This document shows, one piece after another, positions 1 through 64,000 of a stretch of DNA of 64,000 nt. The first letter of the stretch is position 1. Each line of letters begins with the position of its first letter. The stretch lies in assembly GCA_051294905.1 (NCBI GenBank), contig CM119372.1, positions 26,662,001 to 26,726,000 of the forward strand. The letters are read 5' to 3'. The notes under the pieces were generated by a model. That model was not told the DNA's origin. It was given only the letters and a program-made list of their open reading frames with translations, and did not search any database. Source of the DNA: Botryllus schlosseri (taxonomy: Eukaryota). A program made the translations under genes and the position numbers.

Positions 1-181
1 TGGGATAAGCCTACATCTCACTATGCGGTCAAAAATTGTTTGCACAGCACATATGCATCTGCGTCGGTGTATGGAAACCCGCATACATATAAATCCCGAT
101 GCATTTTATTACCAGACACACAAATCTATCACACGAATGGTGTCCGCTTGAGACGCGACGCCTGCAAAGACAAACACATAC

Positions 182-363
182 CCTTCGCTGATGTGATTCT
201 CCGCGGATGATGGAGCGAGATTTTTTCCTGAATTGCCGCTCCACCCGAATATCACTCCGACGGTAAAGCAAAAGGCCGCTACCGGCAATGCTTTTTTGCT
301 TTTAGTAGGAATGATCTTTCTGATACGTCTTTTCCAGAGCATGTTTGTGTTGATTTCCGGCAT
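182..363 (-). CDS. Possible first coding exon of a type II membrane protein; gene would continue off the left edge
   Basis: MPEINTNMLWKRRIRKIIPTKSKKALPVAAFCFTVGVIFGWSG...: basic tail followed by a hydrophobic segment. On the - strand it is bounded by an acceptor (tttgcag, AG at 383-382) and a donor (gtatgt starting at 181). Product unknown. Confidence 0.4.
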
Positions 364-3074
364 ACCATGACTAATAACAATCTGCAAATCACGAAACAGT
401 AGGGTAGCGTAAGAGTTATTCTACAGAGTTCAATTTCAATTCATCACGACATCCAATACGTATAATCTACAAGTTTTGAAACTATACCTACATTATATGT
501 CCTACAACCGGGAAATGAGAGCTCACTATTCCACAAAATTCACTCACTATTATTTGAGGCGATGCGCAATCTCATAAACTACGCTCTTTTGACTGACAGT
601 CAGCATCACCGTCGGTAGCTTCTACGGTATTTGACCGGATTTCATTCTAAAAACGCCGGTAAAACCTCGGGCTGCTGTCGAACCCGTCAAACGCGCGTCC
701 GGGTTATGACTAGTCATTTTACAACTCGGTCGGAGTGGCTGCAACGCAATCAATTCGTCGTACACTCGTACAGCTTCATACCTAGACCCTAAACTGTATG
801 GCATGACTCATATCCGCGCGTTTCAATTCCCTACTGAAAGCCTTCACAATGTTTGGTAAAGGCTTTCCCCCATGTTATACTGTATCCCATGCATCATGCA
901 GGCCTAGTTCTAACTAAATCATACCGTGACTGGAGGCCAGCCTTATGTTAGTGTTTCAGGGCCGTCGGCTCTCAAAGTTAGTCCATACCGCGAGCGAGTG
1001 TCGTCGATAGTCATGAAATGTATACAATAGACTTGTGCGCATCGATGGGAACAACGACACGTCGTACACCTTACGAGCGCTTATCTGGTAAGGCGCTTAT
1101 GTCTGAAAGAATCCCTTGATAAATCTCTCTACTTATAGTAATAATACGAAACCGCAAGCGGCGACGATGGCTGGCTTGTGGTAAATCCAAAGGGCTATGG
1201 GAAACAGGCCTTTAATCGGAGAACACATCAGTTGTACAGATGTACACATCAATTCGGACAGACTAGCGGTTATGTAATTGCACCCGTTAAGCTTCTGGGG
1301 ATTACTCATCTAACTGCGCACAATTCCATGTGTCTGTCCCAGAGCAAGCATTTTTATATAGAGATTACGTATCATCGATATGAAATTACAGCTTGGTGTG
1401 TCGTCGTATAGATAGTACGCTACAGATAATTCTCCCTTGAACTGATCTGTTACAAGATTCGTCACTACAACTACATAGTGTAACCAGGAGTTGAGGGCTT
1501 CATGAGGGAAAATGTAATAGCTTTATTCCCGGAGGTATCACGCAAAAGGTTGCAATCTATCGGGTGAAACCTCGGTTGATCCGAGTTTGAAGCATACATA
1601 CGGGCAGCTACTGACCTCAGATTACAATCGCTACCTACCACGATGTATATTACATTGCGAGGCATCAAACGCGTATTCACTTCACATATATTGATCTCTC
1701 CGAAAGTATTGGGTGAGAGCTGAATTGGAGAACTGTAGCATTGCCTTCCACCTAGGTATAATTGGTATCACACTTAGGGAGTTAAACGAACACTTTTGAA
1801 TAGTTGCCTTAGGGCAATACCTTTCGATAATTCACCCCGGACAGATGATGCTTGTCCGACTAACTGGAAAGCAGTAGTATGAATTCTACGACTGCACCAG
1901 CTGAGCACGGTAGAAGTATTCAATAACACCGTTTCAAGTACAAATTAGTGATTAATTTCAACAATTATGTACCTATGTAATTCAAAGCTTACAACCCAAT
2001 GTTCGGACACCACGAAGCCGGAGACCGCCAGTCAACGAAACTGAGTTATTAAATCTATTACAGATACCATAGGATGTATTGATGAGAAAATGTGATGTGT
2101 ATATTGTCGTCATTGCATCACGCAAAAGCTGATTGATTGTGACGATACCGCACGATCTCACAATCAAATAAATCCTGCTTGAGTTCAGCTAATATTGATG
2201 GGTATGATGTGCCAGAAACATATCCAAATGCTATAAATTCTTACTCCGCATTGGCGCGTTATAGTAGGTCCATTTCATGCCGAGCATATCATCAGATAGC
2301 TATCGCAAAACTAGGATCTGAATTCAACTGTAACTACTGACGCTACACCTTGAAAGTGCATGGTAAATAAGCGACCTCGTTCACAATAGTACTTGACTAA
2401 CCTATGAATTCGATAACATCCATCTAGGCGCTGAAAATGATACTACAAAGGAGCCACTATCAAACGACGGTCTCACCGAACAAGTTACTCTTGAATTCAA
2501 CAGTATTTGCTTAGCAAAAGTCTATCGGCGCTAGTGAGGATACGCGCATCTGCGGAGGTTGATACCAGCTGGCCACCGGATTCAAGTAACAACAAACGTT
2601 GTGAGCTGCAGAAGTGTCAATCAACAGTCACTTTCCAATAAGAATACGGAAATGTGATGACATTCTAGCGCCAACTGGCGACGGTCAAAGTTATTTAAGT
2701 ATGGTCTACAAATACCAGGATCTTATAACGGAACAATTGGTGACGCTGCCTCATATATTCAGACGTCGTTTTTCTATTATCTATATTCGTAAGTGGCGTA
2801 CTGCACTGTTGCTGTTTAGCATTCATGGTGCTTCTGCATCTATAATCCTTTTACGTAGGGTTACCACATTTTAATAACCGGAAAAGAGGGCACTTTTTCA
2901 AAATCCTAAAAGTTTGTTTACAGATATTGAAAACAGTTGATTTTGAAATGATTACTGGAAACCTTGTTGTGTTGACTAAAAAAAAAGGTCATCACTTTGA
3001 CTCGACTCCCGCTACCCATTTTTTTTTACTTTATTCTTGTGGTGTTGACTGAAAAAAATTAAAAAAGGTCTCGC

Positions 3075-3450
3075 CTGAGCAATCAAAGGCCATAAATTCT
3101 GCCATTGGCAAATATCTGTTGCACGAAAAATTATCGAGACGACAGATTTCGCGTCGTTGGGAGGGGCCGTTCATACTTTCCTTTGTATGCCTTGGAGTCG
3201 ACTTTTTTACCAAAATACACAAGCCAAGGCTGTGTCAACAAAAGGAGTTTGTGTACCATCTAAAAGTAGTATATTGAACGCTCTCTCATTCGAAATTTCA
3301 TGCTGGTGACGTCATTTTTTGTGATACGATTGTTGATATACAATGTTCTTTCCAATTCTCTGCTAGTCGCTGACGATTACCCCTGACGAGTGTCAGCCGA
3401 AAATATTCGGGTTCATTTCAATATGAATATACTATTCAATTGTATATTGA
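3075..3450 (+). mobile_element. Penelope-like retroelement 3' fragment (end of GIY-YIG region plus pseudo-LTR)
   Basis: Homologous to 10880-11210 (aatcaaaggccataaattctgc...ttatcgagacgacagatttcgc...gaaaatattcgggttcatttca). Confidence 0.7.
3379..3412 (+). ncRNA. Minimal type I hammerhead ribozyme motif in the Penelope pseudo-LTR
   Basis: accc-CTGACGA-g(tgtcagc)c-GAAA-atat-TC-gggt. Stem I accc/gggt, conserved core, single G-C pair closing stem II, palindromic ATAT in stem III, predicted UC cleavage after 3408. Confidence 0.6.
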
Positions 3451-4509
3451 AGTTTTGTACCTCCAAGAAGCTCTTCAAATAAACAGATGAGTCCGGAGTT
3501 CACAGGAAATGAACATGGACAGTTTAGCATGGGTATTTAGCATCCAATTAGGTCAGTACGACTATGCCCTGGAATGCGGCCGTAGTCTGCATGAGTAATC
3601 GAAACGCGACCATGAACATAAAGGTTGGCACCCCAGTAATATACAAAGCGAATGTTACCGCGAATCGGCCAATGTATGTTGATGGTAGCGCGAACAAACA
3701 TGAGCTTATCTCAGTTATGCATTCATTTGTACGATCTCTCCATCAGTGTGAACCCAGGCATTGCTTATTTTTGTTTCGATTCAGTTAGTTTCAACTCAAC
3801 GTTAATAAGCCTCTATAGTTAGCGTTTCAAGGCTTGTGCAAGTCTATATAGCACAGCCAGCATTGGTTGACAGTCAGCATTGACTGATCAAGGTTCTATG
3901 ATACTAAAATAATGGAATAGGTCGACAGTGCTGACAAGAACAGAGGAAATTTGGATTGTTGTTTAATTTATATTCAGTCAAGTATTTCGGAAAGCGATAC
4001 TGATCCATGTCGGACAGTAAATTGTAGAATATCATTAGAAATTACTTCAGAAGACATGACGATGCTAGAGGAAGACTTATACGGAGGGTTGCATTTAAAA
4101 CAAAAATTAATTTAAAACAAACATGTTTAAGGCATGGCCCTTGTTCGAAACATGTTTTTTTTAGCTATGCCGGCACGAATCTTCAATTGTGATACAATAG
4201 TGAATGACATTGACAATTGAAAATATATAAGCAGGGTTGCCATCGACATGGACCCAAAAATAAGGACATTCGAATAAGATTAGATTAGCATTAAAAAAGC
4301 GTATTTTGTACATACACTGTAAAAATTATTGTTGTAAAGTACCCTGTAACGAGCTTGCTTTGGCGTGATACAAAGATTCAGGAGCTTGCAAATGCCAAAT
4401 GCAAGCACATAACAATAAGCTATATAGGTTGTTGTATGCCTGTAAGTTGCTTATATTTTGTGCAATGAGAATGAACATTGAACAACTCAGCAGACTGAAC
4501 CTACTCAGG

Positions 4510-5330
4510 ACTTGCCGCAGACACGATAACACAACCCAGGCATGCCCAGACACGTTGTCCGAGTGTCACAAGGCAGTCCGAACACACCCCCAACATGCCG
4601 CCGACATGTAACACACATGATCTATACGCACTTCGAACCTACTCTAGATATGCCTTTGACATTATGTCATAGAGTCGACTCAGTTCAAACTCACCCCAGA
4701 CATGCCCCATACATCTCTCGGACATGTATGAGTGCCAAAGAAGTCCTAAAACACCCCTGACATTATGTTCGATTGGCAACGAAGTCCGAACCTACTCCAG
4801 ACATGCCTCAGACATGATGTCCCAGTGACAGCACAGTTATAACACACCACAGACATGCCCCAGACACGATGTCCAAGTGTCAACGCAGTGTGAACTCACC
4901 CCAGACATGCCCCATACATGATGTCTGAGTGTCGGGGCAATCCGAGAATACCCCTGACATGATATCCGACTGACTGCGAAGTCCGGGCCTACTCCCGATA
5001 GGCCTCAGACACGCCGTCGGAGTGTCAAAGCAATCCGAACACACCCCAGACTTGACCCAGATCTGATTTCCGGGGGCCAACGCAGCCCCAACATGCATCA
5101 GCCAGACCGCAGACATGAAGATGATTAAGTGGACACGTAGTCCACACTCTAGTCTTACTGTTCGAGTGGAAATAACACAGTCCTAATACATACCAGATAT
5201 AGGCTACCGCATACATGGTTTCCGAGCGACAACATAATCCGAACACACCCTATAGATACGCCCAAGATTTGATGTCCTACTGGAAACATAGTCCATACAC
5301 ACTCCATACATACCGCAGGCATACTTAAAA
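4510..5330. repeat. Degenerate ~40-50-bp subterminal tandem repeat of the CACTG element
   Basis: Recurrent cagacatgatgtccgagtgtcaacgcagtccgaacacaccc-like units. Same repeat at 26455-26970 and 29345-29460. Confidence 0.75.
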
Positions 5331-5440
5331 CATCAGTGCTATTATGGTGACTTATATCTTTCTTCTCGCTACCACGTGACTTACCATTTATTAGCTCGTG
5401 CATTTCAATTACAAGCAGACTCATCTGCGATATCCTACTG

Positions 5441-7850
5441 CAGTGCTTTTCAACCTTTATGAGCTTCATTCGCACATTTTTTGTAAAATAAATTTCATTC
5501 GCACAAACTAACCGAAAATTGAGATGAAAATACAACATTTATTTGTTCAGATTTCCAACAAATTGGATACTATGTACCTTAAGCTATCAAGTGTCTCATT
5601 AAAAAGGCTACTATTTTCGCTCGTTTTGATTTCAACAATTTCACTAAAACCCTTCTCGGCCAAACAAGTTGTTGGGTTTTGTACAAGAACGTCTATTAGT
5701 GCTTGGATGACCAGGTCCTAAAATCTGTTCTGCACTTCTATCCAAAATACAATCTATTTTTTCACGAGTTAAAAATGCTTGCTGGAAGAAATCGATTTTG
5801 AGAGCTGACAAAAACGTCTAGGAGGCTCCAGTAGGTCGAAAGGGTGAACAATTCACTTTTTTGTTGCGACTTTTGCCTTACGTCTTGGAAAATAAGGTTC
5901 AAACGATGAAGGATAGTAGGCACATTAGAGTTATGGGAAGAGCAAATAAACTCACGACACTGTGTGTTCTGCTCTTTAGCACAATCTAACTTGAGAATTT
6001 ATAACAGTTTAATAACGTCAAAGCAGCTTTTCGGACTACCACCAAAATCTGAGTTTTTGTGGCATCTCGCGACCCGGGCCTCACCCATGAAAAATAATTC
6101 ATTTTTAATATTACAGTAGTATATGCTACGATTTTATGTACATGTATGACATACAGAACGCGTACACCACAATTCTATCCAACACAGCTCTACAAAATAT
6201 GTCTGACGCACGCGATCTCATATTAGGGTGAAATAAATTCCTCTGCGTGTCGCAGTTGTGCTACTGCATTCTACTCAGATTGCAAGAAACGGGACTATTC
6301 CGTGCCGACAACGGAGCATATCCATATGGAATGGTTTGGCCATCCAGCATTTGTAATTTTTGCGAAAGGTTTTGTCGACGCTTATGTTCTGGCACCGCAT
6401 TTATATCAGCGGTTTGTTGGCCAGAACTTTACGTCGTCATGTGCCCCGACGCAGAAGGCATTGGCCTCGAAATGAATGAGTCCCATAGACCTGAACCCGC
6501 TAGTTGCACATCCCTATAGTCCCTACACTATAGTTCATCCCAACGGTCTTCGACCATGTTTGCCAGTCGGGCAAATCTTATCATGATAAAGCCATATTTT
6601 ATGCGTGTCTAGCTTATTGGCTACTGTACCCAACACCGTGACCTTGGATTTGTAAAAACTATCGCAGGATTTTTTGCAATAAATTCAACAAATATTACAT
6701 ACAATGTAATCGGACAATGTATTCGGCGGAGCATTGCTACTTTGATATCGAGCAAAGTGTAAAACGGGTTACTTCACTTGTTACCGATATTACCCAATTA
6801 ACAAGTTATACAGAAGTAGCCAACAACCCAATCGCATGGCTTTGATTTTTATGATACAATTAACATATCAAATCAATATTGACCTCGTACGCCTGCTAGA
6901 TTTCTTACATCAGACAACGATATCAATTTTATTGATTGGTTGAATAAGCATCATTCGCTGACTACCTACAGGTAGAGTATTTCACTCTTGATGTTGTGTG
7001 ATTGCGGGTCAAGCTCACAGCAGAGAGTCACTAAATATTCGAGCAAACTTTTGTAACAAAGCAAGTAAAATTTTTGAGATTGTCAAGGTGGATGCTCGAT
7101 TGTTGATTTTTTTCATGCTGCCACCGCCATGCATATACTGCCCAGCAGTTGAAATGCAATTAATATCAACCAAAGATGTTTTATTGAAGTGAAAATTGTA
7201 ATATATCAAAAAGGTTCATAGAGCAGAACCTATCAAGGTTCGTTTGTGAACGTAAACCTCTCAATATCTGAGGTTCACACATAGAACGCGAACGAGAACC
7301 TCACGTTCACACCATCACTAGTATTTACTACTATCCGTGTGCCTCGCACTAATCGAACAGTTATTACGAAAGATTGCTTAGCGAAAGAAAGCAGGAAGTC
7401 AATTTGACGTCATTTTCCAGCCTGTCGCAGGCTCGGACGGGCTGATATACTGTATGTCTGCCACTACACAAGCTTACAAACCAGGATTTCGGTTACGTAA
7501 TAATTATGATGCGAAAACATTAATTCACTGTGACTTGTGAGAGCTACGATTAGTGGTGGGTCGTAAGTTAAACAAGTTTTTGCAATTGTGTTGCAGCAAC
7601 AAAAGTTACACTGCCCTTGAATTTCCTATTAGGTTTAGTTGAATTATTCCGGGTCAGAAAAATTAACAATTATTATTTGCGATTTTCATTCGCACTCATC
7701 CGAGATTTTCATTCGCACTATTCGCACCATCTTCGTCATTCGCACTAATCTGGGATTGTCATTCGCACCGTTCACACCACCTTCGTCATTCGCACAGCAA
7801 TTTTTTTCATTCGCACAAGTGCGAACCGTCACACATGTTGAAAAGCACTG
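5441..7850 (-). mobile_element. hAT (Charlie-like) non-autonomous element with a C-terminal transposase relic
   Basis: TIR CAGTGCTTTTCAAC, perfect 8-bp TSD TCCTACTG, subterminal ttcattcgcac repeats. The - strand near 5550-5700 reads PTTCLAEKGFSEIVEIKT, resembling the hAT dimerisation domain. Confidence 0.85.
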
Positions 7851-9710
7851 TCCTACTGTATATTCCATACATATTCGACCAATATATCTATCTGAGGCAA
7901 TCCTGTCGTTGCATTCGCGTTGAAGTTGTCAGATCAAGGACTTAACGCAGGAACGTGCGTCTTACTACCCACGAGCTAAGTATATCCACCCAGCCACACA
8001 TTACGTGGGACTCGGGTTAGAACTCTAGCAGGTATCAGACGACACATCCTTCTGCATTGGTAACTATTTTTAATTGTTATTACTTTGATCACAACTCGTT
8101 ATTGCCTGTTGTACAAAATAAAGACACCGTCGCGGTTGAACGGTTCGGTAAAAGTCCTCCAAAATGTTGCTTGTCGATTCTTGCGTTTCGGCTTCACTGG
8201 GCAGTGGCCAGTGGGCAGCAGAAGCTTTGCCGTCAGCTGCAGACGACTGTGATTCTATTAGAATTTTAGGCGTAAATCCGTGTTCGGGTGAATCATGGAA
8301 ACATACTCGGGTGTCATTACGTTTTATGCTTTGGAAATTACATCGACTTACTCAGAAACGTCTTGCCAGACTATTTCTTTACAATATATTCAACGTTAAA
8401 TGCATATACACGACAGTTATGGGGTGTAATTCTAGGTTTTATGACGAGAGAACAATTTAACGAAGACGAGTAGATACGTACTACGCAAGACTTTGACTGA
8501 AAATTCTGCAGATAACTCGTTAGAAATGTGTCGATGATAACGCTGAACAGACCATGTCTATCGACGATCATTGGGAAGAAGTATATTTCGGAGAGTGCGG
8601 GAATGGTTTGACCCCCGCGGCTGCAACGAATACTCGTCATTTTCCCGAATATACGATAACGACGAATAGTAGAACACATTTTTAAAAGAATTCGGCTTCG
8701 GACTGAACAGTATACACTGTACGTACATCTCACTAGCATCTCATTGAAATTGGACATTTTCGAAATTTCGTAACCGGATTCACACGTATGGCCCCCGTTT
8801 GACCCTTGGGACGTCGGCTAGAAGGATAATTTGGGTCTCGATGGAATCGGTGAAACTAGTAGAATTCATTTCAAAAAGAATTTGGCGTCGGACTCTACAT
8901 GTATCTCATTAGAATCGAATTGAAATTGGACATTTTCGAAACTTCGATGCCGTATTCACAAGAATAGCCCCCGTTTGACCCTTGGGACGACGGCTAGAAG
9001 GATGATTTTGGTCTCGATAGAATCGGCGAGACTAGTGCAACCCATTCCAAAAATAAATTAGGCTTTGGACTCTACATATACCTCATTAGAATCGAATTGA
9101 AATTAGACATTCTTGAAATTTCGATGCCCCGGACAGAACTATTACCCCGATTTGACCCTTGGGACGTCGACTTAAAGGATAATTTTACCAGAAATTGGTG
9201 CTTCTTCTGTTTGAAAGGAACTCACCCCAAGTTGAGAAAAGTTTCGGAATTCTAAAAAACGCTTCTGCAACTTTTGGGCTTGAACGTTTGCATTGTTCGG
9301 TTGTTGATAAAAATGACGTATAATCTTAAACGACGAAGTTTTTTTTCGAACATTGCGAAGAAAGATAAAGACCAGGTGGCACCCTGACCTTTTCTGTCCA
9401 AAGCAAAACTATAATCAGGGTTGCCATCGACATGGGCTTAAAAATACGGACAGTCGAAAGATTAGCATTACAACGCGTTTTTGGACGTACAAACACGTTT
9501 TTGGACGTACATTGTATTTATAAGAGCCGTGCCATATCACATTCCATACTTTTGGCCAGAAACATTCTGCTCCAGCAACCCCCCTGTTATTAGAAGGTGC
9601 TTCATAGATCTCACGACAGTTCAGGTCTATAGGTTTATCTTTGCTTGTAGCTGGGATTTGACTGTATGATTTCACCAAGTCCTTCCCTTTCCTTGGTTAG
9701 CTACCAATCT

Positions 9711-10400
9711 TTAATAAGATTGTTTATATGTCAGTGTGAGGTTCTCAAATCCCGTCTCTGCTGCGTTATGCAAAATATGAGCAGGGCGGCCGACTGGGAT
9801 CAGATGAAATGTTTGCTTTTTGAGGCGAGATAAGACGTTGGTTTTTCCACTGTGCTGTGATCCTTCAAAATTCACTGGTGCATTATTGGCATAAAAGGAT
9901 GGCAGATACCTCATGTCTAGGCCATTCTCTTGAATAGAGGAGAGAATAAAATTCATGATCCGTGCGGAGGTCTCGCAGGTCATCGATCGCAGGTCAAGAA
10001 GACGCACGCGCACTCCAACTTTGGCGTTGAATAATCTGATAACAAGAGAAAATAGCTTCACCTTGTGATTAGAGGCGTCAGCCGAGATGGAAAAAGGCTG
10101 TAGGCTACACCAAGTTCAGACAAAATCATTTTTGAGCGCATGGAGCAAGAACTCTAGTAACAATGCTTGTATTTGGTCCTGGCCGAAGCAAAGTTCTTTG
10201 CGATGTTGGAATCGGAGAATATTGCTTCGAACAATTGCGATGTGCAATCGTTGGTGAGGAATGATTGCTGAAAGTGCTGGTGTTTGACAGTATGGAATGA
10301 CCAGGTGCTCTCAGCAGTCGCTGTCTTATAGTTTGTGCTGGTCGTTGGTGCTGATCGACTTGTGAAAAATATTCAACGATCATGGCTTCTTGTGTTTTTT
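9711..10400 (-). pseudogene. hAT-superfamily transposase fragment
   Basis: IFSDSNIAKNFASARTK, frameshift, SIVTRVLAP...FSISADASNHKVKLFSLVIRLF...NNAPVNF...GRPAHILHNAA: first catalytic-Asp region and the CxxH-equivalent motif; frameshifted. Confidence 0.75.
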
Positions 10401-10519
10401 GGTAATAATGTTACTTCAAATAGAGGTCTTTTCTATGGCCTCCAGGTTAATGTCAAAATTGCAGATATTGATATGTGAACAGCTTCTTGGAGGTAGGCCT
10501 AGAGAACTTCAATATACAT

Positions 10520-11210
10520 TTGAATAGTATATTCATATTGAAATGAACCCGAATATTTTCGGCTGACACTTGTCAGTGGTAATCGTCAGCAAATAGTAGA
10601 GAATATGCCCTATTTCCACCCGCTTTGAAAAGCAATTGATTTCAGCGGTCAATACATGAAGACCAACGTGATTTTTACGACAACGCAACTGCTCCCTGCA
10701 ACTCGTAAAGACGTGCTTGCTGCACTTCAACAGATCAATGTAGTTTACGAATTTAAGTGTCACTGTGATTGTGGCTACGTGGGAAAAAGGTCAAAGCGCT
10801 TGCACGAACGCATAAATCAGCATTCATTAGAACACGCTCGGTGAAAAGCTCATCCTTAACTCATCCGCTCAAGATTGATGAGGAACAATCAAAGGCCATA
10901 AATTCTGCAATTAGCAAACACTTGTTGCATAATCCCACCTGTGCGAAAAATTATCGAGACGACAGATTTCGCATACAAAGGAAAGGGTCGTTCACTCTTT
11001 CATTTGTGTGCCTTGGGGTCGAATTTTATCAAAATACACCAGCCAAGGCTGTTCTAACGAAAAGAATTCGTGTATCATCTAAAATATGTTGATATACGAT
11101 GTTCTTTTAAATTCTCTACTAGGTGTTGACGATTACCCCTAACGCTGACGCCCTGATTACCCCAGCCGAAAATATTCGGGTTCATTTCATTATGAATACT
11201 ATTCAATATT
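10520..11210 (+). mobile_element. Penelope-like retroelement fragment: GIY-YIG endonuclease relic with an inverted partial pseudo-LTR
   Basis: NVVYEFKCHCDCGYVGKRSKRLHERINQH...SAISKHLLHNPTCAKNY (GIY-YIG pattern). 10520-10600 is an inverted copy of the 3' terminal region 11110-11210. Confidence 0.8.
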
Positions 11211-11789
11211 GATATGTGTGGAACACTCGCCCTTCAAACTTTGTTCATACCTTTGAATTCTCTTTGATAAACGTCACGAAAAACGTTTTTATGCTTTCTC
11301 ATTTTAATCAGATGTAGCCTTATTAGTAGCCAAAACTAAATATATGTGCGTGCAATATCGTTTTAATAAATTTATCAATGATTTATAGCTTTACTACATT
11401 TTACAGCAGAAACCTGGTACTGCTGTTCAATGCTAAAATGACGTCCGCTCCGATAGCTTGGTGCAGCCGAAACCGCTATACCACTCACTACCCTAGCTAT
11501 CCCACCTCTTAGAATTCGAATCCTGTGGTGTGTACGTTCGCCACGAGTGTTCCTTTCATTTATTATGTCATAGAATGTCAATGCAAAAGCATATTTTTAG
11601 AATATTATACCGCACAGATACCAGAGGAAAACGATCGAAATTATGTAGTTGCTGAAAATAAGACAAAATAAGGACGCAAGTCGAAATTAAGGACATTTCT
11701 TATAAATAAGGACAGTTGGGTTTTCTAAGACCTGGCCCTTCAAAATAAGGACAAATCTTAGAAATAATGACGGTATGGCAACCCTGACT

Positions 11790-12085
11790 ATAATTGACAA
11801 TTTGAAAACTTCTGAAATTTTTGAGGAAAGATCAAATCCCGCCTATACAAAAAATGAATATTATTCTCCGGATTTCTCCGTCAAAATGTTGCATGTTATC
11901 ATGTCTCGGATCGGTGCCACACCAGGCATTCTACTCGAGCATTTGATTGGGCATGCTGCAACGGTATATTCCAAACTAGGCGCTGCACGAAAAATATAGC
12001 GCTGCCAAGAAAAACACTTACCTAGTTATACAACCGGCCCCAAGCCGTGATTGAGGAGCATTTTCAACAACTGAAGCACGTGTAC
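11790..12085 (+). pseudogene. Possible C-terminal relic of the foldback element's transposase (NOF-like)
   Basis: KNEYYSPDFSVKMLHVIMSRIG...QAVIEEHFQQLKH recalls the N-YY-P-F...E-xF-xxK pattern of NOF/MULE-type proteins. Recognised from memory only. Confidence 0.3.
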
Positions 12086-13030
12086 TTGGTTGGCAGTCGT
12101 GTAAGTGATCTCGATCATTTTGTGTACAGATAAAAGTTAGAAATCACAAAATCGTGCAAGATTTTTTTCGGTGTGTTACTGCACTCGGGATACAGGAGTG
12201 GAAAAACAGCATTAGCTTATCATTTGTCTTGGAATTCGATGACTCGGTCATTTTACATCGGAGTTCAAAGGGTGCAAAATCGGCGGCGAAAAACGTGGAA
12301 CATCAGCCGAAGTTGTCAGGCGACTTGCGAAAGAAAACGTCTCATCGAGACATGAATACCGGAATTTACACGTCGAGAAAATCTGGCGTTAATATGGTTT
12401 CCCTTGCTGTCATAACGCTGGACGTCAACGATGTCGAAACTACTCTCTGTGCAGAGACAGCAGGAGGTGACACGGAAAAACCCGTGAAATTCTCTGGTAT
12501 TATGCTTTGTAAATTTAAAATAATCGAAATTCATAGGACACGTACGGGCAGAGGTGGCCAAGAAGTAGAAGTAGAATGTGCTCTCTGTAAAAACTACTCA
12601 AGTAAGTAGGTGTTCAGCAAAACCTGGGAAGTGACATATACAGACGAGGCAGAGCTGGGTTTGTGTTGCTATACGTCCCATGCAGGAGATATATATTTTC
12701 AACAGGATAACGATTCGACCGCATTATCTCAACCACGCAAGCACTATATGGATTGTTATGCCGAGACTTTCGTAGATGTATGGTATAGTGATCTCTCCAT
12801 ATATATTTCGCGCGAAGCATGACGAAAATCTTCGTCTCTCCGCGAAAACTGGTTCTCAATTTCTCCATTTTGGTCTCTCTCTTCCTCTTATTAGAAGTAC
12901 ATAACACTTCTACTTGACAAACTGTATATAGCGTTTTATTACACTTCTTTATACAGACATTAAAACGCTGTGGTCGTCAGAGGCTTGCGACAGGGTGGAA
13001 GTGGTTGTTAGTAGGAATTTGTTAACATCA

Positions 13031-13806
13031 AAGAATCTGCGCTTGTTGTCTGGCAGTGAATGGCTAGAGGATAAGGTATATGCTGCATCAGTATAACTAG
13101 TTTTATCATTCATAGAATCTTTTCTTTCCAGATTATGAATGCGGCATTGCTGGCGCTGTGGATAAAGGTAACATTGTTATTGTTTGCCAATTGTGTTTAA
13201 TTATTATGCAATAATAATGCTGCTCAATCCGTGTTAGAGCAGGAAACCCCATAACTTCATTCCCTTCCAGCTTTCGACACTACGGTGGTACCAGGGTATT
13301 TACCACGTAAAGTCACTCACCAAAACGGTACGGCATCATCACATTCCTCGTAGCATTATTTGGAATAAGTCGTAATGCGCGGTGTGTGTAGATGCAAAAG
13401 CCATGCACTGGAAAAATCAATCGTAACATCTATATTCATCTACGAAATCATTGGCTTTTTCTGGTTATGCGGTTTCTTGAGATAATTTTGTGGCGTGCTG
13501 TTTACCAGTCATAGAACCCCCGTTTGCGTTTTTGTTAAGGCCAACGACATAGAATCAAAGCTTTTTTATGTTTACGATTCCCTTGGCAATGAATAAGCTT
13601 ACGCAAAAACTTTGTTGCAACACTGGCAGTGAGATGATTGAGAAGGTGAAATTAAATAAGTAATTTTATTGCTTGGTTCATCGAAGATTAGAGGGTACTG
13701 GAGTCATCACAAGCCCGAGCCCGAGAGTTTCGTGGGTTGGGCCGCAATATGCTTTCCACACGATGCCCGAACCGACAATTTTAACAGTGGCGTCCTGGTG
13801 CTGAAG
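13031..13806 (+). pseudogene. Intron-containing Ulp1-like (SUMO protease, peptidase C48) domain relic inside the foldback element
   Basis: KNLRLLSGSEWLEDK | 56-bp GT-AG intron | IMNAALLALWIK ... DIESKLFYVYDSLG ... PHDARTDNFNSGVLVLK then gt. Ulp1 motifs in the expected order; the catalytic Cys position is AGT (Ser, 13786); stop codons present. Confidence 0.6.
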
Positions 13807-16265
13807 GTATAAATTTTGAAGGTTACATCAATTCAATTCAAACTCAGAGCGACCGATTCATCATTTGACATTGTCTGCGATGATGCTTCTTTCAGTTAAG
13901 AGAACAGTCATCTCTGATCGAAAACCAAGAGCATATGGCGCTTCGACCAAATCTATTTTTTAAACTACTTACTTGAGTTTTTTTCTCTCACGTTCTTGGA
14001 AATCGATACCTATACCTTTAATTAAGTAGAAATTTAGGATATTACATGTACTTCTACTGGAGTAGCAACGATGACTATACGTTAGCCACCTCTGATTACT
14101 TGCATGAAAACATTTGGTTGGTGTTCTTAGTTCGCGAAAAAGTTCTTGTTGGGTGAGGCCACCGATTTTCCGGCAAGCACTGAAGATTGCAAACGCTATC
14201 ACGAGACCATTGCAAACATGTTGCTCGAACTGACTGATTTAAATGTTAGCAGTTATTTAGTGGTCAAATATCATAACACTTATTTTACATATAGATGAGA
14301 AAGTTGTACTCGAAAGTCTAAATGGGTAAGGAGAATGCTGATTCTCGAATCTGTGAAAAGCCTAATGCTCCAAGCCGGATAGCGCAATGTTGATTGAGTT
14401 CCATTCTCACTGTCTTATAGGTTACGTTATAAATAGACGACAGAGATAGAAATCTATACATTTTTTTAAATATCACATCAATAAATGTTTCAATTATTTC
14501 AGGAACAATCTTGAAAGACCGCGTCTGCTAATCGCATCGATCTCGGAGGATGATGATATGACCACGGCAGAAGGCAAAAATCCAGGAGAAAGCGTCGCAA
14601 AAGGCCGGAAATTTCATCAACGGTTATCTACGAGAGAGTTCCGATTTTCACGACATTTGAAGCACCGATCCTGGAAATTATATCTGGGGAACAAAGGAAA
14701 TTTTTGAGCGTGTTAATAGCATTCGTGTAAGCTCGCTAGCCAAATCATATTTCTGAAACAAAAATTCAAAGTCCATTGATATTTTCGACTTGTAATTTTG
14801 ATTGAAATAATATTCAAACTATCCAAGGTATAAAAAATACTCAACCAAAAAGACGCTGAAGAACTACTAGGATGTTACTCAACGATGATAATTGATTGAT
14901 GAATAGAAGAGCTAGAATTTTGAATGTGCCTTCCCGTACTTGTTATCATCATCTGGTATATTCTTGCATTTCGAAAAAAAAGATCAAATCGGAGTTGCTA
15001 TAGAGTGTTGTTTTATTGGTCCGTCCGTATCATTGGTGAAAGCATAGTCAATTCTTTTAATCTTAGCAGATGTGCACTATATATGTATATATATATAATC
15101 GATAAGAAGACAGAGCAGGGCCATAACTTACACAATCCGAAACCAGGGGTATAACGAGGGCGCTGTGTGTGCTTGGGTACCGAAATTTCGAAAATGTCCA
15201 ATTTCAATTCGATTCTAATGAGAAATATGTAGAGTCCTAAGCCTAATTCTTTCTGAAATGAATTCTACTAGTCTCGCCAATTCTATCGAGGCAAAAACTA
15301 TCCTTATAGCCGACGTCCCAGGGGTCAAACGGGGGTCATCGTTCTGTCCGGGGTACCGAAATTTCAAAAATGTCCAATTTCAATTATATTTTAATGAGAT
15401 ATATGTTGCGTCCGAAGCCTGATTATTTTTGAAATGCGTTGCACTAGTTCCGCCGATTCTATCGAGATCAAAATTATTCTACTAGCCGACGTCCCAAGGG
15501 TCAAACGGGGGCCATACTTGTTAATCCAATACCGAAATTTCGAAAATGTCCAATTCCAATGCGATACTAGTGAGATGTACGTACAGTCCCAAGCCTAATT
15601 CTTTCTGAAATGAATTCTACTAGTCACGCCAATTCTATCGAGGCCAAAATTATCCTTATAGCCGAAGTCCCAGGGGTCAAACGGGGGTCATAGCTCTGTC
15701 TGGGGTACCAAAAGTTCAAAAATGTCCAATTTCGATTCTATTTTAATGAGATATATGTTGCGTCCGAAGCCTAATTATTTTTGAAATGCATTGCACTAGT
15801 CTCGCCGATTTTATCGAGATCAAAATTATCCTTCTAGCCGACGTCCCAAGGGTCAAACGGGCGCTATACTTGTGAATCCGGTATTGAAATTTCGAAAATG
15901 TCCAATTTCAATTCGATTCTAATGTAATATATGTAAAGTTTGAAGCCAAATTCTTTTTGAAATGGTTTGCAATAGTCTCGCTGATTTTATCGAGACCAAA
16001 ATTGTCCTGCTAGCCAACGTCCCAAGGGTCAAACGAGGGCTATACTTGTAAATCCGGTATCGAAATTTCGAAAATGTCCAATTCCAATTCGTTTCCAATG
16101 AGATATATGTAGAGTCCGAAGCCTAATTCTTTTTGAAATGAATTCTACTAGTCTCGCCGATTCTATCGAGACCAAAACTATCCTTCTAGCCGTCGTCCCA
16201 AGGGTCAAACGGGGGCGATACTTGTCAATCCGGTATCGAAATTTCGAAAATGTCCAATTGTCCAT

Positions 16266-19200
16266 CAGACATGGGGTAATCGTGATTAGTAATCGTAATC
16301 GATTACGACGATTACATCATTTTCAAGTAATCGTAATCGCAATCGATTACATTCGAAAAAAATCCGAAGTAATCGTAATCGTAATCGATTATTTCACATA
16401 TCTAATCGATTTCTTGGTGAAAGAACGATTGCTTTTTGACTGAAACTGTACAGTGAACAAGGAAGAGTGCGAACTTATACCATTTTATTTGTAGCAGGTC
16501 GGCTTTTCAAGCGCCGTTGCTAATTATCACGTCACAAGCAGTAGCTTTGCTCTTCGATCACTACGCAACGAATTATCCACACATAGTAAATAGATATTCA
16601 ATGAAGGCTATATGTAGTCGTGTGATTGTAAGAATCTTCGGCATGCCGTATATCAGGTTAACAATATACTCCATACATATCCACCTAACAGCATAATAAT
16701 AACCACTACTCTGCCTAGTTTCAAATGTAACGTTTCTATTGATGTTTGATTATGCAGTTTTACCGTAGTTTTTAGCGAGTAGTAGGCCTATGACCGCGTT
16801 CACTGGATAAAGGTTTGAAATTTTGTACTCCTCAAATATTACGATTCCCACATCAAATCGTTACAAATCACCGACTGCTGATATAAATCATAACCCAGCA
16901 GGTATTTGCTGTTGCGAGTAAAGGCAGTTCGCTATACAGGTGGTAAATTGATTGTAGGCAATATGCATGCGTAAATGCGTATGTTCATCATTAAACTGCG
17001 AGAAATGTTATGCAATATTGCAGATTTTATGTTCACTTTATCTTATTCTCATATGCCCCTGCTTGAAACAGGCACCAATCGGTATTTCGCAATTCTTTAC
17101 TCAACATTTGAACCTGACGCCATAGCCCTTCGCTTATACACCATGTTAGCGTGCGTTGTAGCTGAATCTGGACCGAAACAGCAGACCCCGTAGGGCTGGG
17201 GGCAATTCCCCCTGTACCAACCTTTTACGATCGACCTTGTCGCAACAACTAAAAGACACGTTTGAGACAATATGGACTCGGTGTGTAATCAATAATTATA
17301 ACATCTTAGGACGGGCCCGTTGATATTATTACTTTGTTGCATGTTGTTAATCGGCAATCTCGCGCCTGCTTTATAGTCAAAAGATATTGCAGTCGTCCAA
17401 ACGTAGCAGACTAAACTAACGAAAAACATATTTCGTGAGACGCATACACAGATTGTCTTTTCTTCACGGGATGTATCATTTTCCTCTATGGGTACACCGG
17501 GTTGCCTTGTCCTGTGGGGCTAGTGCAGTGGTTCTCAACCGGTGTGCCGCGGCACACTAGTGTGCCAATTGGACTGTTCAGGTGTGCCGCGAGCAAATGT
17601 GGTAAGCTATGTCGAAGTATAACAAAATTCCAAATTTTGAGTGTGTCATTGTTCGTTTTTCTATTGAATTTAACCGATCACGACAAGCGATGCACAATCC
17701 GATGCAGTGAAATGATATATAAGGATGTCGAGGCGACCGTATCTCAATCTAGTATCACAATCTGACATCCCTATTAGGTCATGGATTGGGTCTTTCTCTG
17801 GGCTTTGTATTGTAAAGACGCTCTGAGCACAGCAACGTATAGGGGCGGAGAATCTAATAAATCTGCGATTCTTCGTAACTTGCTACTGTGTACTGCCATG
17901 AATCAAACTGGGGCCTCCACCGTCAATGGGTGTGATACGCTAGTTTGCCCACGCATAGTAGCATTTAGGACGGTGATAATTGAACTCGGGCAAATGGACC
18001 ATGATATTTACGTGTGGCCGAAGTGTTCACCTTTTACTTGTCACCCCCATCAGAACCGGATGCAGAACAGGGACATGACGCAGGTTGATGACCTTTTTCT
18101 GTTCCTATTTGTAGTCGTATTCTTGCCATGTCTTTATCATCGATAATCATTTTACACCATGCCGATATTACTTATTTTGATTCCTGAGATGCCAACTTAT
18201 AGCACGGCCCCCACTTTTTGTAGGACACTGCTTTTGAAGATCGGAGGACGAGTAGGAGCCTACATAAACCTCCAACACCTAGGAAGGCATTCTCACCATC
18301 GGGAAATGAACTCATTTGGAAGTGATGTTCACGTTTACAAATTAGAATTACCAACATAGCCATTCAGATTGCGATTGTTAAGTAGCGTGCCTGCACTGGA
18401 GGTAAAATGTAGGCTCAGGGCGCAACGTTATATTGCAGGCGACAAATTCGAAAATTGAGAATAAAGTTAATCAAATTATATCAGTTACAAATTTCTCCGC
18501 CGCTGAGGTTTATTATTCCGGTTTGTTGGAACTACGATTCAACTGTGGGTGGCTGCCAGCAACACTATTGAGGTATACTATCCTCACAGGTGCTAATACA
18601 CGGTCTGCGTGGAAATGCGATTGACATCCATGTATACACTTCTACGCCTCTGTATCTGTTTGTGGCGATCGTGATTGGACTCTTCGATGCGACGGTTAAT
18701 TACATCGACAATGCGGTAGTGGGCAAACTTTATATTGCCAAGCCAATCTCATGATATTAAGCTCAGCCGGAAGTTTAAACGAGATCTCACCAGGCCAGTT
18801 ATGTGGTAACAAAGGTAATAGCGGAGAACTCAAAACCTCACACGGAAGCGGAGAAAGTTCTTCTTCAGGTCTGCAATAAAGTTGTAAAGAAATCTTTGGG
18901 AAGAATTGTAAACGATTCCCATGTCTAATGATACCATTCGCAGACGTATTTGTGAGATGTCCGCTGAGATAAAAGAAAACCCAAGCAGAGAAAAGCCTAG
19001 TTGAGTGCTCCGAAAAGGTATAAGTAGCCTACTTCGTCAGTGACCATCGCTGTAAGACTATGGTTGCTGCTACACGTATTCTGGTAGTTTGCCTGTGCCG
19101 TTAGTCAAAAGAGTCCGGAACCACTGTGCTAGTGTGCCGCGAACTATTTTTCATGTTCAAAGTGTGCCACGAGGTCAAAAAGGTTGAGAACCACTGGGCT

Positions 19201-19838
19201 AGTGTTACGATAGGACTATTCGTCGCACCCGTTCAGCGTCGCTATGGACAATGGACAGTGGGCACTGGACACATATACTTAGACCATAGCAATTTACAAC
19301 GTAGCTACGTTGTAAATTGCTATGCTTAGACGGACGTTTCGGCCAAGATCTTTCTTTGGTAGCACATGTTAGCCATATGTCTGCATATGTCTTGGTGTGT
19401 CGTGGCGCGGTAGCGGTCGGCACCAAAATGTCGAATTCTATCAATTATGCGTAATATTTTATTGATGGGGAGGGGTATGCATATTAAAATCAAGATATCT
19501 AGCGACATGAATTCGCGAAGCGGGAGGAAAAATTTTCAAGTATATGGTATATAGTGACGTAACAAGCGAATGATGTCACATTTAAGAACAAAATTGTTCT
19601 CTCACGAGGTCTTTTCATCGCAAGTTATATTGTGTTCCAATATGTCTTCAAAAATAGGTTATAAGAAGCAAAAATAAATGTAATCGTGGGTAATCGTGAT
19701 TACTTTTCAAATGTAATCGTAATCGTAATCGACTACTTCCAGATTTTGCTGTAATCGTAATCGTAATCGTAATCGCGTGATTCCGAAGTAATCGTAATCG
19801 CAATCGATTACATTCATAAAGTAATCACCCCATGTCTG
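16266..19838. mobile_element. hAT-type non-autonomous element (CAGACATGGGG family, gtaatc subterminal repeats)
   Basis: TIR CAGACATGGGGT; TSD ttgtccat/atgtccat (7/8). Confidence 0.85.
17526..19196. mobile_element. hAT/Charlie-type non-autonomous element nested in 16266-19838
   Basis: TIR CAGTGGTTCTCAACC; perfect TSD GGCTAGTG. Confidence 0.9.
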
Positions 19839-20589
19839 ATGTCCATAGTCCAATTCCAATTCGATTCTAATGAGAAATATGTAGAGTCCGAAGTCAAATT
19901 CTTTCTGAAATGAATTCTACTAGTCTCGCTAATTCTATCGAGGCCAAAATTATCCTTATGGCTGACGTCCCAGGGGTCAAACGGGGGTCATAGTTCTGTC
20001 CGGGGTACCGAAATTTCAAATATGTCCAATTTCAATTCTATTTCAATGAGATATATGTTGCGTCCGAAGCCTAATTATTTTTGAAATGCGTTGCACTAGT
20101 CTCGTCGATTCTATCGAGATCAAAATTATTCTTCTAGCCGACGTCCCAAGGGTCAAATGGGGGCTATACTTGTGAATCCGGTGTTCAAATTTTGAAAATG
20201 TCCAATTCCAATTCGATTCTAATGAGAAATATGTAGAGTCCGAAGCCTAATTCGTTCTGAAATGAATTCTACTAGTCTTGCCAATTCTATCAGGGCCAAA
20301 ATTATCCTTATAGGCGACGTCCTAGGGGTCAAACGGGGGTCATAGTTCTGTCCGGAGTACCGAAATTTCAAAAATGTATAATTTCAATTCTATTTTAATG
20401 AGATATATGTTGCGTCCGAAGCCTAATTATTTTTAAAATGCTTGCACTAGTCTCGCCGATTCTATCGAGATCAAAATTATTCTTCTAGCCGACGTCCCAA
20501 GGGTCAAACGGGGGCTATACTTGTGAATCCGGTATTGAAATTTTGAAAATGTCCCATTCCAATGCGATACTAGTGAGATGTACGTACAG

Positions 20590-21207
20590 TAGGGCTGTTC
20601 AAAAATAACTTTTTTTTCCGGATTCCAGCCATTCAGTGATTAAATTGTCAGGTTACCTTAAAAAACGCTGCACACCAAATTTGGTTCAACTCTAACAAGT
20701 ATAGGGCTCCGCGGATCCAATTAAAATTTTAAATTTATACAGGAAAATTGAAAAAAAAAAATTTTTCAAATTTTTCTGTCAACCCCATGAAATTGTTGAG
20801 CTGTCTTCAGAGACGATGCTAAAAAATTTGACTCAATTCGGACTAGTAGAAGTGGAGTTATTGGAGTTTTTCGTTGATAATTCTCCAATTATCCTTGATT
20901 GGTGGATAATCCGAGAATTATCAACGAAAAACTCAAATAACTCCGTTTCTACAGGTTGGAATTGACTCAAATTTCATTTGCATGGTCTTTGAAGACATCT
21001 CAACATTTTCATGGGGTTGAGAGAAAAATTTGAATTTTTTTTTTTTTAATTTTACGTAGTAAATTAAAAATTTTAATTGGCTCTGCGGACGCTTAGACAT
21101 GTTCGAATTGAACCAAATTTGGTGTGCAGCCTTTGTTGTGGTAACCTGACAATTTAATCAGTGAATGGCTGGAATCCGGAAAAAAAAGTTATTTTTGAAC
21201 AGCCCTA
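20590..21207. mobile_element. Fully palindromic 618-bp MITE (TAGGGCT family)
   Basis: Ends TAGGGCTGTTCAAAAATAAC; arms complementary up to a centre near 20900; perfect TSD ACGTACAG. Confidence 0.9.
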
Positions 21208-22851
21208 ACGTACAGTCCGAAGCCTAATTCTTTCTGAAATGAATTCTACTAGTCACGCCGATTCTATCGAGGCCGAAATTATCTTTATAGCCGTCGTCCC
21301 AGGGGTCAAACGGGGGTCATAGTTCTGTCCGGGGTACCGAAATTTTAAAAACGTCCAATTTCAATTATATTTTAATGAGATATATGTTGCGTCCGAAGCC
21401 TAATTATTTTTGAACTGCGCTGCACTAGTCTCGCCGATTTTATCGAGATCAAAATTATTCTTCTAGCCGACGTCCCAAGGGTCAAACGGGGGGCTATACT
21501 CGTGAATCCGGTATTGAAATTTTGAAAATGTCAAATTTCAATTCGATTCTAATGAAATATATGTAAAGTTCGAAGCCTAATTCTTTTTGAATTGGTTTGC
21601 AATAGTCTCGCCGATTTTATCGAGACCAAAATTGTCCTGCTAGCTGACGTCTCAAGGGTCAAACGAGGGCCATACTTGTGAATCCGGTATCGAAATTTCG
21701 AAAATGTCCAATTCCAATTCGCTTCCAATGAGATATATGTAGAATTCGAAGCCTAATTCTTTTTGAAATGAATTCTACTAGTCTCGCTAATTCTATCGAG
21801 GCCAAAATTATCCTTATAGCCGACGTCCCAGGGGTCAAACGGGGGTCATAGTTCTGTCCGGGGTACCGAAATTTCAAAAATGTCCAATTTCAATTCTATT
21901 TTAATGAGATATATGTTGCGTCTGAAGCCTAATTATTTTTGAAATGCGTTGCACTAGTCTCGCCGATTCTATCGAGACCAAAACTATCCTTCTAGCCGAC
22001 GTCCCAAGGGTCAAACGGGGGCTATACTTGTCAATCCGGTATCGAAATTACGAAAATGTTCAATTCCAATTCGATTCTAATGAGAAATATGTAAAGTCCG
22101 AAGCCTAATTCTTTCTGAAATGAATTCTACTAGTCTCGCCAATTCTATCGAGGCCAAAATTATGCTTCTAGCCGACGTCCCAAGGGTCAAACGGGGGCTA
22201 TACTTGTGAATCCGGTATTGAAATTTTGAAAATGTCCAATTTCATTTCGATTCTAATGAGATATATGTAAAGTTCGAAGCCTAATTCTTTTTGAAATGGG
22301 TTGCAATAGTCTCGCTGATTTTATCAAGACCAAAATTGTCCTGCAAGCCGATATCTCAAGGGTCACACGGGGGCTATACTTGTCAATCTGGTATCGAAAT
22401 TTCGAAAATGTCCATTGTCCAATTCCAATTCGATTCTAATGAGAAATATGTAGAGTTCGAAGCCAAATTCTTTCTGAAATTAATTCTACTAGTCTCGCCA
22501 ATTCTATCGAGGCCAAAATTATTATTATGGCCGACGTCCCAGGAGTCAAACGGGGGTCATAGTTCTGTCCAGGGTACCGAAATTTTAGAAATGTCCAATT
22601 TCAATTATATTTTAATGAGATATATGTTGCGTCCGAAGCCTAATTATTTTTGAAATGCGCTGCACTAGTCTCGTCGATTCTATCGAAATCAAAATTATTC
22701 TTCTAGCCAACGTCCCAAGGGTCAAACGGGGGCTATACTTGTGAATCCGGTATTGAAATTTTGGAAATGTCCAATTTCAATTCGATTCTAATGAAATATA
22801 TGTAAAGTTCGAAGCCTAATTCTTTTTGAAATGGGTTGCAATAGTCTCGCT

Positions 22852-24571
22852 CAGTGATTCCCAAGCGCGGCCCCCAGATTGCCTTCTTGCGGTCCCCAAA
22901 AATATATAGAGAAATCGATTTATGACAAAAAATAAAATTTATATTTTTAAAATACTCTTGCTTGGCTTGGTCTCTGTAGTTTTGAATTATAGAATTGCAG
23001 GAAAGTTGTGAGTATAGACTGCGAACGTTACGTCACTGCTGTTTCAATGCAATGTGCCCTAACGTTCCAGTTGATCCAGCAGTAACTATAGATGTAAATA
23101 GGTATTGATAACTTTCAAAACCGGAGGAAAATCCTGAAAAATGGTAAAATTTTCCCACTTCGTGGTCGCTTGACTAAAAAATAAATAGAGGCTCAACTCC
23201 CGGAAAATACAGTTTTTCTTTCACATTAACAGGTGGTTGACTGAAAAAAAGGTCAACTTTCCGGTCCAGCTACCGAAATAGCCACCGCAGCGTTCCTACA
23301 GTGCTGACTTAATGTATATCAGTCGAATTTGGCCCTATATGTTACCAAAATCCTCGAAAAAGAAAACAAAATCTCCAAAAAGAAGACATTTGGGCGTCCT
23401 CCGAGGACACTCAAAAAAGATGACAAATCATCTTAAAAGAGGACGTATGGTAACCCTATGATAACTAGATGTGCATTGAATACCCCGAGATGCAAACATA
23501 TAAAGTTTTAGCCCATGTAACATGTGACTCCAAGAAATGTGTCACAACGATTGGCAGCGAGAAAGGCCTGGCCATAAAGGACTGCTTTTATGCTGACCAA
23601 AAACTTCGAAATATCAAAAACTTCGTTATATATACAAAATACATATTGGTTTAATTGTCCATATAGGCGCCTAAATGACTGGCTCCGAATGTTCTTGTCT
23701 TGGCAATCTGAACCTCACAAGACAAATACCATACCGCAGGAAAGAAAATTATATGCCAGTGAAGAAATACCAATCTGAAATCGTGTGATCTTTCAGTTTA
23801 GTATAGGTTTGGGCAATTCAACATTTTTGATATAGCAGACAGGAGGTCACGAAATAACATCGTGTACAGATAAGTCCGCCCGCCTGAAGATGTTTAATTT
23901 TACCGGGTCTGCAGTTTCAAAGGCACCTCTCACTCAGCTCTACCGGTAATTCTGATTACGTGGGCAAAGAGGACCACCATGCAATTCTCGATCTCATTCA
24001 CCGATTTTATCATGAGTTATCGAAATATTCGCGCATCGCGGTCTCACTAAACAGTACAACTTTAATTTCGTGGCAAAAGCGAACAACGTGATGCGGGGTC
24101 AGTTTATCACCCTATGGGAGCCCGGGGTCCTGACGTAGTGCTGTCACGTTTCTGCCAACGGGTATACCCCCGGAGATGTTTAATTACTATTGAGGTGGCG
24201 CATACCTTTTCAAACACACCTCACTCAGCTCTACCGTTAAATCAGAATACGTGATCAGCGACAGGATGAAAATTGATAGCAATACATGCAATTCCCGATC
24301 ATATTGTCCGATTCAGTCATGAAGCTAAAGAAATTTCTTGCGCTTCGCGCGTTTAGGCGAGAAAAGCTGATTCACTCAACGGACACTCATGCAGCAGATA
24401 AGTAGCGGTAAACAGTGTACAGTTTTGAAATCCCGCCAGGGCAATAAAACTATTCCGAAATAGCCATGATGACTGTTTGGGTCCGTTTCATAGCCGTAGT
24501 ATTCGTGCGGCCCCGACCGAACTCTGAAATTCTAAATTACGCCCTCACACCGAAAAAGTTTGGAACCACTG
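22852..24571. mobile_element. hAT/Charlie-type non-autonomous element in the satellite array
   Basis: CAGTGATTCCCAAG...TTTGGAACCACTG; TSD gtctcgct/gtctcgtt (7/8). Confidence 0.8.
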
Positions 24572-26975
24572 GTCTCGTTGATTTTATCGAGACCAAAATT
24601 GTCCTGCTAGCCGACGTCCCAAGGGTCAAACGAGGGCCATACTTGTGAATCCGCTATCGAAATTTCGAAAATGTCCAATTCCAATTCGCTTCCAATGAGA
24701 TATATGTAGCGTCCGAAGCCTAATTATTTTTGAAATGAATTCTACTAGTCTCGCTGATTCTATCGAGACCAAAATTATCCTTCTAGTCGACGTCTCAAGG
24801 GTCAAACGGTGGCCATACTTGTTAATCCGATACCGAAATTTCGAAAATGTCCAATTCCAATTTGATACTAGTGAGATGTACGTTCAGTCCGAAGCCTAAT
24901 TCTTTCAAAAAATGCGTTCTACTATTCGTCGTTATCATATATTCGGGAAAATGACGATTCTTCGTTGCAGCCGCGGGGGTCACACCATTCCCACAATCTC
25001 CGAAATATACTTCTTCCCAATTATCGTCGATAAACATGGTCTATTCAGCGTTATCATCGACACATTTCTGACGAGTTATCTGCAAAATTTTCATTCAAAC
25101 TGTCTAGTGGGTACATATTCGTTTTCGTGAGATTGTTCTCTCGTAAAGAAATAGTCTGGGAAGACGTTTTTGAGTAAGTCGATGCAATTTTCAAAGCATA
25201 AATCGTCATGTCACCCGAGTATATTTCCATGATTCAACTGAACACCGATTTACGCTAAGAATTCTAAAATAATCACAGTGATAGCTGTAGTGTTTGTTGC
25301 AGCTTCAGTCGAGATCATTTTCTGGTCAAATCTTATTGAGGGCTGCTATGTATCGCGTCATTTGAAGTTAGGAAGTATTATCTTATTGGTAGTGTTTGCA
25401 CCGCGGCGATCGCTATATATTCTTGTGCAGTCGTGCTCAATTGACGGCTGCAGCCAGAGATTGGTATGTAATGATGTGTGATATGTAATTTGGTGACTTT
25501 GCAGATTATATAATTAGTCCTGCTTGCTAACGGCTGCATTGGACGTATTCCATGAAGTAAGCAATGGCAGCATTGATTACTGTTACTGAGATGTTGTTTG
25601 GGATGGTTGATTCCAATGACGGCTAGTTAAAATTGAATTTCAAGAAGATTCAGGTAAATTTCGGCCTCACAGCTGTAGTTGATTAATTACATAGCATATT
25701 CGTGTTACAGATGATTCAAAAGTAACAGATTTGTCTGGTATATGGTCTGTGCAAATCCTATTGCTGTACCAGCAATGTGTATCTATTAATGACACAAAAG
25801 TGGTTAGTAATCTACAACCGGATACTTGATGGTGTAGAATTCAGCACAATTTTGTCTTGCAAGTGATATTTCAAAGTGCAGGAGATGTACCCTGTGGTCT
25901 GCAAAAGTCAGAACAACGCAACAATGTGTCATCAATCATGACTGATCTTGTAGCTTCTACTACGTAGGAAAATATACTGTTGTAGTCGAGTAAGTAATTT
26001 TGTAGGATATATATTTGATCAAGGTTTCACAAGATTTTAGCAGTCAATCGGTTCTGACTACTTTCGAAATTGCAAGATACATCTTCACGACTAATGGAAA
26101 ATAACCGATAATGACGCTACAAAGGTAAAATCTTTGAAAATTGATTCAGCGGTTACTGTGATGGTTATTTCATGCGGTTCTTATGACATTTTCACTCGTA
26201 AATGGACGCAAAACTACCTCAACTTATTTGAAAGGTAAGAAGTATTTCATTACTCACCATCCATCAGTGTCATTGGGTACTACACTGTTAAAATTATTCT
26301 TCTAAAATAGCTTGTAACGAGCTTGTAAAGGCTAGATACAAGCTCTAGGGAGCTTGTAAATGCAAAATGCAAGCACATAACAAGCTGTCATGGAACGGTG
26401 CTTGTAAATTGTGCTTGTAAATTGTTTATATTTTATGCAAGAAGAATGAACAAACGCAGCAGCAGTCCGAACTCACTCAAGACTCTCGACAGACACGATG
26501 CCACCCCAGACACGATAACGCACCCCAGACATGCCCAGACACGATGTCCGAGTGTCAACACAGTCCGCATACATCCCCTGACATGCCCCAGACATGTCCC
26601 AGATTTGATGTGCGTTCGACAACGCAGTTCGAACCCACTCCAGACATCCTCAGACATGATGTCCGAATGTCAACGCAGTTCAAACGCACCCCAGACATGT
26701 CCCAGACATCATGTTCGTCATCGACATCATGTCAACACAGTTCGAACACACCTCTCTGAAATGATGTTCGATTGGCAACGCAGTCCGAACTAATCTCCAG
26801 ACATGACTCACTGAGGCATTGCCTCAGACATGATGTCTGAGTGTCAATACAGACCGAACGAACCCCATTCATGCCCTAGATAAGTCCCAGGCATGATGCT
26901 CAAGTGTCATAACGCAGTCCGAACACATCCCTAACATGATGTTCGATAGATAACGCAGTCCGAACTTACTACAGT

Positions 26976-29341
26976 CAGCACCGTAACTGCCGCACCCCAA
27001 ACCCCCCAATTGGGGGGGCCCGAGGTCAAAGAGGGCCCAAAATTATTTAGTGAATTAGCATAAATTATAGAGTATTTTTTTGAAAATTTAGGCAACTTTC
27101 TTAAAAAATTTTCGCGCTTCGCGCGATTTCAAGCTACCAAATATCTTGATTTTGGAGTACTCTTCCCCGAAACGCAAGATTTATACAAATGGGCATATCG
27201 GCGTTGGCCATTACCGCTCCACGATCATCAAGACACATAAAGTTTTAGGCCACCTAACATGCGACTCCAAGAAGTGTGCCAGAACGATCGGCAGCGAGAA
27301 AACCTTCGCCGACAAGGACTGACCTTATGCTGACCGAAAACTTGGTTATATATACAAAATAGTGTATTTTACAATCTGAACGACAAATACCATCCCAAAA
27401 GGAAAGATTATATGCCAGTGAAGAAATACCAATTTGAAATCGTGTGCGTCTTTTAGTTTGGTAGCCTACACTCAAACTGGAGGTCACGAAATAACATCTT
27501 GTTACGGAGTAGTACCAACGGGCCCTACAGTTTCCAAGACACCTCCCTCAGCTCTATCTGTAAATCTCATTACGTGCGCAGAGAGGACACGAAATTGATA
27601 ACAATATATATGCAATTCCCGATATTATTCACCGATTTTATCATGAATTATCGAAAATTTTCGCGCTTCGCCCTGGCTCACCAGACAGTAGGCCTACAAC
27701 TAACTTCATGGCAAAAGCTAACAAGGTGATAGGGGGTAGGTTTATCACCCTATGGGAGCCCAACACCCAAGTTGGTTTTGGGAGCACCTGAGGAAGTGCT
27801 GTTTCGTTCCTGGCAACGGGTATCGCCCGAAGATATTTAAATATTATTGAGGGGTCCTACCTTTTCAAACACATCTCCCTCAGCTCTATCAGTAAACCTG
27901 ATTACGTGAGCAGAGAGGATAAAAATTGATAGCAATATATACGCAATTTCCGATCATATTGACGGACTCAATCATGAATTATAGAAAATTTTCGCGCTTC
28001 GCGCGGTTTAGGTGAGGAAAGCTGACAATCTAAACCAGTGGTTCCCAACCTTTTTCGACTCATCGCCCCCTTTTGAAGCTCCACACCGATCATCGCCCCC
28101 CAAATATTGGGAACCGAAAAACAGCACTACGTGACGCCCCCCCCCCGAAAACGTTGTTCCTTGGCCCCATATGGTGATAAACCAATCCCCAGTCACCCTC
28201 AGCCAGCGGGCTTTTTGTCGCTACATATCAGCTATACCCTATTTCCTGTACTGTTTGGTGAGTCACCGTATTCCACCTAAACGCGCGAAGCGCGACAAAT
28301 TTATATAATTCATGTTTGAATCGGTCATTATGGTCGATGTGGTATGTTGGAAAAGGTAGAACCTCTAAATAATAATTAAACATCTTCGGGCGGAATCGTT
28401 GTTATATTGACTTCTTTACATGATGTTATTTCGTGACCTCCTATATCTGCTATGTCAGACGATATGGAAATTTGTCAAAACGTACCAAACTAAAAGACGC
28501 ACATGATTTCATATTGGTATTTCTTTACTGGCAAATAATTTTTGTCCTTGCGGGATGGCATTTGTCCTGTAGGGTTAAGGTCGCCAGGACAGGAACATTC
28601 GACGCCAGCCATTGAGGCGCCTATGGACAATTAAACATATATGTATATATATCAAAGTTTTCGGTCAGCGCGAGGGCATTTCTTTTCGGCCAATTTCTTC
28701 TCGCTGCTGATCGTTCTGGCACACTTCTCGGAGTCGCATGTTACATGGCCTATAACTTCATATGTCTTGGTGCTTCGTGGCGCAGTAATGGCCGACGCCG
28801 AGGTCTCTAATTTCCATAAATCATGCGTATTTTTGTTGGGTGACGGGGACCCCAACAACAAGATACATGAAAAGATTAGATTTTGGAAAAAGTCGCATGA
28901 ATTTCTAAAAAATGACTCAATCATTCATGTTAATTCACGAAATAATTTTGGGCTTCCTTCGATTTCGCCCCCCCCCCCACCCCCAATTGGGGGTTTAGGG
29001 TGCGGTAGTTACGGTCCCGACTCCAATATAGCCGTTTTAACGCGCCATCGCCCCCCTATCGCCCCCTTCGTTGTTTTCGCCCCCTATCGCCCCCTTCGTT
29101 GTTTTCGCCCCCTATCGCCCCCTTCGTCCGTTTTCGCCCCCTATCGCCCCCTTCGTTATTTTCGCCCCCCTAGACCGCCAAATCGCCCACGTTGGGAACC
29201 ACTGCTCTAAACGGAGGCCAATGTAGATGATAAGTATCGGCAAACAGCGAATAGCGAGAGGGGGGTTCGATTTATCATCATATGGGGGGCCCAAGACCAA
29301 CATTTTGGGGGGGTGCCTGACGAAGTGCTGTTACGGCCCTG
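26976..29341. mobile_element. hAT-type non-autonomous element (CAGGGCCGTAAC family)
   Basis: cagcaccgtaac...gttacggccctg; perfect TSD ACTACAGT; interrupts the subterminal tandem repeat. Confidence 0.85.
28036..29204. mobile_element. hAT/Charlie-type element nested in 26976-29341, with a ~28-bp C-rich minisatellite (29050-29170)
   Basis: TIR CAGTGGTTCCCAAC; TSD atctaaac/ctctaaac (7/8). Confidence 0.85.
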
Positions 29342-30499
29342 ACTACAGTCATGCCTCGGACATGATGTCCGAGTGTTAACGCAGTTCGAACACACCCCTG
29401 ACAAGCCCCTAGATATGATGTGTGAGTTGAAACGCTGTTCAAACACACCCAGACATCATATCTAGCGATAGGAAAATGCACAAGACACATAATACGATGC
29501 GATTACAATGTTGTTATTTTTCACTCTCATCTTTATGTTCATTACATTTCAATATGAACTCCCGCATTCTGTTTGAACAAAATAAATACGCGCGTTTTGG
29601 TTGAGCGGTTTAGCAAAAAGGCGTGAGAACAAGACGAGGAAGGATTTGGATTTGAAAAAATCGCAATTAATGATTTTTATCTGATTCGAGAACAATGGAT
29701 ATCGATTTTAGATTAGTTTTAAGATGAATTTATGTAGAATTGGACTTGAAATGTCTCATAACTTTACATTTCAATGTGTTATTTGGATCAAATGCCTACC
29801 TTTTTCTGATTTGGACTTGGATTAAAATCTCGGATTTGGAACAGGATTTGGATTTTACAATATTGTAGCTGCGCGAATGGCGAACCACCCAGTTTTGCGG
29901 CGGTGCACGGTTCTTCCGTTTTGGTAAATAACTGATCAATCTTTGTGATTTGATGTATTTCGGGTTATTGAAATAGTCTTAGTTGCTATGGCTAACGTTC
30001 AAGCACAGTTGAAGTTGAAGGTGACCTATGGTGACCGTTCAAAAGTGTTTAAAGTAAGCTCTGTATCAGAAGTGAAAACTGCTGTATTACACAAATTCCC
30101 TGAAGTTCCCGCTGGCTGACCATGCCAACATTGAGAACTATGACAAAGATTTTGGCTGGCCTGAATTTGATTGTGAAGTTGAACTACGCAGTGGCGATAT
30201 GTTGGAATTTAGTGAAAAGAAAAATTCAGGTAATTCAGTGTTATGGTTATACGCGCTAAGATTACCAATATTTTTGTCTTGCAGAGACTTTGAAAGTGAC
30301 AGATTTGCTTGGTGCTGGTGTTCGTAATTCAAAATATACCGGTAATGTGGATGTGTCATTGACTGAAGCGCAGACGAATAGTAAGTTTTTTTGCCACCGA
30401 CTGTTTGACGGGGTATAGCAGTGTTTCCAAATATTCTTACATAATGTGTACGTGACATTCACAAATTCAAATTACAAACAACGCCATAGCTGTCAGTGT

Positions 30500-30762
30500 G
30501 ATAACAAGTGAACTCGGCCCCGTGAACTCGGCACTTGGTGAACTCGGCCCTCGGTGAATTCGGCCCTCGGAAAATTTTGTAATAAATTGTATTAACAACT
30601 ATTAATATGAATTATTAAACTACTAATATTATTATTATTGAATGATTTGTCAATGTTGTACGTCAGGGCATGCGTAGATCACGCAGTCACGGCGTGATTA
30701 GATCTCAGATTGCATAAAGTTTGTGGGGCCTAATTCACCATGTGCCGATTTCACTGGCAACC
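30500..30762. mobile_element. Small MITE in an intron (gtgaactcggc subterminal repeats)
   Basis: Imperfect TIR; 8-bp direct repeat GTCAGTGT on both sides. Confidence 0.6.
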
Positions 30763-32409
30763 GTCAGTGTTCATATTCTTGATTATAGTATAAGTATAGC
30801 TTTCTAGTTCCGGCGTTTAAATGTAGGCGTGTGGCGCAACGTTATCTTACTGCCGAATACTTTGAGAAGAGAGAAGTCAATCAATATTTAGATTTTTCGG
30901 AATCAGTGTGAGTGCGACAGTTACATTCGATTATTATATAATATTTTGAATTTATCTACCCCGCCCACGCCCAGTAGCCTTGTTTGTAGCTAGCGCTTCC
31001 TTTGTGATCCGGAATTTTGTCTCATAAGTGACATTTTAATTGCAGGAGATACGTACAGTGGTCTGCGAAATTCAGAACGACGCGTTGGGAACCAGAATTT
31101 TGTCTCATAAGTGATATTTCAATTGCAGGAGATATGAGCGGTGGTCTGCAAAATTCAGAACAAAGCGTTGATGCTTCACCATTCATGAATGATCTGGAGC
31201 CCTCTACATCTATAACTGATACGCCATTGATGGATGCTGAAGAATGTACTAAAAAGCCTCAAAAATGGTCTGACGACAAGTATGAGGTGTGCCTTCCTGC
31301 TTATCTGCACAACGAGGTGGAAAAACTGCAGTCAAAAAGCGCCTTGAGGCCAAGATTACGAACAGCAATTGTGGACCATCTGTTCAACGATCTAACGAAA
31401 CACTTTGGGTGTGTATTGGCTGTTAAAGTGATCTAAAGTCTAGTGCAGCGTTTTTCAACGTATGGGATGGGTCACAAAGGGTATAATTTTGGGCCATGCA
31501 CACCATCAGGTCGGTTCTATTACTTCCTTATTCACAGCCCAACGCTTTGTGACAACCATAATCCTCCGTACTCACGGTATACTGAATGAAAATACTGGAG
31601 ATGACCTGATACCAATTTTGGTGCATTCAGCTTCTTGATTATGTAACGTTCGTCCACTTTTCATTCAGACTTAAGGTGCCACCGTATGCAAGAACACTGG
31701 TATGTACAGCTCTAGTGCAAGAATATAAAGTTCTGAGATCAAGCTTGGCAGATGAAGATCATTATCTTCCTGCATATGTGAGTTTTGAAGCTTGAAGTGT
31801 GGTAGTTCTGCACTCTTTAAAATCCGAAACATTTTAGCACCCTTGGAAAAAGAAACTCGATGAAGAATTTTTTAACGCACGTCGTAAAGTAAAAAATCCA
31901 GACGATCCGGTTCTCATCGCAAATAGAATAAAGTATGTAAGACCTGGTCCACGGAGACGGCTTCATACTGAAGAATCCGACGCGAGCAGCCCTCGATGCA
32001 AGAAACCCCGAAGTTCTGGTCTTCTTGCTAACGAAGTAGGAAATTACTATTTTCGTGGCTCGTCGGTCGGGAACCGCTGATTCATATCATTAATTCAAAA
32101 TTTCAGGTCGGAGAATCTTCAAACAATGAGGTAAGCTTGGCCGAACATAAGTCAATCATATTATCGGAATCAAGTTCATCTAACCCAGCCAAGGAACAAC
32201 TTATGAAAGCAATGAAAGCCACTTTCAAAAGGCGTCGGTTAGATACAGAAGACGGGAACATGCCAACTGCTGATATTCTTGTGGAGTATCCCCTTCTCAG
32301 AAATTCATATTGGGTAAGAAGCAATATCATTGGTTTGATTTCTGTTTAACGGTAACTGATAATGTTTCAGCTATTGGAGGAATTGAAGCTGATTAACAAT
32401 GGTCTAGAC

Positions 32410-33108
32410 CAGGGCCGGCCAACCCGTGGCCCGCGAAATGGTTTGGAGTGGCCCGCGAGGTAATTTTGGAAATTATTAATATTACAAAAAATGGATTGCC
32501 CAGATTGTGAAATTGCATGGCCAACCAAAAATTTGATTAGTCTGGCCGCAGCACTTGGGATGTGACGACTAAAATGCTGTGACGCATTGGCAGATCCATG
32601 TGCCAGTCAAATTTTGGTAGATCTTCGTACATTACAATAGAGCAGAATATTCCGAGGTAGATCTATCTAAAGTAAAAATTTTCTTCACGCTTCACGCAAT
32701 ATGTTGTCACTCGATTTCTTGCTTTTAATATTATTACCCCCTCCTGAAAATGAAAGAACGCTTAATGTACCAGATTAGGTCTAATTATGATTGCAAGTTC
32801 GAGGGAAAGTGTCGTCCAACATGCGACATTGCGTTTACGCTAGCAGAAAGGCCGTCGACGATGAAACATAGGCATAAATTTATTGACGCATGTTGGCCGA
32901 AGCTTTCGATATCGATATGGCCGGACGGCCGAATAGTCCAATTCTTGCAAACTGAGCCCAGCAATATACAGCAGACCCGCAATATAGCCTACTCAAGTAA
33001 CAATAATATTGACCTATAAACTTTGACAAATTTTCGCGCGGCTAGTGGCCCGTGCCATGTTTCGTCGATGAAATGTGGCCCTTGGGCCGAAAAGGTTGGC
33101 CACCCCTG
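32410..33108. mobile_element. hAT/Charlie-type MITE inserted in an exon of the SAMD3-like gene
   Basis: CAGGGCCGGCCAACC...GGTTGGCCACCCCTG; perfect TSD GTCTAGAC. Confidence 0.9.
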
Positions 33109-33444
33109 GTCTAGACTCTAGAGGACAAGATCAAAGAAAATAAATTCTCCAAGCATGCAAGAAGAATCAAGTGGGATCACTTGCCAGCCATCATTGTAGA
33201 TGTGATAGGTACAATGCTTTGAATATACAAATTATTGGACAACTCAAAATATGAATTTGTGTTTTTTTTCATATTCCACAGAACTTAATTGGATGCTCGG
33301 TATACCTTCAATGTTCAACGAATCCTATGACAAATTCTTGGTCATAAACAAGGTTTGTACCAAGTACATATCGACATTGTATTACTATAAAATTTTCTTT
33401 ACTGCGCTGATAATAGGCTCATAGCTAGATATGCCAGTATAAGT

Positions 33445-34240
33445 CGGTGGTGGCTACCCGTGGCTTGCGAGATGGTTGTGTATGGCCCTCGAGGTAAACA
33501 TCGGGTAAAATAGCAAGGCCTACCAAAATTTGATTAGTCTGACCCCGAAATTTCATGATGACTAAAAGATCAGTTCCGACGCATTGGCGTAATTAGGGGC
33601 CAGCCACATTTATCGCAGATTTTCGTAATTGACCATTAAGTAGAATATTTCGCAGCAGATTTATTCGACTTGATATCTTTCTTGGCACTTCGCATGGTTT
33701 ATTGTCACTCGATTTTTTGCATTTAGTATTGGAGCCCTCGTGAAAATTATAAATACGCGTCACTTACAGAATTGAGTCCAACTATATATTCGCAATTAGG
33801 AGATAACGTGGTGTCGTCCAACATGCGACTTCGCTTGTGTGCTCGCAGCGAGATCGTCGACGATGAAACTTTGCACAATAGGACGGAGGGATGTTCACCG
33901 AAACCTTCCATATTGCTATGTCTGAACGCCGAATAATCCTGTCCTTGCAAAATGAACCCAGTGGTATACAAAGGCAACCCTCAATAATTGCAAGTAACAT
34001 ATTTATTTATCGAATTCATTCATTGTTTTTGAAAAAATTTCGCACGTAGCGCGACCACGACATGAATGCACACAGAGTTCTCATGACATATTGTAAGTAA
34101 TGTAAGTCTTATTTTTAATGTTACCTAATTCAGTTGGCTCCTATCGGACGACTTAAGGAAGGTCATTAACATTCAAGTGGCCCACTCAATGGTTCCTAAA
34201 TCTCTTGTGTCCCTTTGGCTGAAAAGGTTGCCCACCCCTG
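33445..34240. mobile_element. hAT/Charlie-type MITE, relative of 32410-33108
   Basis: Perfect TSD GTATAAGT; right TIR GGTTGCCCACCCCTG; internal homology to the neighbouring MITE. Confidence 0.85.
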
Positions 34241-37200
34241 GTATAAGTACTGTCATAGTCATAATTTTGACCTAATACATCAGCTATTATTAGTCTGATA
34301 GTATTATTGGCTATATAAGTTCATACTATCTTTGCCTTTCAGTTTACAGTTGTGTGCCCTCTTTTTTCAGGATAATTCAGAATCATCGCACCCAGTCATA
34401 CATCCTGACACTCGAGAAACCAAGTGGACGGTGCACTTCGACGGGCTAGTGATAAATGACGTAGTAGATTTCACACATGCTTTAGCTTTCATTCTGTCAA
34501 TGCATTAGGTATTCAATATCCAGTTCGCGCGTGGTGTGGATAAGACTCTACATTTCTTGTCCATCTGCATTGCAAAAATCAAAGGGCTGCATATGCCGTC
34601 TGCGGTCGCTTCAATGTGTGAAACAAATTGATGTGCAGTTTTTAAATTCATTTGATCATTGATATACAATGGTAAGTTGAAATAGTTTTGCTTTTTTGGG
34701 AGTGCTGAAGTAGATTTTGCCTCAAGTGATTATATTTTCAGCATACTTCATTACTAGACAATTCTGACGTTGTAAAGTAGAAATAGCTATGGAATAGGTT
34801 TGTACTGGACCTAATAATACTTTAGAAACTACATGAGTGCTTGTCAAGCCATTCAAGCTACACTCATGTGGAGCATGCTTGGTCTGCTGCAGGCCAAGCC
34901 ATGCAAATATTTTTTGCACAATTTCTTTTTATACTGCTGCTGTTCATTTTCATACTGCTGTGCTTGAGCCTGCTGTATATTTCCTGCTGATCTGCTGCTG
35001 TTATTCGGCTGTGAATAAATGTACCTTTTTTCAATAGGTTTGTGAACAATCATGGCCGCCGAATGCATTGGGTCTTTCTGCCAGTACAGGTGCAAGATTT
35101 GGGTATAATGAGAGAGAGAAAGAGAGAGAGACTTACAAGATATAGCTTGTACTGAGTTCACTAGATTTAGCTTGTCAGCGTGTAACGAGTTACAAGAAAA
35201 ACCCTGTAAGCTTGTAATCGAGTCTATATACTCGATTACAAGCTTACAGGGTTTTTCTGGTATTTGTATTTTTTCCTGTAAATTTACAGGAATAATTTTT
35301 ACAGTGTAGGCCTACTTCCTGAATCACAGTCGGGTCACTGTGAGTTGTGACAACTGTAACCCTACGTGCTCACGCTCGCTGAGTGCCACCAGGGAATGAA
35401 CTGCATGATATTTGGCGCATTTACGTTGATTTACATAATAGAACACATGTATATTTCCATTCAGACGTTATCCGCCCTCATATCGAGAACACAAGCATGT
35501 TCAGCTCGGGTGCAGAAATATACTGTTCTGAAATTAGTGTTGACGGGAGAAAATGCGATATGCTCCCTAGGTAAGATTCAAGTTTTGAAGTAGGGAAGTA
35601 TTGCACTGTTTCAAAGCCTGTATATTTTAGGACTCTTGGAATATCACGCTCGGCACAACATTTGCAAGCCTACATCGTAAATTTGAAGAACCAGACGATC
35701 CAGTTTCCATTGTGAAGAAAAAAGTTTAAAAGCTATATGATGTACGAAGACAGCCTATACAGTATACAAGCAGCGGAATCGTCCACAGCCATTGCATGAA
35801 GTAGGAAACCGTATACTTCTGGACTTGTTGCTGACTAAGTAAGAAATAGCTATTTTTATGTCAGCCTAAAACAGTGTTTCCCAAACTTTTTGTACACACC
35901 GCGCCTCTTGAGCCGCAAACCAGGCATCGAACTCCCCATAACCTTCTTCCAACAAAAAGTTGTTTGATTCATAGCACAGTCGTTGTCACATTGCCGTGTC
36001 GCGTAGACTTTTTGCGTTGATCTAATTTATTTGCAGCTAGATATGTACGCTGCGTCTGCGTGGCATTTTTGTACGGATTCTAGGACAGACGCAATCAGTG
36101 AAAGCAATGGTCCAAGGACTCTTCGCGTCCTAATCATCGTACTTTGTTTCCGTTCGATATACGCTCACAACTTGTCCTTCGTGCATGCGTTTGAATGTGT
36201 GCTCCTAACCAGCGCTCAATAACTGTCACTGAATAATTAGTTTATTTGTTGTTTTGTTGTAAGAAAACGCAATGTTGCATATCAATAAACATTTGCCCGG
36301 GATGGTGGCGACGCTTTCCGATTGAATGCGCCTTTTAAGACCGCGGACGATGTGACCACATATTTATAAATCATACTTTGGTTCGCAGAGAATGAGCTAT
36401 TAATATGCGGATTTTCATAAACAGTGATCCATAGTTTATAGCGCACCCTTCTCTCAGCGGCCAAAATCATCATATTTAGAGCTAGCGCCCCCTTCAAAGT
36501 TGTAAAGGCCCCCAGGGAGCACTGGAGCCCAATTTGAAAACCACCTTTTAAAAGAACGTATTTATATGACCAATTTGAAATTTCGGATCGGGGAACCTAA
36601 GAAGAATGGAAAAAGCTTGACATGCTCTAGGAGCTATAACATTCCATTATCGGAATCACTTCATCTAACCCAGCCAAGGAAGAGCTGATGAAAATCACTT
36701 CGTAGAGGCAAACTGCTTGCATTGTTATGGAATATGCCAAGTGGATTTCACAAATATATTTACGTGCTGCTGTATAAATAAATGCGCGCTTTTGATTTGT
36801 GAACAATCATGCCAACCATTTGCATTAGGTCATTTGTACTGATGAGTAATGAGAATGAGAAAGAGAAAAAGAGAGAGTACAAGCTTGTGGTTGTAATGAG
36901 CTTACAGGCTTATGCTTGTAAGCTTGTAATGAGTTTGCAAGCTTATCGTTGTAAGGTTGTACTGGCAGTCACCGGGCTTTTTTGTGTAAATTTACAAAAA
37001 TAATTTTTACAGTGTATTTCGTATTTATACGAGCCGTGGCATATCACATTCCATACTTTTCGCCAAAAACAATCTGCTCCAGCAACTCCTTGTTATTAGA
37101 AAGTGCTTCGTGGATCTCCACGACAGATATGGTCTAGGTTTACCTTCAATCAGGGCCGAAACAGCACTTCGGGAAATTTATCAATGATCTATACCTTTAC

Positions 37201-37761
37201 TACTTTTCAACCCAAGTGTCGACTACACTGCACCTTTTATCACTACGCAATACATGCTGACTTCCCTACAGCTTATTCTGCTGTAATATAAAACAGCGGA
37301 AACCTGGTACAGCTGTTTACTGCTAAAATGACGTACGCTGCGATAACTTGTACATCCGAAACTGCTATATACAGCTCACTACCCTAGTTATCTCACCACT
37401 TAAAGTAGTCAAATCCTGTGGTGTGTACGCCACGGGAGTTTCTTTCATTTATGATGTCATAAAATCTCGAAGCAAAAGCGTAAATTTATAATAATATGCA
37501 ACAGAGATACCAGAGAAAAAAACGACCGAAGTACCGTAGTTGTTGAAAATAAGACAAAATAAGGACGCAAGTCAAAAACAAGGACATTTCTTTGAAATCC
37601 CTGTTTTATAAGAACCAAAAAATATCGTTGATCTGGTCTGCATCGGTAGCAGCATTTTTATGGTCGGCGGTCATCATCATCAGAGCATCCATTCCGTACC
37701 AATGATCTATAACTATAGGTGCTATAACTGCTTAATCGATGGCGATTTCGAGGGTTCCAAC

Positions 37762-40700
37762 CAGACATGGGGTAATCATGATTAGTAGGGCGGTTTTTTT
37801 TGACATGTCAAAATTTGTCAAAATTTTGTCAAAATTGTAGCGTTAGGTCAAAATTTGTCAAAATTTTTCATAAAATTAAAAAAAATTTGACGTCTTCATT
37901 TTGTTTGTATCGTAGATTTAGCACTGTCAGTGAACTTATAATTTGATGTTTTACCGCTTTTAGCCTATTTTATAGGCCTACCGTTGTAAACGGCTAATCG
38001 TCTGCTCATTGTGAATCATAAACGGTAAAAAAAATAATAGGTAGACATGGTGTTATGGTCAATGTACCGCAATATCCTAACTGAAGAAAGACTTCTTGTG
38101 CATTGCATCATTCTTATATTAAGAAGCGCATGATGAAAAATTGTGATGTATACAACATTGTCAGAATGAAGCAACACGGTGTGTCACCAGCACCAGCAGT
38201 GTACGCACAACTTGAGTGTTGTCGGCCAACAACTGCTGCTGTTGAACGTCCTTGACAAGGTTCTTAGTATGGAAGTGCACTTTCTACCCAAGAATGTAGG
38301 AAAGCATCTCTCGTTGTACTACAAAACATTTTAATTATTTCTACCATAATACATATTGTAACCACTGGAATTCTTCATAGGGCCAGATTTCGTTAAAATA
38401 TTGTTTTTTTTTTCATGTAAAGACATGCCTGTTTCTAAGCCAAAAACGTTTTTTCAGGCCAAACTACTTCGTTAGGACAGTCAGTTCAAACCAGAAATGA
38501 AGATAAGTGGTGCAATTTTAACATTATGTGGGAAAACACCTAATTTGCATACGTTAGGTCAAAATTTGGTCAAAATTCAGTTCTTTTAGGTCAAAAAAAG
38601 TCAAAATTTGGATTTTTTTGGTCAAAACTTTCTTTTTTTTAGGTAAAAAAAAACCGCCCTAATGATTAGTAATCGTAATCGATTACGACGATTACAGCAT
38701 TTTCAAGTAATCGTAATCGCAATCGATTACATTCGAAAAAAATCAGAAGTAATCGTAATCGTAATCAATTATTTCGCATATCTAATCGACTGGTTTGTGA
38801 AAGAACAATTACTTCTTACTTGTAAAAGGACTATGACAACTGACTATTCGTGAAGAAGGGAGAGTGCAATATGATATAAGGTTATAGATCGCCGAAATGT
38901 AGGATTTGCAACCTCCACTGCTCAATATTATCTCAGTATTAGCTTTGCTCGTCATTGCGTAACGAATTACCAACAAGTAGTAAATAGACACTCGATGTGT
39001 ACATGTAATATAGTGCAATTGTATAAGAATTACGCATGTCGCTACGTTACGCATGTTCTTTGTTCAACTGCCAGGAATATTATTCTTATGTGGCCATACT
39101 TGAAACGAGCATCAATCGTTAATTCGCAATTCTTTACTCAACATTTGGATCTTCAACCATCTACAAGCAGCGGTTCCAAACCGCCGGTCCGTGGCAAGTT
39201 TCCTGCCGGTCCGCAATAGACATTCGAATTTTATATCTCAATTCCAAAATGCGCGAAGATGGACGCTGATGACGATGAATGAGGGAAATAAAACATCGAA
39301 TTGTAAATTTACTGAGAAGTTATATGAGGAAGCTGCGGAAGACTTTCTAACAAACGTCGTTAAATTCCGACAGTGCAAATAAGCGATACTCGCTGTAGAA
39401 TAAGGCCTGGCAAACAGCATCTAATGTTTCAAAGGATACCGAAAAATCACGATCAGTTTAGTTGTGTTTAGCAGGACTTCGCAAGCCTCGCCTTGCGTAA
39501 ACTTCAACAGAATCACTCATAAATATTTGAAGGTTTACCGGTCAGAGACATTTTTACTTTGAAGTTTTACCAGTCCACGAGGTCACAAAAGGTTTAGAAC
39601 CACTGTGAATCTATACCATATTAGGGTGGGTTGTAGCCAGAATCAGGACTGATACACAACTTCGTCAACCCTTTCCCTAAACATTGGTCTTGTACCCTCA
39701 TAGGATTAGCAGACCCTACTTAATGTTGCTCTTGCACCCCCATAAGGTGAATATTCAAACTTCTGATTCATGACTGAATTTCGTCAATAACATTGGTAAA
39801 TTATTAATATTAATATAGATGGTAAAAATGAAGTGTTGCATATCACCATGAAAGGTCTGGTAGGCCTATACCCCGTGGAAAGTTAATTGTAAAGAATAGT
39901 CAATTCAGGACAAATACATATGAAAGGGTTGAATAAGTCACAGCAAGACGTGACAAGAGTCAACGAATTCGGTGACAGCATTTAAGAAATTGCGGGTTAA
40001 TTAGAAAATTATATGTAGTGGACGAGATATTCAGTCCCTCACAGTAGGCTACTGTTTTACCATATGTCTATGGTGAGCGTATTTACAACATGATAAAAGA
40101 AATTGATCGATAGTATCTGGTACAACATTGATAAATGAATATATTACTATTTATTTTTGATCGTCTCACATACCATGTGTTCAGATTTACCGGTAGAGCA
40201 AAGAGAGGTGGTAACTGCGAAAATTTAGAACACGTAATTAATAATTCCATCATATTCGGACGTGTCCGTTATTATTATTAATTTGTTGCATGCTATTGAT
40301 TCGTGACCTCTTGTCTGCTATACAGTTAAAAGATATTGGAGTCGCCCAACCTTAGCTGACTGAACTAAAAGAAAAACTTCTTTCGTGACATGCAGACATA
40401 AATTGTCGTTTCTTCACGTGCGCATCATTTCCTCTGATGGCAGGACAGGACTATATTCCTCACACCAATTGAGTGCGGCTATGGACAATGGATATATTTT
40501 GACAGAAAGTTTCGGCCAGGGTCGTTAGGGGCGATAAATCGTCAGCTACAAAGTTGAGCAATGGTCATATTGTGACGTAACACGCAAATGACGTAACATT
40601 GAAAATTATTTTTGTTCTCTCACGAGGTCATCTCATCGCTATCGTTATATTGTCTTCGAATATAGTCGTAATCGTAATCGACTCCTTCCAGATTTTGTTG

Positions 40701-40787
40701 TAATCGTAATCGACATCGTAATCGCGTGATTAAGAAGTAATCGTAATCCCAATCGATCGCATTCATGAAGTAATCACCCCATGTCCG
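37762..40787. mobile_element. hAT-type element (CAGACATGGGG family), second copy
   Basis: Same termini as 16266-19838; perfect TSD GTTCCAAC. Confidence 0.9.
37786..38661 (+). mobile_element. hAT deletion derivative with a transposase C-terminal relic, nested next to the left TIR of 37762
   Basis: TIR TAGGGCGGTTTTTTT; perfect TSD ATGATTAG; YAQLECCRPTTAAVER at about 38200-38250; gtcaaaa subterminal repeats. Confidence 0.85.
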
Positions 40788-41571
40788 GTTCCAACCGTTC
40801 CATATCGTATGCTTCGACAATAACGGGTGCAAATCGTCCGTAAGCGCATACTAAATGTACAAGAAATTAGTGTGCAGGATTAGCCAGCTACGGGGTGGAT
40901 ATTGACATGATTTTATCAGTTTTGGCCGGAGCCGACAGAAACAGAATTGGAGCTGGACTTGCTGAGTTGCCCCGCATTAGTAGATAGTATTTTAGAATGC
41001 GAATGAGAATGAACTATGATTCGATATGAACTGAACTTGATTCAAGGTCCATGTTTTCGCGAATTCAGTAGTTCTAATTCTAATCTAATTTCGAAAAGTT
41101 GAAAATTTTCTAATTGCCCAGTTCAAGAATGTACGAGAGGATAATAAATTTGTTATAATGCGATTGATTGCTAATGCTTGTGATGATATAATGAGCAATG
41201 GGATTTAAAAATCTGACATTTCTACTGTCGATATGATACATCGGACTATTTCTTGTTCAGTTCATCCCTTTATACCATAAACAGTAGCCCTAATAAATGG
41301 TGAGCAGTCCCACCTTTACAGCTCAATCGATTATGCCTATGCAAAACAATCGATTACGGTCACTTTGAATTTTTAGATGTAATCGATTACAATTACTTGC
41401 AAATTCAGTAATCTTAACGAGAGATCAGGATTGCGAATCCCTATTATTTCATTTCTGTCGAGAACAATAGTGCTTTCATAATGAGATTGATTAAGTAACA
41501 CGATTCATATCATACCTTTATTCATTCCTGTAAAGCTATCAGTCTATTCAGCTAGATACGTTGAAAACACA

Positions 41572-41623
41572 ATGAAAATGATGTTTTCTGTAGCCTGCCT
41601 GTTATGGATGTGCCTTGGATCAG
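41572..41623 (+). CDS. Ly6/uPAR (three-finger)-like GPI-anchored protein, exon 1 (signal peptide)
   Basis: MKMMFSVACLLWMCLGS followed by a phase-1 donor G|gtacg. Confidence 0.75.
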
Positions 41624-42512
41624 GTACGTTCTAATAATTTCACTGCTTCAATCAAACAATTCGTGAGTCATTTGGCCATGTCATTTTACCATGTTGTTAG
41701 ACCTGGAACTTGGACTGATGTCTTCGCTCTTCATGATTGGTGGAAGGGAGCAATTACTTAGGGTAGGCCTTCTTTACCAAGAAGAAATCTCATGGAATAT
41801 TAGCAATATGATAAAACGCGGTATAACCTTGGAACTGACAGAAACGTCACTAACAGTTCCGTGTCCGTCAGGTATTAAAGGAGCACTGCACTCTATTCAG
41901 TGGTCGGCAACCTTTTTAGACGCGACGCCAATTGAACGGAAAAGAAAACCATCATATACACGTTTTATATTTCGATACAGAGAAAATCATTCGAACGAAT
42001 AATGAAATAAAGTATTATGAGTTGCGTAGGCAGCAATGCAGGGAAATGTAACTGCACTAAAGTATTTACAAATTTCAAGTAACATATGAACTTGATTTCA
42101 CCAACACAGAATGTCAACGTTTAAAGTGCAATGTCAATGCGATAGTTGCTACTACGTGCTCCACCAGTTTCCGGCCCGCGGCTTGAGTTTTCATAAGTTT
42201 AGTGTAGGGTTACCATAAGTCCTCTATTTTCAAGAAATCTTGTATGTCCTCGATTTTGGAAGTTCTTCCTCCTTTATAGCTTTGACAGCCAGGCTAGGGG
42301 CCGGCCGAACTAAAAAACGACATGAATGACACGTCATCTGCAATGTGGACGTTCGAGCGGTACACATTTTGGAATCAGCACTTTTCTCGTCCGGTAATCT
42401 AACTTTTATGATTTGTAAAAGTGTCCTCATTTCCGGATTCCAAAATATGGTAACCCTACTTATTAGTTTTATCTCTATCGTGATCACTTTGATATATACA
42501 CAATTGCACATA

Positions 42513-45500
42513 CACTGTAAAAAATAAAAACCTCGATTTACCGCGAAATGTTTGGAAGCACGGTAGCCAGACATTTCGTGGTAATCTAACATTACCGTTA
42601 GTCAATGCAAATTCAACTTACACTCGTCCAGTGATCTCACTTTACACGCCAGACTGTAATGTTACAGTCCCCTCCGGGTATATCCAATCTACATGTTCTC
42701 CTGTACATTTGAGAGCGAGACCGCCTACCTACCTACCTACCTACATGCTGTCCCTGCAAATCAGGATACATACCAGCTTGTAAATTAACGTACGTTCATC
42801 CATACCTATGGCAAAGCAACCCGATGCTAAAATATCGCAAAATTTTCTGCACACTTCCAAAACGACAGTGGAACAAACTGTATATTCATTCATGATATCA
42901 CGATGAAGGGGTAATCGATGGAAAAGTATTGCTGCTGGAGGTCTAATTCTTCTTCAGGAGACATGCAGTAACACGAGTGGTTGCAAGAAAAGATGAATTA
43001 ATTCCACCGCCGGCGAAACTTCAAATTATTTCTTTTTCTCGTCCTCATTCCTTCTGTGTAACTAGTATCTTGCAGTTCCACTAAAAAGAATTCATGAGTA
43101 AGTCGCTATATAAAGCAAAGTTCCTAACCTAGACATGACATTATAAAGACTACTAAGACAAATAGGCTAACAAAAATATAAGGTAACATGTTTTGAAGTA
43201 CCGGTACTGGTACATTGTGTGATGAAGGCTCCGCCTTGTACATGATATAGCAGAGATTCATGACTTAGTTTATCTAATGTATTGAAGCAAAAGGTTCCTC
43301 ACCAATTCCACTCTGGATATGAGGTGGCATGTGTGCCAAACAAATCCGGCAGTGGATGAAAACATCTCTATGCTATGGCCCGAAAATGACATAAACAAGC
43401 CAACAGTTTCAACTCCTCCGCGGCGGAGTATGTGGTGTCACAGGTCACTATATAAGTCGACTAGTATCCCAAAATAGAATAGAGAATGCGGAGAATGAAA
43501 TATTTCAATCATGAAATCAAAGTGGTGTGCACATTGCACAGTCGCAGATATTCACGGTAACAAATACTATGTCGTACTGTACCTTTAACGATGCGTATCC
43601 CATTCAGCGTTCCTAGGAATCTCCCACGATCGTGTCCGCTTTCTTCAAGCACAACAAACTTCGCTCCACCCTTTGCTCAAATCTCAATAATGGCCAGATA
43701 ACGATACGACACTTGAACGATTTCGAAATACGTCGTATTCATCCGCTGACATGCCACCAATAATATTTGCTGGCCACGTTATAATGTTTGACTTAGGTTA
43801 TTTCTCTTTCATACAGACACATTTATCATGACATATAGTTCCTTTCTTTTCCATCTAATTTCGTATAAATTGATATTTATCCCAAGTGTTGTTCACTACT
43901 TACTGTACTTACTAAACGAGACGCTCCTTGTGATGTCACAGTTGTGCGTTGGCTGTTTACTACGAATCTCAGAAAACCAGTAACGCGTAACGGTATCCTA
44001 TTGTAACCTATTATAGGTCGCCTTGTCCGCCATTAGCAAATGGTCAACTGAGCATGCGGTGCTGATATTTCTAGTTTCCCGAACAATATTATACATCCTA
44101 AACTGATTTTCTAACTTATCAGCCGTATCCGTAACAACGAACGTAACCAGCGAGAACGGCCGTATAGCCATATAGCCTTATAATATAATATAATGGCTAT
44201 GGTGTAACTACATTAGCTACGATTGTCAGTTGTTTCTTGTACCCTACTATGTACTATACTAAAATTGGTACTAGGGCCAACAATTTCCGTACGACAGACC
44301 CCAGTTTCGCGAACGAGGATGAATCAAGTCAAATCACCTCGAGAATGAAATATCAGTAACATTCATTTCCCCGTATATATTGGCTGCAACGATTATGAAG
44401 CTAATCAATCTTCCCAATTGCCTGATAAACTGCAGTTACGAGTAGGGGAGATGTGGTACCGATGGATCAAAAATTGGAAAATGATCACTGGCCCCAAAAT
44501 GTTCTGCCGAAAACAGCAGATCTTTTGCTGGCTCAGCACTTTGATACAAGCACTACCTATCGCGCACATATACATGAATATCTGTCTTTTCAAAAAATAT
44601 TTATGGATGTTCAAAATTCGTTGCTCGAACGTATCATCGGTCCCCACCCGGTGGGTCCAATGGCACACGACCCGGGGACCTATGAGACATATACCCTGAA
44701 AAACTCAGATGTGGCACATTTTCTTGCTCAGTATTATAATCTAAGCTACCGCAAGCCAAAAAAGAATGTTTGGTCGCAACCGTCAAAAAATACAATAAAT
44801 ATCAACTCAAATGTTGTCATAAAATCACGTTTCGATTTAGGCTCGAACTTATAAATTTGAGGGTACATACATATTGCCCGAAAATCGACAGTGTGACTTC
44901 CAAATACCTCGTTAAAGCGATAAAACATCATATGCAATTATTACATAAATATGTTCTGTACGTAGGCATGTTTCATTTGTTTCCTGACTAGTATGCTTGA
45001 TTATTTTGCTTGATTTGGCTATTGTATCATCGGTCCCCACCCTACGAATTTTATACATGAATCGAAAAAAATTCCACCCAAGTAAGGTACTGAAAAAAAT
45101 AATAGGTGCCATTATATTGCCTGATACAAGCCCTACACTTCACAATAAAAACGATTGCTGGTTTGTTCGTGCTGAAGGTTACAAAGAAAAATGTATATGT
45201 CGATCTAAATTTAGTTTACACCCCCAAAAACAAAAAACATCTGTGAGAGACCCCAGAGCCCGCGCAAGTCGAATTTTTTTGTACGTGAGGAAAGATTTTG
45301 CCAGCATGCAATTGTAGACAGGTTCACGAAGTGTAATCATGAAATTATCATAGAGAATTTTCAAAGTATTTTCGGTCCCAGTGATCCATCGGTACCACAT
45401 CTCCCCTAACTGTCAGTAATTTTGCGAAGAAATTCTGGTAACTTGACTTACAGCTAAACTAAGGTAATATTACATATCAAAATGTAAAATTACAAGCTAC

Positions 45501-45581
45501 GCACAGTTATTGGCTGCGACCGGTAATTCGTTGTAAAATTGACAGAGATTTCCCAGTAAATCTACCAGATTTTTTACAGTG
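42513..45581. mobile_element. CACTG-terminated, TA-flanked element in intron 1 (different family from 4315/26283)
   Basis: TIR CACTGTAAAAAAT; TA on both sides. Confidence 0.8.
44445..45406. mobile_element. TA-flanked MITE nested in 42513-45581
   Basis: 25-bp TIR GGGGAGATGTGGTACCGATGGATCA; TA on both sides. Confidence 0.85.
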
Positions 45582-46297
45582 TACATATTGCTGCAGGCAG
45601 AGTACAATGGTGCAGTATTGAAAAAATAGCTGCAGTTCGAACACGGTATTATTGCCAGCGCTTGTGAACGGATTTAATATGTGACGGTGAAGATTTCGTG
45701 CCATAAATTTTGTCAACGGGCTAAGAAACGATGACGCACAACAGCGACAGCTGGAGCGTGAAGTTGCTATCGAAATTTCAATAAATTGCAGTTCCATTAC
45801 GCGGTGGCGTTCTGAAGTAAATGGCTGCGGCCAAATTTTTTTCTTCGTTCTGCCCTTCTATTTGAGACCACATCCTTTTTTGAGTGCAGTGCCCGTTTGA
45901 GTTGAGAGTATTGCGCTACGCGACAGTTGAACATGACAAGTGTTTCCCACACCACAGAAATAAAAGAGTAATTTCGGTTAATAGGCTACATGACGATTGC
46001 TTCATGAAATTGGTATGCGATGAGCAAATGAGCGGAAAAGCGTGGTCAGTGATCACGGATGAAATCACAAAAGTGATCGTCTGTGATGTTTATGTGAGAT
46101 GTCGATATATAATAATATGCACTGATATGCCTGAGCATTGAGAAACACTGAACAAGTACGCATACGTCAAAATCGTTCAATTTTCGTTCCCATTTTAGTA
46201 GTATATTTTCAATACCCAGTTCATAGTTGTCTGAAAGTCAACATTTCTGTATCTGTCTCGTCAAGACTTTCAATTGATTATATGGTTCTACTTTCAG

Positions 46298-46393
46298 TTA
46301 GTGGACTACAATGTTACACTGGAGTGTCGTCAAGCTACCAATTGACTTACTGTCCGTATTCCGTAACTCAGTGTGTCAAGCTTACAGCATTCG
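46298..46393 (+). CDS. Ly6/three-finger-like protein, exon 2
   Basis: ttcag|(V)SGLQCYTGVSSSYQLTYCPYSVTQCVKLTAF|gtgag; 96 nt, phase 1-1. Confidence 0.85.
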
Positions 46394-46499
46394 GTGAGAT
46401 GTTATTACTATTATATTCTTTATTCACAGTAAAACTGGTAAATACACACATAAACCAGGGAGCAACCTGCCCCCTAAGGAAAATGTCGAGATAAGAGTA

Positions 46500-46930
46500 A
46501 TTTTTTAAAATTTCAGTAATACAGTCAAATTGTTATTTCTATATGCAATACATGAAGATGTCAGATTACAGAATTGCAGTAGAGGTAAAGGTTGCAGTGC
46601 AGAGGTAAAGATGATTGAAAATGAAGAATCGAAATTACAGAAATTATGCCGTGATTATACGTGCACAAAGGTGTAATTTTAGTCCAGCGGTGCATTCAAG
46701 GCCGCCCGAAGAACATGCACCGTGCCCAATAAGGTGATCTTTTGGATCATGTTGAATTGAACGTTTCCGGGAATCTGTTGAATATGTCTCATGAGTTTTT
46801 TGCTTACGACCCCTGTAGTGCCAATGACTGTCGACACAATGTTTATTCTGCATCGCCACATTTTTTCACATTCCATTTTGTGGTCTGCGTATTTTGATTG
46901 TTTTTCTGATTCCTTTTGTAGTATGTTTTG
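46500..46930 (-). mobile_element. 5'-truncated non-LTR retrotransposon (restriction-like endonuclease clade, R4/Dong-like C-terminus)
   Basis: EKQSKYADHKMECEKMW...VSTVIGTTGVVSKKL...IQKITLLGTVHVLRAALN. Confidence 0.7.
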
Positions 46931-47232
46931 ATTATTAATATTGTTATTGCACAGCAACGACAGTACGCCTATCGCCTGTTCAGGTCTTGTGCGCTACAAT
47001 CTACGACAGTGCATTTGTTCAACTTGAGGGCCTTTGTTGGGTTATTGAGTTGCCGACTTAGGAGCTGGTTTCGCTGTTCCTCTGGGCTTTTCAAGACGCT
47101 GCGTCAACAGTAGGATCGGCGATGAGGAGCCCAGATAAATCTCCGACAAGTAGAAACATGGCAGATCATTAAAACAACTTAAGATGCATATTTAGTATAA
47201 AATGGATAATCATTTTATCTGTATGCTTCCAG

Positions 47233-47364
47233 ACAATACCATCAAGTCCTGTTTTGGCGCACCGTCCATCCCGGAATTGCCAGGATTTGATCTGAACTTG
47301 AACGACGGCTGCCAAGCGGTGAATACTGCACTGTATTCAGGCGAATATTGCCTCTGCTCTACCG
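47233..47364 (+). CDS. Ly6/three-finger-like protein, exon 3
   Basis: ttccag|(D)NTIKSCFGAPSIPELPGFDLNLNDGCQAVNTALYSGEYCLCST|gtatat; 132 nt, phase 1-1. Confidence 0.85.
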
Positions 47365-47509
47365 GTATATATGTAACATTCAACCACTACCACCAATAAT
47401 AATGCGTCTCGAAGCCCCATTTCGAATATGTTTGTTTTATTGACACATATAATTGGCGCTTTCAACAACTTGGTTATTTGCGCCCGCAGAGTAAATTTCA
47501 TAATGTAAT

Positions 47510-47711
47510 TTTGTCCACTAAGTCTTCGTCCGGCTCATTCGCTGCCTCCTTTCAAGAGTTCGGCTCTCTCTTCGTCTGATCTCTTCGGGATCGGCGATGA
47601 GGAGCCCAGATAAACCTCATACAGATAGAAACATGGCAGAGCCGAGGCTCGAACCATCAACCATTGATGTCGTGACTGCATTGTTTAACCAACTGCGCCA
47701 CTCGCTTCCCC
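47510..47711 (-). mobile_element. tRNA-derived SINE
   Basis: On the - strand, A box TGGCGCAGTTGG (47700-47689) and B box GGTTCGAGCC (47655-47646). Body shared with 47113-47165 (ggatcggcgatgaggagcccagataaa). Confidence 0.7.
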
Positions 47712-47871
47712 ATTTCTTATATGTCAGCAAAACGTCATTAACTGCTTTAATGTTTGAGCGATTCTAAGCTCCACTAAAGTCCAACACGAATACGTCACGA
47801 GTAGGCCTACCTGATTTTCCACACTAGAGCTGCGCCTAATACGAACAAGATTCACAAGACATTCCCTAGAG

Positions 47872-49034
47872 CAGAGTTCTCAAACTCAAATGTGCTCGCG
47901 GGCCAATTTCCTACTTTTTGATGTGGCCGCGGGCCGGGAATTCGATGTATTTCCGAGTAGGCTTTATTTGACGGGACCTTGCAGACTGACATTCCACACG
48001 CATCGTAAAAATGTGATTTACTATTGTGAATTCACGCCTGGTACGTAAAAAAGAACATTTTTAGATATTTGAGTAAAATTGTTCCTTTACTTGGCATAGT
48101 TTGTCAAAATAATTGGTACAAATGACTACAAACGCATAAGGACATCGTAAAAGCTGTCGCTGTACAAATCTGCAGCTAGTGGACATTTGACGTGCCGCAA
48201 TTATAGGTATAATTTTAGAATTTTACAAAGATTGATCTGATATCAGAGCATTGATGCAGTACAGTTTAATTCGGGTTTCGGGTATGCTCCTGATAACTAG
48301 GCTATTGATCACATCGTTGCCATAGTCAAATTAAATCAGCCTTAGATTTACCTTCTCTTATTTAAACAGATCAATAACAACTTGAATAAAATGATTACTG
48401 TGCCATACCAATCGAAATGTCCAATCCCCGGAGAATCCATTTGTGTTACACCTGTGAAGCGTAGGCTACGACGACTTTATACTCGCCTCATTTAATTGGC
48501 GATAAAACATGGATGAAGATACACAAGATGACGCAGCAAGGATGTAACCAACTATACATCAAAAGGGCAACATAATGCCAATGGTTGCCATACCGACCTG
48601 CTTAGATATCTAAATAAGCTACGATACGCAAGCTAAGCCCTTTTGATATTATCCATACCAGTTTGATAGTTTGTTGCGTCTGTGGTTGTACCAAGTCACG
48701 GCGTTCCGAGTCACAAAAGTACTTCTCTGACTGTATCTTTCGACGCGTCTCAACTCGAGCTATTTTTATTTTATCACCCATTGAGTCCGAGACTGAGTAA
48801 TTCTACAAAAGGTCGAGCCCAAGTACAAATCACAATATTGAGTACGAATCATCAACGGGTCATGTTTAACCATGAATTTTGATGAGTAGCTTCGGGCTCC
48901 TGGAGTAGTTTTAGAGCAAATTCTCAAATAAAAAATAAAAAATTGGTATGTAAATATTGTCGAATTCTTCGAAATCCAAAATGCCGTCGTGTGCCGCATC
49001 ATGTGGCCCGCGTGCCGCGTGTTTGAGACCTCTG
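47872..49034. mobile_element. hAT/Charlie-type element in intron 3
   Basis: CAGAGTTCTCAAAC...GTTTGAGACCTCTG; perfect TSD CCCTAGAG. A partial inverted relative lies at about 49933-50430. Confidence 0.9.
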
Positions 49035-49273
49035 CCCTAGAGCAACCACAAGATCAACAACGGTTCCAAGTGCACACCGGTATCATCAAGACAATAAACA
49101 AACTGAACTTAGCTCATTCTAACTGGAGATTTCATCGTCGTAAGACGAGACGCGTTGGCCACCCAGTGATATGTATCAAAGCCATCAGCCAGTAACGAAC
49201 CCAGCGCGTCTCTATGCTCTGACATCCGCGCGCTCAATTCCAAATTCTGATTTTCAAAACTATAACTACATCG

Positions 49274-50964
49274 CAGGGTTGTAACCAAGCATCAAGGTTT
49301 CGAGTCACAGGCCAATCTGACTTTTATAGTTTTGACTCGAGTCAAGTCGGGTCATTTTCAATTCACCACCGAGTCAAGTCCGAGTCCAAGTCAGCAAGGA
49401 GAGGGTCGAGTCCGAGTCTAAGTGTTTTTACTCGAGTCCGAGTCCAAGTCATCATGTTCACTGTTCAGTTTTCATTTTAATCCGGTTCAACCCACTTTTT
49501 CAACTCTACTCGACTGATATGGAATGGCAACAAAGTCATCACACATAAAAATTGGTTTGTAATCTCACTCACACACACAGTTTGTGCTCACTAAACCATC
49601 AAATCCAATTACTTTTATATTGTATGCCACAGTAGCGGCCATAAAACAGCTTACGTATGTCTTAAGGCCTATTTATAGTGTTCAAATGATATAATAGAAG
49701 CTGATCTTCATGCTTACTTAAAACTTTCCCCATCCGTATGGGGTCATAGGTCAGCACCACGTATAGCACTCAAAACCAGGCATGTATAACAGTTATATAT
49801 TTCTAGCGCAATATTGTCTTCACGAATTTTGGAAAGTAACATATCATATCATATGAAATCTGGATTGAAGGGGGACGTAGGCCTACCTGACACATTTTAG
49901 TCACTAATATTTTATTCGTAGTTTGTCTAGATTAGGGGTCTCAAACACGCGCCCGCGATATCAGTTTGTGCGACCCGCGTCGGCATTTTGAATTTTATTC
50001 GTCAATATTTAACTGCCACATATATTTTTTTACACTTGAGGCGTAAAATTCGCTCTAAAACTCAACCCAAAACCTGAAAGTACTCATCAAACTTCACTAA
50101 GACTTCATTATGACATCACTTTCAAATGTTACCATGCGGTGGAAGATCAGCTATTACGTCACGTTATCCGATCATGATTGTAAAACATGACCCGTTGATG
50201 ATTGGTGACTGGAAATTATGATTTAGACTTCAGCGTCAAATGTCCGCTAGCTGCAAATTATAACACGACAGCGTTTTACGATGTCATAATGCATTTGTAC
50301 GGTCGAATGGTGTCTAAAACTAATTATTTTGACAAACTATGCCAAGGACAACAACAATTTTATTCAAATATTTAGAAATGTAATTTTTTCCGTGCCAGGC
50401 GTGAATTCACAATAGTAAATCACATTTTCACGGCTGATTCAAATCAGTGCGATTTATTTCTGGTTTTAACTCTTGATTTTTTCAATATAATTCCACCGCG
50501 TTAACTTTATTGATTTGTTGCCGGTGTTTTATTTTCCGGAGAGATGCGTGCATGTGGTTTATTATTGGACAATCATGTGCATTGTATATGAACCGGACAT
50601 AGTTTTTCGCATCTAGAGACCACTCCAGATATCATCAATGATAATCACGATACATATGCTTATGTTAATGGAAAATTCCGTTTTGACTCAGCATTAGGGA
50701 TGATTCAAATCCAGTACCTGAGGGATTCGATTTTGAATCGAGTATTAGGCGTCTATAGTCAAGTATTCAGGTACCACACATGGAAAATTCAAATATGTAG
50801 TGAATAGTGTACATTTTATGCGACCACAAAAATATAATGCCAGTTTCACACCATGACTTGGGTGGGGTGGTGACTTGAAAATGACTCGACTTCACTCGAG
50901 TCAAAACTGTGAAAGTGAGATTGTCTTGCGACTCAGACCTTGTGACCTGGTTCTTACAACCCTG
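49274..50964. mobile_element. hAT-like element with gagtc/gactc subterminal repeats in intron 3
   Basis: TIR CAGGGTTGTAA / TTACAACCCTG; TSD not preserved. Related ends near 51837-52040 and 59080-59173. Confidence 0.65.
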
Positions 50965-51471
50965 CCCCAGTGCTCCAGCCATGCTCAACATGTCTGGGAA
51001 CGGGTTATTAATGGCGATTCTAACGATCCCTTATTGCCAGTGAGGTTGAACTATTTCAACGATGAGATAGGGATTCCGAGCCGTGCATTATTGAGATGAT
51101 ACGATATGCTGCATTACCGTGATTGTCATATGGTCGTCATTCATCCCATGTTCTTTTATTGTTTTTATTATGAGTAAAAAGCATAAAAATCAAAAAAGTA
51201 ATGATTTGAATTATTGATTCGATTAAAATCGATTTTTATCAGAGACAAAATGATTTCAACCAGAACCCCATAAAACATGTCGTGGTAGCAAAAATAAAGT
51301 GGAAGAAAAATACTGTTACGTAGTGTAGTCCTAGTCAACAAAAACGACATGCTCAGGTGGTTTTACGGTTCATATAGTTCCGACGTTAGGGAACGGCCGC
51401 CGTGGCCAGCACAAGGTGAACTCTATATCTGTTCACGTTACCCCGATGACCCAGGGTATTTTCCTTTTCAG

Positions 51472-51557
51472 ATGCTTGTAACGGATCTACGGCTTCGCAC
51501 ATCAGCAAAATGTTTGCTGCCCTTCTTTCCATCATCGCCGCCTATTTCGTGATGTGA
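51472..51557 (+). CDS. Ly6/three-finger-like protein, exon 4 (CN motif plus GPI-type tail)
   Basis: ttttcag|(D)ACNGSTASHISKMFAALLSIIAAYFVM*. Completes CLCSTDACN; small-residue omega region then a hydrophobic C-terminus. Confidence 0.85.
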
Positions 51558-53159
51558 ACCGTGCGCGACTTCCCTTTCCTTATTATTCCAAGAACTCTTA
51601 GTTCGAGACATTTGGAGTGCTCTTCGTGTTGGTGGTTGAACTTCAAACTTTGGTATCGGCATAACATTCACAGCGGCTATATATATACTACTAAACGTAC
51701 TACATATATAATCAAGCCAAATTCGAAAATGAGGACGTTTGTTTGTCAGCAAGAGTACAATCTAAATCCTTGGGTGGAAATTGTTGTATGTTACGGGTTT
51801 CGGCATAGCGTTGGGAGTAAATCAGGTACCAAACTGTAGTGTTGGGATCAAGTCGCTATCTTCGAGTCACAAGTCATCTCGAGACATTCGACATTTTGAC
51901 TTGAGTCAAGTCAAGTAATTGGATATTTGAGTGTGACTCGAGTCAAGTCAATTCACTCAATTTTTGGAGGTGAGTCGAGTCAAGTCGAGTCAATTCAAGT
52001 CTAATCAAGTCAAGTCACGAGTAAAGTCACTATAGTCAAGTCGAATTAAATTTTCAAAGTGCTAGGTATTTTTGTTGTTGATTTATGCCTGTTGGGCGAT
52101 TACAACGCAAGTGGTTTTGTTCGCCATATCCAATAATCCTTATAATATCTAGGGGTGCATTACATTACAAATTTCAAACTTAAATGTATCGCTTCGTAGC
52201 GAGAACAAATTCCACGACGTGTGGAAACATCAGCGCGACAGTCATCAAGTTCATTACGGTGGAATCGATATTCTTCCACCTAAACGTGTCCGTGATGACT
52301 CTCCTCTGGTGTCTATAATTACGATGTGTCAATAAATAATGGCTGACACTCACTTCTTGGCGGCACGTTGAACGCTTCGCTGAATCTGGAATTCTCAATT
52401 TGAACAGGTGAGCTCAGGAACGAAACAGCACTTCGTCAACCCCCACCCAAAAAACACTTTGGTCTTGGGCCCTCTATAGGGTGATAAATCTGGGGGGCTT
52501 CGTCCACACCCTTCGGCCAGTACGTTTTACCGCTACTTATAAGCGAGATTTTTGGTACTGTTTAGTGAGACACCTTTCAGCGCCTAAATCGCCAAGCCCG
52601 AAAATTTTCTAGAATTCATGATTGAATCGGTCAATATTATCGGTAATTGCATATCTGTTGCTATCAATATTTAAAACCTATCTCTGTTCACAAATTTACC
52701 GGTAGAGCTAAGTGAGGTGTCTTATAAAATGTCTATGGCCCGTAAATAATAACTAAACAGCCATTTAGGCGCCTATGTACAATTAAACATATATGTATAT
52801 ATATCGAAGTCAGCATGAGGGCAGTCCTTTTTGACCAAGGTTTTCTCGCGGCCGATCGTTCAGGCACATTTCCCGGCGTCGCATGTTACATGGCCTAAAA
52901 CTTAATATGTCTTGGTGCGTCGTGGCGCGGTAATGGCCGACGCCGAAATGCCTGCTTCTATACATCGTGCGTATTTTTTCTTTGGGGAAGGATACCCAAT
53001 AATCGGGATATTTTACCCCAATTAATCGCGCATAGCGCGAAAAGTTTCTGAAAAAGTTGCATACAGTTTCTAAGAAATACTCTATCATTTATGGTAATTC
53101 ACGAAATAATTTTGGGCCCCCTTCGAGCTCGCCTTCTCCTATATTCCCTATTTTGCTGC

Positions 53160-53500
53160 GACTTGTCCGATTGTGAATAGCGGTTGTTCCGAGAGTTCGA
53201 CGCACGTCCTCCTTAGCGAAGTAGCGATGTCACGTACGGAAGGTTTGAATGTATTCGTTTGCACACTTGTTTGGCTCGCTCCTTGTCTGGCCAATTCGTC
53301 TGTCTTTTCATTGCCGGGAATTCGATATTGGCTAGATATCGAAAGAATAGCGATCTCATATGCTGCTTCGTGTTTCGATCGTCCAGAAATACTGTGAATC
53401 GCTTGTATTGCGCTCAGACAGTTCACAAGTATGAGGATACTAGAATTGCTGTTTTCTACAGCCCATTGTAAAGCTAAGTTTATTGGTGTCAATACTGAGA
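53160..53500 (-). pseudogene. RNase H fragment of a non-LTR retrotransposon
   Basis: INLALQWAVENSNSSILILVNCLSAIQAI...IPGNEKTDELARQGA, a degenerate match to the LINE RNase H pattern DSxSAxxAI...GNExADxLAK. Confidence 0.7.
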
Positions 53501-54308
53501 AAACCATTATCGAGAATACCACAGCCGAGAATGGACACCACCGAGAATGGGCATTACCGAGGATGTACAATGCCTACAATCTAACGTGCTAAGACGGGCG
53601 ATATTGCCTTTCCTGTCAGCATTCGCTGAGAATGTGGTTTCTCAACAAAATTACTTCTGAAGACAAAGAGGAGCAGTGTTTTGAATATTCAATATGACAA
53701 GCGACTGTGTCTTTCGGCCAGCAAACCAGCGATAGCGACATTGTCAAAGCAAAAATAAGCTCAACTATCATATTACCTACATGTGTAATAATAATAAATG
53801 ATTGATTTACAGTACTATCATGTATATTGTGTGTCGTGTTTATATCATTTATCATTCTAACTACCGGTTAGTGTATAAACTAGTTTTATAATTGAGATAA
53901 CGTTTCTAATTTCTCAATGGGTTCAGAAGATAGGGGACTAAGGTAGGAAAAAGGTTGGGAACCCCTGATTTAAACTATTTGTAGTATCATTGAATGGTAT
54001 TACCGTAAATAAATTGCATTCATTGCTTAGTTACAGAGGTGGTCAAAATAGCCCAGAAAGCTACTCGAGTAGAAGTAGAAGTAGTGACGAAAAAAATCTA
54101 CTCAAGTACGAGTAGAAGTACTTCTTCCATATGCAACCCGAAACTACTTGAAGTAGAAGTAGAATTGACTGACTTTAAATCTATCCAGGTAAGTACCGTA
54201 AGTAGTTTTGCAAACAGTCTTAATTCATTCGCATGGGCTGTAAAAAGCTGCAAATTGAGCTATGCGGATAGTACGGAGAGCTTGACTGGTATTGATGTAT
54301 CCCAGGAG

Positions 54309-56776
54309 CAGGGCATGGTATGGTATGGTATGGAACGAGAATTTTCCATACTCCATACTTGCCTTACTCTCTCCATATCATACTTGCAATTTTCCATACC
54401 ATACCAACATTGTTCCATACCATACTTGATACTTATTCCATACTTTCAAATACTTTAATATCATAAGTATAGTTCCTTTTCTAGCACCTATATTATTGAT
54501 ATTTCGGATGTCATAATTGCTTAAACTAGCCATGAGGCGAATCTAATTCCTGGCACTAGTTTTACAGAGTCTGTTTTGGTGAGGTTTAGTTCACGGTGGT
54601 GAGGTGCCGTGTACGTCTACTCTACAGCTTCCGCGAGCAAAATGAGATAGTCAGCAGATTGTTATCTAGGAACGTCCATAAAATGGAATGGTGACATACG
54701 GCCCGCGACGAGATTTTGTCCGGCCCGCGGACAGTTTCCCGTCTTACATGATAATGTGGCCCGAGGCTCCAGTTTGCCGAGACTCCCAACTCCTTGCCTA
54801 AACGTCAAATTTTAGATATTGTATGCTATTATACAGGTGTGCGCACTGCGCAACGTGCGAGAGTGGAGCTTACGCGTAAGTTCATCGCAGCGAGAAGACT
54901 TGCATTATCGGCACTTACGATGTACTCAACCCTAATGAATTGATATCTTGGTAAATTTTGGGCACCGGGCTCATCATACGCTTTGAAATCATAATTAAGG
55001 ATTGCACCGTGAGTTAGTTGATCAGAGAAAAGCAGACATGGCGGCGCCTGTATGACAATGCTGTTCTCAAATCCACATTGTATTGTCATTATCGGCGAGA
55101 AATGGTTTGAAGTCACATTGCTGTCGATAAAATACATTCATTTATACGATTTATTCCTTGTATATATGCGCGAATAATGTATCCATTCAGCAATCCGACC
55201 CGCCAAGTACCTAATTTTCCTATATCCGCCCCACCGACTGGAGAAGTTGCCCGCCCCTGCTCCATAAGAATACCATCGGATTTCCGGTACATTGGCATAA
55301 GACACATGCAAGTTTGAAGTAAATACTCGCAAAATAATTCATAATATAGGCACACCCATAAAATATCCCAGCTACAGGCGGTCAATACTGCAACGATCTG
55401 CGTGATTATTAGTACAGTATTTGGTTCGGGTTAGCGTGGCGAGAATTTCAAACTATGTCTACCCCACTCCCTGATCTATATTCCTAATGCGAGAGCTTTT
55501 GAAATATGACCAATAGGATATCTCGGTATGTAAATAGTATAAATGTGAGGATAATGTTTCAGAAGAAATGTAATTATCAATCACATTGAGCAATTAGTAC
55601 GTTGCATCATGATTGCTTGTAAGCTGTCGTCACTCAAGGAATGTGGTAGTTGGAGTTGCCTACATTACCAATTATTGCGTCACTTGATAGACTATGCTCG
55701 GAGGCGTCGTGTCTAGAATTTCGGATCAACATTACTGTTGTCATTATTACATCACAAAATCATGTCATTCCAAGTGCTCCTAAAACCGTTGCACAATAGG
55801 GCTCTTCAAAAATGACTTTTTTTCTCAAATCGTACTGGCTACTTGATAAAATTGTTAGGTTACCTAATTTAAGCCTACACACAAAATCTGGTTCAATTCC
55901 AGCCAATAACCGCTTTGCTACAGGAGAAGAAAGTTTCTATTTATTATATAAAAATAAATGATACAAAAATTTGAAAATTTTCTGTTCACCCCATGGAAGT
56001 GTTAGGCTGTCTATAGAAACGATGCTCACCAAATTTGGTACAATTCCAACCAGTGGAAGCGGAGTTATTGCCGTCGAAAAATTTGGATTTTAATAAAATA
56101 GTATTTACGGTGACCGATTCTTTGTTTATTTATTATAGTTGTGCTCACCGTAAATACTATTTTTTCCAAATCAAAATTTTTCGACGGCAATAACTCCGCT
56201 TCCACTGGTTGAAATTGAACCAAATTTGGTGAACACCGTTGCTATAGACAGCCTAACACTTTAATGGGGTGAACAGAAAATTTTCAAATTTTTATATTTT
56301 TATATAATAAATAGAAACTTTCGTCTCCTGTAACAAAGCGGTTAATGGCTGGAATTGAACCAAATTTTGTGTGTAGGCTTAAATTAGGTAACCTAACAAT
56401 TTTATCAAGTAGCCAGTACGATTTGAGAAAAAAAGTCATTTTTGAAGAGCCCTATTGCACAAGCGTGTATTTGTATCTACACAGCGTCCAATAAATAGTT
56501 CACGATCACTCATAACAAACGCGATCGTATTCCGTGAACAGCGATCAACGTACGCTTCATGAAGCTTGCACAAATCACGATAAAATGTATAAAACATCAA
56601 AGTATGGAAGTATGGAAATGTCATTCCATACCATAGATTAAAATCTTCCATTCCATACCACACTTGCATTGTTCCATATTCCATACCAAAATATCGATCC
56701 ATACCAAACCATACTTCCATACCATACCATACCATACCATACCATACCATACCATACCATACCATACCATGCCCTG
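54309..56776. mobile_element. hAT-type element with (CCATA)n subterminal repeats, nested in 54034-57777
   Basis: TIR CAGGGCATGGTATGG; perfect TSD CCCAGGAG; pure (CCATA)n run at about 56718-56770. Confidence 0.9.
55797..56454. mobile_element. Fully palindromic 658-bp MITE (TAGGGCT family)
   Basis: Ends TAGGGCTCTTCAAAAATGAC; arms complementary to a centre near 56125; perfect TSD TTGCACAA. Confidence 0.92.
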
Positions 56777-57905
56777 CCCAGGAGGTATCAATTTTCGACA
56801 GAATAAGCATTCTTTCGCATCATGAGAAGCAAATTATAGTATTGATATGGAAATTTTTAACCCTTTGTTTACTTGAAGACCCCGTATTTGAGAATATCAT
56901 GGCATGGCGCCCTATACTCGATATTATAAGGCCCCAAGTTTCGGCTAAGAGCAATACGGATAAATTATATCGGATGCGGTTTCAACACTTTTCGCGATTA
57001 GTATACGTTAATGACAAATATTGAGAATTGTAAAATTTGTATTTGATGTAGCTTTATTTTCGGAAAATAGAGGCATTACTACACTTTCTATTATGCTTCA
57101 ACATGTATGTTCTGCAGACAAAAGAACTGAAAGTAATTAGAACTCAAAGTATAATACTTGAAGTTGAAAGTGAAATACAAATACCACTTCTAAAAAGCGG
57201 AAAATATATTTCATGTCTTTTGTCCATAAAGCTTCAAAGCTGATCTGCTAAAACAGGTGTAACGTTAAAAAATGCCGGATTTTCCGAATTAACAAGATAC
57301 GTCATGGACTGCTAGATTACGATATGATATGTAGATTGCTAAATAGTAGTTTCAAACGTTATGGTGGGCCGTATTTACTGTGATGAAGTATTTGATATGG
57401 GCGACAATACGGCGTGAGCGGAACCAAGCAATCCGGTACCTAAATTATATTTACTGATAGTTTCGTGAAACCATATTTGTCACTCCATAACTTGCAAAGC
57501 GCAACAAAACTTCCGGGCTTTACTTGGCTTTTATGAATATTAAATGTTGGTACTCCGCGAAAACAGCCCCGGAATTCCCCAGGCTAACTTTCGTGTTGGG
57601 GTATTAAACTACTTCTACTTGACAAACTGAAAATGTCGAAAAGTAAGTGAGTAGATCAGAAAATTTTACGCAGTAGAAGTAGAGAAAATCAGATCTACTT
57701 GACTAAGTACCAGAAAGAGAGGAAAACTACTTGAGTACTTCCAAAAAGTAGAAGTAATTCGTCACTGACTACCTCTGGTTAGTTATTATAAATAGTAGGG
57801 ATGGTGCGAACCCCTGAAAGGTTCAGGTTCGTGTGAACGCGTGACGTTACATTGCTTATTCCAACCCCACGTTTCAGTGAAGTGATATATTAATGTACAC
57901 ACCAT

Positions 57906-58350
57906 CAGACATGGGGTGATTACTTCCTGAATGCAATCGATTGCGATTACGATTACTTCTTAATCACGTGATTACGATTACAGCAAAATCTGGAAGTAGT
58001 CGATTACGATTACGATTGCATTGGAAAAGTAATCATGATTACTCACGATTACTCATGACGACATTTATTTTGCTTATTAGAATTTATCTTTGAAGACATA
58101 ATCGAAGACAATATAAGGATAGTGATGAGAAAACCTCATGATAGAACAAAAATAAATTTTAATCTTACGTCATTTGCGTGTTACGTCACAATATAAGCAT
58201 TGCTCAACTTTGTAGCTGGCGATTATCGCACCTAACGATCCTTGCCGAAACTTTCTGTCAAATTATATGTATTGCCCACAGCCGCACTCAATTGGTGTGA
58301 GGAATATAGTCCTGTCTTGCCATCAGAGGAAATGATGCGCATGTGAGGAA
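57906..58350. mobile_element. Truncated CAGACATGGGG-family element, opposite orientation
   Basis: Reverse complement of about 40400-40787. Confidence 0.75.
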
Positions 58351-58798
58351 ATGACAAAAAGTAGAATCGAATTACTGGATAATCATTATTTGCAACATTG
58401 CTATTGCATTTACAATTCGATCATTTTACACGCTTACGGTCTTATTATGGACATGGACATATATAAATGTGATTTTCGTCATTACATCATGTTTCAATCA
58501 TCAAGCAAATTGCGACATCGATGGCCGTGCTGAATGCTAATCAGGGAATAATATCGGAACATTTGGGCATTGTAGATACCATCGTTTATATCGCTTTATA
58601 AATAGTATCCTTGGAGACATCAAGGTCTAGCAACGGTAGCAAGCCAAGCAAATTTGGTATCTTATGTAGTTTAACTGCGGGTATGAACTTTTGTGTAATC
58701 ATCTGCTGCGCCAGTTTTGCCACCATTTGCCGGCATGATCCCTTCCCAAATCCCATTGCGACGAGGGTAGTATACGCTCTTTACCTTTTTCCTGCGAA

Positions 58799-61700
58799 CA
58801 GTGGTGGCCCTAGGATTGGGGGGGCCCTGGGCGAAACTTCCAGGGGGGCCCCATATATCTATAAACGTAGCTTCTGGGGGGCTCCGCCCCCCAGACCCCC
58901 CTCCCCTCTCCGTACAACTATTATATTTGCGTGTCTACAGATTCCATGATACTATGTGGGATGTGCTGTGTCATTCGAGTTCAAGATGTGATTCTCATGC
59001 GTGAAAGTAATCACAAATACAGTGGCAATGGAAACTAAAAAAGAAAAAGTTCATACTTTTTCAAGGAAACGATGGCAGGATTCCAATGACTCGAGTCATG
59101 ATATTTTGGTGACTCGTCTTGGCTCAGATCAAAATATAAAAGTAGAATTGATATTTGACTCGGTTACAACCCTGAATGAGGACCAAGAGCTTATCGATCA
59201 CTAAGGTGACCAAACAATGAAGTTTATAGAACGCATCCATAGAATTGAAACTTCCAATGAATGAAGAAAATGCTGTGACCGGACAATTGAATTGATGCAT
59301 TTAGTTCTTCAAAAAAGTAGAAATCAAAATGATGATAGCAAATATGACACCAAAAGTAAAAAAGAACAACTAAATGGAAACTATCATACGGGTACAAAAT
59401 GATATTGGCTTGGTGTAAACTTACCAAAGCAGTCGAGACATTATGATTCATGAATACTCAAAACAACAACAACAACAACAATGACTTCCCTTCTTTGACA
59501 AGATAACTCAACCAAGAGGAGTTTATGGTCATCCAGAATTATTACCGGATCACGCAACAAGGATTAACTCATGGACTATATTTGTACAGTGAAAGAAAAA
59601 TGATTTATTCCTAACAGCTAACACAGCAAAAGTACCTACAGAAAAGAACAAATACCGGTATATTACAAATCACCACTTGTCCCAGAAGTTACCTAACCAA
59701 GACAGCTGCATGTTTATGGTAAATTTTACTATGAATGCTTGCAATGGTACCGGTCATAAAACAGCTTAGCCAGACAACCTCGTCTAAACGCCTAAAGATA
59801 GAATAGAAGAAGCTCTTGAACCTGACAATAAAATGAGGTAAGGGGTCAGAACTAGGCTCATAATAATTTTCAAAATCAAGTCATACACAGCGTCAAATTC
59901 AAATTTTGTTGGTGCAACACTGTCAACACGAAAATCTCGAACGCTATTTTTAAGAGGAACTAAACATTCAAATCGACTACTTCTTCCTACAACATACATT
60001 GCTGTCACAACTTAAAAATTATATATTCAATAAAAACTCATTTTTCAGCATTCTTATATTAGCTTCCATACGATGACTAGTGATGAAAATTTTCAAGTTG
60101 ACAGAAATGAGATGGATAGCCTACTCCAATGATTTTCATTAGCAATGACTTTAAACTTGAGTGCCGTACACAAAAAAGGTAAATTGTAACCTGAATGATA
60201 GATCAACTTCTACAAGATAGCTCATGTACAGACCTACCAAAAATTCTATCAATTTTATGATTGAATGAGCCGGAAAAGCTTGTTTTTTATCATGCGCTGG
60301 CTTGAAAAGCTGGATATTTAATTTATAAACTTGAAATTGTGATGTAGGCTACTCGGATATATTTCAAAATCACTTGATCCAAATTTCTGTCAAATCTAAA
60401 AACTGTAATTAACCATCAATTTGTTTTAGGGCAACTGACATGGAGTTAGCCTATTACTGAAAATGAATGAGATGCACCAGTCACTGAAAATATATACTTC
60501 CTGTATACACTGTAGTAGTTTCTTGTCAATGTTATTGTAATTTTAAAGTACTGAGAAAGAGGTGTTGAATATTATTCAAAAATATCATGGAAGTGATAAT
60601 CATTCACGAAAATTTTTTACGTTAGCTGATGCGATCGCGTCTCTCACACAAATCACCAATTTGATGATCGACAGCCGTTTACGGTACCATATTTTACATG
60701 GGTACATATATTTTCACGGTTATTCGCAAAATGATAACCAAAAATTGCGTAAATGTAGGAGGGGCATCCCGCATAAATCGAAGTAAGCTCGCATGCACAA
60801 CGCGTGCAGAAATTTAATGATCGACAACTGTTTACAGTACCATATTCTATATGGGTAGGCCTGCATATATTTTCAGTCATTTCCAGAATGATAACCAAAA
60901 ATCGCGTAAATGTAAGAGACCCCCTTATAAAATCAAAGTAAGCTTGCACGCAGAACGCGTGCAAAAATTTAATTATCGACAACTGTTTACGGTACCATAA
61001 TCAACATGGGTTGGCCTGCATGTATTTTCAGTTATTTGCAAAATGATAACCAAAAATGGCGTAAATGTAGAAGCCACCCCTTATAAAATCAAAGTAGCCT
61101 AAGCTCTTTTACCGCGCACAGAAATTTGATGATCGAGAACTGTTTACGGTACGATATTCTACATGGGTAGGCCTGCATGTATTTTCACAATTATTCACAA
61201 AATGATAACCAAAAATCGCATAAATGTAGGAGGGCCTTCCCTCATAAAATCAAAGTAAGCTCTTTTACTGCGCGCAGAAATTTGATGATCGACAACTGTT
61301 TACGGTACCATATTTTACATGGGTACATAAATTTTCACGGTTATTCGCAAAATTATAACAAAAAATCGCATAAATGTAGAAATGCCTTCCCTCATAAAAT
61401 CAAAGTAAGCTCTTTTACCGTGGGCAGAAATTTGATGATCGACAACTGTTTACGGTAACATATTTTACATGGGTACATATATTTTCACGGTTATTCGCAA
61501 AATTATAACCAAAAATTACGTAAATGTAGGAGGGGCCCCCCTCATAAATCGAAGTAAGCTCTTTTACCGCGTGCAGAAATTTAATTATCGACAACTGTTT
61601 ACAGTACCATATTCAACATGGGTTGGCCTGCATGTATTTTCAGTTATTTGCAAAATGATAACCAAAAATCGCGTAAATGTAGAAGCCCCCCCTTATAAAA

Positions 61701-62236
61701 TCAAAGTAAGCTCTTTTACCGCACACAGAAATTTGATGATCGAGAACTGTTTACGGTACGATATTCTACATGGGTAGGCCTGCATGTATTTTCACGGTTA
61801 TTCGCAAAATGATAACCAAAAATCGCATAAATCTAGGACGGCCTTCCCTCATAAAATCAAAGTAAGCTCTTTTAACGCGCGCAGAAATTTGATGATCGAC
61901 AACTGTTTACGGGACCATATTCTACATGGGTGCATGGATTTTCACGGTTATTCGAAAAATGATAACTAAAAAAATCAGAATTATGATTGACCCCTTTTTA
62001 CAGTACTGTACCGTATTTTTCAGGGATACGAGGATTTCCACGATTATTCAGGAAATATTAATAGTTGAAAAAAAGCGCATAAACCGGACAAATAGTTGGT
62101 AAAAAGCGCGTAAACCGGAGAAATAGTTGGGAAAAAGCGCGTAAACCGAGGAGGGGGGGCCCCTCGAAAGCGCGTAAATCAACCAGGGGGGGCCCTGGGC
62201 GACCGCCCACCTCGCCCACCCCAAAAGCCACCACTG
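58799..62236. mobile_element. hAT-type non-autonomous element carrying an internal tandem array
   Basis: TIR CAGTGGTGGC / GCCACCACTG; gggccc subterminal motifs; perfect TSD CCTGCGAA. Confidence 0.9.
60640..61970. repeat. ~150-157-bp tandem array, about 9 units
   Basis: Recurring aatttgatgatcgacaactgtttacggtaccatatt...aaagtaagctc unit. Confidence 0.9.
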
Positions 62237-64000
62237 CCTGCGAATGAATTCGTAGTTGCTCGAACGAACAATACATAGTGACATCATACATATGCCAGAC
62301 ATAGCGCCGTCAAACGTCAGACATATCTGAGCCCGAGCACGTGCGGCTGAATGTTCCGTGATAGATATTATGGCGATGCGATGTTTTCGTATTGGATAAT
62401 AACAAGCTGCGTTTCTGTAAGATATTGAGGGTTTCGAAGCCACAGCTTAACTTCAGCTTTAGAATATTGCAGGTTTTGATAGCAGATATTGTAGGTATAG
62501 CAGTATCCGAGCTCAAACCTTGGCAAGTTATTCTCAATCCTGTTTCTGAAGACGTGTGTATTTTCGTTGCAGTTTAATGTTGAACATAAGCTATGGCCTA
62601 TAAGAACGTATTACATTTTCTGACATTGAACTACACGAAAATGGAAGCGTTGTGGCATTATGAATCATGACGTCGAATGCTTAGGCCTATGTGATAGAAA
62701 GGGATCATTTCGCCTCTTGCTTCTAACACGATGACGTGCGAAATACATTGGAAGTGCGATGCAAAGGCATATTACCAGAAAAGTTTGCAATCACGCTGCA
62801 AAAGACGATTCAGGTACGAAGTCCTAGTAGTCCTGTAGAATTTGGTCTAAAAATGGGTCAACCTAGAAAAAATTCTTATGAAGACGTTTTACATACCGTT
62901 GGAAAGATAATTTTACCAGCTTTTCAATGATAGGTTTTGTCACTTTTTTTACCTAGGGGAAAAATAATTATGACCAAAAACGTGCCAAAGGGTAAAAATT
63001 CAAATTAGGGAAAATATTAACATAAAAATATGAACAAAAGACTATAAACTAATGAATTATCAACAGAAAAGCAGGATATAGATGCAAAAGGAATATATGA
63101 AAATTAAAATAGAATTATGTATATGTTTCAGGGAGTAAGAGTGAGCAAGACAGGGGGGCGCAAGTAGAGCTATCGTTGTTCGTTATAACTTCATTATGTT
63201 ATTGTTTACTTACTATGGTCTGTTTCATTTACCTTGCTTGTTTTTTCAAGATAGTGCTTAGTCAAAAAGAAACAGGAATTTGTGTTAAGTGTAGAAACGG
63301 CTATCGGACTGGTGATTCACTGTGTCATTCGGGAGCTTATTTCTTAGTGATAATACCACACACCCTTTAAACTCGTGTTGCATTTAAAACAACAATCAAT
63401 TAAAAACAAACTTGTTTAAAACAAGGCCCTAATTTAAAACATGTTTTTATTGTTTTTTGTTTTTAAGCCATGACATCATGAATATTCAATTGTGACGTCA
63501 TAATGGATTGAAATTGACCATCGAAATTATAGGGTAAATGTAGCCCCTTTGACAAAATATCTGTACTACAACTGTTGAACCGACTATTTTGATGGTTCCA
63601 CTTCCAACCATCCCATAACGATATACGTCGGCTAACTTTGGTAGTAATTAACCGTGTGCTCATACAACATGTTTTTGGAAAGTATTTACTGTAACGATAG
63701 CATACCATCGTTGTTTAGAAGTACCAAGCCACGCGTGTGATCCTGATGTAAGCCATGCTCTTGGTCTGCCGTGTTTCTTATTTAATTGGCATATTTAGTA
63801 ATTGTTTACCTTTTTACAGGCATAATTAGTAATTAAGATCAATGATGTTAGTGTAGGATTGTTGCCGGAATAAATTGGTAAGATTTGCATTGTTAGATAG
63901 GACGCAGTAAGCTAGTATTGATTCTGTTTTTGTGTAACTTTTAGTTCACCGTATCACTTCCGTATTTCCACTGCAAAAAGAAGATTCATGCGCCTTGGCT

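Follow-up and report, generated by a model that had tools for sequence, protein, structure and literature searches.

A decayed foldback element of 17,034 bp, which encloses the relic of an intron-containing Ulp1/C48 cysteine protease, was found at positions 8246-25279 of a 64,000-bp stretch of Botryllus schlosseri DNA (assembly GCA_051294905.1, contig CM119372.1, positions 26,662,001 to 26,726,000; hereafter, the window). It is probably a cut-and-paste transposon of Mutator-related (Rehavkus/NOF-like) type, present here as an old and dead copy that has lost the front of its transposase.

Structure of the element

The arms lie in mirror orientation around a loop of 5,956 bp (9187-15142). BLAST comparison of the left end with the reverse-complemented right end revealed 86-88% identity between the arms (8246-9186 and 15143-25279), made up of an outermost block extending inward from 8246/25279 (121/137 identical; 88%) and a second block (511/595; 86%) that continues into a tandem array. 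The unit of the array (176-177 bp) was detected by TRF at 8793-9186, 15176-16259, 19848-20578, 21210-22850 and 24568-24905, its orientation in the left arm being inverted relative to that in the right. Arrays included, the arms are 0.9 and 4.2 kb long. These are the long modular inverted termini (TIRs) with internal tandem repeats that mark foldback elements, as an earlier note on this DNA had proposed, and the subterminal arrays within them are a mark of the Rehavkus/MULE type. The outer features are as follows:

8234..8242, + strand: candidate left 9-bp target-site duplication (TSD), partner 25282-25290; weak, 7/9 match
8246..8715, + strand: left TIR, non-repetitive outer domain (88% and 86% blocks against the reverse complement of 24911-25279)
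8716..9186, - strand: left TIR tandem array, approx. 2.7 units of 176 bp, stopping mid-unit and adjoining coding-like sequence
15143..24910, + strand: right TIR tandem array, 176-bp unit in approx. 21.6 copies, showing a higher-order pattern and interrupted by insertions B, D and E
24911..25279, - strand: right TIR, non-repetitive outer domain (BLAST)

With regard to the length of the TSD, which the earlier note had proposed to define, the element's own locus offers only this weak 9-bp candidate. Both of its mismatches are C/T and it requires termini that differ by one base; a 7/9 match is expected by chance in 5.6-9.4% of cases (5.6% among 5,000 random position pairs with the same +/-3 freedom of offset). 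The duplication may alternatively be read as 8 bp, with a 7/8 match.

Seventeen kilobases was rejected as the native size, since 8,329 of the 17,034 bp (49%) consist of five nested insertions:

9416..11786, no strand assigned: insertion A, 2,371 bp, 12-bp TIRs, hAT-type 8-bp duplication, TSD 8/8
16260..19847, no strand assigned: insertion B, approx. 3.6 kb, 8-bp direct repeat 8/8 (outer)
17526..19196, no strand assigned: insertion C, within B, 1,671 bp, hAT-type 15-bp TIRs, TSD 8/8
20590..21207, no strand assigned: insertion D, 618-bp palindromic MITE, TSD 8/8
22852..24571, no strand assigned: insertion E, 1,720 bp, hAT-type TIRs, TSD 7/8

Random rates of such 8-bp matches are 5e-5 and 6e-4. 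Insertion A contains a high-copy repeat at approx. 10470-11250, and insertion B has an inner alternative (16266-19838), with a 7/8 direct repeat at symmetric TIR ends. Once the insertions are subtracted, the native element measures approx. 8.7 kb and its loop 3.6 kb. The 17-kb element and the ~6-kb loop of the earlier note, which overlooked the insertions, are therefore correct as spans but not as native sizes, 2.4 kb of the loop being insertion A.

The protease domain

The loop contains the following predicted parts of a C48 domain and, after them, a possible PHD-finger remnant:

13031..13167, + strand: N-terminal helix exons WLEDK / IMNA (intron 13076-13131, GT..AG, 56 bp)
13390..13463, + strand: exon with the catalytic His (CAT at 13449), aligned with VHVGAHWIFL of Ciona protein P0006; exon start approximate
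13540..13628, + strand: exon with the catalytic Asp (GAT at 13576), interrupted by an in-frame stop (TAA at 13594)
13692..13806, + strand: exon with the Gln site and the Cys site, placed by the alignment columns of proteins P0001-P0006
14137..14262, + strand: exon for the C-terminal helix of the protease (tblastn, Ciona P0003 residues 83-124)
14341..14417, + strand: possible PHD-finger remnant (Cys/His pattern over two frames, by eye only)

The motifs reported earlier (WLED/IMNA, YDSLG and RTDNFNSGVLVLK) are located where they had been placed. The WLEDK / IMNA exons lie outside the region matched by the Ciona relatives, and presumably correspond to the similar motif of SENP/Ulp1 proteins. The exon with the catalytic His, overlooked previously, reads IHLRNHWLFL at 13434-13463.

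The order of the His-Asp-Cys triad and the oxyanion Gln is kept and His and Asp are present, but the Gln site has become Arg (CGA, 13768) and the Cys site Ser (AGT, 13786). The earlier verdict of a dead copy, drawn from the Cys-to-Ser codon and stops, is upheld and extended by the loss of Gln and by a frameshift just 5' of the His. As judged from these substitutions, the domain in this copy is a relic and no enzyme.

Direct comparison of unspliced frames of the window with Pfam PF02902 (C48) gave no match in any of 12 frames or 19 pieces, whereas Ciona P0006 passes the Peptidase_C48 cut-off (31.4 bits against 20.7) and matches 13540-13806 with an E value of 1.6e-11; C48 membership is thus assigned by transitive homology. 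P0006 also scores 0.96 to C48 clusters in Atlas. When the three core exons (with X at the junctions) were aligned with P0006, the score was 180, compared with a mean of 27.6 and a maximum of 56 for 1,000 shuffles. A phmmer search of 1.84 billion proteins returned three matches: an unnamed Logan protein (E 4.5e-12), which has the same intron position and an intact Cys, and two Ciona proteins (E 2.4e-4). Gln and Cys are retained at the catalytic columns of P0001-P0006, and Ciona relatives with His, Gln and Cys all intact exist. P0003 residues 83-124 match 14137-14262 with 33% identity over 42 aa (E 0.001; tblastn, window). A profile of the group of relatives ranked SENP5/SENP1 structures at the top, weakly (E 0.014-0.03). 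The Ulp1/C48 identity proposed earlier is therefore confirmed indirectly, through homology with Ciona proteins. Peptidase family C48 includes NEDD8- and ubiquitin-directed members besides SUMO-specific ones.

For the PHD finger, none of eight pieces matched Pfam. The single match of a PDB search with a raw frame was taken as chance, and four weak Pfam matches (E 0.09-0.32) were dismissed as unrelated, one of them being PF00770, a clan relative, on P0006.

Two RNA runs gave zero depth over 13014-13837 and no reads on the protease exons, so the splicing described here is predicted rather than observed. A search of runs listed no RNA run as carrying sequence of the element; two marine metagenome runs in it (X7 and X8, share 0.06) do not count as evidence.

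The putative transposase

Upstream of the protease exons, the loop contains two coding-like pieces:

9187..9415, + strand: putative transposase remnant, first piece, lacking the 5' end of the gene
11787..12127, + strand: putative Mutator/Rehavkus-type transposase remnant, second piece, by resemblance of motifs only

The first piece and the sequence from 11787 onward are in one reading frame, which continues across the target duplicated by insertion A. The second piece consists of an NEYYSPDF block, a frameshift and an AVIEEHFQQLK block that includes the presumed catalytic Glu; we take these blocks to resemble those of Mutator/Rehavkus-type transposases. Approx. 190 degraded codons remain.

No Pfam match (MULE, integrase or KDZ) was obtained with 12 frames and 19 pieces, the frames being degraded, and a word-based search yielded no homolog among 27 candidates. 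Atlas likewise offered no reading for the remnant. One viral contig of 19 matched over 25 aa, opposite a phage terminase-like ORF, and was rejected as chance; a further viral-contig search gave 0/80. Among metagenome contigs, none of 124 protein-pattern stretches was confirmed and the repeat motif had no match. A fused transposase-C48 protein was not found among 7,999 and 30 candidates in word-based searches, which are weak for long proteins. The NOF-like transposase relic of the earlier note thus stands at the level of motif resemblance, while the Pfam, word and viral-contig searches were all without a relative. As the remnant matched no database relative, the designation NOF/MULE-like rests on resemblance of motifs, the architecture and the weak 9-bp duplication.

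Other copies

Diverged copies are present in DNA runs of the host (X1) and of a second organism (X6). Record 6 of X1, which may be the same sample as the window, differs over 13157-13591 at 73 of 430 letters; the X6 records cover 13222-13761 at approx. 88-90%. Two other contigs run from 9381/9382 straight to 11790, and thus represent copies without insertion A. In other contigs from the two organisms, joints of 15021 and 15078 to 15175 link the 3' end of the loop with the array. The diverged contigs and the joints without insertion A in X1 and X6 show a dispersed multi-copy family. The 176-bp unit reaches very high abundance in the DNA run. No contig of the X1 and X6 runs spans arm and loop of another copy, nor was a whole second copy seen in them.

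Origin and relationships

The 176-bp unit is so abundant that two independent satellite-transposon fragments might flank an unrelated protease pseudogene by chance, and the weak outer TSD fits this explanation, as does the fact that no second full-length copy was seen. We find it highly improbable, given that the unique outer domain occurs at both ends, in exact mirror order and with the same final base, that the loop directly adjoins both arrays, and that contigs from two organisms connect the loop with the array. It is also unlikely that a non-autonomous foldback element captured an intron-bearing piece of a host Ulp1/SENP-like gene (Pack-TIR style), with upstream frames that are no transposase. 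Introns have been kept, no search matched a transposase and the Ciona relatives are annotated as stand-alone proteins of 98-153 aa; however, these relatives are multi-locus 'uncharacterized' genes, mutually 77-87% alike and far from canonical SENPs (E ~0.02), and the same-strand upstream frame runs through the target of insertion A and carries presumably transposase-like motifs.

Ginger1 elements have 4-bp TSDs, and Zisupton/KDZ elements a KDZ-type transposase with SWIM/SAP domains. An Ulp1-carrying element of such a superfamily, with independently evolved foldback arms, seems quite unlikely to us. Ginger1 transposases, as far as described in PMC2836005, have a C-terminal Ulp1 domain (some, in one family, with a PHD finger) and introns, unrelated transposases such as that of Galileo have gained foldback arms, and the outer duplication may be read as 8 bp (7/8). 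On the other hand, the Ginger1 transposase is Gypsy-integrase-like and its TIRs are simple and short (40-270 bp in Table 1 of PMC2836005), in contrast to the 0.9- and 4.2-kb arms described here; no frame gave an integrase-like or KDZ match in Pfam, an absence that is weak in degraded frames, and satellite-filled arms are a described hallmark of Rehavkus.

Rehavkus is a Repbase group assigned to the MULE superfamily or placed next to it (members: Rehavkus-1_TC, -3_TC, -1_HR, -2_Nvi, -1_DY and 1_AP), and Repbase holds Rehavkus entries from Ciona savignyi. The accessible descriptions give a size range of 4.9-18.5 kb and a 9-bp TSD (PMC6446971, Table 1 and S1), a single ORF, a 164-bp unit, mostly in 5 and 8 copies, in Rehavkus-1_TC (PMC10218199) and up to 50 repeat copies in Rehavkus-3_TC (bioRxiv 10.1101/2024.12.02.626372). 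The Botryllus element resembles this group, by architecture and not by comparison of the DDE core, in having long inverted termini whose tandem repeats vary in number and differ between the two ends; its length falls within the described range, and it has a possible PHD remnant. It differs in that the accessible descriptions list a PHD finger and no Ulp1 domain (PMC6446971), and in that its nearest protease relatives are ascidian, the hosts named there being insects and annelids.

FB-NOF, Tm1, Tetris, Muta1 and Galileo, most of them assigned to Mutator, share TIRs of modular build, in which an outer domain is combined with tandem repeats further in (PMC4079207, PMC3169594). Their accessible descriptions mention mostly short units (12-15 bp in Tm1 and Muta1) and no Ulp1 domain in FB-NOF or the other foldback elements; NOF is likened here by description only, and FB-NOF is called non-autonomous in one of the cited papers. 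The FB-NOF/MULE-like family proposed earlier thus holds for the foldback architecture, but the closest described group is Rehavkus, not Drosophila FB-NOF.

Animal Mutator-type elements with Ulp1 have been published before, namely the MuDR-type elements of hydra and lancelet (PMC2836005). These elements and the plant Kaonashi/VANDAL elements likewise carry a C48 domain within a Mutator-type DNA transposon (PMC2836005, PMC13317346); the accessible texts describe no satellite-filled foldback arms for them, and Kaonashi are non-TIR MULEs with Ulp1 as a separate gene. A literature search, with most subscription papers and Repbase Reports outside its coverage, returned no description uniting foldback arms, Ulp1 and Mutator.

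The element adds a further decayed copy to a transposon group that has been little studied, and its value is mainly that of a pointer to Rehavkus-like foldback elements with Ulp1, in a lineage with ascidian protease relatives and beyond the insect and annelid range of PMC6446971. Why unrelated transposons repeatedly capture SUMO/ubiquitin proteases is a question standing since at least 2010 (PMC2836005). Were an intact member to come from Ciona, a tractable model, this question could be tested; with the dead Botryllus copy it cannot.

Proposed history

An autonomous Mutator-related ancestor most likely had long TIRs composed of a unique outer domain and a 176-bp satellite-like array, whose units may have been additional transposase-binding sites, and generated approx. 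9-bp target duplications. It most likely encoded one spliced protein, in which a DDE transposase was followed by the Ulp1/C48 cysteine protease and perhaps by a PHD finger. To judge from its family, the protease may have acted on the transposase, or on host proteins of repair or chromatin at the element, by taking off SUMO (or a related modifier). As a hypothesis, which we hold to be rather improbable, the transposase of a tunicate lineage of Rehavkus-like foldback elements carries a fused SUMO protease (and a PHD reader), with which the element frees the silencing complexes on its satellite-filled arms of SUMO; this would parallel, in an animal, the anti-silencing by VANC/Kaonashi in plants.

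From the present copy, deletion would have removed the bulk of the left array together with the 5' end of the transposase; the protease lost its Gln and Cys, and stops and frameshifts arose. Thereafter, five elements with 8-bp TSDs (hAT-type) inserted and doubled the length of the copy. Relatives of two of these occur elsewhere in the window: an element related to insertion D lies near 55794-56457, and parts of insertion E recur at 27233-28765 and 52526-53133.

Structure and native size of the foldback element

The feature singled out in the earlier note is real and was correctly spotted: it is a decayed, unexceptional copy of an element type that is already known. Its long, modular inverted arms (8246-9186 and 15143-25279) were confirmed by BLAST of the element ends, which aligned the sequence running inward from 8246 with the reverse complement from 25279 (121/137 positions, 88%), followed by a second mirror block (511/595, 86%) that runs on into a tandem array. 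TRF identified the same 176-177-bp unit on both sides, at 8793-9186 on the left and, in the opposite orientation, in four right-hand blocks (6.2, 4.2, 9.3 and 1.9 copies). Comparison of 22 right-hand units (two, cut by insertions, scored low and were ignored) revealed recurring types, approx. 88-94% alike within a type and approx. 71-84% between the two main types, which indicates that the right array grew as a higher-order repeat. The loop (9187-15142) spans 5,956 bp, insertion A included.

Five younger elements, each with its own inverted ends, are nested in the foldback element:

insertion A, 9416-11786, flanking 8-bp direct repeat 8/8
insertion B, 16260-19847, flanking 8-bp direct repeat 8/8
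insertion C (inside B), 17526-19196, flanking 8-bp direct repeat 8/8
insertion D, 20590-21207, flanking 8-bp direct repeat 8/8
insertion E, 22852-24571, flanking 8-bp direct repeat 7/8

Random pairs match 8/8 at a rate of 5e-5 and 7/8 at 6e-4; an 8-bp target duplication is the signature of hAT elements. Without these insertions 8,705 of the 17,034 bp remain (left arm 941, loop 3,577, right arm 4,187). The proposed 17-kb element with a 6-kb loop must therefore be reduced to a native size of 8.7 kb, half of the 17 kb being later arrivals. In the case of insertion A, later arrival is supported by two contigs of DNA run X1 that lack it; they connect 9381/9382 with 11790 and have 28-29 other letters at the joint.

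Several features of the insertions were recorded. Four separate elements have landed in the 176-bp array (15176-22850), so the array is possibly a hot spot or safe haven for insertions. Insertion A contains a repeat of very high depth (10470-11250; inverted ends 10520-10604 and 11111-11206); contigs elsewhere skip 10470-11247, and related pieces occur at 3077-3481. A frame-broken stretch of this repeat, which by eye looks like a GIY-YIG endonuclease of Penelope-like elements, had no Pfam match. Similarly, frame-broken 18740-19000 of insertion C, which by eye we take to resemble a Charlie/Buster-type hAT transposase, gave nothing relevant in Pfam. Insertion D is a palindromic MITE which, like another at 55794-56457, is 620-660 bp long with arms 86-90% complementary; the two are approx. 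68-70% alike. Insertion E carries one of several rearranged copies (23496-24412, 26973-29022, 52414-53133) of a dispersed repeat family.

The best candidate for an outer target duplication of the foldback element is 9 bp long (8234-8242 and 25282-25290), requires termini one base different and overlaps an 8-bp reading of 7/8. It matches at 7/9 positions and is suggestive only, since 5.6% (offset +/-3) to 9.4% (+/-4) of 5,000 random pairs matched equally well.

Coding remnants in the loop

The predicted Ulp1-type (Peptidase_C48) relic was upheld indirectly, by transitive homology. Pfam gave no direct C48 match in 12 whole frames or 19 pieces of the window; the profile was reached through a Ciona relative. 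A phmmer search with the frame read through 13132-13812 matched three proteins among 1.84 billion representatives: an unnamed Logan contig protein (P0001; E 4.5e-12), in which the corresponding intron is likewise read through and Gln and Cys are retained, and two uncharacterized Ciona intestinalis proteins (P0002 and P0003; E 2.4e-4). The latter fall below the Peptidase_C48 cut-off of 20.7 bits (17.1 and 20.4, respectively), and their cluster mate P0006 exceeds it (31.4 bits), scores 0.96 against C48 clusters in the Atlas and matches window 13540-13806 with E 1.6e-11. When the His, Asp and Cys exons were joined, with X at the junctions, the score against P0006 was 180 (maximum of 1,000 shuffles, 56). 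A profile of the protein group ranked SENP5 and SENP1 structures first, weakly (E 0.014-0.03).

The relic pieces are parted by predicted GT..AG introns of 56, 70 or 75, 76, 63, 89 and 82 bp; two more proposed introns were discarded for lack of fit. The WLEDK|IMNA part is covered by none of the relatives; its motif, together with a clean intron, suggests that it belongs to C48. The copy is dead, as had been claimed: the catalytic His (13449) and Asp (13576) persist, the Gln and Cys sites are Arg (13768) and Ser (13786), and the frame shifts directly 5′ of the His and meets a stop at 13594.

The Ciona relatives (P0002-P0006; LOC108950842, LOC144745135) retain His, Asp, Gln and Cys in their C48 domains, apart from the truncated P0003, which alone lacks the His. 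They are likely transposon-borne and offer a ready source of intact enzyme.

Upstream of the relic, a single frame leads from 9183 up to the target that insertion A duplicated and resumes in phase at 11787, so that coding-like sequence starts directly where the left array breaks off on its inner side. This frame carries a NEYYSPDF block, followed beyond a frameshift by AVIEEHFQQLK. We take the two to resemble the surroundings of the last catalytic Glu in Mutator/NOF-like transposases; none of the searches run confirmed this identity. If it is correct, deletion would have removed the gene start and the first two catalytic Asp, along with most of the left array. Searches that are weak for long proteins gave none in which this C48 type is fused to anything else.

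Other copies and expression

Parts of 11790-15170 are contained in eight runs, five of which, all from organism A, hold at least half of the sequence words. Four of the 24 listed runs were compared with window 9100-15250 at 80% likeness. Some X1 records are identical to the window (X1 may be the source sample) and others diverged (record 6, 13157-13591: 73 other letters in 430). Protease-exon records of X6 (labelled organism B) are approx. 88-90% like the window, and one at 14750-15007 differs at six of 260 positions. Among the 15 of 285 joints listed, those from 15021 to 15175 (X1, X6) and from 15078 to 15175 (X1) tie the 3′ end of the loop to the array, and the one from 11893 to 12796 represents an internal deletion form. 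None of the contigs of the compared runs held arm and loop together. Summed contig depth, which is no copy number, was 45-134 over the protease exons, approx. 22 for identical records and approx. 29,000 in the array bin; these depths fit few gene-bearing and many array-bearing copies.

RNA runs X11 (approx. 6% read) and X15 (approx. 13% read) had zero depth on 13014-13837 and, among the rows shown, no splice joints there; splicing of the relic was thus unobserved, for those samples only. Their reads fell mostly on the repeats inside insertion A (10470-11250), on both strands.

Comparison with known elements and possible mechanism

Mutator takes in most foldback elements, with exceptions (PMC3169594, PMC4079207, PMC5225508). 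Rehavkus, grouped with or beside MULE (PMC13359780, PMC4438587, PMC6431247, bioRxiv 10.1101/2021.09.26.461848), is 4.9-18.5 kb long, makes 9-bp TSDs and includes a PHD finger and, ahead of the 3′ TIR, a minisatellite; it is known from insects and annelids and described only in Repbase (PMC6446971). Tribolium Rehavkus has long inverted termini and variable tandem repeats (164-bp unit in Rehavkus-1_TC). Ulp1 is carried by Ginger1 and by the Mutator elements of some hosts, namely hydra, lancelet and plants (PMC2836005); its function is stated as unknown in an account of Kaonashi/VANC (PMC13317346). The accessible parts of the literature searched, Repbase lying outside the search, contained no statement combining Rehavkus with Ulp1. 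The element works like the Rehavkus/MULE foldback type and is a candidate, not a proven, member: its outer 7/9 duplication is suggestive only, and its putative DDE remnant had no match in the searches run.

Most likely the autonomous ancestor had a spliced gene for a DDE transposase that ended in a C48 protease, and its arrays probably provided additional sites for the transposase to bind, an argument made for foldback elements in bioRxiv 10.1101/2024.12.02.626372. The protease could have targeted SUMOylated transposase, repair factors, as proposed in PMC2836005, or SUMO-dependent silencing complexes, SUMO taking part in piRNA silencing (bioRxiv 10.1101/533091, PMC10363806). The present data favour none of these three options; that a transposon-borne deSUMOylase acts as an anti-silencing factor we consider improbable.

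Other repeats in the window

A second tandem array (60658-61972; 150-bp unit, 8.6 copies, higher-order period of approx. 457 bp) is unrelated to the 176-bp unit. The block 31000-36700 is partly duplicated (31658-32053 and 35454-35856; 32507-32984 and 33505-33986). Its protein-like open frames (31032-31436 and 32032-32349) have no Pfam match, and the block is possibly another decayed transposon gene.

Follow-up and report, generated by a model that had tools for sequence, protein, structure and literature searches.

The question raised by this locus, a 64-kb stretch of the Botryllus schlosseri genome referred to here as the window, is what produced the repeated short motif TAGGCCTA and its seven-letter relatives TAGCCTA and TAGGCTA. 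In a preliminary description made from the letters alone, nine copies of the 8-mer were listed where fewer than one was expected, and the motifs were attributed to a TA-targeting family with GGC...GCC termini, a "ghost" with no intact copy in the window. All nine copies were present, one of them at 47802 rather than ~47803, and the expectation agreed with Markov estimates of 0.5 (order 2) to 0.9 (order 3) copies. The 7-mers occurred seven times (TAGCCTA) and eight times (TAGGCTA). From the data presented below, the motifs are very probably inherited excision footprints of GG-ended transposons of the pogo superfamily (DD35D, Fot-like architecture) and of their MITEs. The type of footprint is textbook; naming its source is the new part.

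Motif abundance and insertion at TA

The enrichment found in the window extended to the 495.5-Mb genome, where TAGGCCTA was counted 43,701 times compared with 9,854 for its reversed control and GTAGGCCTAC 10,508 times compared with 119 for its control. A random sample of 36 loci chosen by round coordinate (360 kb in total) contained 40 copies of TAGGCCTA against 4.3 expected and 82 of the two 7-mers against 36 expected, the two 7-mers standing at 44:38 on the plus strand. By extrapolation, the genome-wide excess is about 34,000 to 38,000 for TAGGCCTA and roughly 50,000 to 60,000 for the 7-mers, the second figure being rough because the 8-mer was ~25% more frequent in the sample than in the genome as a whole. 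The total would be roughly 80,000 to 100,000 scars, and with scars in the tens of thousands the genome would preserve an extensive, legible history of transposon excision and of the repair that followed. Some of these copies were multiplied inside repeats and are not independent excisions; flanks were common to another copy for 5 of 51 8-mers.

The structure of the insertions was deduced from an all-against-all comparison of 154 sequences in which indels of 3 to 12 nt were tallied. Among the 833 indels found, TA was duplicated in 103, and the top classes of these were TAGCCTA/TAGGCTA (15) and TAGGCCTA (11); 4 of these 26 were from the targeted loci L151 to L154, and L125 and L126 were duplicates. 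TACCGTA contributed 7 of the 103, and the six-base forms TAGGTA and TACCTA were rare (2 of 103). Genome-wide searches for TA-N{1,10}-TA, with any letters allowed between the TAs, were made at two fixed repeat sites. The site matching window position 10494 gave 12 alleles, namely TAGGCTA (5), TAGCCTA (4), TAGGCCTA (1), TACAGTA (1), and a tandem duplication (1), while a GG-TA-CC site in the terminal inverted repeat (TIR) of a MITE from the window gave 4, namely TAGGCCTA (2), TAGGCTA (1), and TAGCCTA (1). Summed over both sites, 14 of the 16 insertions had one of the three predicted forms (TAGGCTA, 6; TAGCCTA, 5; TAGGCCTA, 3). Since the long forms were a minority among many plain copies, insertion rather than deletion was deduced to be the natural polarity. 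The best reading of these net insertions at TA, with TA on either side, is that a cut-and-paste family targeting TA left them on excision, and to this extent the preliminary description was borne out.

The 8-mer and the 7-mers together occurred 24 times in the window, and 12 of these occurrences had a paralogue among the loci compared (Table 1). The extra bases were absent from paralogues for six (10494, 27689, 39861, 32985, 61095, and 10101), and at the first of these a decayed 7-mer form was seen in 1 of 10 paralogues. For four others (37973, 37961, 40045, and 43163, the last with a substitution in one paralogue), the motif was common to the paralogues, and these are therefore not independent events. 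The two motifs at 37961 to 37980 are either old scars copied along with their host repeat or else no scars. The remaining two occurrences (19025 and 27462) belonged to neither class. Three paralogue comparisons had been offered at the outset. The one at 61095 was clean, at +5 relative to the other array units, and the one at 27689 held for most of 12 paralogues, with local indels present. The one at 27462 was weak because the left flank matched the copy near 28485 and the right flank did not. In the contigs of 4 of 4 runs, five letters were missing at 32985 and 44443-45406 was skipped; the alignment (to 32500-50500) was repeat-swamped, and the contigs at 32985 probably represent paralogous copies. 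Chained scars of the 8-mer were not seen among the loci compared, and Pfam searches with six ORFs of the window were uninformative.

Table 1. Motif sites and transposable elements in the window
Position	Strand	Feature	Observation
10101..10107	+	TAGGCTA scar (+5)	Absent in 2/2 paralogues
10494..10501	.	TAGGCCTA scar (+6), GG-TA-C site of dispersed repeat	Insertion absent in 9/10 paralogues
16783..16790	.	TAGGCCTA, presumed scar	No paralogue found; preceding G fits target preference
27462..27468	+	TAGCCTA, weakly supported scar	Copy near 28485 matches left flank only
27689..27696	.	TAGGCCTA scar in dispersed repeat	Paralogues AACAG-TA-CAAC, e.g., window 24051
32985..32991	+	TAGCCTA scar (+5) in hAT-like MITE	Absent in 4/4 paralogues
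35307..35314	.	TAGGCCTA, presumed scar	No paralogue found
37961..37980	.	TAGCCTA and TAGGCCTA fixed in hAT-like MITE family	TAGGCCTA in 4/4 paralogues, TAGCCTA in 3/4
39861..39868	.	TAGGCCTA scar	Plain TA in sole paralogue (L054)
42511..45583	.	Larger TIR element flanked by TA, with ends CACTGTAAAAA, host of MITE insertion	TIRs and TA flanks
44445-45406 (44443..45408 with duplicated TAs)	.	GG-ended MITE, 962 bp, 25-bp TIRs starting GGGGAGATGTGG	Ends, copies, empty site
47802..47809	.	TAGGCCTA, presumed scar	G-TA..TA-C flanks; no paralogue found
49878..49885	.	TAGGCCTA, presumed scar	G-TA..TA-C flanks; no paralogue found
61095..61101	+	TAGCCTA scar (+5), one unit of 150-bp tandem array	Plain TA in 7/7 other aligned units
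62682..62689	.	TAGGCCTA, presumed scar, atypical flank (T before TA)	No paralogue found

GGG-ended elements and their probable link to the motifs

A genome search with PF03184 gave 72 matches, and 50 loci were examined. Most of the elements with definable ends were ~2.9 kb, flanked by TA, and started with GGG; others started with CCG or CAG. The GGG-ended families started with GGGTAGAGTGGGG (family A), GGGGAGAG (B), GGGGAGACCGGGG (C), and GGGGGG (D), and the inverted ends were 19 to 28 nt long, TA included. Many copy pairs were 97 to 99.6% identical and some 91 to 96%, and open ORFs of ~510 to 640 aa carried DDE_1 and DD35D. The ORFs taken as representative (582 and 616 aa) matched DDE_1 (PF03184), with DD35D, and weakly matched HTH_psq (E values of 0.0017 and 0.0005; 18.4 and 20.2 bits, just below the cutoff of 20.4), while PF05225 was present in many homologues. 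Judged by their sequences, these young, resident elements of the pogo superfamily, with DD35D and a Fot-like architecture, are the putative source of the scars, and the near-identical families with open ORFs are candidate active transposases. A TA-GGG-type end pattern gave 2,832 matches compared with 133 for the control, corresponding to ~1,400 elements, and most of the first 100 matches listed were the MITE of the window.

This MITE (Table 1) corrects the earlier statement that the window holds no intact element, as it is GG-ended and TA-flanked, and it is a candidate non-autonomous member of the source group. With 40 of 2,225 candidates scored, 40 full-length matches were obtained (the MITE itself and 39 at 94 to 95% identity); 30 of 30 copies were flanked by TA, and an empty-site paralogue had a single TA. 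A transposase-coding element at C6:1163679-1170623 has a TIR identical to that of the MITE at both ends, G-TA..TA-C flanks, and a DD35D transposase ~45% identical to that of family B. An insertion of 3.5 kb, accompanied by an 8-bp duplication, interrupts this element, and a duplicate of it, 99.8% identical, lies close by. These two were the only coding copies of the family found, both interrupted, and an uninterrupted one was not found. Five longer candidates with ends of the MITE type were rejected as MITEs with nested inserts or neighboring copies.

An empty-site paralogue was found for 30 of 57 elements, with a single TA wherever the alignment was clean; in the alignments of those loci, none of the 30 had a scarred paralogue. 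The TA in the MITE TIR at which four scars occur was occupied at locus L089 by a full, 2,878-bp GGG-ended element of family A. One sequence is therefore seen in the empty, full, and scarred states, in paralogous copies rather than at a single locus, since no locus was seen in both the full and the scarred state.

The elements insert at TA, favor A-N-G-TA-C-N-T, and duplicate the TA. This preference was compared between 107 element ends and 102 scar flanks (two per site). The frequency of G at −1 was 0.63 for element ends and 0.57 for scar flanks (p=0.86), compared with 0.22 for all TA sites, and that of A at −3 was 0.52 and 0.43 (p=0.24), compared with 0.31. At −2, element ends and 8-mer flanks were likewise similar (p=0.96), and at −1 both differed from all TA. 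Between the flanks of the 7-mers and the element ends there was a slight difference (p=0.04 at −3 and 0.06 at −1), which is probably due to dilution by background. In place of a ghost, the genome thus contains resident, young, GGG-ended pogo elements that have the target preference of the scars.

The inner bases of the scars, GG and CC, are the terminal bases of the resident GGG...CCC elements. Two terminal bases per end would suffice for TAGGCCTA, without GGC ends. Products with three bases per end were nearly absent from the 360 kb (TAGGGCCTA, 0; TAGGGCCCTA, 1; TAGGCCTA, 40), and neither TAGGGTA (31 against 33 expected) nor TAGCCCTA was enriched. Scars were found inside young MITE copies. 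The TIR site of the MITE, which exists in fewer than 2,832 copies, carried only 4, compared with 35 per 1,051 plain GTAC sites in the random loci, and most scars are therefore deduced to be older than the current burst of this MITE. Their makers were probably for the most part earlier GG-ended families. The scars are ~60-fold more numerous than the ~1,400 elements detected. This surplus weighs against the proposed source, as do the low scar density at the MITE TIR, the rarity of six-base forms, the multiplication of some copies inside repeats, and the fact that the full and scarred states were seen in paralogous copies and not at one locus.

Proposed cut position and repair

By analogy with Tc1 and Tc3, the transposase would cut two bases inside each 5′ end on excision, and each flank would then retain TA and a noncomplementary GG 3′ overhang. 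End-joining that preserved both overhangs would give TA-GG-CC-TA, while the loss of one base, or the alignment of G opposite G, would give TAGGCTA or TAGCCTA about equally. Overhangs that do not pair can be bridged by X-family polymerases, which may leave out a base. As a pattern, the scars appear to have built up genome-wide, to have been copied at times within host repeats, and to have been re-used at times as targets.

The footprint sequence of Tc1/Tc3 is TACATGTA. The scars described here resemble it in the TA target, the TA on both sides, the two terminal bases retained per end, and the form expected of an end-joining product. They differ in having GG/CC rather than the CA/TG ends of Tc1/Tc3 and in being both heritable and extremely numerous; in C. 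elegans, by contrast, germline repair is mostly by homologous recombination. In addition, the 7-mers, which are one base short, outnumber the 8-mer here, and the 6-mers are rare; TAGGTA/TACCTA would be the analogue of TACATA/TATGTA, the commonest Tc3 footprints (bioRxiv 10.1101/659086). Somatic Tc1 scars were reported to be +4 in 78% of events and to require NHEJ (PMC13148408). A 2-bp stagger has been described for Tc1, Tc3, and IS630 and a 3-bp stagger for Sleeping Beauty, whose canonical footprints, TACAGTA and TACTGTA, are read as the product of that 3-nt stagger (bioRxiv 10.1101/659086). As with Sleeping Beauty, two mirror-image 7-mers occur here in similar numbers. Unlike Sleeping Beauty, a 3-nt stagger at GGG ends would yield TAGGGTA/TACCCTA, and these are unenriched; the 7-mers must therefore derive from two bases plus one.

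Alternative origins and related elements

The TA-targeting family with GGC...GCC ends that was first proposed, taken here to be extinct or undetected and to cut with a 3-nt stagger, was considered an unlikely source. Under this model, full overlap with a G:G mismatch would give the two 7-mers and GC microhomology would give the 8-mer, so that each of the three forms is neatly predicted, as is the scarcity of 6-mers, and the apparent age of most scars relative to the MITE burst is also accommodated. In a census of TA-end families over 1.02 Mb (a GG-enriched, partial sample covering 0.2% of the genome), however, none of 28 families started with GGC, while 11 started with GGG (4 of pogo type and the others hAT-like by their TAGGG ends). 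The no-overlap product of the model, TAGGCGCCTA, was rejected as a scar since it belongs to one repeat family, and its G..C-flanked form was absent from the 1.02 Mb. Furthermore, the scars lie inside young MITE copies, their flanks match those of the GGG elements, and ~1,400 GGG elements would otherwise have no visible scar. The maker was probably not a GGC-ended ghost. It is less probable still that hAT-type MITEs with TAGGG...CCCTA ends, which are abundant, left the scars as footprints or collapsed into them as relics, a reading given almost no weight. Such MITEs are common, three being in the window (20590, 37786, and 55797), and TAGG and CCTA can be read from the bases at their ends. They have 8-bp duplications, however, and a direct repeat of at least 6/8 on both sides was seen for only 1 of 51 TAGGCCTA, by which the reading is already largely refuted; relative to the paralogues, moreover, one TA has gained a net 5 or 6 bases.

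An origin without transposons, by polymerase slippage, template switching, or theta-type insertion at GTAC, was judged very improbable. The 8-mer is palindromic, as from fold-back synthesis, and excision at a same locus was not observed. Against this, the nearby flanks vary freely and do not provide a template for the GG/CC insert, and identical inserts recur at unrelated sites. In addition, only GGCC (9.3x), CCGG (6.4x), and AGCT (3.4x) stood out among the 16 TA-xy-y′x′-TA palindromes, and many of the CCGG copies were repeat-internal. The candidate TACCGGTA was not counted as a proven scar of CCG-ended elements because its excess, like that of TAAGCCTA, was in good part repeat-internal. A Zator-type source was sought with PF07592, which we take to be a Zator-related family, and no match was obtained in the genome, with two candidates scored. 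ISL2EU was rejected because it duplicates AT (PMC4482050) and because the ends of PF13359 elements, which were abundant, were flanked by AAT, with no TA-GG ends in the 30 of 151 loci examined. A genome search with PF13358 found nothing and was evidently insensitive, since PF13358 scores the GGG-ended transposases.

A literature search by title and opening of the abstract gave, among the papers listed, none on the TAGGCCTA/TAGCCTA motif; Repbase and subscription journals, which may hold entries for GGG-ended mariner/pogo families, were outside its scope. Homologues of the transposase were widespread (598 proteins at E≤1e-30), those named being from molluscs, leech, barnacle, and Hydra, while a metagenome scan gave two loci, the one examined (L155) having no clear TIR. 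It may be, although we lean slightly against it, that GG-ended pogo elements targeting TA form an animal lineage so far little described, from which the excess of TAGGCCTA, TAGCCTA, and TAGGCTA in this and other aquatic animal genomes generally derives, and that ~10^5 scars per genome form a fossil assay of a 2-nt stagger and of germ-transmissible end-joining across unpaired GG overhangs. If so, cumulative cut-and-paste traffic would be ~60 times the estimate from surviving copies. GGG ends distinguish a 2-nt cut from a 3-nt cut, which CAG ends cannot do, and scar counts capture past excisions missed by counts of elements. The ratio of 8-mer to 7-mers reports on end-joining in the cells from which offspring inherit their DNA. 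The proposed source would also explain one of the most overrepresented dispersed words of the genome by tying it to identifiable elements; such words are open to confusion with regulatory motifs in k-mer or motif analyses.

Fot and Fot-like elements were described as having DDE_1, DD35D, a psq-type N-terminal HTH, short TIRs, TA duplication, and a length of ~2.9 kb (Gao et al. 2020, PMC7386202), and the GGG-ended elements share the catalytic domain, the TIRs, the TA duplication, and the length, while their HTH_psq matches fell just below the cutoff. Among those rows of Table S1 of that source that were compared, the 13 for animal Fot-like elements have CCG, CAG, or CAA ends, and the GG-ended ones are fungal, red-algal, and oomycete (TAA/TAAA) or from Entamoeba (TA). 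Another pogo-superfamily element, Passer, has the target consensus AAGTACTT and footprints of 0 to 4 bp (PMC9976928). This consensus is close to A-N-G-TA-C-N-T, whereas the pogo family, end sequence, and DNA-binding domains, as described there, all differ from those of the GGG-ended elements. A 10-row tree of proteins from the same genome (4 of 14 rows having been dropped for a missing motif) did not resolve the placement of the GGG families. Their proteins were only 24 to 28% identical to those of the CCG-ended family L084 of this genome, whose ends agree at nearly every base with those of a Fot-like element published from Botryllus (PMC7386202).

Other pogo-superfamily and PF13359 elements

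The CCG-ended Fot-like family (loci L084, L106 and L113; e.g., G000:C7:28972812-28975723) agrees over its initial ~70 bases with a published Botryllus schlosseri element. The TACCGTA/TACGGTA indels, which made up 7 of the 103 TA-duplicating indels, may be scars of this family. Additional pogo-type families, all with provisional termini, were found at L074, L079, L081, L094 and L091, comprising DD35D elements with ATATAGTAA ends and DD36D elements. PF13359 transposases (PIF/Harbinger/ISL2EU type) were very abundant: the genome-wide search gave 151 matches from 891 candidates, and many of these have open frames and occur in copies that are nearly identical. At the 30 of 151 loci examined, the element ends seen were AAT-flanked, as in ISL2EU.

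Scars as later insertion targets

Re-use of scars as targets was deduced because a MITE at L144:~1490-1500 (G000:C5:~26264115) sits in the second TA of an older GTAGGCCTA scar, and because another TA-targeting element, represented by one CACTGTAAAAATT end in the census of TA-starting ends, was likewise inserted at the second TA of such a scar.

Repeats in and beside the window

Scar words were present inside two of the four hAT-like MITEs. The tandem arrays occur in both orientations; one is split by the TAGGG-ended MITE at 20590-21207, and the array unit near 8713 carries a 14-bp insertion with TACACTGTA within it. A long ORF starts just beyond the window end (~63700-64000 and L053:1-1500), which by eye, on the basis of a motif, we take to resemble a Bel/Pao LTR retrotransposon gag.

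Repeat features of the window
Feature	Position	Remarks
hAT-like MITEs	20590-21207, 32405-33113, 37786-38661, 55797-56454	8-bp duplications
TIR element	42511-45583	TA-flanked; CACTGTAAAAA ends; contains GG-ended MITE
176/352-bp tandem arrays	15176-16259, 19848-22850, 24568-24905	
176/352-bp tandem array	8716-9186	inverted
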